Shown here: positions 1-50,383 of the stretch, piece after piece
Layout of the letters: every line of letters starts with the position of its first letter
Position numbering within the stretch: the first letter of the stretch is position 1
Assembly (NCBI GenBank): GCA_026393865.1
Contig: JAPKZI010000233.1
Location: 1 to 50,383 of the forward strand
DNA from: Candidatus Aminicenantes bacterium
GTDB lineage: Bacteria > Acidobacteriota > Aminicenantia > Aminicenantales > UBA4085
Direction of reading: 5' to 3'
Length of the DNA stretch: 50,383 nucleotides
Position numbers and translations under genes: made by a program
The notes under the pieces: model-generated
Database searches by the model: none
Told to the model about the DNA's origin: nothing
The model's input: the letters and a program-made list of their open reading frames with translations, nothing else

Positions 1-448
1 TGGGGACGCGGGCGACCTTGAGGTGTTCGAGGGCCCCGGCCGAAACTTCAGAGACACTCTCGGTCAACCCGGCGCTCCGCCGTTCGGGCAGGATGACACC
101 GTCCACCCCCGCCCCCTCGGAGCTGCGCAGGATGGCGCCCAGGTTTTGAGGATCTTCGACCTCGTCGAGCAGAACGAGAAAGGGATTCTTTGCCTCTTCC
201 AGGATGGCTTCGAGTGAGGAGAACTCCTTGGGGGCGAGCGTCGCTACGACGCCCTGATGATAAGCCGAGAGCTTGTCCAGAGCCTGTTTAGGCACGAACA
301 GATAGGGCACATGGCCGGCCTTGGCCAGGGCGACGATCTCGCCGACCGGCCGCCGGCCGCCTTCCTTTTGAAGGAGGATCTTGTTGACCCGCCGCGGTGT
401 CGAGCGGAGGATCTCCAGGAGCGGATTGATCCGGCTGATCTTGTCCAT
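1..448 (-). CDS. rlmB: 23S rRNA (Gm2251) 2'-O-methyltransferase, SpoU/TrmH family (3' end runs off window)
   Basis: Manual translation from ATG at 448 (not in ORF track): MDKISRINPLLEIL...HQGVVA...LVLLDEVEDPQNLGAILRS..GAGVDGVILPERRSAGLT..VSAGALEHLKVARV. Contains SpoU motif 1 (DPxNLGAIxR) and the RlmB HQGV motif. Confidence 0.9.
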   Translation of the reverse strand, partial: MDKISRINPLLEILRSTPRRVNKILLQKEGGRRPVGEIVALAKAGHVPYLFVPKQALDKLSAYHQGVVATLAPKEFSSLEAILEEAKNPFLVLLDEVEDPQNLGAILRSSEGAGVDGVILPERRSAGLTESVSEVSAGALEHLKVARVP

Positions 449-467
449 GGGATTCGATGATAGCACA

Positions 468-557
468 AATTTCGGTGACAGATAACTCAATCACTAATTT
501 CGCCCGTCTTTTATCGCGTGATTGAATTTGGGGATTGAGTTATCTGTCACCGAAATT
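468..557. repeat. Perfect 25-bp inverted repeat with 40-bp spacer (family D, REP-like)
   Basis: AATTTCGGTGACAGATAACTCAATC (468-492) is the exact reverse complement of 533-557. Confidence 0.9.
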
Positions 558-564
558 ATATAAT
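535..564 (+). promoter_or_regulatory. Putative sigma70 promoter for carAB
   Basis: TTGAGT (535-540), 18 nt, TATAAT (559-564). AGGAG SD at 579-583 precedes TTG at 595. Confidence 0.55.
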
Positions 565-594
565 GAGCCGGACTCGAAAGGAGTTCGCCCCCGC

Positions 595-1671
595 TTGAAA
601 GCGATCCTGGTCCTCGAAGACGGCAGCGTCTGGCCGGGCGAAGGGTTCGGCGCCTACGCCAAGGTCTCGGGGGAGGTCGTTTTCAACACGGGGATGGTCG
701 GCTACCCCGAATCCATCACCGATCCGTCCTATCACGGCCAAATCCTCTGCCAGACCTATCCCCTCATCGGCAATTACGGCGTCAGCTCCAAAAGCTTCGA
801 GTCCGACAAGCCGAAGATCTGGGGATACATCGTCAGCGAGCTGTGCGAAGTTCCCTCCCACGCGACCTCGGAGAAGACGCTCCACGAATGGCTCAAGGAG
901 AACGGCGTCCCCGTCATCGCCGGCATCGACACGCGGGCCCTGACTAAAAAGCTGCGCCTTCACGGCGTCATGCTGGGGATCCTGGAGACCTGCTATTCGA
1001 GGGCCGACATTCCCTCGCTCCGGCGTGAGGCGCGCCTCATCCCCGACCCGAACAAGCGCCATCTGGTCGCCGAGGTCACGGTCAAAAAGATCAAGGTCTA
1101 CAATAAAGAATGCAAGACGACCGTCGCCCTCATCGACTGCGGGGCCAAGCTGAACATCCTCCAGAGCCTTCTCAAGCGGAACGTCCGGGTCGTCCGCGTC
1201 CCGGCCGAGACCGAATTCGCCAAGATCATGGACCACGCCCCCGCCGGGATCGTCATATCGAACGGACCCGGCGATCCGAAGCAGTGCGCCGCGACGATCG
1301 CCACGGTCAAACGGCTCATGCGGGAGAACGTCCCGACGCTCGGCATCTGCCTCGGCAACCAGATCCTGGCCCTGGCCGCCGGCGGGAACACGTACAAGCT
1401 CAAATTCGGCCATCGCGGCCAGAACCAGCCTTGCCGGGAAGAAGGCACCAAACGCTGTTATATCACGAGCCAAAACCACGGCTTCGCCGTGGACGTCCGG
1501 AGCCTGCCCCGATCCTGGCGGCCCTGGTTCACCAACGCCAACGACGGGACCAATGAGGGCGTCCGGCACGCCGCAAAACCGTTCATGAGCGTCCAGTTCC
1601 ATCCGGAAGCGGCCCCCGGCCCGACCGACACGGAGTTTCTCTTCGATCAATTCCTGGGAATGTTGAGATGA
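595..1671 (+). CDS. carA: Carbamoyl-phosphate synthase small (glutaminase) subunit
   Basis: GEVVFNTGMVGY..TDPSY, SNGPGDP, GICLGNQ (catalytic Cys), SQNHGF, VQFHPE. Start moved from 535 to the in-frame TTG at 595 because of the SD. Confidence 0.97.
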   Translation: MKAILVLEDGSVWPGEGFGAYAKVSGEVVFNTGMVGYPESITDPSYHGQILCQTYPLIGNYGVSSKSFESDKPKIWGYIVSELCEVPSHATSEKTLHEWLKENGVPVIAGIDTRALTKKLRLHGVMLGILETCYSRADIPSLRREARLIPDPNKRHLVAEVTVKKIKVYNKECKTTVALIDCGAKLNILQSLLKRNVRVVRVPAETEFAKIMDHAPAGIVISNGPGDPKQCAATIATVKRLMRENVPTLGICLGNQILALAAGGNTYKLKFGHRGQNQPCREEGTKRCYITSQNHGFAVDVRSLPRSWRPWFTNANDGTNEGVRHAAKPFMSVQFHPEAAPGPTDTEFLFDQFLGMLR

Positions 1672-4600
1672 GGATCCCCAAGAAAATCCTCATCCTGGGC
1701 AGCGGCGCTCTCAAGATCGGGGAAGCCGGAGAATTCGATTATTCGGGCAGCCAGGCCATCAAAGCCCTCAAGGAGGACGGGATCGAGGTGGTCCTGGTCA
1801 ATCCCAACATCGCCACGATTCAGACGTCGGAATTCCTCGCCGATAAGGTCTACTTCCTGCCGGTGACGCCTCCTTTCGTCGAGCGGGTGATCGCCCGGGA
1901 GAAGCCGGACGGCATCCTCCTCTCCTTCGGCGGCCAGACCGCGCTCAACTGCGGCGTCGAGCTCTGGAAGACCGGGGTGCTGGCGAAGCGCCGCGTGGCC
2001 GTGCTCGGGACGCCGGTCGAGGCCATCGAAAACACGGAGGACAGGGAGCTGTTCAACGCCCGGCTGGCCGAGGCCGGGCTCAAATCGCCCAAGGGCGTTG
2101 CCGCGACGACCATCGAGGACGGACTGAGCATTGCCCGGGCGATCGGCTATCCGGTCATGGCCCGCGTCGCCTACGCCCTCGGAGGGAAGGGCAGCGGCCT
2201 GTCCCAGAACGAGGACGAGCTGCGGGAGCAGCTGAGAAGGGCTTTCGCCCACGCGCCGCAGGTCCTGATCGAGGAATACCTCGAGGGCTGGAAAGAAGTC
2301 GAGTACGAGGTCGTCCGCGACAGAGACGACAACTGCATCACGGTCTGCAACATGGAGAACTTCGATCCGATGGGCATCCATACGGGCGAAAGCATCGTCA
2401 TCGCCCCTTCCCAGACCCTGACCAACGCCGAATACCACCGACTCCGCGAGATCTCGATCAAGGCCGTCCGGCACCTCGGCATCGTCGGCGAATGCAACAT
2501 CCAGTTCGCCCTCAACCCGAAGGACGGCGACTACCGGATCATCGAGGTCAACGCCCGCCTGTCGCGGAGCTCCGCCCTGGCCAGCAAGGCCACGGGCTAC
2601 CCGCTGGCCTTCATCGCGGCCAAGCTCGTCCTGGGCTATCCTCTCCCCGAACTTCTCAATTCCATCACCAAAAAGACGACGGCCTGCTTCGAGCCGGCCC
2701 TGGACTACCTCGTGGTCAAAATCCCCCGCTGGGACCTGAAGAAGTTCCGGCGCGTCTCGAAGAAGATCGGCTCGGAGATGAAATCGGTCGGGGAGGTGAT
2801 GGCCATCGGCCGCAATTTCGAGGAGGCCATCCAGAAGGCGACGCGGATGCTTCAGATCGGCATGTACGGCGTCGTCGGCAACGAAAGCTATTCCTTCAAG
2901 GATCTGGAGAAAGAGCTCCGCCAGCCGACCGACGAGCGCCTCTTCGGGATCGCCGAGGCGCTCAAGAAAGGCTGGTCCATCGACAAGATCCATCAATCGA
3001 CGAAGATCGACCGCTGGTTCCTGTCGAAGATCCGGAACATCGTCACCGTGGAGAAGAAGCTCCGCGAGCACACCCTGGCGACGCTGCCCGCCGCGCACCT
3101 GGCCGAGGCCAAGCGGAAGGGATTTTCGGACAAGCAGATCGCCATCTTCTGCGGGGGGGACGAGCTCGAAGTCCGAGCCAAGAGGACCCGGCTCCGGATC
3201 ACGCCCGCGGTCAAACAGATCGATACCCTGGCCGCCGAATACCCGGCCAGGACCAACTATCTCTATCTCACCTACCACGGCCGCGAGGACGACGTCCGCT
3301 TCGGGCCGGGCGGGAACAAGGTCATGGTCCTCGGTTCGGGATCCTACAGCATCGGCTCGTCCGTCGAATTCGACTGGTGCTGCGTTTCGGCCGTCCTCGC
3401 CCTGAAAAGGCTGGGCTACAAGACGATCATGGTCAATTACAACCCGGAAACCGTGTCCACCGACTATGACATCTGCGACCGGCTCTATTTCGAGGAGCTG
3501 AGCTTCGAGCGCGTGCTCGATATTTACAAACGCGAGAATCCGCGCGGCCTCATCCTGTCCATGGGCGGCCAGATCCCCAACAACCTCGCCCTGAAGTGCT
3601 TCAAGGCGGGCCTGCGGATCCTGGGGACTTCGCCCAAATCCATCGACATGGCCGAGAACCGCTTCAAATTTTCCCGCCTGCTCGACCGGCTCGGCATCGA
3701 CCAGCCCGAGTGGCGGGAGCTGCGGAGCGTCGCGGAAGCGGAGGCTTTCGCGGGGATCGTCGGCTATCCGGTCCTCGTCCGGCCCTCCTACGTTCTGAGC
3801 GGCGCGGCGATGAGCGTCGGCTTCGACCGAAAGGATTTGGACAAGGTCCTGAAGAAAGCGTCCCGCGTCTCGCCCGAATACCCCGTCGTCATCAGCAAGT
3901 TCATCCTCAACGCGAAGGAGATCGAGATGGACGCCGTCGCCGCCGGCGGCGAGATCATCGCCTCGGCCATCGTCGAGCACGTCGAGAACGCCGGCGTCCA
4001 TTCCGGCGACGCGACCATGGTCATTCCGCCGCAAAAGACCTACATCGAGACCATGCGCAAGATCCAGGAGACCGGCCGGAAGATCGCCGCGGCCTTGAAG
4101 ATCAGCGGACCCTTCAACATCCAGTTCATCGCCAAGGACAACGAGATCAAGGTCATCGAGTGCAACTTGCGGGCCTCGCGGTCCTTCCCCTTCGTCTCCA
4201 AGGTGTCCCGGGTCGACTTCATCGGGCTGGCCGTGGAGGCCATGCTCGGCCGGCCTGTGAAAAACAGGAAATCCACGCTCGACCTCAATTACGTCGGGGT
4301 GAAGGCGCCCCAGTTCTCTTTCTCGCGGCTGAAGGGCGCGGACCCGACGCTCGGCGTGGAGATGGCCTCGACGGGCGAGGTCGCCTGCCTCGGCGAAGAC
4401 GTCCACGAGGCTTTCCTCAAATCGCTGCTCTCGGCCGGCTACTCCCTTCCCCGGCGCTCTATTCTCCTCAGCATCGGCGGCCGGATTCAAAAACACAGGT
4501 TTCTCGCCGCCGCCCGAACGCTCGCCGGGCTGGGACTGGCGCTCTACGCGACCGACGGCACGTCCGCCTTCCTCAAAGCCAACGGCGTTCTGAACACGCG

Positions 4601-4856
4601 GCTCCACAAGATCCACGAACACCGCTCTCCGAACATCCGGGACCACATCGCCGAGAGGAAGATCGACTTCGTTATCTCCACGCCCGACCCGGAGCGCAAG
4701 GCCGCCTCCCGGAGCGGTTACGAGCTCCGGCGGATGGCCGTGGATTACTCCGTGCCGCTCCTGACGAATCTCCAAGTGGCGGAGCTCTTCGTCCAGTCGC
4801 TGGCCCTCAAAAAAGCCGATGACCTGCCCATCAAGCACTGGGCGGAATATGAGTGA
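1668..4856 (+). CDS. carB: Carbamoyl-phosphate synthase large subunit
   Basis: IGEAGEFDYSGSQA, two ATP-grasp halves (IEVNARLSRSSALASKATG; IECNLRASRS), C-terminal MGS-like domain. ATGA overlap with carA. Confidence 0.98.
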   Translation: MRIPKKILILGSGALKIGEAGEFDYSGSQAIKALKEDGIEVVLVNPNIATIQTSEFLADKVYFLPVTPPFVERVIAREKPDGILLSFGGQTALNCGVELWKTGVLAKRRVAVLGTPVEAIENTEDRELFNARLAEAGLKSPKGVAATTIEDGLSIARAIGYPVMARVAYALGGKGSGLSQNEDELREQLRRAFAHAPQVLIEEYLEGWKEVEYEVVRDRDDNCITVCNMENFDPMGIHTGESIVIAPSQTLTNAEYHRLREISIKAVRHLGIVGECNIQFALNPKDGDYRIIEVNARLSRSSALASKATGYPLAFIAAKLVLGYPLPELLNSITKKTTACFEPALDYLVVKIPRWDLKKFRRVSKKIGSEMKSVGEVMAIGRNFEEAIQKATRMLQIGMYGVVGNESYSFKDLEKELRQPTDERLFGIAEALKKGWSIDKIHQSTKIDRWFLSKIRNIVTVEKKLREHTLATLPAAHLAEAKRKGFSDKQIAIFCGGDELEVRAKRTRLRITPAVKQIDTLAAEYPARTNYLYLTYHGREDDVRFGPGGNKVMVLGSGSYSIGSSVEFDWCCVSAVLALKRLGYKTIMVNYNPETVSTDYDICDRLYFEELSFERVLDIYKRENPRGLILSMGGQIPNNLALKCFKAGLRILGTSPKSIDMAENRFKFSRLLDRLGIDQPEWRELRSVAEAEAFAGIVGYPVLVRPSYVLSGAAMSVGFDRKDLDKVLKKASRVSPEYPVVISKFILNAKEIEMDAVAAGGEIIASAIVEHVENAGVHSGDATMVIPPQKTYIETMRKIQETGRKIAAALKISGPFNIQFIAKDNEIKVIECNLRASRSFPFVSKVSRVDFIGLAVEAMLGRPVKNRKSTLDLNYVGVKAPQFSFSRLKGADPTLGVEMASTGEVACLGEDVHEAFLKSLLSAGYSLPRRSILLSIGGRIQKHRFLAAARTLAGLGLALYATDGTSAFLKANGVLNTRLHKIHEHRSPNIRDHIAERKIDFVISTPDPERKAASRSGYELRRMAVDYSVPLLTNLQVAELFVQSLALKKADDLPIKHWAEYE

Positions 4857-4884
4857 AAAAAGGGGCAGATCAAACGCTGCCCCT
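4856..4884 (-). terminator. Intrinsic terminator between convergent carB and barrel gene
   Basis: Stem AGGGGCAG/CTGCCCCT with an A-tract on + (U-tract on the minus strand). Confidence 0.65.
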
Positions 4885-4893
4885 AAAGAAGCG

Positions 4894-5763
4894 TCAGAAT
4901 ATGAATCCGGCCGCGAGGCTGAGGGTCAGGCCTCCCAGGCCGGCCTCGTCTTCGAGCGGCTTGATTTTGATCGAGGTGTACTTCACCCGCGCATCGATTC
5001 CGAGGAAACTCAAACGGGCCGAAAGGCCTCCGCAGACCGCGAATCCGTAACCCCATCCATCGACCGTGCCGATGACGTTCTTTTCCTGGTACTTGCACCC
5101 GGCCCCTCCGGCTCCGACGTACGGCATGATGGACCCGGACAGGGCATGAAAGATGAGCATCGCGTCTATGGGATAGACCGTCATCGTCGTCTCATCTTGA
5201 GTCACGGTCAAGAGGCCCTTTTTATTGAAATAGCCGCCCTCCAAAGACAGATAGAACCCGCCCGCCACTCGAAACCGGATTTCTCCGCCCAAAACGGAAC
5301 CGCTCCCATAGATCGTTTTGAAGATCGCATCGCTCGGCGCGAACGACCCGTATCGGCCCAAGATCATCATCGAGGGCCGAGGACGCTGGATCCCGGCCGC
5401 GGGGGGCGGACTTGGCTGAGGCGCCGGTTTGGCCGCGACGGGGCTGACGACGGCGGCCTGTGGGACGCCCGCCGCCGGTTTGGCCGCGACGGCGTTGACG
5501 ACATCGACGACGCTGCTGTTGATGTATCCGGAGATCGTCGCCCCGCTCTCATCGGTGACCATGATCTCAAACCAATCCCCGATTTTCTGGCGCGATTCGA
5601 GCATCGTGCCGAGATTCACCTGCTTGACGATGGCGCTGGTCATGTCCGGCTCGGCCCGGACATTGGCCGCTTGAACCTTGACCTTCAACATTTTCGTTTC
5701 CTGAGCGCGCAGCCCCACGGCCGCGATGATCGACACAGCGAGGAACACGATTATTTTTCTCAT
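4894..5763 (-). CDS. Outer-membrane beta-barrel protein (OmpA/OmpW-like, ~8 strands) with N-terminal bacterial SH3 domain and Pro/Ala linker
   Basis: Signal peptide; SH3b-like ANVRAEP..GDWFEI..GYINSS; linker with a duplicated VAAKPA; amphipathic strands, PYVGAG, C-terminal Phe (BAM signal). Confidence 0.8.
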   Translation of the reverse strand: MRKIIVFLAVSIIAAVGLRAQETKMLKVKVQAANVRAEPDMTSAIVKQVNLGTMLESRQKIGDWFEIMVTDESGATISGYINSSVVDVVNAVAAKPAAGVPQAAVVSPVAAKPAPQPSPPPAAGIQRPRPSMMILGRYGSFAPSDAIFKTIYGSGSVLGGEIRFRVAGGFYLSLEGGYFNKKGLLTVTQDETTMTVYPIDAMLIFHALSGSIMPYVGAGGAGCKYQEKNVIGTVDGWGYGFAVCGGLSARLSFLGIDARVKYTSIKIKPLEDEAGLGGLTLSLAAGFIF

Positions 5764-5777
5764 GGCCTGTTCCTTAC

Positions 5778-7712
5778 CTACTTCACGACCGTGGCTTTGA
5801 CGCTTTCCACGCCGCCCTCATCGACCGACGTGACGCCATACGTCTGTTCCGTCTTGGGCGCCATCCGGTAGCGGCAAGCCCGCGTGTCGCCAGGGAGTTC
5901 GCCGAGCTGGACCCAGCTGTTTCCCACCATTTGATAAACGCGATACGCCGCGATCGTCAGCCCGGCATTCGCCGCGTTGGCCTCCCAGCTCAAGTCGATC
6001 AGGGACTCGGACTGGGTCACCGAACGGTTCGTCAGCCGGACGGCGGTCAGATTGGACGGCGGGCTGACCAGCTTGAAGTTCGCCGTCACGCTCTTGTCGC
6101 GGTCCATATGAATGATGACGGGATTCCCCTTGCCGCTGGCGTCCCCCGACCAGCCCGTTAAGGCGCAGTATTGAGCCGGCACGGCTCGAACCTCGGCATC
6201 GGCTCCGGTGCTGTGCGTATAGGCTCCGGGGACAGGAGATGTCGTCCCGAGGGAGGCGTTGTTGACGGCGATTTGGAGGGTTTTTCCGCCGAAAGAGATG
6301 TTGCAGGACATATCGACGCCCGCGCTCATGATGGTGTCGAGGTAAGCGTTCGTCAGGGAGCCGTCATAGGCGTTGCTGTTAGGGACGGTGTTCTTGTTGA
6401 ACGTCTTTCCCGGGACGTAATAATCGCCGGCGTTGGCGGCCAGGTTCTTCTCGATTTGTTCGAGGCCATCCGCCTCCATTAACCGGACAAGCTTGTGGGC
6501 GGAATAGGAATTATCGTAGAGAAAGTTATTCGAGGCGTTCAACGTGGCGTCGACGTGCCAGATAAGAAGCCCGTCGGCCGGGAGTCCCGTGTCGTTATTG
6601 ACGCGGTATCTGTTCTGGACAATGAAGAATTCCTTGAAGGGACTGGCCAGGCTGTAGTTAGGCCAGAAGATGACCGCGTCCTGATGGCTCCCCGTCGGGC
6701 GGAGAACGTAGGTCCGGCTTCCGGAGCTGCAGACTTGCGGCGTGAGCCAATCGAGGAGCATCTTGCTGAAGCCGTTATGGTCGCCGCTGGTGGCCATGAT
6801 GTCGAGGCCGCCGACCCCGCCTCTGGGTCCGACCGCGTCGTCGTAGTCATATAAATCCGGAAGGCCGATCGCATGGCCCGTCTCATGAATCATCGTCTTC
6901 GGGCTGAATGTTCCGGGATAGGGATTCGCTTCCCACTGCCAGGAATACCTCGCTCCGCTGAACTGCTTGCCGTCGAGGGTGTACGATGAGCTCCAGCCGG
7001 TGTAATAACCCCACCAGAAATTGGACCAGCCGTTATCCGGGCCCGTCCAAACAACAAGGAAATAGTCGATCACCCCATTGTTGTCGTTGTCATATTGGGA
7101 AAAGTCGTGGCCCTGACCATCAAAGTAATTCAGCGCTTCCTTGATCAGATTTTCGCGGCCTGCGGTTGTCTGGGCGACGCTGGCCCGCGTGGCGCTCGGT
7201 CTGTACCACCCCAGCGTCGATCCCAGGATCTCGAGCTGGTTGTAGGACGAGCGGCGGTAAAAGTTGCGCATACTTTCGTAGGGGTAGCCGGAGCCCCCGT
7301 CTCCAAAGACCTTGCCGTTGATCGAATCCTTGGTCTGGCTCGATGGATAATCCGAGAAATCTATGAGCAGGACGAACACTTTGTTGTTTCCCTTGTTGCG
7401 CAGTCCCGGCCTGATCCCCGACGGAAACGCCGGCAGGATGCGGTCGATCTCGGCGTCGGACAGGCCGAGCGACTTGAGGCGAAGGCGTTCGGCCCTGATC
7501 TGAAACTCTTCGAGGAGCCCCGGTTCCACTTGGTCGTTGCCCAGGGCTTTGGCGAACGCGATGCGCTGCGCCAGCGTGCCGTCGAGACGGTATCGGGCCA
7601 ACTGCTGCCTTGTCGGCGGTTCCAACGCGAACAGACCGCCCGATATCGCGAAGATGAGGGCGAGCAGGATCGGGCCATTGATTCTTGGGCTTATTCTAAG
7701 CAAGGGTTTCAT
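5778..7712 (-). CDS. Secreted M6 (immune inhibitor A-like) zinc metalloprotease + divergent InlB B-repeat + C-terminal FN3-like domain
   Basis: Signal peptide; VLLIDFSD, FYRRSSY, DFSQYDNDNNGVID, HETGHAIGLPDLYD, GLLIWHVD, LMEADG; GWSGDASG...MDRDKSVTANF repeat. Confidence 0.88.
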   Translation of the reverse strand: MKPLLRISPRINGPILLALIFAISGGLFALEPPTRQQLARYRLDGTLAQRIAFAKALGNDQVEPGLLEEFQIRAERLRLKSLGLSDAEIDRILPAFPSGIRPGLRNKGNNKVFVLLIDFSDYPSSQTKDSINGKVFGDGGSGYPYESMRNFYRRSSYNQLEILGSTLGWYRPSATRASVAQTTAGRENLIKEALNYFDGQGHDFSQYDNDNNGVIDYFLVVWTGPDNGWSNFWWGYYTGWSSSYTLDGKQFSGARYSWQWEANPYPGTFSPKTMIHETGHAIGLPDLYDYDDAVGPRGGVGGLDIMATSGDHNGFSKMLLDWLTPQVCSSGSRTYVLRPTGSHQDAVIFWPNYSLASPFKEFFIVQNRYRVNNDTGLPADGLLIWHVDATLNASNNFLYDNSYSAHKLVRLMEADGLEQIEKNLAANAGDYYVPGKTFNKNTVPNSNAYDGSLTNAYLDTIMSAGVDMSCNISFGGKTLQIAVNNASLGTTSPVPGAYTHSTGADAEVRAVPAQYCALTGWSGDASGKGNPVIIHMDRDKSVTANFKLVSPPSNLTAVRLTNRSVTQSESLIDLSWEANAANAGLTIAAYRVYQMVGNSWVQLGELPGDTRACRYRMAPKTEQTYGVTSVDEGGVESVKATVVK

Positions 7713-7884
7713 TAGACCTCCTTTAATCCGTGTTCATGATTTCATGGGAAAAGCTTCCGGCTTGTCAATGAATGGACATCGAAGTCCTGAAATGCGAATA
7801 AGAAAAATCAAGGAGCATTCAGCCACGCATTTCTTATAATCCCTTTGAGAGGAGGAAATTTTTTTGAAACGAAAAATTCCGGGC

Positions 7885-7933
7885 AAAAAAAAGGGGGCGG
7901 GAACCGAATTCTTCCGAATCCGGTTCCCGCCCC
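7885..7933 (-). terminator. Intrinsic terminator, also a family D palindrome
   Basis: GGGGCGGGAACCGAATTC-ttcc-GAATCCGGTTCCCGCCCC next to A8 (U8 on minus strand), just downstream of the 7970-8698 gene. Confidence 0.8.
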
Positions 7934-7969
7934 TGGCATTTCAGGTCTCTTTGACTCCTAAACGAATTC

Positions 7970-8698
7970 TTATCTCTTCTGGATCGCGTCCATGCTCAGC
8001 GTCGCCGTTTTGGTAAAGCCGGCGGGCACGCTATAGACGCCGGCAGGCGCGTCCTTCTTCGTGATCTCGATGACCTCGGTCGTCGAGCGCATCTTGGCGC
8101 CCATGATATCGCCGGACGTTTCGGTGGCGATCTGGAAGCCCTTGATCTTGGCCATTTCCTTGACCGAGGCCTCGTCCATCATCATCTGGCCTTTGACCAG
8201 GTTCCCCCAGATCTTGGCGTTGAAGGCGTTGGCGTCGAAGGGCACGTCGGTCGCCGCCCAGACCTTCATCTTCAAGGCGAACATGGTCATGCTCAAATTG
8301 ACGTCATAACCGGTGCAGGTCCACGAGCCGACCTTCTTGGTCTCGGTCGTCGGGGCGACGGTCGCGCTCATCTTCATCATGCCGGCGAAGGCCGCCGCTT
8401 CGGGAGGAAGGAGCTTGGACATATCGAGGGGCAGGGCCGTCTCGACGTAGGTCTTGGCTTTGGTGTTGATGATATAGCCGAGGTTCTTCTTCAGGTCGAT
8501 GATGAACGCTTGGTCGCCCCCGAGGGAGGCGAACTTATCGTCGGCGATCCATTGTTCGGTGATTCCGTCCTGGGCCGGCGTGTTCTGGCCCATGATGGAC
8601 ATCGCATCCGAATGAGTTTTGGTCTTGACGTAGACGTCCGCGCTCAAAGAGAGCGTGACGGCCAGGACCAGCACGAGGCAGGCAAAAAACTTTTTCAT
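7970..8698 (-). CDS. Exported DUF4412-like protein
   Basis: Signal peptide; IIDLKKN.GYIIN...KTYVE, TTETKKVGSWTCTGY, KVWA, EVIEITKKDAPAGVYSVPAGF. AGGAG SD. Confidence 0.7.
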   Translation of the reverse strand: MKKFFACLVLVLAVTLSLSADVYVKTKTHSDAMSIMGQNTPAQDGITEQWIADDKFASLGGDQAFIIDLKKNLGYIINTKAKTYVETALPLDMSKLLPPEAAAFAGMMKMSATVAPTTETKKVGSWTCTGYDVNLSMTMFALKMKVWAATDVPFDANAFNAKIWGNLVKGQMMMDEASVKEMAKIKGFQIATETSGDIMGAKMRSTTEVIEITKKDAPAGVYSVPAGFTKTATLSMDAIQKR

Positions 8699-8852
8699 GA
8701 CAAATTCTCCTTTATAATTTTCGTCCGATAAAGGACATTTCAGATAGAATTATTATAGCAAACTTCCCAGAATAACACAAGGCTTCCCGAGGCTGGAGCC
8801 AAAACGCGAGTCGGGTGGGTCAAGCAGCCTCGTTCCGGGCCGGTTTACGGAC

Positions 8853-8881
8853 TTGACAATTGTCGAGTAAATCTATAGAAT
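8853..8881 (+). promoter_or_regulatory. sigma70 promoter with an overlapping palindromic operator-like site
   Basis: TTGACA-17-TAGAAT; ACTTGACAATTGTCGAGT (8851-8868) is a near-perfect palindrome. Confidence 0.7.
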
Positions 8882-8929
8882 AAAGATAATCGGGTGTCCG
8901 ATAAATCAAAAAGAAAGGATGGAGATCCC

Positions 8930-9463
8930 ATGACTTTGAAAAGAATCTCAGCGATTGTGTTCGCCGTGTTATTCGTGTCTTCGCTCTCCCTCGCTCAAAC
9001 CACTGGGTGGTTCAAAAAGGGCGGGCTTTACATCACTCCCCAGATCGGCCTCAACAGCTTGAGCATCCCCCTTGGGGCGAGCGTCGAATACGGCCTGACC
9101 GAGAACATCGGCATCGGCGGAACGGTAACGACCTGGGGTTGGAATGTCGACCCTTACGGAAAATATAGGATCATTATTGTTTCCGCGGAAGCGCTATACC
9201 ATCTCACGAATCTCAAGCTCGACAAGATTGATCTCTACGGAGGAGCCGGACTGGGTTTTGGAATCAATTCCTTCTCCTTTAATAGCGGTTGGAGTTCCGA
9301 TTATTGGAGTCCCGGTGGCTCGGGCCTCGACCTGGGGATCATTATCGGTGGGCGCTATTATTTCTCGCCCAAAATGGCCATCAGCCTCAGGATCATGAAT
9401 TCTCTCATCGGAAATTGGTCGACCGTCGGCGCCGCGCTTGGCGTCACCTTCGCCGTCAAATAA
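8930..9463 (+). CDS. Small outer-membrane beta-barrel protein
   Basis: GGAG SD, signal peptide, alternating beta-strands (LGASVEYG, DLYGGAGLGF, IIGGRYYFS, GAALGVTF). Confidence 0.75.
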   Translation: MTLKRISAIVFAVLFVSSLSLAQTTGWFKKGGLYITPQIGLNSLSIPLGASVEYGLTENIGIGGTVTTWGWNVDPYGKYRIIIVSAEALYHLTNLKLDKIDLYGGAGLGFGINSFSFNSGWSSDYWSPGGSGLDLGIIIGGRYYFSPKMAISLRIMNSLIGNWSTVGAALGVTFAVK

Positions 9464-9485
9464 GCGTCCTGACCTGAAAGCGAAT

Positions 9486-9527
9486 CCGGTCCTCGCGCTC
9501 ATCATGGGCGCGGGGGCCGGTTTTTTT
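9486..9527 (+). terminator. Intrinsic terminator
   Basis: CCGGTCCTCGCGCTCA-tca-TGGGCGCGGGGGCCGG followed by T7. Confidence 0.75.
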
Positions 9528-9568
9528 ATCCTTAGACAGGGACCTGGGATTGTGGTAAAAAAATTCCA

Positions 9569-10513
9569 GTGGCCAAACGAAAGAGCGTCCTCTTCCTTCT
9601 CAAGCTTCTCTTCAGCGCCGCCGTTCTCGCCTTCTTTTTTCTCCTGACCAGGACTTCGCTCAAGGACATCGGCCTCAAGCTCCGGGGAGTTTCCTGGGGG
9701 TGGCTGGCCCTGGCCTTTTCACTCCAGGGGCCCGGCCTTCTGATCAGCGCCCATCGTTGGCGGATCCTGGCCCGGGCCCAAGGCGACGACGTCCCCCTCC
9801 TCTTCCTAGTCAAGTCCTACCTCGTCGGGATGTTTTTCAACAATTTTCTGCCGACGCGCTTCGGAGGCGACGTCGTCCGCATCTGGGACGGCTCGAAATA
9901 CTCCAAGTCCCTCGTCAAATCCTCGGCCGTCGTCCTCGTCGATCGGGCCACGGGCATCATCGTCCTGTTTCTGTTCGCCCTGGTCGCGGCCCTTTTTCGC
10001 CTCGACATGGCCCGGGAGGTTCCGGTGATCTGGGCGGCGCTTGTCTTGGGTCTGATCGGGCTCGCCGGCGTGGTTTTTTTCTTCCTGCCCCTCTTCGGCC
10101 GATGGCTCCGGAAAATTCCCGAACGCGGCTTTCTGAAGCCGTTCAAACAAAAGGTCATCGACTTCCGGACGACGATCATCCTGTACAAGAACAAGCGGAA
10201 GGAATTCAGCCTGGCCACGGCCTGGGCCGTCCTTCTCCAGATGAACGTCATCCTCTTCTACTTCCTTATCGGCCGGGCCCTCCATCTGGCCATCCCCCTC
10301 CTCGATTACTTCATCTTCATCCCGCTCGTTCTCCTCATCCAGATCATCCCGATCACGATCAACGGACTCGGGCTCAGGGAAGGGGCTTATATCGAGATCT
10401 TCAAGTTCTACGGCATTCCGGCCGCATCCGCCTGGTCCTTCTCGATCATCGAAGTCGCCTTCGGCCTGATCCTCGGCTTGATCGGCGGCGCGATCTACGT
10501 TTCGCGAAAATGA
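9569..10513 (+). CDS. Lysylphosphatidylglycerol synthase TM / flippase-like (UPF0104) membrane protein
   Basis: Multi-TM; RWRIL, GMFFNNFLPTRFGGDVVR, VLVDR, IPITINGLGLRE. Confidence 0.85.
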   Translation: MAKRKSVLFLLKLLFSAAVLAFFFLLTRTSLKDIGLKLRGVSWGWLALAFSLQGPGLLISAHRWRILARAQGDDVPLLFLVKSYLVGMFFNNFLPTRFGGDVVRIWDGSKYSKSLVKSSAVVLVDRATGIIVLFLFALVAALFRLDMAREVPVIWAALVLGLIGLAGVVFFFLPLFGRWLRKIPERGFLKPFKQKVIDFRTTIILYKNKRKEFSLATAWAVLLQMNVILFYFLIGRALHLAIPLLDYFIFIPLVLLIQIIPITINGLGLREGAYIEIFKFYGIPAASAWSFSIIEVAFGLILGLIGGAIYVSRK

Positions 10514-11682
10514 GATCCTCAAGAATTCTGGTGATCGCCGCCGCGGGGCTTGTCTTCGGTTTCGGCCGGCCGGGCCCCGTCGTCGCCCGGCCGCAGGAGG
10601 CGACCGAGTCCCAAAAACGCCTGGTGCGGATCAAAGAGGAGATCGACAGCCTCAAGAGCAAGATCGCCGATGAGGAGAAGAAAGAGAAGACGATGCTCTC
10701 CGCCCTGGACCGGATCGGATTCACGAAAAGCCTGATCCGCAACGAGCTGGCCCTCTTCGCCATGCAGCTCGACAAGAACCGGCTCGAGCTGGCCGCGATC
10801 AAGAAAAGCATCCCGGACCTTCAGGCCAGCCTGGAGAAGGAAAGGGAGGCCCTGGCCCGGATCCTGGTCACCCTCTACAAATACGGCCGGTTCAATCTCG
10901 TCCGGTTCATCCTCGGCTCCGCCGACCTCCGCTCGCTCGTCGGCGAGAACAAGAACCTATCCGTCCTGGCCGCCTCCCAGGAGCGGATGATCGCCGATTA
11001 CGCCCGAAACCTGACCGAGCTCGGGAACGCCGTCGAAAATCTCAAAGCCAAGGAGGGCGACATCCAGGCCCTGATCAAGACGACCGGCGCGAAAAAAAGT
11101 TCGCTCGACGCGGAAGAAAGGAAGAACCGGGCGCTCGTCGGCGAAATCCAATCCAACCGGAAGTTCCACGAACAGACCATGGAGGAACTGAGCGTCCAGG
11201 CCCGCCAGCTCCAGGACCTTCTCCAAAAGTTCGAAAAGCAGGCGCCCGTCCTGCCCTTTCCCCTGATCCCGTTCACCGAGAAACGGGGCAAGCTCCCCTG
11301 GCCGGCCGGGGGCAAGCTCGTCCAGCGGTTCGGGCTCCAGCGGCATCCCCAGTTCAACACCGTGACCATGAACAATGGGATCGAGATCGCCCCCCCTGAG
11401 GACGACCTGACCGTCCGGGCGGTGCACGGCGGCAAAGTTGTCTTTGCCGATTATTTCCAAGGCTACGGCAACCTCATCATCATCGACCACGGGCTGACCT
11501 ACTATTCCCTCTACGGCCATTGCGCGGAGTTCAAGGTCCGGACGGGGGACTTCGTCAAGGCCGACCAGCCGATCGCGGCGGCGGGCGATACGGGGTCGAT
11601 GCTGGATATCCGATCCCTCTACTTCGAGATCCGGTTCAAGACCAAGCCCCTCGATCCCTTGCAATGGCTGTCGCGAAGATGA
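10510..11682 (+). CDS. envC: Murein hydrolase activator EnvC family (coiled coil + degenerate M23 domain)
   Basis: True start ATG 10510 (ATGA overlap). Signal peptide, long coiled coil, GKLPWP, NNGIEI, GYGNLIIIDHG, SLYFEIR, PLDPLQWL. Confidence 0.85.
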   Translation: MRSSRILVIAAAGLVFGFGRPGPVVARPQEATESQKRLVRIKEEIDSLKSKIADEEKKEKTMLSALDRIGFTKSLIRNELALFAMQLDKNRLELAAIKKSIPDLQASLEKEREALARILVTLYKYGRFNLVRFILGSADLRSLVGENKNLSVLAASQERMIADYARNLTELGNAVENLKAKEGDIQALIKTTGAKKSSLDAEERKNRALVGEIQSNRKFHEQTMEELSVQARQLQDLLQKFEKQAPVLPFPLIPFTEKRGKLPWPAGGKLVQRFGLQRHPQFNTVTMNNGIEIAPPEDDLTVRAVHGGKVVFADYFQGYGNLIIIDHGLTYYSLYGHCAEFKVRTGDFVKADQPIAAAGDTGSMLDIRSLYFEIRFKTKPLDPLQWLSRR

Positions 11683-11715
11683 TACAATCCGCCCGCTTTG
11701 GATGAACGATCGAGG

Positions 11716-12861
11716 ATGTTGAGAAAGCGCCAAGCCCGGGTCCTTCTCGTCACGGCCATCGTGGCCGCGGTCCTTTTCTTCTGCCTCGAAAAGAGCGTCC
11801 TGCCCGGCGGCCCGCAGAGGGGATCGTCCGGGCGGGACTTCAGTCCCCTGGCGACCGTCATCCGCTACATCAAGAGCGATTATCTCGAAGAGCCCGACCC
11901 AAAAAAGACCATGGAGGGGGCCTTCCAAGGCCTCGTCAACGCCCTCGACATTCTTTCCAGCTATCTCGACAAGCCGGCCGTCGCCAAATACACGAATCCC
12001 CAGAAGCTCCAGTTGAAAGACATCGGAGCCATCATCTACAAGCGCTACGCCGCCTTCCCGCTCGTCATCGGGATCGTCGCCAATTCTCCGGCCGAAAAGG
12101 CCGGGATCAAGATCGGCGATTACTTGAGCGCGCTCGACGAGCGCTCGACGCTCGTCTGGAGCCTGACGGAGATCAACCTCTATCTCAAGGACGGTGCGGC
12201 CGTTCCGGTCAAGCTCCGGCTGATCCGCGACAACTCGACCAAGGAAATGATGGTCATCCGCTCCGACATCTATCCCAAGACGCTGACCGCGACCCCCCTG
12301 AGCGGGACGGCCGGGATCGTTCGGATCCATCATTTCTATCCTTCGCTCGTCGCCGAATTTAAAACCTCCCTCCTCCCCCGGCTCAAAGGGCAAAAAGCTC
12401 CGTTGATCATCGATCTGAGAGATTGTCATGAGGGAGAGATGAGCGAAGCCCGGGCTTTTTTGAATCTTTTCCTCAAGACGGACAAGATCGGCTATCTCGA
12501 ACGAAAGGGCGGCCTGAAAGACTATTGGGCCTGCCCCGAAGACTCCCCGCTCGAATCACTCCCCGTCATCGTCTGGGTCAACCAGGCCACGATGGGCCCG
12601 GCGGAACTGGCGGCCGGCGTTTTAAAGGACCTCAAAAAAGTCAAGGTCATCGGGCTATCGACCCCCGGGCTGACGGGAAAGCAGGACCTGTTCGCTTTGG
12701 GCAACGGCGACGCCCTGCTCCTGACCACGGGCGTCTTCTGCTTCAACTCGGGAGAAAAGCTCTGGAGCAAGGGGGTGGCGCCCGACGTGAAGCTCGACCT
12801 GGATAAAACCGACGACAAAGCATATACCGAAAAGACCCTCGGCCTCCTCTCCGGCCACTGA
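11716..12861 (+). CDS. S41/CtpA-like PDZ protein, predicted catalytically inactive
   Basis: SPAEKAGIKIGD (PDZ), IIDLR, GVAPDV. The Ser and Lys catalytic motifs are replaced (TMGPAE, TPGL). Confidence 0.8.
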   Translation: MLRKRQARVLLVTAIVAAVLFFCLEKSVLPGGPQRGSSGRDFSPLATVIRYIKSDYLEEPDPKKTMEGAFQGLVNALDILSSYLDKPAVAKYTNPQKLQLKDIGAIIYKRYAAFPLVIGIVANSPAEKAGIKIGDYLSALDERSTLVWSLTEINLYLKDGAAVPVKLRLIRDNSTKEMMVIRSDIYPKTLTATPLSGTAGIVRIHHFYPSLVAEFKTSLLPRLKGQKAPLIIDLRDCHEGEMSEARAFLNLFLKTDKIGYLERKGGLKDYWACPEDSPLESLPVIVWVNQATMGPAELAAGVLKDLKKVKVIGLSTPGLTGKQDLFALGNGDALLLTTGVFCFNSGEKLWSKGVAPDVKLDLDKTDDKAYTEKTLGLLSGH

Positions 12862-12864
12862 TCC

Positions 12865-13731
12865 ATGAGGAGATCGCTTTCTCCCGGTCTGCTCCTGTTC
12901 GTCTCCCTCTTGCCCCTTCTGATCCTCGCTTTTATTTTCGTCAAAAGTCCGGTTCAAGAAACGGAGCGGATTCAAGTCCGGATCGCCGCGCAGAAGGTCC
13001 CGCCTCCGAGAACCCTCCCCGCGCTGGAAAATGAGGCGGCCTTGCCGCCGCCGGCCAAAGAGGTCCGGGCGAGCCTTGCCGCGATCATCATAGACGACCT
13101 TGGCTATAACCTCGAGCCTGTCCAGATCATCTGCGCCTTCAAGCGGCCGGTGACGGTTTCCATTCTTCCCTTCGCTCCGGCGACCTTGGAAACCGCGCGC
13201 CTGGCGCGCGAGGGCGGACTGGAGATCATGCTCCACCTGCCGCTCGAGGCCCTGCACCAGAAGATGGAAAAGGCCTCCCAGGGCACGATCTACACGAGCA
13301 TGACCGCCGAAGAGATCCGGAAGAACGTCTTGGCCTCCCTGGCCGAGGTCCCCGGATGTCGGGGCGTGAATAATCATACCGGTTCGATGGTCACCGAAGA
13401 CGACCGGATGATGCCCGTCATCCTCGGCGTGCTGAAGGAAAAGAACCTCTTCTTCATCGACAGCCGGACGAGCCCGAACTCGATCGCTTTCGAGACCGCC
13501 CGGAGCATGGGCGTCCCCTCGGCCGCCCGCCGGACCTTCCTGGACGACAACCTTGAGGAGGCCGCGATCAAGAGGCAGCTCGAGGAATTGTTCCGCGTGG
13601 CCCGGGCGAACGGCCGGGCCGTGGGCATCGGCCACGCCAGGAAAGAGACGCTCCAGGCGCTCGGGAAATATCTAGGCCTGGCCGATGCTTACGGCGTCAA
13701 GCTCGTTTTCGCCTCGGTCGTCGTCGAGTGA
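12865..13731 (+). CDS. Divergent polysaccharide deacetylase (YibQ family)
   Basis: AIIIDDLG, MLHLPLE, GVNNHTGS, FFIDSRT, FLDD, AVGIGH; typical envC-ctpA-yibQ synteny. Confidence 0.88.
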   Translation: MRRSLSPGLLLFVSLLPLLILAFIFVKSPVQETERIQVRIAAQKVPPPRTLPALENEAALPPPAKEVRASLAAIIIDDLGYNLEPVQIICAFKRPVTVSILPFAPATLETARLAREGGLEIMLHLPLEALHQKMEKASQGTIYTSMTAEEIRKNVLASLAEVPGCRGVNNHTGSMVTEDDRMMPVILGVLKEKNLFFIDSRTSPNSIAFETARSMGVPSAARRTFLDDNLEEAAIKRQLEELFRVARANGRAVGIGHARKETLQALGKYLGLADAYGVKLVFASVVVE

Positions 13732-13734
13732 ACG

Positions 13735-15519
13735 TTACTTCGCTTCCACCGAAAAGATCAGCGTGGCGTCGGCGATCTCGGCGATGTTGTGCGTCTTCAG
13801 GCCCCTCGGCACGATCCAGCAGACCGCGGTTTTGCCGCGGAAATATCGCATGGCGTTCTCGACGACCTTGCGGACGGAATAAGCCTCCTGGCTGACGATG
13901 TTCACCACGATCATCAGCCAGTTCATGGAGAAGTGGCTGATGTTGGATCCCCGCCGCAGGAGCTGGATGACCGACGGGCCGGCCGTCTTCTTCTTGGCGT
14001 GGCCGAAATCCGGCGCGTCGGGCCGGCCCAGGGCGGCCAGCCCGCTGGCTTTGGGGAATTCGACCGAAGCCCATCGCGCGACCGTCCCGCAGTTCGATAT
14101 CCGCGAATAGTCGCAGCCATAAATGTCCATGATCAGTTCGAAGGCGGAGGAGAGACCGCGCTCCATGGGCAGTTGGAAGTCCGGGGCGAAGACCGCGCCG
14201 CTCTCGACGAGCTTCGGCCGATGCTTCCGCGATACGATGTCGATGCCGTGGGCCTCGGTCTTCTTGAGGGCGGCCTTGTAGATCGCGGTGTTCTTCCGGA
14301 CGTCCTTGAGCTCGGCGAACGATCCGCGCGGCAGGTGCCAGCAGACGGCCGAGCCGGCGCCGAAATAGTCCAGGGAGAAGTCCGTCGCTTCCGCCACCGG
14401 CAGCGAAGCGCAGGTGAAGATGTTGGCGCAGGCCTTGTCGCCGAAACGGCGGTAGTTGATGGCGCTCGTTTCGATGTACTGGACGAGGGTGTCTCCGTCT
14501 CCCAGCTCGGGGTTCGAGACGATGGGCTCGCCGTAGGCCAGCATCCGGATCGCCTTGCACGCGTCCCGGCTCCACTTCTCGACCTGGTTCAGCGTCGGTC
14601 GTTTTCGCCCGGGCAGCTCGATGTCCATGACGATCTCCTCGCCGTACTTGTCGAGCTCGAGCCGCTTCTGGAATTCGGGGTAGGGGTAGGCCGTGATCTC
14701 GGGCGAATACCAGCTCGTCTTGATCCCGGCCTTCTTATAGTTCTTCTTCGCGTTCCGGTCGGCGTTCTTGAAAACGCGTTTGCCTTTGGACCCGGCCGTC
14801 AGGCTGAACGGCCCGCCGTGGTAGCTGACGTTGGCGAACTGGACGACCCGCACGTCATCGAAGGTCCGTTCGATCTGGCGCCAGCTCCCCGGCGCTTCGA
14901 ACGGCTGGAGGATGAGCGCCCCCGTCTGGTGGATGGTGATGCCGTCCTCCTTCAGCGCGTCCTTGACGCTTTCATAGAAGCTCGTGTTGAAGAGGCTCTT
15001 GGCCGGCCCGATGGGGTCGGTCGAGTCGATCATGACCGCGTCGCATTTTCCCTTCATCGCCCGGATGACCTCGGCCCCGTCGCCGATGATGAGGTCGAAA
15101 CGAGGATCGTCGAAGATGCTTCCGGAGATCGACGGCATGTGCTCGCGGCAGAGATCCACGACCACCTTGTCGATCTCGGCCATGGTCACCTTTTTGATGT
15201 ATTTGTGGCGGAGGACCTCCCGAGCGACGCCGCCGTCGCCGCCGCCGATGATGAGCACGTGCTCGGCCGGTTTGGGCAGGGCGAACAGGGGCCAGTGGGC
15301 GATCCACTCATGGTAGATCCCCTCATCCTCCTCAGTCAGCTGGACGATGCCGTCCAGGACCAGGACGCGGCCGAACCGGTCCGACTCCAGAATCATGAGC
15401 TTTTGGAAACCGGTATCGGTCTCGGGGACGATGATCCGGGACACCTCGAATCCATAAGTCACGTCCTTATAGAGGTCCTCGAAGAACCAGAGCTTGTTGC
15501 CTTTTTTAACCAATCCCAT
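13735..15519 (-). CDS. speE: Polyamine aminopropyltransferase (SpeE) fused to two tandem S-adenosylmethionine decarboxylase-like (SpeD) domains
   Basis: LVLDGIVQ, VLIIGGGDGG, EID, DSTDPIGPA; C-terminal half has two SpeD-like repeats, each ending AVCWxxPRG. Start at ATG 15519 with AAGGAG SD. Confidence 0.85.
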   Translation of the reverse strand: MGLVKKGNKLWFFEDLYKDVTYGFEVSRIIVPETDTGFQKLMILESDRFGRVLVLDGIVQLTEEDEGIYHEWIAHWPLFALPKPAEHVLIIGGGDGGVAREVLRHKYIKKVTMAEIDKVVVDLCREHMPSISGSIFDDPRFDLIIGDGAEVIRAMKGKCDAVMIDSTDPIGPAKSLFNTSFYESVKDALKEDGITIHQTGALILQPFEAPGSWRQIERTFDDVRVVQFANVSYHGGPFSLTAGSKGKRVFKNADRNAKKNYKKAGIKTSWYSPEITAYPYPEFQKRLELDKYGEEIVMDIELPGRKRPTLNQVEKWSRDACKAIRMLAYGEPIVSNPELGDGDTLVQYIETSAINYRRFGDKACANIFTCASLPVAEATDFSLDYFGAGSAVCWHLPRGSFAELKDVRKNTAIYKAALKKTEAHGIDIVSRKHRPKLVESGAVFAPDFQLPMERGLSSAFELIMDIYGCDYSRISNCGTVARWASVEFPKASGLAALGRPDAPDFGHAKKKTAGPSVIQLLRRGSNISHFSMNWLMIVVNIVSQEAYSVRKVVENAMRYFRGKTAVCWIVPRGLKTHNIAEIADATLIFSVEAK

Positions 15520-15540
15520 AGCTCGTCTCCTTACAATAAA

Positions 15541-15576
15541 TCGGGCACACATACCGAATTCGGTATATGGACCCGA
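15541..15576. repeat. Family D palindrome
   Basis: TCGGGcacacATACCGAATTCGGTATatggaCCCGA; perfect 16-bp core. Confidence 0.65.
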
Positions 15577-15590
15577 AATGAAACCGGATT

Positions 15591-16505
15591 TTAGTGGACA
15601 ACCGTCATGATGTCAATGAGATAAAAGCCGGCGAGATCGAAGGCGGTCAAGCCGATCCAGAAGGCCGCCCGGAGGGCGGGCCTGTCCTTGAGGCGGCCGT
15701 AAAAGCCGCGGGCGAGCGCGTCGATGGCGAAGATTTCCAGGGCGAAGGGGAGGAAGCCGAGGAAGCCGAAGACGGGCATCTGGAAGATCCGGCCGAAGTT
15801 CAGGTAGGGGATATGGTATTCCCAATGAGAACCGGCCCAGAAATTGAAGAGCTCCCAGATCAGTCCGGCGGCCAGTCCGGCCGACAGCCATTCCGCCAGC
15901 CGGCTAGCGTCGCCTTCTTCGAGGTCGCCCAAGAGGGACGGCCGCCGGCGGCGGTAATTGAGCGGCTCGAGGAGAAAGATGAAACCCAGCCAGACCAGGG
16001 GGAAAAAGAGCCGCGGCCAAACCAGCGTCGCGGTCAGGGAAGCGAAGCCGAGAACGAGGCTGAGACGAAGGAAGGCTGGCCTCACCGCGAGGCGGCCGCA
16101 AGCCCATTTCTTGTTCTTGTGAAGGCTTCGGATGAAGGCGGCGATGATCTTCAGGGCGGGGATGACCGTGGCGAAAGCGATGAAATAGCCCGCCCAGCGC
16201 TCTGGAAGGCTCGCCGGCACTCCCTGATAGGACCAGTTCTTCAGCCGGAGATTGAAAAGCTCAAAAACGAGCCAGACCGGAACCGACAGAAACGCCGAGA
16301 AGAGAAAATCGGACCCCGCCCCGAAAAGAGTGGACGCGCCCGCCCGCCGGACATTCACCCCGTCCAGGGCCAGGAGGAACGACCACCAGGCGAAACAATA
16401 GAACCAGGTCTTCATGAACGGCGCGCCGGCCGCCAGGAGTCCCGCCGATCCGGCGAAGGCAACTATACCCAGATAGACATTGAACCGGAGCCATTGCTTG
16501 GCCAT
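15591..16505 (-). CDS. Conserved hypothetical polytopic membrane protein (internally duplicated W..FE..N..W.Y motif)
   Basis: About 9 hydrophobic segments; WLVFELFNLRLKNWSY and WELFNFWAGSHWEY, FQMPVFGFLGFLPFALE. Confidence 0.75.
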   Translation of the reverse strand: MAKQWLRFNVYLGIVAFAGSAGLLAAGAPFMKTWFYCFAWWSFLLALDGVNVRRAGASTLFGAGSDFLFSAFLSVPVWLVFELFNLRLKNWSYQGVPASLPERWAGYFIAFATVIPALKIIAAFIRSLHKNKKWACGRLAVRPAFLRLSLVLGFASLTATLVWPRLFFPLVWLGFIFLLEPLNYRRRRPSLLGDLEEGDASRLAEWLSAGLAAGLIWELFNFWAGSHWEYHIPYLNFGRIFQMPVFGFLGFLPFALEIFAIDALARGFYGRLKDRPALRAAFWIGLTAFDLAGFYLIDIMTVVH

Positions 16506-16544
16506 GTCCTGATTTTAGCAAATTGACCCCGCCAATAATATATA

Positions 16545-16701
16545 GGGGGGCTCGGGGGATGCCGCCCGTCACCAAGCGGATTTTCCCCAGCGCGGAAAAT
16601 CCGCTCGGACCTCGCTCTCGAGCTCTCGGAAAAACTCTGTTTTTCCGAACCATGCCCGCTCTCGCTCTCGGACGGGTTCCGGGGGCATACCCCCTCGCCC
16701 C
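16545..16701. repeat. Structured repeat family A, copy 1 (multi-hairpin)
   Basis: 16548-16604 matches 45819-45875 with 2 mismatches; internal hairpins GCGGATTTTCC/GGAAAATCCGC and TCGGAAAAAC/GTTTTTCCGA. Confidence 0.85.
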
Positions 16702-16879
16702 AGTGGAGGAAAAGCAGGCTAATTACCGTATGGACAGGCCTTCATTATCAATCTGTGAGCGAAGAAGCGGACGAACGCTTTATTCATGGATCGAACCGAA
16801 CGACAAGATCGAGAAACGGCTGAGCGACCAAAAAGAGATCTCGCCGTTACCGTTCGGTCTTCTTGGCAGAGAATCCGAG

Positions 16880-17002
16880 GACGCGGCGGCAGGGTTGGCC
16901 CCAAGGCCCCCATAGCGGAGGGGGGTCCCCTCGGCTTGGCCGCGGGGGGAACCGACGGGACTGGTTCCCCAGGGGGCCGGGGGCCAACCCTGCCGTCGCG
17001 TC
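16880..17002. repeat. Structured repeat family B, copy 1
   Basis: 23-bp terminal inverted repeat enclosing CATAGCGGAGGGGGGTCCC...GGGGAACCGACGGGACTGGTTCCCCAG, which recurs inverted at 30374-30500. Confidence 0.88.
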
Positions 17003-17061
17003 GACCAGAGACTTCGCCGCCGAGAAGGACGGGGAGGAAACGGCGTTAAGAACCCGAGTCA

Positions 17062-17162
17062 AGGGACGAGCCTTCGGCTCGCCACTCGCCCGTGGCTTAT
17101 ATCCACGGGCGAGTACGGCGGAAGTGGACCCCCGGGCAAGCCCGGGGCCCCGGCCGCTGTCG
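17062..17162. repeat. Structured repeat family C, copy 1
   Basis: Near-identical (about 5 differences) to the reverse complement of 31866-31967; three hairpins. Confidence 0.9.
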
Positions 17163-17287
17163 GGAGCGAGGCCGTTTCCAGATCTTGTCTATACGACGCG
17201 ACACAGAGAACGTTCGCCCGTATCGAGCGAGCCCTTCTTGCCAAAGGACCGGGCATCGACTATCATGAGAGGAGAAGGAGGCCTTCC

Positions 17288-17860
17288 ATGAAACACGGAC
17301 GAAGATCGATAAGCGTGACCCTCGGCCTGGCGCTCCTCTCCTCCCTTCTCGCGTTCCACTCCGGGTGTAAAAACATGACCGAGCAGGAGATCAGGGCCGC
17401 CATGGAGATCGAGTTGCTGGACACGAAATGGGTGGCCAAAGAATACAAGGTCTGGCCGAACGCCAAATTGACCCTGGTCCCGACGGTCACCTTCCGGGTC
17501 AAGAATATCTCGGCGAAGCCGCTGACCTACGTCAATTTCAACGGCATTTTCAAGATCAAGGACGATGCCGAAAATCGGGGAGATCAATTCCTGGCGGCCA
17601 TCCGGAACAAGCCGGTCCTTCCCGGCGAATGGAGCGATCCCATCACCTTAAAGAGCAATTTCGGGGTCGAGGGCAACCGCCTGGCCGATTTTCAGAACAA
17701 TCCCCAGTGGAAAACCTTCTTCGTCAAGATCTTCATCCAGACGAGAGGATCGCAGCACGTTCTGTTCGCCGAATGGCCGATCTCGCGCAAGATCGATTTC
17801 AAGGAAGACCAGCCCGCCCACCAGGGAACGGACCAGAAACAAGAACCGGTCAAGAAGTAA
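17288..17860 (+). CDS. Hypothetical lipoprotein
   Basis: AGGAGG SD, signal peptide with lipobox-like HSG-C, beta-rich mature domain. Confidence 0.7.
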   Translation: MKHGRRSISVTLGLALLSSLLAFHSGCKNMTEQEIRAAMEIELLDTKWVAKEYKVWPNAKLTLVPTVTFRVKNISAKPLTYVNFNGIFKIKDDAENRGDQFLAAIRNKPVLPGEWSDPITLKSNFGVEGNRLADFQNNPQWKTFFVKIFIQTRGSQHVLFAEWPISRKIDFKEDQPAHQGTDQKQEPVKK

Positions 17861-17869
17861 GGAGAATGA

Positions 17870-18850
17870 TTATTTATCGGCCCCGAGCGGGTTGGGCTTG
17901 AGGATTTTGATAAAGCTCTTTTTCTTGAGATTGACGAGGAACTCGTTCAGTTTCAGGGCCTGTTTCTCGCCGAAGAGCCTGTTTTCGATCGTTTTTCGGG
18001 CCTCTTCGAACTCCAGCTGACGGCTGTCCTTCTTGTCCTCCGTCTTCATCAGATACCAGCCGTTTTTGGCCCTCACCCAGGGCGAGACCTCGCCCTTTTT
18101 CATTTTATCCAGCGCCTGCTGGAGCGTCGGATCAAGCTGGCCTTTCTTCATCGTCCCGAGATCGCCCTTGGACTCCTTGAGAGGCTCATCCGAAAACGTC
18201 CCGGAGATCTCCTCGAAATTCGCGCCGGCCTTGATCTTGTCCTCGATCTCTTTCTTCTTCGTCTCAAGCGCGGCCGCGTCCGCGTCGACGGCGCTAAGAT
18301 AAACCGCCCGGATCTTATACTCTTCGGGCTCGACGAACTCCGCCTTGTGCTTCTTGTAGAAATCGACGATCTCGGAGTCGTCCAGGACGATCGAGCGGTT
18401 CACTTCGGTGTCGACCACGATCCGCTGCATGATCATTTCCTCCAACTGCTTCAGCCAAGGATCCCATTCCAGCCCTTGGGCCTGAAGGGCCCGTTTCAGG
18501 TCGTCGTCGCTCGAAAGGTTGTTCTCCTTCTTGATGTTCTCGATCGTCGATTTCACCTGGTCGGCGACATTGTAGTTCTTCTCCTTGGCCATCTGGAGCA
18601 GGAGCATGTCGGTGATCATGGCGTCCATCAATCCGGGCTTGAGCGACTCCATGTATTTGTCGAGCTCCGCCCCCTGCAGCTGGGCCCGGGCCGTCTGAAC
18701 TCGTGAGTCATATTCGCGTTTGTAATGGGATAAGGTGATCACCTCGTCGTTGACGATGGCCACGATCTCCTCGACGACCTCCTGGGCCAGGCCGAGGGCG
18801 GCGGCCATGCCGAGAGCGGCCAACAACAGCCTCGTTCTTTTTTTGATCAT
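17870..18850 (-). CDS. SurA-like chaperone / parvulin peptidyl-prolyl isomerase
   Basis: Signal peptide, IVAIVNDEVIT (SurA_N), rotamase domain FEEISGTFSD..KGDLG..GEVSP..GWYL. Confidence 0.85.
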   Translation of the reverse strand: MIKKRTRLLLAALGMAAALGLAQEVVEEIVAIVNDEVITLSHYKREYDSRVQTARAQLQGAELDKYMESLKPGLMDAMITDMLLLQMAKEKNYNVADQVKSTIENIKKENNLSSDDDLKRALQAQGLEWDPWLKQLEEMIMQRIVVDTEVNRSIVLDDSEIVDFYKKHKAEFVEPEEYKIRAVYLSAVDADAAALETKKKEIEDKIKAGANFEEISGTFSDEPLKESKGDLGTMKKGQLDPTLQQALDKMKKGEVSPWVRAKNGWYLMKTEDKKDSRQLEFEEARKTIENRLFGEKQALKLNEFLVNLKKKSFIKILKPNPLGADK

Positions 18851-19824
18851 GATTCGATCCTTTGGTATGTAAAGGGCAGATTTTCGGGGAGCGCCTTCCA
18901 GTCCATGGAGGCCTTCAGTTCTTCGAGGTGCGCGGCGATAGCCTCTTGGTTTTTCTCATCGGCGAGCTTGGTCCGGATGAACGGCGCGGCGTCGGCCGGA
19001 CCGACCAGGCGGGCTTCGAATTTCCTGTCCAGACGGAAAATGTGGAAGCCGTAGGTGGACTCGACGACCCGGCCGATCTCCCCCTCTTTCATGGGGAAGA
19101 TGACCTTCTCCAGCTCGGGCGGGAGCTGCCCGGCGCTGAACACGCCCATGACCCCGCCTTTCGACGCCTCCGGCCCGGTCGAGGCCGTCCGGGCCATAGC
19201 CCGGAACTCCTCTTCCGAGGCGTTCTTCAGCCGGTCCCGGACCTCGCTGGCCCGGCCCGCCGAGGCGAGCAGGATCTGGCTGACCTGGACCTTCTCCGGC
19301 ATCAGATAGTCACCCTTGTGCAGGCTGTAGTAAGCAGCGATCTCTTTGTCGTCGACCCGGAGATCCTTGACCAGAAGGAAGAGGTATTTCTCGACGAGAA
19401 GTCTTTCGGTCAGGACCGCCTGGTCCGTCATCAGCGATTTATTGTCCTCGGTCCCCATGGAGATCTCGAGCTTTTTCAGGTAGCTCGCCTTCTCGCCGTC
19501 GCTCAAGGCGACGCCTCCGGCCTGGGCGCGTTTGATGAAGAGACGCTCCTCGATGAAGCTGTCATAGAGCCGGCTCAGCACGGCCGCCGAAAGCGAAGCG
19601 CTGGAGTCGCCGGCGGCGAGACGGACGTATTTATCGAAATCCGCGTTGGTGAAGGTCGTTCCCTCAACCTCGAGGATGATGCGGCCCCGCTTCTGCGGAT
19701 CGGCCGACGGCGATGGATCCGCCCCGGCCCCGCCACCGTCCTTGCGGCAGCCCATGGAAAGGAGAAAAAAAAGTCCTGCCATCACGGCCACGAGCACTTT
19801 CCGGGCGTTCCGATCGTCTCTCAT
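18847..19824 (-). CDS. Parvulin-type peptidyl-prolyl isomerase lipoprotein (PrsA-like)
   Basis: Lipobox-like SMG-C; VQVSQIL, S.GPEASKGGVMG, VVESTYGFHIF; lies downstream of mfd. Confidence 0.85.
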   Translation of the reverse strand: MRDDRNARKVLVAVMAGLFFLLSMGCRKDGGGAGADPSPSADPQKRGRIILEVEGTTFTNADFDKYVRLAAGDSSASLSAAVLSRLYDSFIEERLFIKRAQAGGVALSDGEKASYLKKLEISMGTEDNKSLMTDQAVLTERLLVEKYLFLLVKDLRVDDKEIAAYYSLHKGDYLMPEKVQVSQILLASAGRASEVRDRLKNASEEEFRAMARTASTGPEASKGGVMGVFSAGQLPPELEKVIFPMKEGEIGRVVESTYGFHIFRLDRKFEARLVGPADAAPFIRTKLADEKNQEAIAAHLEELKASMDWKALPENLPFTYQRIES

Positions 19825-19856
19825 CTTTATGATTATCAATTCATTATACGATAATT

Positions 19857-22800
19857 CTATAACTCCTTCAAGACGGCGATCGTTTCACGGAGGAAATCCT
19901 CGTCCCGCTTGGCCTGAAGGGCCAGGCTCATCACGCCCTGGGGGGTCAGGGACCCGGCGTAGCGGTTGAGGAGCGCCGTCATCCGCCCGAGCTGGGCGGC
20001 CGTTGAAGGCAGGAATTTGAAGATGACCCGTCCATCCATCCGGTCAACTGCCTTGATTTTCAGGCGCTGGGCCAACAGCTTGATCCGGCCGTACTGGCAG
20101 AGGTTGCGCACGCTCCGCGGCGGGGGGCCGAAGCGGTCCTGGATCTCGTCTTCGACGGCTTGGATCTCCTCCAAAGCGTCCGCCGACGAGATCCGCTTGT
20201 AGAGGTTGAGCCGGAGATTCATTTGGGGCAGGTAGTCTTCCGGGATCTGGATGTCAACCTTGAGGTTGATTTCGCTCTTGACCTCCTCGACGATCTCGCC
20301 TTTGAGCTCGCGGATGGTCCGTTCGAGGAGGTGGACGAAATATTCGAAGCCGACGGCCTCCATCGTTCCGTGCTGTTCGGCGCCGAAGACATTGCCGGCG
20401 CCGCGGATCTCCAGGTCTTTCATGGCCAGTCGGAATCCGGAGCCGAGCTCGCTGAATTCTTTGAGCGCCTCAAGACGGCGTTTGGCCAGCGGCGTCAGCT
20501 CGTTGAAGGGGGGAACGAGAAAGTAGGCGAACGCCTGGCGGGACGAGCGGCCGACCCGGCCGCGGAGCTGGTACAGCTGGGCCAACCCGAAATGGTCCGC
20601 CCGGTGGACGATGAGCGTGTTGACCAGGGGGATGTCGATGCCGTTCTCGATGATCGTCGTCGAGACCATGACATTATAGGCCCGGTCGATGAAATCGATC
20701 ATCCGTTTTTCGAGCTCGAGGGGACGCATCTGGCCGTGAAGGGTCACCACCCGGGCCTGAGGGACCCATTTCTCGATGAGTCCGGCCATGTGCTCCATCT
20801 CCTCGATCTTGTTGAAGATATAATAGACCTGTCCGCCGCGCGCGAGCTCCTGCTTGACCGCGGTCGCGATCAGCTTCGGGCTGAACGTGGTCACGACCGT
20901 GTGGACGGCCAGCCGGTCCTTGGGCGGGGTCTCGATCAGGCTGATGTCGCGCAGTCCGGCCAGGGAAAAGTTGAGAGTCCGGGGGATGGGCGTCGCCGTC
21001 AGGGTCAGGACGTCGATGTGCGCCTTCATCTGCTTGATCTTCTCCTTGTGCTTGACGCCGAACCGCTGCTCCTCGTCGACGACGAGAAGCCCCAGGTCGA
21101 AGAATTCGACGTCCATGGAGAGGATCCGGTGGGTGCCGATGACGACGTCGACCAGCCCCTTTTTCACGTCCTCGACGATCTTCTGCTGTTCGGCTTTCGA
21201 CTGGAGCCGGGTGAGTTCCGCGACGCGGACGGGGAACAGAACAAAGCGGCTCGAGAACGTCTTCATGTGCTGGCTGGCCAGGACGGTGGTCGGGCAGAGG
21301 ACCGCGACCTGCTTCCCGTCCATGACCGCCTTGAACGCGGCGCGCATGGCGACCTCGGTCTTGCCGTAGCCCACGTCGCCGCAGAGCAGCCGGTCCATGG
21401 GGGAATCCGCTTCCATGTCGGCCTTGATCTCCCCGATGGAGCGGTGCTGATCTTCGGTCTCCTCGAATTCGAACGTCTTCTCGAACTCGGTCTGCCACTG
21501 CCCTTCGGGGCTGAAGCCGAAGCCCTTGAGGGCCTTGCGCCGGGCGTACAGTTCCAGCAGCTCCTTGGCCAGTTTTTCGACGGCTTTCTTCGTCCGCGTC
21601 TTGGTCTTCTGCCAGGTATTGGCGCCCAGTTTGTCGAGGGGAGGAAGAATCGCTCCGACCTGAGCGTATTTCTGGACCAAATTCAGGTCCTCGACGGGGA
21701 CGAAGAGCTTGTCCTCGTCGCGGTAATGGAGCTCCATGAACTCCCGCGGCCGTCCGTCCACGTCCATTCTGAGGAGCCCGTCGAACCGGCCGATCCCGTA
21801 GTCCGCGTGGACGATATAATCGCCGGCCCTGAGGTCCTGGAACTGGGTGAGCGAGGGCCGGACCGAGGGGCGGCTGACGACGACCTTCTCCTCGGTAATG
21901 ATGTCGGACTCGGCGAAGAACGAGATCTTCTCCCTCGGGAATCCGAAGCCCCGGCCGAGGTCGCCGACGACGAGGAGGATCTCCCCGCCCCGGGGCGCCT
22001 CGAGCGGCGAGTCCGCTTCGCGGCTTTCGATATCGTTCTGGGCGAGGAGTCCGGCGATCTTTTTCCGGACGGCCGGACTCGTCAGAAAAATATAACAGCG
22101 GTCTCGTTCCCGCTGAAGGCGGCGGACGTAATCGAGGAAGAAGGGGATCTTGTTGTCGAAGCGCGGGACGGACTGGAACGAGAAGTGGAACTCCGGCTCT
22201 ATCCCCCCCGATTCGAGAGCTTCCGAACGGACGGCCGTCTCCCGGATCTCCCGCCACAACGAATCGGGAGAGAGATCGATCCTTTCTTCCCCGGGCCGCG
22301 GATCGACCTGAGCCTCATCCCATTCCTTCTCGACGTCCTCCGCGTGATCGATGATGAAGACCGGGTCGTCGAGGTAGGCGGTAAAAGGCACGGACGAGAC
22401 GGCCGGACCCGCGCTTTCCAGGAGCGAGGGGATCAAGGCGCTGTCCAGACGGCGGAGGGATCGCTGCGTCGAGGGATCGAATTCCCGGATCGAGGCGATC
22501 TCGTCTCCGCTGAATTCGACGCGGTACGGCGCCTTCTGCCAGGGCGGGAAAACGTCCACGATCCCCCCTCGGCCGGCGTATTCGCCGCGGAATGAAATGA
22601 GGTCCTCGCGGACATAGCCGTATTCGTCCAAGGTCCGCAGGAAGCGGTCCCGCCCATGAAGGGCGCCCTTGTCCAACCTCAGGAAGAGCCCGGGGAGATC
22701 CGGGGGAGCGGGGAAAGGCCGGAGAAGGCCGAAGAGATTGGTTACGATGAGCGACGGCCGCCGGTGAAGGAGGTCATAAAAGAAGCGCATCCGGGACGAG

Positions 22801-23105
22801 ATCGCTTCGAGGGAAGGGGGCGCGTCCCGGGAGGGGCCCTCCGTCAAAGGAGGAAGGGCTTTGGCCCGCTTGGGAGACCGGAGCTGGGCCAGGAAAAACA
22901 GGCTCTGTTCTTCCATCCCGGTCAGGGACAATTCCGCGGGCTGGATGTAAACGATGGTTTTCGGGAGTGTCTGGGCCAACGTGGCCAGAAAAAAAGGCTT
23001 GGCCGCCGCGGCGAGGCCGGAGATGCGGAGGCCTCGGCTCTCCTTCTCCAGTTCCCGGACGAGCGCCTTGAACTCGGGAACGTCTTTGAGAAAGTCGAGG
23101 CTCAT
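19857..23105 (-). CDS. mfd: Transcription-repair coupling factor
   Basis: RGGIVDVF, CarD/TRCF RID (GDYIVH.DYGIGRF), GDVGYGKTE, DEEQRFG, TATPIPRT, QLRGRVGR, C-terminal TRCF domain. Confidence 0.97.
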   Translation of the reverse strand: MSLDFLKDVPEFKALVRELEKESRGLRISGLAAAAKPFFLATLAQTLPKTIVYIQPAELSLTGMEEQSLFFLAQLRSPKRAKALPPLTEGPSRDAPPSLEAISSRMRFFYDLLHRRPSLIVTNLFGLLRPFPAPPDLPGLFLRLDKGALHGRDRFLRTLDEYGYVREDLISFRGEYAGRGGIVDVFPPWQKAPYRVEFSGDEIASIREFDPSTQRSLRRLDSALIPSLLESAGPAVSSVPFTAYLDDPVFIIDHAEDVEKEWDEAQVDPRPGEERIDLSPDSLWREIRETAVRSEALESGGIEPEFHFSFQSVPRFDNKIPFFLDYVRRLQRERDRCYIFLTSPAVRKKIAGLLAQNDIESREADSPLEAPRGGEILLVVGDLGRGFGFPREKISFFAESDIITEEKVVVSRPSVRPSLTQFQDLRAGDYIVHADYGIGRFDGLLRMDVDGRPREFMELHYRDEDKLFVPVEDLNLVQKYAQVGAILPPLDKLGANTWQKTKTRTKKAVEKLAKELLELYARRKALKGFGFSPEGQWQTEFEKTFEFEETEDQHRSIGEIKADMEADSPMDRLLCGDVGYGKTEVAMRAAFKAVMDGKQVAVLCPTTVLASQHMKTFSSRFVLFPVRVAELTRLQSKAEQQKIVEDVKKGLVDVVIGTHRILSMDVEFFDLGLLVVDEEQRFGVKHKEKIKQMKAHIDVLTLTATPIPRTLNFSLAGLRDISLIETPPKDRLAVHTVVTTFSPKLIATAVKQELARGGQVYYIFNKIEEMEHMAGLIEKWVPQARVVTLHGQMRPLELEKRMIDFIDRAYNVMVSTTIIENGIDIPLVNTLIVHRADHFGLAQLYQLRGRVGRSSRQAFAYFLVPPFNELTPLAKRRLEALKEFSELGSGFRLAMKDLEIRGAGNVFGAEQHGTMEAVGFEYFVHLLERTIRELKGEIVEEVKSEINLKVDIQIPEDYLPQMNLRLNLYKRISSADALEEIQAVEDEIQDRFGPPPRSVRNLCQYGRIKLLAQRLKIKAVDRMDGRVIFKFLPSTAAQLGRMTALLNRYAGSLTPQGVMSLALQAKRDEDFLRETIAVLKEL

Positions 23106-23216
23106 GGGACCAACGTCCCATTATACTAAAAATTCGCGGGCACTTTCCGAATTCCAGGCGGAGGCACGACGAAAGGGGGCTCTTTCCGGATTTGTTATGT
23201 GTCCGAAATGCTCCGG

Positions 23217-23747
23217 TCAGAAGATGATGCCGGCGCCGAGTTCGATCCCTCCGACGTCGAACTGGAAATCCGCCGGTTTCATCTTGCAGGACGAATAGGC
23301 GACATGGACGTCGATGCCGAAGCCCTTGGCCAGATAGAGCGTCAGCCCGGCTTTCCCGACGAATCCGACGCCGTTCCCGCTCACCTCGCCGATTTCGTTC
23401 GATTCATTAAAGAGATTATATCTGGCCCCGGCGCCGATATAGGGCTCGATCTTCCCCGTCAGGAACCTGTAGCGCAGCCCCGCTCCGATCGGGATGAGGG
23501 TCAGCTTGGTTTCCTCTTTGGAGTAGGACAAACTTCCCGTTTTGGCGTAATAACCGCCGTCCAGCCAGAGGTCCAGCCCCTTGAAGAGGTTGAACGCAAT
23601 TTCCGCACCGTACTTCCAGCCCCCTCCGTAAATGGATTTGAAATCCTTATCCGACGGCGAAAAATAGATCGCTTTGAGGCCGACCGAGGCCGATGCCGCG
23701 ACGGAGATCAGGCCGGCCATCAGTCCGGCGATGATGATTTTTTTCAT
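23217..23747 (-). CDS. Small outer-membrane beta-barrel protein, paralog of the barrel in 4894-5763
   Basis: AAGGAG SD then ATG 23747; signal peptide; FSPSDKDFKSIYGGG, PYIGAG, terminal GIIF. Confidence 0.82.
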   Translation of the reverse strand: MKKIIIAGLMAGLISVAASASVGLKAIYFSPSDKDFKSIYGGGWKYGAEIAFNLFKGLDLWLDGGYYAKTGSLSYSKEETKLTLIPIGAGLRYRFLTGKIEPYIGAGARYNLFNESNEIGEVSGNGVGFVGKAGLTLYLAKGFGIDVHVAYSSCKMKPADFQFDVGGIELGAGIIF

Positions 23748-23770
23748 GGTTCTATCTCCTTCCCCGCCGC

Positions 23771-25594
23771 TCAATGGATCACAATGACGGCCGGATCGCC
23801 TTCCCGCGGCTCATTATTCACGGCGACGATGTGATAGGTGTATTCCTTGGCTCCGTCCACTCCCCGATGCCAGAGGGTGAAGGTATTCGCGTCGAGCGAG
23901 GCGACCTCCGTCCGCTGCCCGTTGTCGACCTGGTAGATCTTATAGCTTAAGATGTTCACGTTGTTGGGATTGGCCGCGAAGGTGATGATATTGATGTATT
24001 CGGCCTGGGAGAGGGAACGGTTCAGGACTTTTTCGCCCGCCGCCTCCGCCGGAGCATAGATGATCCGTTGGAAGACCGCCGCTATGGATTTGTCCCGGTC
24101 CAAGGTGATGTCGATCGGATTCTGCGAGCCCGTGGCACTTCCCGACCAGTTGAGGAACCGGTAATTCGCGTTCGGCAGGGCCGTGACCCGGACGATGGAA
24201 TCGGTGTTGTAAGTGTAAATCCCCGGAGCGGGATTAGTCGTCCCTCCCGAGCCGGCCGAGATCGTTAGCGTGTTCGTCCCCGCTTCCGAGCGATAATTGG
24301 AGATGACCGTTTTGATCTCACGAAGCGATCGGGCGTTGTCTCCGTCAGCGGCATTGCCGGTCGGCGTTCCTTTATAATTGACGCTGGGGTTCGAGAAATA
24401 TTCGACCTGGGTGGGAATGACTCCGCCGAAATCGTCCTTATAGGACATGATCGAACAGTACTTGTTGCCGTCGTTACCCACCCAGCGCCACCCGGCCGAA
24501 TAGGAGAAAAGTCCATTCCAAGTTTCACCTGGTTGACCTTTCCGGTGGCCGCAGCCCATGTTGTGACCCATTTCGTGGATCGTCGTGGTCGTCCAGCTGA
24601 TCTGCTGGATCCGGCCCACGCTAAAAGCATAAGCGGGAGATCCCGCCGGGTTCAAGAGCAAGTAGCCGAGGCCGCCGTAATCATCCGTTTTCGTGAGCAG
24701 ATGGACCAGATCCGCCCCATAGGTATTCCGCCACGTGTGGACCTGGTCCAGATAGCCGTCATTGGGATTTTGGAGGCGGGCCAGGTCCGTGTTGGAATTT
24801 CCTGTATCCGCATAATCGATGAGAGCGGAATAGACCAGCCGCATGGTGATGTCGGTGAGGCTGTTGTCCATGCCCAGTTGGGCCAATTGCATCGCCAGCG
24901 AGACGTAATTATTGATCCCGCTCGCGGCGTTGGCGTAATCACGGGCGGCCGGCGTGTAGGGGAGCATGACATCGATCCGGGTCTTGGCGGCCGCGGGCGG
25001 CGCGGCTCCCAAAGGCGGCAGGACAGGCCCGGATGGAGATGACGAAGGTGGAATGAGCGGAGGGCCGCCGGGGAGAGAGACCCGGGCGCCCGGCGCGAAT
25101 TCCTGGATGATGTGGGTTTGCCCGCCCTCCACGCAGGAGATCTCGTATTCCCGCCGCTCGGGCAGGACGAGAAGGCCGAGCGACCGGCCTTTGTCCGAAG
25201 AGAGGAGCAGATATCCATCCGAATCCTGGATCCGGGCCCGGACGGCCAGGACGCCGTTGACGTCGGTCTCAACACGGTCGATCGTCCCGAGAGCGGCGCC
25301 GTCCTCGAACGGCGAAATAAAGAGCCGGTCGCCGACGGCCACGCCTCCATCCTCCGAAAGCAGGGGATTGATCGCTACGGCCCGATAGCGCGAAGCCTGA
25401 GGAGCTATAGGCTCGGCTCCCGCCCGCTCGGCGCCGGCGGCCGTGAACAAGGGGATCCATTTCGGCCCGTCGCTTCCGGGCGGCCGGCCTTTGACCTGCA
25501 TGTTCGCGAAAGAGGCGAAGGCCAGTCCGGCAATCAGCAAGATCCCCAGCATCAGATAAATTCTCGTTTTCGGAAAAAACGACATTCTCGGCAT
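23771..25594 (-). CDS. Secreted reprolysin-like (M12B-type metzincin) metalloprotease + InlB B-repeat + C-terminal FN3-like domain
   Basis: Signal peptide; IDVMLPYTPAA, RNTYGADLV, HEMGHNMGCGH, Met-turn SIMSY, FSNP, DNARSL; NWSGSATG...LDRDKSIAAVF. Confidence 0.88.
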   Translation of the reverse strand: MPRMSFFPKTRIYLMLGILLIAGLAFASFANMQVKGRPPGSDGPKWIPLFTAAGAERAGAEPIAPQASRYRAVAINPLLSEDGGVAVGDRLFISPFEDGAALGTIDRVETDVNGVLAVRARIQDSDGYLLLSSDKGRSLGLLVLPERREYEISCVEGGQTHIIQEFAPGARVSLPGGPPLIPPSSSPSGPVLPPLGAAPPAAAKTRIDVMLPYTPAARDYANAASGINNYVSLAMQLAQLGMDNSLTDITMRLVYSALIDYADTGNSNTDLARLQNPNDGYLDQVHTWRNTYGADLVHLLTKTDDYGGLGYLLLNPAGSPAYAFSVGRIQQISWTTTTIHEMGHNMGCGHRKGQPGETWNGLFSYSAGWRWVGNDGNKYCSIMSYKDDFGGVIPTQVEYFSNPSVNYKGTPTGNAADGDNARSLREIKTVISNYRSEAGTNTLTISAGSGGTTNPAPGIYTYNTDSIVRVTALPNANYRFLNWSGSATGSQNPIDITLDRDKSIAAVFQRIIYAPAEAAGEKVLNRSLSQAEYINIITFAANPNNVNILSYKIYQVDNGQRTEVASLDANTFTLWHRGVDGAKEYTYHIVAVNNEPREGDPAVIVIH

Positions 25595-25813
25595 GAGCGT
25601 TCTCCCTTCTTTTTGTTTTATTAACACAATTTAAAAGCAAATGCAAAAAAAACCGGCGGCGCGGGTCCGGGACCGACTCCAGGGCCTCACTCGATCCGAT
25701 AAAGGACATAGGCATAATTTCGTTTTGGTGTCCCATTGCCAAAACAAAATCCGCTCATTATAATGGACGCCGGGCTTTGGACTGAAGCCGAATCCTGGCA
25801 AAAGGAGACCTCC

Positions 25814-26473
25814 ATGACTAAAAAAACATCTCCATCCGATCTGGGATTTCTGATCGTCTGCGGGTCGGCCTGGGGCCTGGCCGAGGCCGGGCTGGGGCTG
25901 GCCCTTGAAAGCTGCGCCAAGCTCGCCTCGGGTTCGATCATGACCGGCGTCGCCCTGTTTTTCATCGCCGCGGCCTGGGCCCGGACCCGGCGCGTCACCG
26001 GCCCGGCGCTCGTCGTCAGCCTGGCCTTGGTCTTCAAGCTCTTCGACGCGCTGCTGTTGGGACTTCCCATCAAGCACGGCGCCGTGGCCAATCCGATGTT
26101 CGCCTTCGTGACCGAAGGCCTGGCCCTGCTCATCATCGTTCCTTTCCTCGCCGACGCCTGGAAACGGAAGGCCGCCGGACAGGCCTTCCTGGGCGGGACC
26201 TCGGCCCTCCTCGCCGTCAACCTCTTTCCGCTGGTGAAATTCGCCACGGGCATCCCGGCCTGCGTCATTCCGGGCGGAACGACCGCCCTCTCGCTCACCT
26301 ATGCCCCTTTAGCCGTCGGCATCTCGTTGATCACCGTGCCCCTGGGCTTTCTCGTCGCGGCGAAATCGGCGGAGGGAGAATCCGCGGTTGGGCCGCACCT
26401 GGCCCGCTGGCTCGCTCCAACGGCCGCCGCGGTTCTCTGCCTGGCCGCTCAGGCCCTCCTCCGGCTGGCTTGA
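25814..26473 (+). CDS. Hypothetical ~6-TM membrane protein (possibly ECF S-component-like)
   Basis: AAGGAG SD; hydrophobic helices; GSAWGLAEAGLG motif. The family assignment is tentative. Confidence 0.6.
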   Translation: MTKKTSPSDLGFLIVCGSAWGLAEAGLGLALESCAKLASGSIMTGVALFFIAAAWARTRRVTGPALVVSLALVFKLFDALLLGLPIKHGAVANPMFAFVTEGLALLIIVPFLADAWKRKAAGQAFLGGTSALLAVNLFPLVKFATGIPACVIPGGTTALSLTYAPLAVGISLITVPLGFLVAAKSAEGESAVGPHLARWLAPTAAAVLCLAAQALLRLA

Positions 26474-26484
26474 GGTCGATCCCG

Positions 26485-27111
26485 ATGGACAGCGTGCCCA
26501 AGAAAAGAAAATCGGTCTCCCGGCGGGCCTTTATCCAGAGCGTAAGCGGCGGAGCGGTCGGCGCCGGCGTCGTCTCGCGTCTCCTCGGCAAGGAGCCGCG
26601 GCCGCGCCCCACCGGCCCGGGCGAGCTGGAGGTCTTCGAAAAGAAAAGGATCTCGTTCACCGTCAATGGACGGAAGGTCATCCTCGACGCGGAGCCGCGC
26701 GAAACGCTTCTCCAGGTGCTCCGCGAACGGCTGCGGCTGACCGGAGCCAAGCGCGTCTGCAACCGGGGCGAATGCGGAGGGTGCACGGTTCTCTTGAACG
26801 GCCGGACCGTCTACGCCTGCCATCTCCTGGCCGTGCAGGCCGACGGCGCGGATGTCCTCACCGTCGAAGGCCTGGCGAGCGGAGACAAGCTCCATCCCGT
26901 TCAGCAGGCCTTCATCGACAAAGACGGCTACCAGTGCGGATTCTGCACGCCGGGGTTCCTCCTGGCCTCGGTCGGGCTTTTGGCCAAGAACAAGCAGCCG
27001 ACGTTCGACGAGATCCGGGCGGGGCTGGCCGGCAACATCTGCCGCTGCGGTAACTACCAGAAGATCTACGCCGCCGTCGGGGCCGCCGCCGAGGTCCTGA
27101 GGAGGGGTTGA
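26485..27111 (+). CDS. Xanthine dehydrogenase-family 2x[2Fe-2S] subunit with Tat signal (PaoA/YagT-like)
   Basis: SRRAFIQ twin-arginine motif; CNRGECGGCTV...C; QCGFCTPG; NICRCG. Confidence 0.9.
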   Translation: MDSVPKKRKSVSRRAFIQSVSGGAVGAGVVSRLLGKEPRPRPTGPGELEVFEKKRISFTVNGRKVILDAEPRETLLQVLRERLRLTGAKRVCNRGECGGCTVLLNGRTVYACHLLAVQADGADVLTVEGLASGDKLHPVQQAFIDKDGYQCGFCTPGFLLASVGLLAKNKQPTFDEIRAGLAGNICRCGNYQKIYAAVGAAAEVLRRG

Positions 27112-27112
27112 G

Positions 27113-29377
27113 ATGAAAAAAGAAGCCATCATCGAAGACCCTTATCTCGAATATATCGACCTCGCGAACATCGGAGGAGACCAAGCCGCCGCTCCCCCCT
27201 TGCCGCAGCCGGCCCAGCCTAAGCCGGGCGAATTCAAACTCATCGGAAAATACACCCCCCGCGTCGACGGCCGGAAGATCGTCACGGGCGAGGCCCTCTA
27301 CACACACGACCTGGTCTTCGAGGGGATGCTCATCGCCAAGATCCTCCGCTCACCACACGCCAGCGCCGACGTCGTCTCGGTCGACCTTGGCCCGGCTTTA
27401 AGTTATCCCGGCGTGAAGGCCGCCTTGAAGCTCAAAGACGGCCGGGTCAAGTGGGCCGGCGAGCCGATTGCCGCCGTAGCGGCCGTGGACGAGAGGACGG
27501 CCGAAGAATCCCTCAAGCTCATCAAGGTTGAATACAAGGTCCTCCCCCATGTCGTTTCCGTCGACAAGGCCATGGCCCAAGGAGCGCCGCTCGTCCAGAA
27601 CGAGGGCAACGTGGCGAAGTCCAATGAATACACGCGCGGCGACGCCGAAAAGGGATTCAAGGAGGCGGACGTCATTTTCGAACAGACCTACAAAACGTCC
27701 TGGGAGGTCCATCAGCCGACCGAGACGCACGGCAGCCTGGCCAAGTGGGACGGCGACAACCTGACGGTTTGGGATTCGACGCAGGCCATCCAGTCCGTCC
27801 GCGACGGTCTGGCCCGCAGTCTCGCCATGCCGGCGAGCCGGATCAAAGTCATCAAGCACTATATGGGCGGCGGTTTCGGCAGCAAGCTCGGCGTCAATGA
27901 TCATACGATCATCGCCGCCCGGATGGCCAAGGAGACCGGCCGCCCGGTCAAGATCCTGCTGACCCGGCAGGAGAACTCCGATTGCGTCGGATACAGGCCC
28001 ACGGCCTGGATGACGGTCAGGGCCGGCGCCAAGAAAGACGGCACGCTGACCGCCCTCACTCTGAAGAACTACAACTGCGGCGGTATCGGCCGAGGCGACC
28101 GCTGCTCCGAGCCGTTCACGGACGTTTATAAATGCGCCAACGTCAAGGTCGAGGAATACGCGGTCTTCGTCAACACCTGCGGCTCGCGGGCCACGCGCGC
28201 TCCCGGCCACACCCAGGCCACGTTCGGCCTGGAGGGATTCATGGAGGAGCTGGCGGCCAGGCTCAGCCTGGACCCGCTCGAGCTCCGCTTGAAGAACTAT
28301 TCGACCAAGGACAAGGGCGACACGGGCACGCCCTATTCGACCAAAGGGCTTGAGCAATGCTATAAGCTCGGCGCGGAGAAGATCGGCTGGTCCCGGCGCA
28401 ACAAGAAGCCCGGCGCGGGGAATGGCACGGTCCGGACAGGCCTCGGTATGGCCAGCCAGATCTGGCCTGGAGCCGGCGTGCCCGGAACGCTGGCTGATGT
28501 GAAGCTCTATAATGACGGGAGCGTCGAGGTCGACTGCGGGACGCAGGATATCGGTACCGGCACGCGGACGCACATCGCGATCGTGGCCGCCGAGACGCTG
28601 GGCCTCGAGCCGCGGGATATCTCCGTCCACATCGGGAACTCCGATCTACCCTGGGCCCCCATTTCGGGCGGCAGCTTGACCGTGCCATCGGTCGCCCCGG
28701 CGGTCCGCGACGCGGCGCTCAAGGCCGCCGAATATCTCAAAGGCCTGGCGGCCAAAAAACTCAACGTCGCCCCGGCCGAGATCGTCCTAGAGGACAAGAA
28801 GGCCGTCTCCAAGACCGATCCCGGCAAATCCATCGACCTCAAGGAGCTCGCCCGGACGATCCCAAGGCCCATGCCCTTCCACGGTGAGCGGGCGAACATG
28901 ACCCCCGGATTCGCCTACCAGACCTTCGGCGCGCATTTCGCCGAGGTCGAGGTGGACACGGAGACCGGAAAGATCAAGGTCAAGAAGGTCGTCGCGGCCC
29001 ATGACATCGGCCGGGTGCTCAACCGCCAAACCGCGGAAAGCCAGGTCATCGGCGCCATCACCCAGGGGATGAGCGCAGCCCTCTTTGAAGAGAAGATCAT
29101 GGACCCGGAGACGGGGACCATGCTCAATCCCAACCTTCACGATTACAAGGTCGCTACGGCGATGGACATTCCGGAGATCGTCCCGATCTTCGCCGACGTC
29201 ATCGACGACCGCCTGAACAATTTGGGGACAAAAGGCTTGGGCGAGCCGCCGCGCATCCCCGCCTCGGCCGTCATCGCCAACGCCGTCTTCAACGCCATCG
29301 GCGTCCATGTCCGGGAGATCCCCATGACCCCGGCCCGGGTCCTGGCCGCCCTCAAGAGAAAGGAGGCCGGGAAATGA
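27113..29377 (+). CDS. Xanthine dehydrogenase-family molybdopterin-binding subunit (PaoC/YagR-like)
   Basis: LRSPHA, MGGGFGSK, RAPG, QDIGTGT, AHFAEVEVD.ETG, KGLGEP, NAVFNAIG, PMTP. Confidence 0.93.
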   Translation: MKKEAIIEDPYLEYIDLANIGGDQAAAPPLPQPAQPKPGEFKLIGKYTPRVDGRKIVTGEALYTHDLVFEGMLIAKILRSPHASADVVSVDLGPALSYPGVKAALKLKDGRVKWAGEPIAAVAAVDERTAEESLKLIKVEYKVLPHVVSVDKAMAQGAPLVQNEGNVAKSNEYTRGDAEKGFKEADVIFEQTYKTSWEVHQPTETHGSLAKWDGDNLTVWDSTQAIQSVRDGLARSLAMPASRIKVIKHYMGGGFGSKLGVNDHTIIAARMAKETGRPVKILLTRQENSDCVGYRPTAWMTVRAGAKKDGTLTALTLKNYNCGGIGRGDRCSEPFTDVYKCANVKVEEYAVFVNTCGSRATRAPGHTQATFGLEGFMEELAARLSLDPLELRLKNYSTKDKGDTGTPYSTKGLEQCYKLGAEKIGWSRRNKKPGAGNGTVRTGLGMASQIWPGAGVPGTLADVKLYNDGSVEVDCGTQDIGTGTRTHIAIVAAETLGLEPRDISVHIGNSDLPWAPISGGSLTVPSVAPAVRDAALKAAEYLKGLAAKKLNVAPAEIVLEDKKAVSKTDPGKSIDLKELARTIPRPMPFHGERANMTPGFAYQTFGAHFAEVEVDTETGKIKVKKVVAAHDIGRVLNRQTAESQVIGAITQGMSAALFEEKIMDPETGTMLNPNLHDYKVATAMDIPEIVPIFADVIDDRLNNLGTKGLGEPPRIPASAVIANAVFNAIGVHVREIPMTPARVLAALKRKEAGK

Positions 29378-30351
29378 AGAACTTCCAGTACGGAAAACCG
29401 GCCTCCCTCGAACAGGCGGCGGCCTTCCTGGGCCCGGGCGATCCGAACGTCTTCGTCATGGGCGGAGGCACCGACCTTCTCGGCGAGATCAAGGAAGGTC
29501 TCGTCGAGCCCGCCGTCGTCATCGATCTCAAGGCCGTTCCCGGTCTCGCCTATATCAAGAAAGACAAAGACGGCGTCGCCATCGGAGCTTTAACCACCAT
29601 CGCCGACCTGGCTGAAGACCCGGGGATCCAAAAGGACTATCGGGTCCTCCACGAAGCGGCCGCGGTCGTCGCCTCGCCCCAACTCCGGAACGTGGGCACG
29701 GTCGGCGGGAATCTCTGCCAGCGGCCGCGGTGCTGGTATTACCGGGACGCGCGGATTGTCTGTAATAAGAAGGGCGGCGTCAAATGTTATGCGGAAAAAG
29801 GGCGCAACAAATACCACGCCGTGTTCGCCGGCGGGCTCTGCTGGGCCGTATATCCCTCCGACCTGGCCCCGGCCCTTATCGCCCTGGACGCGAAAGCCGT
29901 GATCCTATCGGCCAAGGGTGAGCGAACCGTCCCGCTGGCCGAGTTCTATATGCCCCCGATCGTCAACGTCCGGAAAGAGAACGTCTTGAACGGACAGGAG
30001 ATCGTCAAGGAGGTCCGCGTTCCCCAGGCCAAGGCCAACGAGAAGAGCGCTTATCTGAAATTCATCGAGCGGGGTTCGTGGGATTTCGCCGTCGTGTCGG
30101 CCGCGGTCAAAGCCGTCCTGTCCGGGACGACGATCGAGAATATCCGCATCGTCTGCGGCGGCGTCGCGCCCGTCCCCTGGCGGATGACGAAGGCCGAGGA
30201 GGCCCTCAAAGGCCGGAAAGCGACGGAGGCCGCCGCGCGCCAGGCCGCGAAAAGTGCGCTGAAAGACGCTTCTCCGCTCGCGGAGAACGGCTACAAAATC
30301 GAGCTGCTGGAAACGATCATCGCCCGGGCGGTGGGTTCGCTGGGCAAGTAA
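29374..30351 (+). CDS. Xanthine dehydrogenase-family FAD subunit with [4Fe-4S] insert (PaoB/YagS-like)
   Basis: GGGTDL, SPQLRNVGTVGGNLCQRPRCWYYR..C.KKGG..C, PSDLAPAL, GGVAPVPWR. Confidence 0.92.
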   Translation: MKNFQYGKPASLEQAAAFLGPGDPNVFVMGGGTDLLGEIKEGLVEPAVVIDLKAVPGLAYIKKDKDGVAIGALTTIADLAEDPGIQKDYRVLHEAAAVVASPQLRNVGTVGGNLCQRPRCWYYRDARIVCNKKGGVKCYAEKGRNKYHAVFAGGLCWAVYPSDLAPALIALDAKAVILSAKGERTVPLAEFYMPPIVNVRKENVLNGQEIVKEVRVPQAKANEKSAYLKFIERGSWDFAVVSAAVKAVLSGTTIENIRIVCGGVAPVPWRMTKAEEALKGRKATEAAARQAAKSALKDASPLAENGYKIELLETIIARAVGSLGK

Positions 30352-30373
30352 ACGTTAACTTATAGATTCGGTA

Positions 30374-30500
30374 GGTTGCGGAGGCGCAGGGGTCGCCCCC
30401 GGCTCGCTGGGGAACCAGTCCCGTCGGTTCCCCCCATCGCAAGCGATGGGACCCCCCTCCGCTATGCTCGCCTCAGGGCAACTCCTGCGCCTCCGCAACC
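30374..30500. repeat. Structured repeat family B, copy 2 (inverted)
   Basis: 17-bp perfect terminal IR GGTTGCGGAGGCGCAGG/CCTGCGCCTCCGCAACC around the same core as 16880-17002. Confidence 0.88.
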
Positions 30501-30523
30501 GGCGACCGGATAAAGGAGATGAG

Positions 30524-31663
30524 ATGAAATCACGACATTTCCTAAGAATATCGGCCACGTTTATCGCCGTGTTTCTCCTCACCGGCTTGGCTGGAGCTCA
30601 GGCGCCGCCGCGGTTCTTCGACACGGCGGTCGTGCCGGCCGATACGACGCGACTCGCCATCTGCTATCCGTCGAAGGGAACACTCCAGGACATCCTCGCG
30701 CTCAAGGAACAAGGGCTGCTTCCCGCCGGAAATTTCGAAATCGTCGGCATCTATCACGCCAAAGAGCGGACGAATTACAGGGAAGCCCGAAAGTTCGTCC
30801 TCGATGAGAAAATCGATTGGATCCATTTCCACGAGATCACGGCTGAAATCGGTCCGGCCGATCTTTACAAGACGAACGCCGCCTCTAAGGAATTCTCCGA
30901 CATCGTCCGGAAGTCGGATGGGCTGATCTTCTTCGGCGGCCCCGATATACCGCCCGCCGCCTATGGAGAGAAGACGAGCCTGCTGACCGTGATCATGGAT
31001 CCCCAACGTCACTATCTGGAGCTCTCGCTCGTCTTCCATCTTCTCGGAGGCGCGCAAGACACATCGTTCAAGGGCTTGCTCGAAGAACGGCCGAACTTTC
31101 CGGTGCTCGGCATCTGCCTCGGGATGCAGACCTTGAACGCGGGGACGGGCGGGACCCTCGTCCAGGACGTTTGGACGGACATTTACGGCAAAAAATACGT
31201 CGAGGACGTTATCGCCATGGGCCAGCCGAACTGGCATACCAACCCTTGGCGCAAGCTCCACCCGGAGACGCGGGAGCTGCTCGCTTATATGCTCCATCCC
31301 ATTCAATTCTCCCCGGGCAGCAAGTTTCTCGCCGAGATGGGTTTCACACCCGCCGATCAGCCCTATATCATGAGCGCCCATCACCAGGCCGCAAGCCGGA
31401 TCGGCCGAGGCCTGAAGATCGCGGCGGCTTCGCTCGACGGCAAGGTCGTCGAGGCCGTGGAACATACGAAATACCGGAATGTTCTAGGCGTCCAGTTCCA
31501 TCCGGAGTTTTCCATGCTATGGGATACGGAGCAGAAACATAAGTTCACCCCCGCCGACCAGGAGCTTATCGCCATCAACGGGTTCCTGAAGGCCCACCCC
31601 CCGAGCCTCGAGTTCCACAAAAGACTGTGGGAGTGGTTTTTTAACCTGGTTAAAAAACCATAA
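30524..31663 (+). CDS. Peptidase C26 / gamma-glutamyl-GABA hydrolase-like class I glutamine amidotransferase with signal peptide
   Basis: AAGGAG SD; FFGGPDIPP..YGE, VLGICLGMQ.LN..GGTL.QD, SAHHQA, DGKVVEAVE, GVQFHPE. Confidence 0.85.
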   Translation: MKSRHFLRISATFIAVFLLTGLAGAQAPPRFFDTAVVPADTTRLAICYPSKGTLQDILALKEQGLLPAGNFEIVGIYHAKERTNYREARKFVLDEKIDWIHFHEITAEIGPADLYKTNAASKEFSDIVRKSDGLIFFGGPDIPPAAYGEKTSLLTVIMDPQRHYLELSLVFHLLGGAQDTSFKGLLEERPNFPVLGICLGMQTLNAGTGGTLVQDVWTDIYGKKYVEDVIAMGQPNWHTNPWRKLHPETRELLAYMLHPIQFSPGSKFLAEMGFTPADQPYIMSAHHQAASRIGRGLKIAAASLDGKVVEAVEHTKYRNVLGVQFHPEFSMLWDTEQKHKFTPADQELIAINGFLKAHPPSLEFHKRLWEWFFNLVKKP

Positions 31664-31671
31664 AATGAAGT

Positions 31672-31713
31672 GGGGACATATTCCAAATTCTCTTGAATTT
31701 GGTACGTGTCCCC
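31672..31713. repeat. Family D palindrome (42 bp)
   Basis: GGGGACATATTCCAAATTC-tctt-GAATTTGGTACGTGTCCCC. Confidence 0.75.
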
Positions 31714-31723
31714 GTTTTGTAGG

Positions 31724-31752
31724 TTGACAATTCGCGACCCTGATTGTATAGT
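31724..31752 (+). promoter_or_regulatory. Near-consensus sigma70 promoter
   Basis: TTGACA-17-TATAGT. Confidence 0.75.
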
Positions 31753-31784
31753 ATTCCTATAAAGTTTATGAAAGGAGCGCACTC

Positions 31785-31847
31785 ATGACACGGTACATGG
31801 TCCCGCGCGTCAGCCATTGCAAGAGCGGCTGCCAACGACCCTCCTGA
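31785..31847 (+). CDS. Putative 20-aa peptide MTRYMVPRVSHCKSGCQRPS
   Basis: AAAGGAG SD 7 nt upstream, strong promoter before it and a terminator after it. No homology evidence is available. Confidence 0.45.
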   Translation: MTRYMVPRVSHCKSGCQRPS

Positions 31848-31865
31848 GCATGAGGTGAAACGGCT

Positions 31866-31967
31866 CGACGGCGGCCGGGGCCCCGGGCATTGCCCGGGGG
31901 TCAACTTCCGCCGTACTCGCCCGTGGATACAACCCACGGGCGAGTGGCGAGCCGAAGGCTCGTCCCT
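31866..31967. repeat. Structured repeat family C, copy 2 (inverted)
   Basis: Reverse complement of 17062-17162 with about 5 differences. Confidence 0.9.
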
Positions 31968-31988
31968 CGACAACGGAACTTTTGCTGG

Positions 31989-32023
31989 CTCTCCGGCCGT
32001 CCCGGCCGGAGGGCTTTTTTTTT
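31989..32023 (+). terminator. Intrinsic terminator
   Basis: GC stem CTCTCCGGCCG/CGGCCGGAGGG followed by T9. Confidence 0.8.
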
Positions 32024-32122
32024 GACAAGCGCCGCCCCTTTGATATATATCATCCCCGAAGAAGAGAGTGGGCATCCATTCGATCCGTCTCTCGTTTCCG
32101 AATTCTCATCGGGGAGGTATCC

Positions 32123-35100
32123 GTGTCTAGCAAGCATCCGTGGTTCTCCGGTCTTTTGGCCCTCGGGGCGATCCTGGCCCTGGCCGGCCCTTCCGGCCTG
32201 AGCCAGACCAAACCCGCCGCCCAGAAGGCGGCGCCGGCCGTCAAGGCCGAGGAGTTCGACTACGCGGCCGTCCTCCGGACGTTCCGCATCCGCAACATCG
32301 GCCCGGCCAATATGGGCGGCCGGACGGTCGATTTCGCCGTCCCGGACCGAAACACATCCATCATCTACGCCGCGGTCGGCCCGAGCGGACTCTGGAAGTC
32401 CTCGAATACCGGCATCACTTGGGAGCCCTCCTTCGTCAACGAGGGCTCGGTTTCGGTCGGCGCCGTGGCCGTGGCCCAGAGCGCGCCCGATATCGTCTGG
32501 GTCGGCTCGGGCGAATCGACGGCCCGCAACTCGGTGGCCCCCGGCGACGGCGTCTATAAGTCCGAGGACGCCGGCCGGACCTGGAGGAACATGGGCCTCG
32601 CCGAGACGCGGTTCATCGCCCGGATCTGCGTCGATCCGATGAATCCCGACGTCGTCTTCGCCGCTTCCCAGGGCCATCTGTGGGGCCCGAACGAAGAGCG
32701 CGGCGTCTACCGGACGGCCGATGGGGGCAAATCCTGGAAGAAGGTTCTCTATATCGACAAGGACACCGGCTGCTCGGACCTGGCCATGGACCCCTCCAAT
32801 CCCAAGATCCTTTATGCCGGAATGTGGAAATACCGCCGCAGCCCATATTATTTCACCAGCGGCGGGGAAACGAGCGGGCTGTTCAAGACGGCCGACGGCG
32901 GAGAGACCTGGCAGAAGCAGGCCGGCGGCCTCCCGGGCGGCGTCATCGGCCGGATCGGCGTGGACATCTGCCGGTCCAAACCCAACGTCGTCTACACCCT
33001 CATCGAGCACGCCACGGACGCCGGCCTCTACCGCACGGACAACAAGGGCGAGACTTGGGTCCGCATGTGCGACAAGCGGACCTATGACCGGACCAACTTC
33101 CGGCCGTTTTATTACAGCCGGCTGACCGCCGACCCCAACAACGAGCTGGTCGTTTATGTTTATTCCGGTTCGTCCTACGTCTCCCGGGACGGCGGCCGGA
33201 CCTACGACTCGATCGGCCGGGGGACGCACTCCGACCACCACGCCCTCTGGGTCGATCCGTTCAACTCCAGCCACATCATCGACGGCAACGACGGCGGGAT
33301 CGATGTCTCCTGGGACGGCGGCCGGACCTATCACACCGTCCAGTCCCGCGCCTGGGCCGAGATCTACAACTTGACCTACGACATGCGCGATCCCTATTGG
33401 GTCAATATCGGCCTCCAGGATAACGGCAACTGGGAAGGGCCATCCAGCTCCCGCGACCGGAGCGGGATCCTGAACCAGTACTGGTACGCCACCGGCGGAG
33501 GCGACGGCTTCTATGCCCAGATCGATCCCACGGACTGGACGATCCTTTATCGCAATCTCCAGATGGGGGGCATCGAGCGCCACGACCTCCGGACGTTCCT
33601 GTCCCAGGGGATCAAGCCCCAAGCTCCGCTCGGCGAGGAACCCTACCGGTTCAACTGGAACTCGCCCATTTACCTCTCGCCCCACGACCATAATGTCCTC
33701 TATTTCGGCGGCAACTGCCTCTTCCGGTCGCGGGACAAGGGGCGGTCATGGGAGAAGGCCGGTCCGGACCTGACCACCAACGATCCGAAGAAGAAAATCG
33801 ACTCGGGCGGGCCGATCACGATCGACAACACCGGCGCCGAGATCCACTGCACGATCCTGTCCATTTCGGAATCGCCGCTCAAGAAAGGCACGATCTGGGT
33901 CGGCACCGACGACGGCCTGGTCCAGGTCACCCGGGACGACGGAAGGACCTGGGACAACGTGACCAAGGCCATTAAAGGGCTCGGACCCGACGATAACTGG
34001 GTGACGCGCGTCGAGGCTTCCCGCTTCGGCGAGGGCGCGGCTTACATCTCGATCTCGCGGCACCAGGTGGACGATTATAAGCCTTACATCTTCAAGACCG
34101 AGGACTTCGGCAAGACCTGGACTTCCCTGGCTTCGAACCTGCCCGCCTACGGTTACATCCACGTCGTCCGCGAGGACCTCGAAAATCCAGCCCTCCTCTT
34201 CGCAGGCTCGGAGTTCGGGCTCTTCTTCAGCTTCGACGGGGGCAAGAAATGGATCCCTTATAAGACGGATTTCCCGACCATCGCCGTCCGCGACATCCAG
34301 GTCCACCCGCGGGAACGAGACCTCATCGTCGGGACGCACGGCCGCGGCGTCTGGATCATGGACGACATCCGGCCGCTGGAGAAGCTCACGGCCGAGACGG
34401 TCAAGGCCGAGAATGCGCTGTTCGATGTCCGGAACGCGACAATCCACGGGATGAAAAGCACTTCGGACGTCGACACCAACGATTTCGCCGGGGTGAATCC
34501 CGCCTTCGGAGCCACCATCAACTATTATTTGAACCCGGCCGCGGCCAAGGAGGCCAAGCTGAAGCTCACCATCCGGGACAAGTCCGGCAAGGACATCCGC
34601 GCGCTCCAAGCGCCGCTTGCAGCCGGCGTCAATCGCGTCGTCTGGGACCTCCGGCCCGATTCGCCGAGCGGCGCGGCTGGAGGAGGGCAAAGAGGCATGG
34701 CTGGAGGACAGCGCGGCGCGGGCGGCGGACAGGCCGGCGCCTCGACCATCGGCACGCCGTTCGCCTATGGCGGCGGACAACGCGGCGGGGGCGGAGGGTT
34801 CGGCGGAGGCGGGGTCGGGGCCTATGTCGAGGCGGGCGAATACCGGGCCGTCTTCGAAGTCAACGGCAAGACCCAGGAAAAGGCCTTTATGGTGAAGGAC
34901 GAGATCGGGATCCCGCTCGAAGAGAAGAAACTCAACCAGAAGGTCGCCCTCGACGCCGCGCCGGTGACCGCGGCCGCTTCGCGTTTGCTGACCCAGGTCG
35001 AGCAACTGGCCGCTCAGATTCAACAGCTCGAGACGAACCTCGCCTCCGTGCGCGGCGTCGATCCGGTGGTCACGGCCAAGCTCAAGGCGGTGAAGGACAA

Positions 35101-35392
35101 GCTGGGCGAGATCCAGAAGGTCTATTTCCGGACGCCGGAAGGCCAGACCCAGTACCGTCAGCTGTATTTCAACGCCCTCCGCGGCGGGACCATGGCCGAG
35201 GTGGCTATTCGCGGCGGCGGAGCGGGCGGATATCCGGGCGCGCCGACCCAGATGGCCATCGACAAGATCGAGGAGGCCAAAGGCATCCTGGCCCCGCTCC
35301 AGAAGAAGATGGCCGAGCTCCTCGAGACCGATGTCCAGGCCCTGAACAAGCTGCTGGCCGAAAAGGGCATCCCGTTCATCAACATCCGGTAG
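32123..35392 (+). CDS. Exported BNR/Asp-box (VPS10/sortilin-like) beta-propeller glycosyl hydrolase-like protein
   Basis: GGAGG SD then GTG 32123; signal peptide; RNIGPANMGGR; many SxDxGxTW repeats; DLIVGTHGRGVWI; Gly-rich insert; C-terminal coiled coil. Confidence 0.88.
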   Translation: MSSKHPWFSGLLALGAILALAGPSGLSQTKPAAQKAAPAVKAEEFDYAAVLRTFRIRNIGPANMGGRTVDFAVPDRNTSIIYAAVGPSGLWKSSNTGITWEPSFVNEGSVSVGAVAVAQSAPDIVWVGSGESTARNSVAPGDGVYKSEDAGRTWRNMGLAETRFIARICVDPMNPDVVFAASQGHLWGPNEERGVYRTADGGKSWKKVLYIDKDTGCSDLAMDPSNPKILYAGMWKYRRSPYYFTSGGETSGLFKTADGGETWQKQAGGLPGGVIGRIGVDICRSKPNVVYTLIEHATDAGLYRTDNKGETWVRMCDKRTYDRTNFRPFYYSRLTADPNNELVVYVYSGSSYVSRDGGRTYDSIGRGTHSDHHALWVDPFNSSHIIDGNDGGIDVSWDGGRTYHTVQSRAWAEIYNLTYDMRDPYWVNIGLQDNGNWEGPSSSRDRSGILNQYWYATGGGDGFYAQIDPTDWTILYRNLQMGGIERHDLRTFLSQGIKPQAPLGEEPYRFNWNSPIYLSPHDHNVLYFGGNCLFRSRDKGRSWEKAGPDLTTNDPKKKIDSGGPITIDNTGAEIHCTILSISESPLKKGTIWVGTDDGLVQVTRDDGRTWDNVTKAIKGLGPDDNWVTRVEASRFGEGAAYISISRHQVDDYKPYIFKTEDFGKTWTSLASNLPAYGYIHVVREDLENPALLFAGSEFGLFFSFDGGKKWIPYKTDFPTIAVRDIQVHPRERDLIVGTHGRGVWIMDDIRPLEKLTAETVKAENALFDVRNATIHGMKSTSDVDTNDFAGVNPAFGATINYYLNPAAAKEAKLKLTIRDKSGKDIRALQAPLAAGVNRVVWDLRPDSPSGAAGGGQRGMAGGQRGAGGGQAGASTIGTPFAYGGGQRGGGGGFGGGGVGAYVEAGEYRAVFEVNGKTQEKAFMVKDEIGIPLEEKKLNQKVALDAAPVTAAASRLLTQVEQLAAQIQQLETNLASVRGVDPVVTAKLKAVKDKLGEIQKVYFRTPEGQTQYRQLYFNALRGGTMAEVAIRGGGAGGYPGAPTQMAIDKIEEAKGILAPLQKKMAELLETDVQALNKLLAEKGIPFINIR

Positions 35393-35403
35393 CGGTTCGA
35401 AGT

Positions 35404-36501
35404 TCAGCGGAGACGCTTCAGGTCCTTTTTAGCCCCGTCAAGGTTGGGATCCAGCTTCAGAGCGGTCCTCAACGCGTCGACGGCCTCGGCTTTGCGGTTC
35501 ATTTTCTCCAGCGTCTGTCCCAGCCGCCAGTAGGTCTGGGCGTAGGACGAGGTCGATCCGCGGGACGTAAACACCGGCTCCGGTTCCTGAGTCAGGAATT
35601 TGCGGAAATAGCGCTCGGCCCGCTCGAAGTCCTTGCCCTGCTGAAGGACGATGCGGCCGGCCTGAATATAAGGGCTCAGGTTGTCCGGCACGTTCTTCTC
35701 GGCCTGAACGAGCAGGTCCTCGAGGTCAGGCCACCGCTCGAGGCGGGCCAGGTTCTGGGCGATCAGGTCATACGCGGCCACGCGGCCGGGATCGAGGGCC
35801 ATGGCTTCCCTGGCGTATTTTTCGATCAGGGCGAAGTTCCGCTGGCCTCCATAGCCGTAGGACCGGGCCAGCGTGATCAGAGCAATGTATGATCGCGGAT
35901 CCGCCTCGACGGCTTTCTTGTACAATCCCTCCACCCGACTCTCCAGTCTCTCCTCATGGGCGAAGTTGGCTTGGGCGATGTAACCACGCACAGGATCGAA
36001 TCTCACCAGCTCTTCGGCCAGGGCCCGCGCTTTGGCTTTGTTCCCGCCGATGATTCCCGGCGCCTGGCGGAAAAACTCGATGAGAATGATGTGGGCTTCG
36101 ACGTGATCGCCCTTGAGCTCAAGGGCCCTCTCGGCCTCCTTCCGAACCCGGCGGGCCAACCCGATTTTGCGAAATATTCCGGCCCTGAGGACCTGCCGGC
36201 CGTAGATGAACGACAGCAGACAATGGTAGTCGGGGTTTTTGGGGTCGATAGCGAGGGCTTTCTGGGCTAAAGCGAGGGCCCCGTCGTAGTCGCCGGCGAC
36301 CTCTTTATAGCGGCCCAGGAAAAAGAGGGCGCGGTCGTCCTTGGGATTCGTCTGGAGCATCGGCTCGGCCAGGGCCCGGACCTCTTTCCAATGGTCCGCG
36401 TCGGCCAACTCCTGGAGACGATCGGACGCCGCGGCCGCCGACGCGACTAGAAGAACGGATCCGAGAACAAGGCTCAAGGATCTCAGGGACATGACTTTCA
36501 T
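35404..36501 (-). CDS. Exported tetratricopeptide-repeat protein
   Basis: Signal peptide; repeated A..ALxLDP TPR patterns; APGIIGGNKAKA. Confidence 0.8.
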   Translation of the reverse strand: MKVMSLRSLSLVLGSVLLVASAAAASDRLQELADADHWKEVRALAEPMLQTNPKDDRALFFLGRYKEVAGDYDGALALAQKALAIDPKNPDYHCLLSFIYGRQVLRAGIFRKIGLARRVRKEAERALELKGDHVEAHIILIEFFRQAPGIIGGNKAKARALAEELVRFDPVRGYIAQANFAHEERLESRVEGLYKKAVEADPRSYIALITLARSYGYGGQRNFALIEKYAREAMALDPGRVAAYDLIAQNLARLERWPDLEDLLVQAEKNVPDNLSPYIQAGRIVLQQGKDFERAERYFRKFLTQEPEPVFTSRGSTSSYAQTYWRLGQTLEKMNRKAEAVDALRTALKLDPNLDGAKKDLKRLR

Positions 36502-36588
36502 GCGTTCACGCTCATCCTGTCGACGGAATGATGGTTCGAGGGAAAACGATGATAATTTCAACCGCGATCAAAGTCAACTTGGCAACGA

Positions 36589-37071
36589 CTAAGAAAAGCC
36601 GCGGAGGATCTTCCGGATGATATGGGTGCTGGAATGGCCTCGGAGATAAGGGGCGCGGACGACCCGGCCGCCGGCCGCTTCGACCTCCGCCCGCCCGACG
36701 ATTTCCCCCGTCCCCCAATCGCCGCCCTTGACCAGGACGTCGGGGAGAAGCGCGGCGATGATCCTGCGGGGCGTGGCCTCGGAGAACGAGGTCAGAAAAT
36801 CGATATCGGCGATCGCCGTGAGGACCTCGAATCTTTCCTTGAGCGGAAAGATGGGGCGCGAGGGGCCTTTGAGCTTCCGGATCGAGGCGTCCGTGTTGAG
36901 AGCGACGACGAGAACGTCGCCGCAAGCCTTGGCCTTCTTGAACAAGGCGATGTGCCCGCCGTGGATCAGATCGAAACAGCCGTTGGTGAAAACGACGGTC
37001 TTCCCATGCCGGCGGAGGCGGTTCCGGATTTTTTTGAGATGGGCTAGGTTTTGGATCTTCGTGTTTCTCAT
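36589..37071 (-). CDS. rfaE2: D-glycero-beta-D-manno-heptose 1-phosphate adenylyltransferase (RfaE domain II)
   Basis: VVFTNGCFDLIHGGH, LNTDASIRKLKGPSRPI, PDVLVKGGDW, SSTHII. Confidence 0.9.
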   Translation of the reverse strand: MRNTKIQNLAHLKKIRNRLRRHGKTVVFTNGCFDLIHGGHIALFKKAKACGDVLVVALNTDASIRKLKGPSRPIFPLKERFEVLTAIADIDFLTSFSEATPRRIIAALLPDVLVKGGDWGTGEIVGRAEVEAAGGRVVRAPYLRGHSSTHIIRKILRGFS

Positions 37072-37088
37072 ATCATCGCTTTGAAGAC

Positions 37089-37172
37089 GGTGACACGTAT
37101 AAAACGGTGACACGCACCGAATTCCAGAGAATTCGGAGCGCGTCACCATTCATTTTGTCGGAGCATGTCACC
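37089..37172. repeat. Nested family D palindromes
   Basis: Inner GGTGACACGCACCGAATTC-caga-GAATTCGGAGCGCGTCACC (37106-37147) lies inside an outer GGTGACA...TGTCACC. Confidence 0.75.
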
Positions 37173-38484
37173 CTTTATCCAATTTGCCCGGCCTTTTGAA
37201 CTTGATTTGGGGGGTGAAGGTCCAGGAATGGGACAAGCGGACGACACCGACATCTCTGAGGGTGGAGGAGACCAGGAACGAATACAGGTTCCGGTGATAA
37301 TCGTAGGGATAGCCGTCGCGCTTGTGCACGGCCAAGTCCAGGTAATAGGTCCCGTTGATCAATCCCAGCCGCTCGATCCGGCAGGTGACCTTGCCCTCGC
37401 CGCTGATCGAAACCGGCTCGAGATCATCGAGGTCCGTGTTCGTCCCATAGCAGGAGATCCCCTGGGAATTGAAAATGCCGATGCCGAAGACGAAGTCCTT
37501 GAGCGGGTCAAGGGCGGCGACGTCCATCTCGATGACCATCCCCTCCTCGGGGTGAAAGACGTGTTTTTCCTCACCGCGGGCCGTCCTGAGCGTCACCTTG
37601 CGGATCTCGATCTCCCGCTTGCCCCAGCGCTGTTCGCGCTTCTCGTCTTCGACGGCGGGTTCGGGGCCCGGGGGGGGAGACGATTCGGTCACAGCCGCCG
37701 GGATCTGGTCCTTCCGTTCCTGGAAATCTTCCTCCTGTTTGAAAACGACATCCTGGAGGTAGGCATCGACGACGCGCTTGGGTTCGCCCAGCATCTGGAT
37801 TTTGCCGCCCTTCATCCAGGCTACCCGGTCGCAGATCTTGCTCACCGTCGTCAGGTCGTGGCTGACGAAGAGGATGGTTTTTTTACGGCGGCGGAAATCG
37901 TCGATGCGGTCCAGGCATTTGGGGACGAAGGCCGCGTCGCCGACGGCAAGGACCTCGTCAATGAGCAGGACCTCCGGGTTGACGTTGATGGCGATCGAAA
38001 AGCCGAGCCGCATATACATCCCCGAGGAATAGGTTTTCACCGGAGCGTCGATGAACTGCTCGAGCTCGGCGAATCGGATGATCTCGTCGAACTTCTGGCT
38101 GATTTCCTTCTTGGACAGGCCGAGCATGATGCCGTTGATGAAGACGTTCTCGCGGCCCGAGATCTCGGGATGGAAGCCGGCGCCCAGCTCGATCAGGGCG
38201 GAGATCTTCCCGTTCACCTTGATCCGGCCCGAGGTGGGCTTGGCGATGCCCGAGATGATTTTGAGAAGCGTGCTTTTGCCCGAGCCGTTCTCTCCGATCA
38301 CCCCGAAGGTCATGCCCTTCTCCACGTGGAGGCTGACTTTGTCCAGGGCCACGACGAGCTCGTCCGGCCTTAGGGAGCGGAACAGGTCGCCCTTGACCAG
38401 GGCGCTCTTGAACGTCTGGAAGCGGTGGCGGGCCGAATATTTCTGATAGACCCGGGTGACCCGGTCGAGCTCGATGGCGTGCAT
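37168..38484 (-). CDS. wzt: Polysaccharide ABC exporter ATP-binding protein with Wzt C-terminal domain
   Basis: GENGSGKST, ELGAGFHPE.SGREN, YSSGM, IDEVLAVGD, VSHD; Wzt_C domain. Confidence 0.93.
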   Translation of the reverse strand: MHAIELDRVTRVYQKYSARHRFQTFKSALVKGDLFRSLRPDELVVALDKVSLHVEKGMTFGVIGENGSGKSTLLKIISGIAKPTSGRIKVNGKISALIELGAGFHPEISGRENVFINGIMLGLSKKEISQKFDEIIRFAELEQFIDAPVKTYSSGMYMRLGFSIAINVNPEVLLIDEVLAVGDAAFVPKCLDRIDDFRRRKKTILFVSHDLTTVSKICDRVAWMKGGKIQMLGEPKRVVDAYLQDVVFKQEEDFQERKDQIPAAVTESSPPPGPEPAVEDEKREQRWGKREIEIRKVTLRTARGEEKHVFHPEEGMVIEMDVAALDPLKDFVFGIGIFNSQGISCYGTNTDLDDLEPVSISGEGKVTCRIERLGLINGTYYLDLAVHKRDGYPYDYHRNLYSFLVSSTLRDVGVVRLSHSWTFTPQIKFKRPGKLDKG

Positions 38485-39302
38485 CAGACCTCCTCCGGGA
38501 AGGAATCGCGCAGCCGGTCGAACACCGCGTATCCGATATAGAAAAGGAGGAGCGAGATGAGGAGAACGATGCCCAGCGAGGACCAGTGGAGCGCGCGGCC
38601 GTAGAACAGGCAGTCATGATAGCCTTCCATGATGTGCGTCATCGGATTGAGGATGAGGATCGCTTTGATGGCCGGGTGCTCTTCGATGGGGGGAGAGTTC
38701 AGCGAATAGACGATCGGCGTCGTGAAGAACCAGAAGGTCAGGAGGTTGCCGAGGATGTCCTTGATGTCGCGGAAGTGGACGGTCAGGGCCGAAATCAGGA
38801 AACCGAATCCCAGGGAGAAAACGTACTGGACGAGGATGACAACCGGCAGCAGCAGAGCGTACAGGGTCAGCGTCTTGCCAAAGACAAAGAGGAACAGGAG
38901 GAGAATGGGCAGGCCGAAGCTGAAATGGATGAAATTGCTCGTCAGGGTGACGATGGGCAGGATCTCGGCCGGGAAGAGGATCTTCTTGATCAGGTTGCCG
39001 TTGATCATCAGGGTATTGGCCGATTCGATGGACGAGGAGGAGAACCAGACCCAGGGCAGGATCCCGCAGAACAGGAACAGGGCGTAAAACCAGGGCGAGC
39101 CGTCGAAGGCCGGGTCCCTCGGCTTGAGGATGAACCCGAAGACGATGGTATAGACGCTCATCAGGAGCAGAGGATTGAAGAACGACCAAAGGAAGCCGAG
39201 AACCGTGCCGCGGTAGCGGGCCTTGAGCTCGCGGCTGACCAGGTTCTGGATGAGGACACGGAACCGGTAGAGCTCCTTGAGGTTTTTAATGAGCCGGACC
39301 AC
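38484..39302 (-). CDS. wzm: Polysaccharide ABC-2 exporter permease
   Basis: RELKARYRGTVLGFLWSFFNPL, NLIKKILFPAEILP, FRDI, TPIVY, LNPM. Confidence 0.93.
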   Translation of the reverse strand: MVRLIKNLKELYRFRVLIQNLVSRELKARYRGTVLGFLWSFFNPLLLMSVYTIVFGFILKPRDPAFDGSPWFYALFLFCGILPWVWFSSSSIESANTLMINGNLIKKILFPAEILPIVTLTSNFIHFSFGLPILLLFLFVFGKTLTLYALLLPVVILVQYVFSLGFGFLISALTVHFRDIKDILGNLLTFWFFTTPIVYSLNSPPIEEHPAIKAILILNPMTHIMEGYHDCLFYGRALHWSSLGIVLLISLLLFYIGYAVFDRLRDSFPEEV

Positions 39303-40080
39303 GGTTCCTCCCTTCGAAGATCCGGCGCGTTTCGGCGGTCATGCCGCCGCGGTCGTCGTAAAGGACGAGCGGAGGCAGGACGCGCTCCGCCTTCGCCGCG
39401 AAACCGCATTCGGCCAGAAACAGGTTCGCTTCCGCGCCTGGCCTCGGATGGACATCGCGCACGGCGTGAAGATGAAGGCCGCTGGCCCGGGCGGCCGTTT
39501 CGAGATCGTCCCGCCGGCGCGGTGGAAAGACGAAATACGCCCGGCCGTCGTCCTTGAGCAGCCTGGCCGCAGCTTGCATGACCTCTACTATATCGCACTT
39601 TAATTCATGTTTTGCAACGGATTTTTCCGCCGTTGCGCTCAGGAACCCGGTCCTTTTCCGGATGTACGGCGGGTTGGCGAAAACGATGTCGAACTTCTTC
39701 CGGCGGCGGTAGGTCCGGAAATCGCGGCGGACGACGGTGATCCGGCCGTTCATCCGGTTGATGGCCACGTTCCTCCTGGCGATGTCGGCGAGAGCGGGTT
39801 GGATCTCGATGGCGGTGATGGGTCCGGTCGGCCGGAGGCCGACGAGGAGGGAGATGATCCCGCTGCCCGTGCCCAGTTCGAGGAGCTCGTCCGTCCGCCG
39901 GGTCCGGATGAAATCGGCCAGAAGCGGCGCATCGAGGGCGAAGCGGTAGCCCCTCTTTCGCTGAAGGACGAGGACGCGGCCGCGATAGAACGCGTCCAGG
40001 GTCTCGTCCTCGCGGATGCGGATCGGAGGAAGTCCGCATACCGTATGTGGTCCTGATTTTCTTATTTTGGGAGAAGACAT
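39286..40080 (-). CDS. tRNA1(Val) A37 N6-methyltransferase-like (YfiC/TrmN6)
   Basis: GYRFALDAPLL, LELGTGSG, EIQ, NPPY, AKHE. Start position is uncertain. Confidence 0.85.
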   Translation of the reverse strand: MSSPKIRKSGPHTVCGLPPIRIREDETLDAFYRGRVLVLQRKRGYRFALDAPLLADFIRTRRTDELLELGTGSGIISLLVGLRPTGPITAIEIQPALADIARRNVAINRMNGRITVVRRDFRTYRRRKKFDIVFANPPYIRKRTGFLSATAEKSVAKHELKCDIVEVMQAAARLLKDDGRAYFVFPPRRRDDLETAARASGLHLHAVRDVHPRPGAEANLFLAECGFAAKAERVLPPLVLYDDRGGMTAETRRIFEGRNRGPAH

Positions 40081-40119
40081 GACCGTATCAGAGGGAGGAC
40101 CACATCCGGTATGTGTATC

Positions 40120-41828
<1,709 letters not shown>

Positions 41829-41846
41829 TCACTCCTGCGGCGTTCC

Positions 41847-42709
41847 TTATTGTTTCAACGCTTCCACGGCGGTCATGATCTCGAGAAGCTCCTTGGTGAT
41901 ACCGGCCTGGCGGATCTTGTTCAGGCCGAGGACGAGGTCGGTGATCAGCTCCTCGGCATTCTGCGAGGCGCTGTCCATGGCCATCATCCGCGCCGCCTGT
42001 TCCGCGGCCTGGGACTCGAAGAAGGCATGGCCGATCTGGTCCTCGACATAACGGGGCACCAAGGACTCGAGCGGGGCGAATCCGGCCGGCTCCCAGTCCG
42101 GCGGCGCCGTCTGCGGTTCCGGCGCGGTCGCGTCCAGCGTTATGGGCAGCAGTCTCGTGATCGTGATCCGGGGACCGAGGACGGACTTGAACTCGTTGTA
42201 AGCGATATACACCCCGTCCGTTTCGAGAAAAGCGAAGCGCCGCATCAGGTGATGGGCCAGCTGCTGCCGTTCCCGGGCGCCGAGCTTGTCCACTTTCTCG
42301 GCATAGGCCCAGTCCACAGGATACGGAAACTTCCGGAAGAAATGGACCGCCTTCTTGCCGATGAGGACGAGGGCGACTTCGGACGACCGTCCTTTTTCCC
42401 GGATGAAGTCGATCGTCCGCGTCAGGAGATTCGAATTGAACGCGCCGCACAATCCCTTGTCCGTGGTGATGACGACGACGTGGATCTTCTTCTCCTCCCG
42501 CACGGCGAACAGAGGATGGGCGCGCGCCCCGGCCCATCGCGAGATCCTGGCCAGGAGGCCGGGGGCGTTGTGCCACTGCGGGCGGCCTTCGACGACCCCG
42601 CGCTGAGCCTTTTTGAACTTGGCCGTGGAGACGGTCTTCATCGCCTTCGTGATCTGTTGCGTGTTCTTGACGCTTTTGATCCGGCGGCGGAGGTCGATCA
42701 GAGTCGGCA

Positions 42710-42710
<1 letters not shown>
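41847..42710 (-). CDS. atpG: F1 ATP synthase gamma subunit
   Basis: ITKAMKTVS, DKGLCGAFN, ARMMAM, RQAGITKELLEI. Confidence 0.98.
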
Positions 42711-44227
<1,517 letters not shown>

Positions 44228-44233
44228 GGCGTT

Positions 44234-44776
44234 TTACCTTTCCCTGATTTTTTCCCTCAGCCGCTCCAACTGCCCTTTAAGGGAAACATCGTAGACCATG
44301 TTTCCTTTCTTGATGGTCAGCCCGCCGACGATCGCCGGGTCGAGCGCGTACGTGCAGGCGACCGGTCCGTTTTCGATCTTGCCGAGCGTCTCTTCGAGCC
44401 TGGCTCTCTGCCCGTCCCCGACGGGGACCACGGAGCGGACTTCGAAGGTGACGATGCCCTGCCGCTCCCGCCACAGCTCGGGCAGGTCGCGGACGATCCC
44501 GGGCAGGAGGTCCAGCCGCCGATGGCGCAGGAGAAGGGCGATGAGGCGGGCGCTCTTGTCTTGATAGCGTTCCAGGGCAAGAAGGTCTTGAACGATCTGC
44601 GCTTTCTTTCCAGCCGAGAGGAACGGCCGGAGAAGGACGAGCCGCAGCTCCTCGTTCTCTTCGAGCAGGGCCGAGAATTCGCCGAGCTCCCGGCCGACCG
44701 TCCGATACTCCTCCTCGGTCTTGAGGGCGCCGGCCAGGCCTTCGGTATAGCGCTTAACCAGAACTTGATTTTTCAT
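44234..44776 (-). CDS. atpH: F1 ATP synthase delta subunit
   Basis: KRYxxxL, DPAIVGG, YDVSLKGQL; operon position. Confidence 0.93.
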   Translation of the reverse strand: MKNQVLVKRYTEGLAGALKTEEEYRTVGRELGEFSALLEENEELRLVLLRPFLSAGKKAQIVQDLLALERYQDKSARLIALLLRHRRLDLLPGIVRDLPELWRERQGIVTFEVRSVVPVGDGQRARLEETLGKIENGPVACTYALDPAIVGGLTIKKGNMVYDVSLKGQLERLREKIRER

Positions 44777-45335
44777 GAAGCTCCGCCAGTTGATTGATCG
44801 ATCGGTCGATCAGCGCCGATTGTTCGCCGGCCGTGATCTTGTCCTTGATGCGGGCTTCGGCCAGCGAGGCCGCCAGTTCCGCGGTATATTCCTTGAGCTC
44901 CCGGATCCCGGCCTTGAGCTGGAGGTCGATCTCCTGCTCGGCGAACGATCGGATGCGGCTCTCTTCCTTCGCCGCCAGGGCCCGGATCCGTTCCTTGTCC
45001 TTGAGGCCCCCGGCTTCAGCGTCCTTTTTCATCCGGATGACCTCGACTTCGAGATCGGCGATCTTCCGGCGGGCCTCGTTGAGCTTCGCCTCGGCCTCGA
45101 GCCGGGCCGTTTGGGCGTCCTTCATCAGGGCCCGGACGGCCTCCGTCCGCTTCCGGAGAAATTCCCGGAGCGGCTTGCGCAGGACCATGACCAGGCCGCC
45201 GAACAAAAGGACAAAATTGATGAATTTCCCCAGCAGGCCGCTTCCGCCCGCAGCCTCCGCTCCTTCTTCGGGGGCCATAAAAAGAAACAGCGGGGCCAGG
45301 AGAAGGACGGCGACAGCGGTCTTTCTGTCCGTCAT
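44754..45335 (-). CDS. atpF: F0 ATP synthase subunit b
   Basis: INFVLL TM helix followed by a charged coiled coil; upstream of atpH. Confidence 0.88.
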   Translation of the reverse strand: MTDRKTAVAVLLLAPLFLFMAPEEGAEAAGGSGLLGKFINFVLLFGGLVMVLRKPLREFLRKRTEAVRALMKDAQTARLEAEAKLNEARRKIADLEVEVIRMKKDAEAGGLKDKERIRALAAKEESRIRSFAEQEIDLQLKAGIRELKEYTAELAASLAEARIKDKITAGEQSALIDRSINQLAELHEKSSSG

Positions 45336-45751
45336 CAATTCAACAGCCTTTTCTCGATCTCGCCGGCCAGGCGGACCGCTTCCGATCCCAGCTCCCTCTT
45401 GAGCCGGGCGATCTCGTCCTCGAGCGCGGCCCTGGCCTTTTCGATCTCCGCTTTGGACGCGGCGCCGGCCTCGGCCAGGATCCGGGACTTTTCCTTCAAG
45501 GCTTCGGCCTCGAGGGCCTCCCTCGCCTTTTCCGCGGCGAGCCGGGCCTTTTTCATCGTTCTCTCGATCTCTTGGAGGCTCTGCTCATAATCGTCCAGGC
45601 CCTTCCGGGCGGCGTCCGTATCACCCTGGACCTGCGCCTCCCGGTCCTTGACCAGCCGTGTCATGGGGTTCCAGAAAACACGGGTCAGGACGAAGAGAAG
45701 GATCCAGATGATGGCGAAAATGACCAGGAACGTCGCGTCGATTTGAAGCAT
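45335..45751 (-). CDS. atpF: F0 ATP synthase subunit b'
   Basis: N-terminal TM (IDATFL...), P..R..KDR, coiled coil; first gene of the atpF'FHAGDC block. Confidence 0.85.
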   Translation of the reverse strand: MLQIDATFLVIFAIIWILLFVLTRVFWNPMTRLVKDREAQVQGDTDAARKGLDDYEQSLQEIERTMKKARLAAEKAREALEAEALKEKSRILAEAGAASKAEIEKARAALEDEIARLKRELGSEAVRLAGEIEKRLLN

Positions 45752-45818
45752 AGGCCCGCTAAATAGACCTCTTTCGTAGTGCCGTAAAGTACCATTTTTA
45801 GGCTAAAATTTCAATAGA

Positions 45819-45903
45819 GGGCTCGGGGGATGCCGCCCGTCACCGCGCGGATTTTCCCCAGCGCGGAAAATCCGCGTGGTTTCCAACGACGTGCCCCGAG
45901 CCC
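45819..45903. repeat. Structured repeat family A, copy 2 (short form)
   Basis: GGGCTCGGGG...CCCCGAGCCC terminal IR around the GCGGATTTTCC/GGAAAATCCGC hairpin shared with 16548-16604. Confidence 0.85.
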
Positions 45904-47157
45904 ATTTTCTTGAAGGCGCCGACGAGGAACAAGGAGCCCGTGATGAGCACGAGGCCGCTCGGGCCGGCCTCGGTCTTGGCCAGCCGGATGGCGGCCTGGA
46001 GCGATGGTTCCACGGCGATCTTGTCTTTGAACGGACGGGAGAGGCGCGCGGGAATACGGAATGGACGTCAGGATGACTTTTTTGGCGAGGGGGAAGAGGA
46101 GGGAAACGACCCGCCGGATGGCCTTGTCCTTCATCACGGCAAAAACGAGGACTGGCCGTTCGCCGGGGAAATCCCCGATGTACTTCGCCAGGGCCGCCGC
46201 CCCGCCCTCATTGTGGGCGCCGTCCAGCATGACCAGCGGCCTTTTCGAGACGGCTTCCAGCCGGCCCTCCCAGCGGGTTCGGGCGATCCCCTCGACGATC
46301 TTCTTCGTTTCGAGCGGCCGCCACACCCGGCTCAAAACGGAGGCCGCGGCGATGGCGATGGCCGCATTTCTCCCCTGGTGCTCTCCCCGAAGACCGGGGA
46401 AGAAGCGGAACGATCGCCCGCCAAACGCATAGCCGAAGACGAAGCGGCCCCGTTTTTTTTCGGCCGCCAAGCGATGGTCCCGGCCGAAGGCGTTGAAGAA
46501 CGGGGCCTCGAGCCTCAAGGCCTGCTCCCGGATGACGGGCAGAGCGCCGGGCGCCTCCGCGCCGCAGACGACGGGCACGAACGGCTTGATGATCCCCGCT
46601 TTTTCGAAGGCGATCTTGGGGAGCGTCGTCCCCAGGTGCTCCTGGTGGTCCATGGAGATGCTCGTGATCACCGACACGAGCGGCCTGACGGCGTTCGTCG
46701 CGTCGAACCGCCCGCCCATCCCGACCTCGAGAACGGCGATGTCGATCCGTTTTTCGCGAAAATAGAGAAAAGCGATCAGGGTTAAAACCTCAAAAAACGT
46801 GGGGTGGGCCGCCAGCTCCCGGCGGGCCATAAGACGGGCGATCCTGAGCTTGACCTCGCGGATCAGCCGGCAGAAGTCCCGGGACGATATCTCCGCGCCC
46901 CCAACCCGGATCCTTTCTTCGATCCGGACGAGGTGAGGTGAAGTAAAAAGCCCGACCTTGAGGTCATGAAGAGCGAGGATCTCGGTCAGCATCGCGCAGA
47001 CCGAGCCTTTGCCGTTCGTCACGGCGACGTGGACGGAGGGGAACGATCGCTGGGGATGGCCGAACGAAGCCAGGACGGTGGTGATGTTCTCGAGGCCGAG
47101 CTTAATGCCGAACCGCTGGAGGTCCCGGAGATAGGCCCGGCATGCGGCGGGATTCAT
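45840..47157 (-). pseudogene. folC: Folylpolyglutamate/dihydrofolate synthase, frameshifted near 46040 (pseudogene or sequence error)
   Basis: TNGKGS, FTSPHL, EVGMGGRFDATN, DGAHN. The conserved C-terminal LITGSLFLVG lies in another frame that ends at TGA 45840-45842. Confidence 0.8.
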
Positions 47158-47948
47158 TGAGCGCGGTTAAGGAAGAGCCGCAGCGCCCGGACGACATACG
47201 TTTTCAGAGCCTTGCGAGGAACGACATCGTCCAGCAGGCCGTGCTTGAGAAGGAATTCGGAGCGCTGGAACCCCTTCGGCAGCTTCTCCTTGATGGTCTG
47301 CTCGATCACCCGGGGCCCGGCGAATCCGATCAGGGCGTTGGGCTCGGCGATGTTGAGATCGCCCAGCATGGCGAAACTGGCCGTGGTGCCTCCGGTGGTC
47401 GGGTCGGCCAGAACGGAGATGAACGGCAGGCCGGCGTTTTCGAGCCGGGCCAGGGCGGCGCTCGTCTTGGCCAGCTGCATCAGAGACAGGGCGCCCTCCT
47501 GCATCCGGGCGCCGCCCGAGCAGGAGACGATGATCAGGGGCAGCTTTTCCCGGAGGGCCCGCTCCGCCGCCCGGGTGATCTTTTCGCCGACGACCGAGCC
47601 CATGCTCCCCCCCATGAAAGCGAAATCCATGGCCGAGACGACGACCTTGATCCCCCCCATCGTGCCGACGGCGTTGACCACGGCGTCAAGAAGGGAGGTC
47701 TTTTTCTGACTGTCCTCGAGCCGCTTGCCGTAGCTCTGGCTGTCAACGAAGTTCAAAGGGTCGAGCGGATAGACCCCCTGGTCGACGAGGTCGAACCGTC
47801 CTTCGTCGAAGAGCATCGTCAACCGTTCGGTAGCGGACAGCCGGAAATGAAAGGAACAGGCCGGGCAGACCTTGAAGTTATCGAGGATGTCCTCTTTATA
47901 GAGGATCCTCTGGCAGTTATTGCATCGCGTCCAAGGATTCTCGCTCAT
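47154..47948 (-). CDS. accD: Acetyl-CoA carboxylase carboxyltransferase beta subunit
   Basis: C-x2-C...C-x2-C zinc finger, FMGGSMG, SGGARMQEG, PTTGG, IGFAGPRVIEQ; typical accD-folC synteny. Confidence 0.97.
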   Translation of the reverse strand: MSENPWTRCNNCQRILYKEDILDNFKVCPACSFHFRLSATERLTMLFDEGRFDLVDQGVYPLDPLNFVDSQSYGKRLEDSQKKTSLLDAVVNAVGTMGGIKVVVSAMDFAFMGGSMGSVVGEKITRAAERALREKLPLIIVSCSGGARMQEGALSLMQLAKTSAALARLENAGLPFISVLADPTTGGTTASFAMLGDLNIAEPNALIGFAGPRVIEQTIKEKLPKGFQRSEFLLKHGLLDDVVPRKALKTYVVRALRLFLNRAQ

Positions 47949-47960
47949 GATCGTCCAAAA

Positions 47961-47990
47961 AGTCTATCAGGTTTCTCTCGGCCTTGTCAA
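47961..47990 (-). promoter_or_regulatory. sigma70 promoter for accD-folC
   Basis: Minus strand TTGACA-18-TAGACT with TG extension. Confidence 0.6.
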
Positions 47991-48051
47991 TTTTTCGGTC
48001 CCGCGGGGGGCGTTATCACGGAGGGGACGATTTTGATGGCGGCCGGCCGCT

Positions 48052-50383
48052 TCAGATACGTCTCGGCACCCTCGTCACGGCCGCCTCCCCTTCCCGGCCG
48101 CGGGGGTTCACGACGGTGAGGGCGAAACGGTAGCTCGTGTTCTTGCGCGCCTGGCTGAACTTGAAGATGAGAGTCGCGGGATTCGGCTCGTCGATCAAGG
48201 TCCTTCGTCCCGTTTCATCAAGGAGGTAGAGCCGGTATTCTTGAACGTACGTGTTGAGTCGATTCTCTTGCCAAGTCAGAATGATCGTATCCAGCCTCGA
48301 TGTGGAAAGGGACGCCCCCAAGCGGGTGCCGGTGAAATTCACGGGAGCGTAAAGGGGCGCTTCCTTGATCGCGAATTGGACGGGAACCTGGACCGGAGCG
48401 AGGCCGGGGGAGTCGATCTTGATCGTCCCTTGATGAGTCCCCGGGTTCAAGTTCGCGGGCGCGAGCGATACCGAGAGCTCCGTCCAGGCCATCCAGGAGC
48501 TTCCGCCGGCGGCGGTCACCGAAATCCAATCCCGGTCGGGAGTGGCCGTAAAATGCAAGCCCCGACCCCCGGCGTTCCGGACCTTGAGGACCTGGGGAGG
48601 CGGAGGCGCCGGGCTGCATTCTTCCATTTCGAAAGAAAAGGCCGTCTTTTCGAGCCGAATGGCCGGGGGCGGATTCGTCAGGATGAGACTGGAATGGACG
48701 GTTCCCTCGACCCCGCCGTAGTCCGGCAGGTTGGTGAAGGGTGTCAGCTTAGTGCAGATATAATCGAACCGCGCCTGATCGCTCTTAAGGCTCAGCCGGG
48801 TGATCCCGGAAGGACCGAAAAATTCCGGTTTGGCCTTGAACCCGTCCCCGTAATGTTTCATCCAGAACGGCATTTTCCACCATAACCGCTCACCGAAATA
48901 TTTGGTCGATCCGGCGCAGACGCCGTAAAGGTCCTTGTTGTTCACCCCAACCCCGATCTTCTTGGTGTAAAAAATGTGGTCATGGCCGTAGATGAAGGCC
49001 CTCAGTCCGTAGGCCTTGCCGAGCTCGGTCAATTTGACCTGTTCGATCTTGGCCGGATCGGCATAGGGGGCATAGTCCTGGTTCGTGAACAAGGGCCCCC
49101 GTCCATAGGCGAGATGGGTCTCCGTTTCCGTCGAACCGGCCGGCCACCCGCCCAGGACGTGGTGGTAGCAGGCGAAGCTCCACTCGCTGTCGCTCTTGCT
49201 CAAGACGTTCTCGAACCATTTCAGCTGTTCGTTGCCAAGGGTCCACTCTTCGATCTTTTTCGGTTCGCGCGCATCGAACCCGCAGACATCAAGGATGATG
49301 AACTGGGCGCCGCCGCGGTTCTTGTCGTCGGCGCCCCAGGTGAAAGCGTAGTAGTTGCCTTCGGGGTGGCCGCCCTCAGGATAGGTCAGGCTGGTCGGGA
49401 ACGGAAAATATTTCTGGCGATACAGCTTCGCCTTGGCCCGCGCCCCCGTCCAGCTCTCGTCCCCATCATGGTTTCCGAGAGCCCAGTAGACGGGCATGTT
49501 GGGGGTGATGGCGGAGAACGTCTTCCGCGAACGGAGCCAGAGGACGCGGGCGATGTTGTCGTAGTCCTTTTCGGTCAGATTCTGATAAGGCAGTCCCCAG
49601 TTTTGCCAGCGATAGGAGGCCCCAATGCCGTTCGAGTCGCCGAGGTTGACGAAGAAATCCGGATCCTCGTTGGCGAGGATGTGGTAAAGCCCCTTGATCA
49701 GGCTGAAGCTGAAAGAGAACCTGTCCAGCGGCGCGCTCGGTTGCCACTTCGGATTGTTCCGCAGGCTGGACATGAAGTCGTAGAAAAAATCGCCCGTGAT
49801 CTTCGTCTGAGAATAATCGGCGGGAACGCTAAAATCGCCGTCATCGAAATTGTGATCATCGCCGGCGAAAAAGGCGTTGATCTGCCCGCCGTTCTGGAGC
49901 TTGGCGTTGGGCAGCTTGAAGTTCCGGGGAGCAAGCGCCTTCCAAGCCCCCTGCCCTTGGCAATATTGGACCTGATAATACAGCCGCGGGCTGTCATACC
50001 CGAGGATCTGATACCCGAGGATCTGGAGGTCCAAGGAGTCCTTGACGCCGGTAAACGTCTGGACGTCCGTGGTCGTGGCCAGCTTCTCGCGCCGATCGGC
50101 GACGAGCACCTTGATGTCCAGCGTCTTCCCGGTTTTGAGGAGGAGGTTGAGATCGGTCAGCCAGACGCTTGGGTCGAACGGGCTGCGGCGGACGTTGGAG
50201 ATGCGTTCGGCGGCCTCGAAGACGGCGGGGTCGTAGGGAAAAGGGAATTCCTTGCTGGTCAGCTGCTCATAGAACGGCGACTTGGGATCGACGCCGCCGG
50301 GGAGAGCGAAGGATGTCTTTGGGTCGAGGCCGGCCAGCAGGAGACCGGCTCCCCCGAGTTTAACAAACTCTCTCCGCCTCAGT
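48052..50383 (-). CDS. Tat-exported calcineurin-like metallophosphoesterase + BACON-like Ig domain + C-terminal FN3-like domain (5' end just off window)
   Basis: Frame is open to 50382 and reads LRRREFVKLGGAGLLLAG (Tat motif). Motifs GDDH, NLGD, GNHD, HH, GHDH; LKVRNAGG..WISV..L.PGTHQGTI. Confidence 0.85.
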   Translation of the reverse strand, partial: LRRREFVKLGGAGLLLAGLDPKTSFALPGGVDPKSPFYEQLTSKEFPFPYDPAVFEAAERISNVRRSPFDPSVWLTDLNLLLKTGKTLDIKVLVADRREKLATTTDVQTFTGVKDSLDLQILGYQILGYDSPRLYYQVQYCQGQGAWKALAPRNFKLPNAKLQNGGQINAFFAGDDHNFDDGDFSVPADYSQTKITGDFFYDFMSSLRNNPKWQPSAPLDRFSFSFSLIKGLYHILANEDPDFFVNLGDSNGIGASYRWQNWGLPYQNLTEKDYDNIARVLWLRSRKTFSAITPNMPVYWALGNHDGDESWTGARAKAKLYRQKYFPFPTSLTYPEGGHPEGNYYAFTWGADDKNRGGAQFIILDVCGFDAREPKKIEEWTLGNEQLKWFENVLSKSDSEWSFACYHHVLGGWPAGSTETETHLAYGRGPLFTNQDYAPYADPAKIEQVKLTELGKAYGLRAFIYGHDHIFYTKKIGVGVNNKDLYGVCAGSTKYFGERLWWKMPFWMKHYGDGFKAKPEFFGPSGITRLSLKSDQARFDYICTKLTPFTNLPDYGGVEGTVHSSLILTNPPPAIRLEKTAFSFEMEECSPAPPPPQVLKVRNAGGRGLHFTATPDRDWISVTAAGGSSWMAWTELSVSLAPANLNPGTHQGTIKIDSPGLAPVQVPVQFAIKEAPLYAPVNFTGTRLGASLSTSRLDTIILTWQENRLNTYVQEYRLYLLDETGRRTLIDEPNPATLIFKFSQARKNTSYRFALTVVNPRGREGEAAVTRVPRRI

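What the first reader, a model, noticed from the sequence alone, without database searches (positions are those of the whole stretch)
4894..25594. Candidate undescribed two-gene module: exported enzyme with conserved C-terminal domain + dedicated paralogous outer-membrane barrel
Seen: two proteases of different families (M6 at 5778-7712, reprolysin-like at 23771-25594) share the same tail, an InlB-B-like repeat plus a 96-aa FN3-like domain. Each is followed within 14-23 nt, on the same strand, by a small OM beta-barrel gene (4894-5763, 23217-23747). The two barrels are clear paralogs along their whole length: F.PSD..FK.IYG.G, GGY..K.G.L, ET..T..PI, I.PY.GAG, E.N.IG.V.G.G.GF, GID, S.K.KP, G.IF. 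The catalytic domain changes while the CTD + barrel pairing is kept. Established: this is the logic of T9SS type-B CTD cargo with adjacent PorP/SprF barrels and of Slam/type XI cargo-barrel pairs, but those barrels are larger. Inference: a lineage-specific surface-display or secretion-accessory system in which an ~8-stranded barrel, too narrow to translocate protein, docks the CTD and anchors the enzyme at the outer membrane.
Basis: partly seen in the sequence, partly recalled or inferred. Interest (0 to 1): 0.85.

Follow-up and report, generated by a model that had tools for sequence, protein, structure and literature searches.

The report
Enzyme tail docks to small barrel
In an uncultured sediment bacterium (Aminicenantes), secreted enzymes of many kinds end in the same small tail domain and are followed by a gene for a tiny outer-membrane barrel that is predicted to grip that tail, which looks like a previously undescribed way of pinning enzymes to the cell surface.

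Summary
Both window pairs exist as described: an M6 and a reprolysin-like protease, each ending in an InlB-B repeat plus an FN3-like C-terminal domain (CTD). Each is followed after 14 or 23 nt by a paralogous barrel gene.

- **Own genome:** of 8 full-length barrels, 5 lie directly downstream of CTD genes, 1 is convergent with one and 2 are orphans.
- **Cargo:** heads include M6, M12, C1, C10, S8 and M10 peptidases, propellers, nucleases and a lipase.
- **Relatives:** the pairing recurs in at least 30 of 40 genomes of the order and in other orders of the class. Outside the class it was nearly absent from the Acidobacteriota sampled.
- **Unit of inheritance:** one 1.29-kb segment holding CTD plus barrel is duplicated at 82.6% identity behind two unrelated proteases.
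- **Folds:** AlphaFold gives an 8-stranded NspA/OmpA-like barrel and an FN3 sandwich.
- **Predicted complex:** score 0.88 against a best control of 0.00. The CTD's A-B hairpin sits in the mouth formed by the four loops that are extracellular by OmpA-type topology.
- **Independent check:** covariation across 48 gene pairs peaks on the same contacts.

Best reading is a lineage-specific, non-covalent surface anchor. It resembles T9SS type-B CTD/PorP in logic but is built from unrelated parts. Nothing is shown experimentally, only about half of the barrels are paired, and the route across the outer membrane is unknown.

The parts
5778..7712 (-). Cargo 1: Sec-exported M6 metalloprotease (644 aa) with signal peptide, M6 catalytic domain, InlB-B repeat (residues 480-548) and FN3-like CTD
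   Evidence: TIGR03296 4.2e-45; Flg_new_2 4.8e-7
5781..6104 (-). FN3-like C-terminal domain (CTD) of cargo 1
   Evidence: It lies inside the 1292-bp segment (4877-6165) duplicated at 82.6% identity on contig C132.
4894..5763 (-). Barrel 1 (289 aa): signal peptide, SH3-like domain, Pro/Ala linker, 8-stranded barrel ending in Phe
4897..5373 (-). Barrel domain of barrel 1
   Evidence: E 6.9e-62 to the family profile
4861..4884 (-). Terminator-like hairpin plus T-run just after the barrel 1 stop. A second one at 7894-7933 lies upstream of the protease, and none lies in the 14-nt gap. This fits a two-gene operon.
   Evidence: consensus scan only
23771..25594 (-). Cargo 2: Sec-exported reprolysin/Mep72-like metzincin (607 aa from the ATG at 25594; a GTG at 25627 is also open) with InlB-B repeat and FN3-like CTD
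23774..24103 (-). FN3-like CTD of cargo 2 (7-strand sandwich, pLDDT 90.2)
23993..24028 (-). A-B hairpin of the CTD (residues 523-534, VLNRSLSQAEYI): the predicted contact with the barrel and the stretch that covaries most with it
23217..23747 (-). Barrel 2 (176 aa): signal peptide plus 8-stranded NspA/OmpA-like barrel. Loops L1-L4 (residues 32-42, 73-78, 117-120, 154-166) form the predicted socket.
   Evidence: (OMP_b-brl 4.1e-10)
48052..50382 (-). Third CTD-bearing protein of the window: a metallophosphoesterase with terminal FN3-like CTD (48067-48387). Its frame runs off the window end and no barrel gene is adjacent.

Best explanation
This is a lineage-specific (class Aminicenantia) cargo-and-dock module.

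**Proposed mechanism.**
- Enzymes and binding proteins of many families are exported by Sec. They end in a divergent FN3 domain, often preceded by an InlB-B repeat.
- The next gene, probably co-transcribed, encodes an 8-stranded OmpA/NspA-type outer-membrane barrel.
- The barrel's four loops are short and relatively conserved. They are assigned as extracellular and form a socket.
- The A-B beta-hairpin of the FN3 tail (consensus xxNRSxxxxEYxN) inserts into that socket. The enzyme is thereby held non-covalently on the cell surface at roughly one anchor per cargo.
- Some barrels carry N-terminal periplasmic SH3-like or AMIN domains, which would tie the anchor to the cell wall.

**Shown by computation:** the families, the adjacency and its conservation, inheritance of CTD plus barrel as one unit, the two folds, the predicted interface, and covariation at that interface.

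**Inferred:** that binding really occurs, that it occurs on the outer face, and that the cargo first crosses the outer membrane by another route such as the T2SS-like system found in the genome.
For: **Adjacency.**
- G000: 5 of 8 full-length barrels are directly downstream of CTD genes, 1 is convergent and 2 are orphans. There is also one decayed remnant behind an M6-CTD gene.
- Relatives: at least 42 of 142 listed barrels, in 30 of 40 genomes.
- Named Aminicenantes records: 9 of 10 loci.
- Other orders of the class: adjacent pairs in G048, G067, G083, G112, G125 and G149.
- Five complete or near-complete genomes: 12 of 27 barrels.

**The cargo head changes while the tail stays.** Among 48 barrel-adjacent proteins the Pfam tally is C1 11, reprolysin 6, M6 5, BNR/sortilin 3, C10 2, S8 1 and M10 1. 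Tail homologues also carry EEP nuclease, beta-lactamase-like, beta-helix and GH5 heads.

**Inherited as a unit.** C51 4877-6165 and C132 3490-4781 are 82.6% identical over 1292 bp. That segment covers the end of the InlB-B repeat, the FN3 CTD and the SH3-barrel gene. Upstream of it lie an M6 and a papain-C1/lectin protease respectively.

**The CTD follows the barrel.** Rho is 0.78 for barrel against CTD and 0.46 for barrel against the InlB-B repeat, over 22 pairs. The bootstrap difference is 0.31 (0.015-0.565).

**Folds.** The barrel model has pLDDT 89.1 and 8 strands, with NspA at TM 0.73. The CTD model has pLDDT 90.2 and an FN3 fold.

**Complex.** Score 0.88 (runs 0.86, 0.88, 0.88), best of 3 controls 0.00. 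The runs agree in at least 98% of contacts and the partner's pLDDT is at least 93. The tool states that its mark was reached by 58 of 80 solved complexes and 2 of 110 mismatched pairs, counts that hold only roughly here because my own alignments were used. Contacts fall on all four loops of one barrel face and on CTD residues 523-534.

**Independent covariation.** The complex job received unpaired alignments of 36 and 27 rows.
- The 25 best predicted contact pairs have a mean APC-corrected MI of 0.155. The column-shifted null is 0.000 +/- 0.027, and 2 of 16,376 shifts reach the observed value.
- Shifting only the barrel gives 0 of 158; shifting only the CTD gives 1 of 102.
- 12 of the top 15 inter-protein pairs involve CTD residues 525-531.

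**Conservation.** Barrel interface columns are more conserved than the rest (2.43 against 2.02 bits, one-sided p 0.008).

**Periplasmic N-terminal add-ons.** SH3-like, AMIN, PKD and HlyD-like domains precede the barrel in some homologues. This fits the standard topology, which places the socket on the outside.
Against: - No experiment exists, and no RNA run was listed.
- Pairing is not universal. In five complete or near-complete genomes, 10 of 27 barrels have no CTD hit within about 3 kb, 3 have one only 1.2-2.3 kb away and 2 are convergent. In G014 only 4 of about 12 CTD genes have a barrel.
- The FN3-like module also occurs as 3-5 internal tandem copies in some proteins, so it is not only a terminal tag.
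- CTD interface columns are no more conserved than the rest of the domain (2.23 against 2.28 bits, p 0.49).
- Within G000 alone the barrel/CTD distance correlation is absent (5 pairs, rho 0.10, p 0.39).
- With raw MI, 7.8% of shifted sets reach the observed value.
- The all-pairs Mantel and MI tests use related sequences.
- The complex score is a model's confidence. Solved OmpA-nanobody complexes exist (one search lists 9fzc and 9fzd), so some of the score could come from memory.
- How a folded enzyme crosses the outer membrane is not explained by the module itself.
- The outside assignment of the socket rests on the textbook topology of 8-stranded OMPs, not on a test.
Confidence: 0.6

Rival explanations
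1. Secretion accessory, or a 'split autotransporter-like' device. The barrel is needed to carry the cargo across the outer membrane, for example by being folded by BAM around the CTD hairpin. Anchoring would then be only the end state.
For: - The gene order, passenger then barrel with a 14-36 nt gap, mirrors the domain order of autotransporters.
- The hairpin is predicted to enter the barrel mouth.
- BamA homologues are present.
- No T9SS markers were found in G000 (the genome is 86% complete and the controls were silent).
Against: - An 8-stranded barrel has no lumen wide enough for a polypeptide (established for OmpA and OmpX).
- In the model the hairpin touches only the loop end and is not threaded through.
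- Many CTD proteins have no barrel of their own.
- A T2SS-like gene cluster that could export folded cargo is present.
- No cargo-barrel fusion was found. The 'longer' search gave 1 protein of 350 aa, which is weak evidence.
Confidence: 0.13
2. Operon partner without direct binding. The barrel is an ordinary OmpA/OmpW-like structural protein or small-molecule channel that is co-expressed with secreted hydrolases, for example for envelope stability or for uptake of their products.
For: - It matches Pfam OMP_b-brl and weakly OmpW.
- Its fold is closest to NspA, OmpA and OmpW.
- SH3-like and AMIN add-ons resemble the wall tether of OmpA.
- Ten of 27 barrels stand alone.
Against: - The partner is defined by the tail and not by enzyme chemistry: proteases, propellers and others all occur.
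- CTD plus barrel were duplicated as one segment.
- The CTD tracks the barrel better than it tracks its own neighbouring domain.
- The predicted interface has silent controls.
- Covariation is concentrated on that interface.
- The loops are better conserved than the rest of the barrel, which I recall is unusual for OMP surface loops.
Confidence: 0.12
3. Periplasmic holding or inhibition. The barrel, or its unfolded precursor, binds the tail inside the periplasm to keep the hydrolases inactive or tethered under the outer membrane. This would resemble protease-inhibitor gene pairs such as Mep72-BamI or serralysin-Inh (recalled).
For: - P0004 resembles Mep72 (4.1e-27), which I recall is encoded next to its inhibitor.
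- Many of the cargoes are proteases.
Against: - Contacts are with the tail, not the catalytic domain.
- Cargoes include non-proteases.
- The barrel is a membrane barrel with a C-terminal Phe and an OMP_b-brl match.
- The contact face is the long-loop face, which is external in all solved 8-stranded OMPs (established knowledge).
Confidence: 0.05

Closest known systems
T9SS type-B CTD cargo with adjacent PorP/SprF-like barrels (PMC9143113; abstract and outline read)
   Same: - A conserved C-terminal beta-sandwich tail sits on cargo of many kinds.
- A cognate outer-membrane barrel is encoded next to the cargo.
- The cargo is proposed to be held non-covalently on the surface.
- A wall-binding partner takes part: PorE there, fused SH3-like or AMIN domains here.
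   Different: - The barrel is 8-stranded OMP_b-brl, not PorP_SprF. No PF11751 match was found in G000 or in the barrels.
- The tail has an FN3 fold and matches neither T9SS CTD model in NCBIfam at E up to 0.1.
- No SprA or GldM match was found.
- The host is Acidobacteriota, class Aminicenantia.
- The export route is unknown.
Eight-stranded outer-membrane proteins NspA, OmpA (N-domain), OmpX, Ail, OmpW
   Same: Same fold (TM 0.62-0.73), Pfam OMP_b-brl, C-terminal Phe, and a wall-binding module in some members.
   Different: - The loops are short and conserved, with family motifs such as PSDxxFKxIYG.
- The wall-binding module is N-terminal rather than C-terminal.
- The genes are systematically paired with CTD cargo genes.
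- To my knowledge (recalled), no dedicated protein ligand encoded next door is known for the classical members.
Slam / type XI secretion (PMC12282271; search listing and start of abstract only)
   Same: Cargo-barrel gene pairs, with the cargo recognised through a C-terminal beta-rich domain.
   Different: - Slam barrels are DUF560 proteins of Proteobacteria and act as translocons (recalled).
- The cargo tail there is an 8-stranded barrel domain. Here the 8-stranded barrel is the membrane partner and the tail is FN3.
- The barrels did not match DUF560 in the Pfam scan.
Type Va autotransporters
   Same: Order of passenger then barrel, and a passenger segment entering the barrel.
   Different: Here there are two polypeptides, 8 strands rather than 12, no linker through the pore in the model, and no PF03797 match at E up to 0.1 for the window barrels.
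GlyGly-CTERM/rhombosortase and PEP-CTERM/exosortase tags on secreted proteases (recalled)
   Same: C-terminal sorting tags that keep secreted hydrolases on the cell surface.
   Different: Those tags are short transmembrane-helix signals processed by a dedicated enzyme. Here the tag is a folded domain and the partner is a barrel, with no sign of processing.

Membership tests
OMP_b-brl / OmpA-OmpX-NspA-type 8-stranded outer-membrane barrels | Signal peptide, about 150-aa domain of 8 antiparallel strands, terminal aromatic residue, Pfam PF13505 | tested here: met
   - P0003 matches PF13505 at 4.1e-10, 40.5 bits against a cut-off of 28.7.
- AlphaFold gives 8 strands at pLDDT 89.1.
- NspA 1p4t scores TM 0.73.
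- Both window barrels end in Phe.
- P0001 itself has no PF13505 hit at E up to 0.1, but it is 44% identical to P0003.
T9SS type-B (or type-A) CTD cargo | C-terminal domain matching the T9SS CTD models | tested here: not met
   The NCBIfam scan of P0002 and P0004 at E up to 0.1 lists no T9SS CTD model. Foldseek's top 50 for the CTD model are FN3 domains with no T9SS CTD among them.
T9SS type-B CTD / PorP system | PorP/SprF-family barrel (PF11751) next to the cargo | tested here: not met
   The barrels match OMP_b-brl and not PorP_SprF. PF11751 has no match in G000 (the genome is 86% complete and the control genomes were silent).
T9SS | Core machinery (SprA/Sov, GldM/PorM) present in the genome | tested here: inconclusive
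   PF14349 and PF12081 have no match in G000. The genome is 86% complete and the controls gave no valid positive. The same search in five complete relatives did not complete.
Slam / T11SS | DUF560 barrel with periplasmic TPR; cargo with a C-terminal 8-strand barrel domain | tested here: not met
   The Pfam scan of the barrels gives no DUF560. The cargo tail is an FN3 sandwich.
Type V autotransporter | Passenger and 12-strand barrel (PF03797) in one polypeptide | tested here: not met
   The genes are separate, the barrel has 8 strands, and the window barrels have no PF03797 hit. The search for longer fused forms found 1 protein of 350 aa, which is weak evidence.
Fibronectin type III domain | Seven-strand beta sandwich of the FN3 type | tested here: met
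   The AlphaFold model has 7 strands at pLDDT 90.2, and FN3 domains head the Foldseek list at TM up to 0.69. By sequence the domain is divergent: only 1 of 48 cargo proteins reaches Pfam fn3 at 1e-5.
Secreted metzincin plus cognate inhibitor pair (Mep72-BamI, serralysin-Inh) | A small partner that binds the catalytic domain of one protease family | tested here: not met
   The partner co-varies and is predicted to bind with the tail. Cargo heads belong to at least eight unrelated families.

The most novel reading that the evidence does not exclude
The pair is a complete, minimal two-gene export-and-display device. BAM would fold the 8-stranded barrel around the hairpin of the FN3 tail and in doing so carry the whole folded or folding enzyme to the outer face. 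That would make it the smallest known outer-membrane protein-export partner. The hairpin/loop residues would form a specificity code matching each cargo to its own barrel.
Probability: 0.12. Interest if true: 0.9.

Novelty: new variant of a known kind. Interest (0 to 1): 0.72.

Why it matters
Aminicenantes are abundant, uncultured degraders of organic matter in sediments. How they keep their many extracellular hydrolases at the cell is unknown.

A tail-plus-socket anchor made of an FN3 domain and an 8-stranded barrel would be a second, independently evolved solution to the problem that T9SS type-B CTD/PorP solves in Bacteroidota. It would also assign a function to a large group of 'hypothetical OMP' genes.

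It predicts which proteins are surface-displayed in these genomes. And it offers a very small, portable display module (about 100 aa of tag and about 160 aa of barrel) that can be tested directly in E. coli.

Tried and rejected
**Steps that led nowhere or were of limited use.**
- **The search for related loci with the 8-paralogue alignment A3:** failed because no stretch was conserved enough. I repeated it with the ortholog alignment A4. That found only 10 loci, because the search pattern is specific to one subfamily.
- **Profile search of 1.84 billion representatives with the CTD:** 41,599 proteins at E up to 0.001, 13,268 at up to 1e-10 and 1,386 at up to 1e-30. The best 150 are almost all giant multi-FN3 proteins that match profile positions of about 35-105 many times over. 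These counts measure generic FN3, not this family, so I do not use them as a family size. The result does show that the distinctive part of the CTD is its first ~34 positions, which hold the hairpin.
- **ESM Atlas look-up of barrel 2:** only generic OMP_b-brl clusters from several phyla, which adds nothing.
- **Search for longer fused barrel forms:** 1 protein of 350 aa and no cargo-barrel fusion. This is weak evidence.
- **Sequencing runs:** no RNA holder listed. The 20 DNA holders each hold under half of the sampled words. I laid no reads.
- **Hypothesis that the ~1060-aa ORFs downstream of both barrels are paralogous large barrels:** rejected. They are carB (plus strand) and mfd.
- **The small OMP_b-brl-like ORF at 8894-9463:** not a member of the barrel family (hhalign probability 1.2%).
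- **C99 barrel:** the 354 nt upstream, up to the contig end, hold no CTD, so it is an orphan.
- **Mantel test within G000 alone:** not significant.
- gave residue numbering that was off by two. It was corrected, and only the numbers are used.
- **Literature:** none of the listed papers describes this module. The library lacks most subscription journals and supplements were closed, so this is not proof that it is unpublished.
- **T9SS marker search in five complete relatives:** not answered.
- **First filing of the report:** turned down for a missing confidence field.


Full report
**What is in the window.** The window is a whole 50,383-bp contig (C51) of a 3.23-Mb, 240-contig, 86%-complete genome with about 61% G+C. 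Close relatives carry record titles 'Candidatus Aminicenantes' or 'Acidobacteriota bacterium'.

- **P0002 (5778-7712).** It has a signal peptide and an M6 domain (TIGR03296, 4.2e-45).
- **P0004 (23771-25594).** It is a reprolysin/Mep72-like metzincin.
- **Shared tail.** Both end in a Flg_new_2 (InlB B-repeat) domain plus a terminal ~100-residue domain. The tails align at 29% identity over 216 residues, E 8e-22.
- **Barrels.** A barrel gene follows after 14 nt and after 23 nt. The barrel domains are 44% identical over 150 residues, E 2e-33.
- **Barrel 1 is larger than described.** In front of the barrel it has a signal peptide, an SH3-like domain (below the Pfam cut-off here, but precomputed SH3_3/SH3_4 hits occur on homologues) and a Pro/Ala-rich linker.

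Pair 1 is bracketed by terminator-like hairpins at 7894-7933 and 4861-4884, with none in the gap between the two genes. The flanks of both pairs are housekeeping genes: carB, mfd and two SurA-like chaperones. Each pair therefore stands as a self-contained two-gene unit.

**The pairing in this genome.** I built profiles from the two pairs and searched all six-frame ORFs of the genome. This found eight full-length barrels and about a dozen proteins with the terminal FN3-like domain.
- Five barrels lie directly downstream of a CTD gene on the same strand: the two on C51, plus C132, C127 and C90. On C90, three CTD genes in tandem precede a single barrel.
- One barrel, on C7, is convergent with two CTD genes at a distance of 38 nt.
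- Two barrels are orphans. C42 lies next to ftsK, and C99 has no CTD in the 354 nt up to the contig end.
- Behind an M6-CTD gene on C144 lies a remnant made of only the last three barrel strands.
- The cargo heads are unrelated to one another: M6, reprolysin, papain C1 with a lectin-like domain, a BNR/sortilin propeller, DUF7948 with an SBBP propeller, a GDSL lipase, a metallophosphoesterase, and domains of unknown family.

**CTD and barrel move together.** A blastn comparison shows that C51 4877-6165 and C132 3490-4781 are 82.6% identical over 1292 bp. The segment starts inside the InlB-B repeat. It runs through the FN3 CTD and the intergenic gap and ends 17 nt after the barrel stop. Upstream of it one locus has an M6 protease and the other a papain-like protease. 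The tail and its barrel were thus copied, or recombined, as one piece onto different enzymes.

**Other genomes.** In 40 relatives spanning 9 families of the same order, all 41 genomes including G000 have both families. Only the 150 best of 235 barrel matches and the 150 best of 417 CTD matches are listed. Even so, 42 of the 142 listed barrels outside G000 have a listed CTD ending at most 700 bp upstream on the same strand, in 30 of 40 genomes. Five more, one of them in G000, are convergent.

Ten named loci came from the species-level genome collection. Nine of them have the CTD ORF directly upstream.

For five complete or near-complete relatives every hit was listed. Of 27 barrel hits at E up to 1e-10:
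- 12 are directly downstream of a CTD gene, two of them as decayed pairs;
- 2 are convergent within 150 nt;
- 3 have a CTD 1.2-2.3 kb away;
- 10 have no CTD hit within about 3 kb.

In G014 about 4 of 12 CTD genes have a barrel of their own. Pairing is therefore far above chance but not universal.

I also searched an even sample of 120 genomes of the phylum.
- The CTD (E up to 1e-10) occurs in 8 of 8 genomes of other orders of the class and in 2 of 112 genomes of other classes.
- One of those two (G101) has 7 hits, and the other is marginal.
- Strong barrel matches follow the same pattern.
- Twelve further genomes have only weak, generic barrel matches.
- Adjacent pairs are visible in six of the eight class members.
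- This co-occurrence amounts to one clade and should not be read as many independent events.

Among 48 non-redundant barrel-adjacent cargo proteins the Pfam tally is Flg_new_2 21, Lectin_like 14, Peptidase_C1 11, reprolysin 6, M6 5, sortilin/BNR 3, C10 2, S8 1, M10 1 and fn3 1. A database search with the tail found 157 proteins. Their heads also include EEP nucleases, beta-lactamase-like proteins, beta-helix proteins and a GH5 cellulase.

**Structures.**
- **Barrel 2.** Folded with 36 orthologues, it gives pLDDT 89.1 and eight strands. The connections on one face are short (2, 5 and 2 residues). Those on the other face are longer (11, 6, 4 and 13 residues), and the first of these forms a short helix over the conserved PSDxxFKxIYG motif. 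Foldseek places it with NspA (TM 0.73), the OmpA membrane domain, OmpW, OmpX and Ail.
- **CTD.** Folded with 48 sequences, it gives pLDDT 90.2 and a seven-strand sandwich. FN3 domains are the best matches, and no T9SS CTD appears among the top 50.

**Predicted complex.** I submitted barrel 2 (residues 20-176, 36-row alignment) with the tail of P0004 (residues 437-607, 27-row alignment).
- The three runs scored 0.86, 0.88 and 0.88, and the best of 3 controls scored 0.00.
- The runs agree in at least 98% of contacts, and the partner's pLDDT is at least 93.
- The tool states that its mark was reached by 58 of 80 solved complexes and 2 of 110 mismatched pairs. These counts hold only roughly because my own alignments were used.
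- Barrel contacts are residues 35-36 and 39-40 (loop 1), 73-76, 80 and 82 (loop 2), 113-122 (loop 3) and 158-163 (loop 4).
- CTD contacts are residues 523-532, 534 and 575.
- In the CTD model, residues 523-534 are the end of strand A, the A-B turn and the start of strand B (VLNRSLSQAEYI).

In 8-stranded OMPs both termini and the short turns are periplasmic and the longer loops are external (established knowledge). By that rule the socket faces outward. The N-terminal add-ons found on barrel homologues are domains expected in the periplasm, which fits this orientation: SH3-like in G000, and AMIN, PKD or HlyD/biotin-lipoyl-like in relatives.

One caveat applies. Solved OmpA-nanobody complexes exist, so part of the score could reflect likeness to them. 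However, the A-B hairpin is not the loop set that antibody-like binders use (recalled).

**Independent checks of the interface.** The complex job received unpaired alignments, so inter-protein covariation is a separate line of evidence. I used 48 cognate pairs.
- **Distance correlation.** Barrel and CTD distances correlate (Spearman 0.68, 0 of 2000 permutations). Shared descent alone could give this. Within G000 alone, with 5 pairs, the correlation is absent (0.10, p 0.39).
- **Linkage control.** In the 22 pairs that also have the InlB-B repeat, the barrel correlates with the FN3 CTD at 0.78, but with the InlB-B repeat of the same cargo protein at only 0.46. FN3 against InlB-B is 0.37. The bootstrap difference is 0.31 (0.015-0.565).
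- **Covariation at the contacts.**
  - The 25 best predicted contact pairs have a mean APC-corrected mutual information of 0.155.
  - Sets shifted along the columns average 0.000 +/- 0.027, and 2 of 16,376 shifted sets reach the observed value.
  - Shifting only the barrel gives 0 of 158; shifting only the CTD gives 1 of 102.
  - 12 of the 15 strongest inter-protein pairs involve CTD residues 525-531.
  - With raw MI the signal is weaker: 7.8% of shifted sets reach it.
- **Conservation.** Barrel interface columns are more conserved than the rest (2.43 against 2.02 bits, p 0.008). CTD interface columns are not (2.23 against 2.28 bits, p 0.49). There, N525 (83%) and E532 (85%) frame a variable stretch, as a specificity-determining turn might look.

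**How it most likely works.** Sec exports both proteins. BAM inserts the barrel; Omp85 homologues are present. The enzyme reaches the outside by another route. A T2SS-like cluster (T2SSF, T2SSE, a PilM-like protein, T2SSM_b and a secretin) lies on contig C92 and a PilQ secretin on C107. The enzyme is then captured by its barrel through the FN3 hairpin.

Tight gene spacing would give matched amounts of the two partners. Orphan barrels and CTD proteins without a barrel may pair in trans. The steps from 'reaches the outside' onward are inference.

The main rival is that the barrel is itself needed for export. I cannot exclude this. I rate it lower for three reasons: the barrel has eight strands, the hairpin only touches the mouth, and many CTD proteins have no barrel of their own.

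**Comparison with known systems.** The logic matches T9SS type-B CTD proteins, which bind adjacent PorP/SprF-like barrels for surface anchorage, with PorE as a wall-associated partner (PMC9143113, abstract read). Membership fails on each feature I could test.
- The barrel is not PorP_SprF.
- The tail matches no T9SS CTD model.
- No SprA or GldM match was found in G000. This last point is inconclusive, because the genome is incomplete, the controls were silent, and the repeat in complete relatives did not complete.
- It is not Slam/T11SS, an autotransporter or a protease-inhibitor pair (see the membership table).

By fold, the barrel belongs to the OmpA/NspA/OmpX kind and the tail is a divergent FN3 domain. 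Five full-text searches found no description of this module. The library is partial and supplements were closed.

**Verdict.** I file it as a new variant of a known kind: a cargo tail with an adjacent cognate outer-membrane anchor, built from unrelated parts in a different phylum. Interest 0.72. Confidence in the anchoring model 0.6.

Noticed in passing
L072:8387-10558 (G000:C92, about 53386-55557): The secretin of the T2SS-like cluster (723 aa) carries N-terminal TPR repeats and a C-terminal Cohesin domain (PF00963, 3.2e-8). That is an unusual addition to a secretin.
   Followed up: no
L062:2778-5804, L065:723-3620, L064:5957-8032: In other orders of the class, barrels of this family sit at the C-terminus of 690-1009-aa proteins. 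Their N-terminal parts match HlyD/biotin-lipoyl-like (membrane-fusion-protein) domains. These genes lie in clusters with CTD genes.
   Followed up: partly
L063:1602-10670 and L071:2329-12001: Some proteins hold 3-5 tandem copies of the FN3-like 'CTD' module. They lie next to AMIN-domain barrel proteins of 463 and 477 aa.
   Followed up: partly
G000:C144:20139-20327; G014:C1:4275124-4275686; G039:C1:7048-7598: These look like decayed pairs. One is a remnant of the last three barrel strands behind an M6-CTD gene. In two relatives a CTD fragment lies next to a truncated or stop-containing barrel.
   Followed up: partly
window 8894-9463 (+): Another small OMP_b-brl-like ORF (189 aa, 26.5 bits, below the cut-off). 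It is unrelated to the barrel family (hhalign probability 1.2%). It lies between pair 1 and an M23 / S41 peptidase / polysaccharide-deacetylase gene row.
   Followed up: yes
window 17870-19839 (-): Two tandem SurA-like PPIase chaperone genes lie directly downstream of mfd, which itself follows barrel 2. The arrangement is probably unrelated to the module.
   Followed up: no
window 48052-50382 (-): A metallophosphoesterase with the same FN3-like CTD but no adjacent barrel. Its frame runs off the contig end.
   Followed up: partly
L016 (genome contigs record titled 'uncultured Eubacteriales bacterium'): A CTD-barrel pair 48% identical to barrel 2 sits in a bin labelled as a Firmicutes order. This is probably a mislabelled or mixed bin. 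The CTD hit stops at profile position 126, which suggests a possible frameshift.
   Followed up: no
(profile of A6 against 1.84 billion representatives): Only profile positions of about 35-105 of the CTD match generic FN3 arrays. The first ~34 positions, which hold the barrel-contacting hairpin, are what set this family apart.
   Followed up: partly
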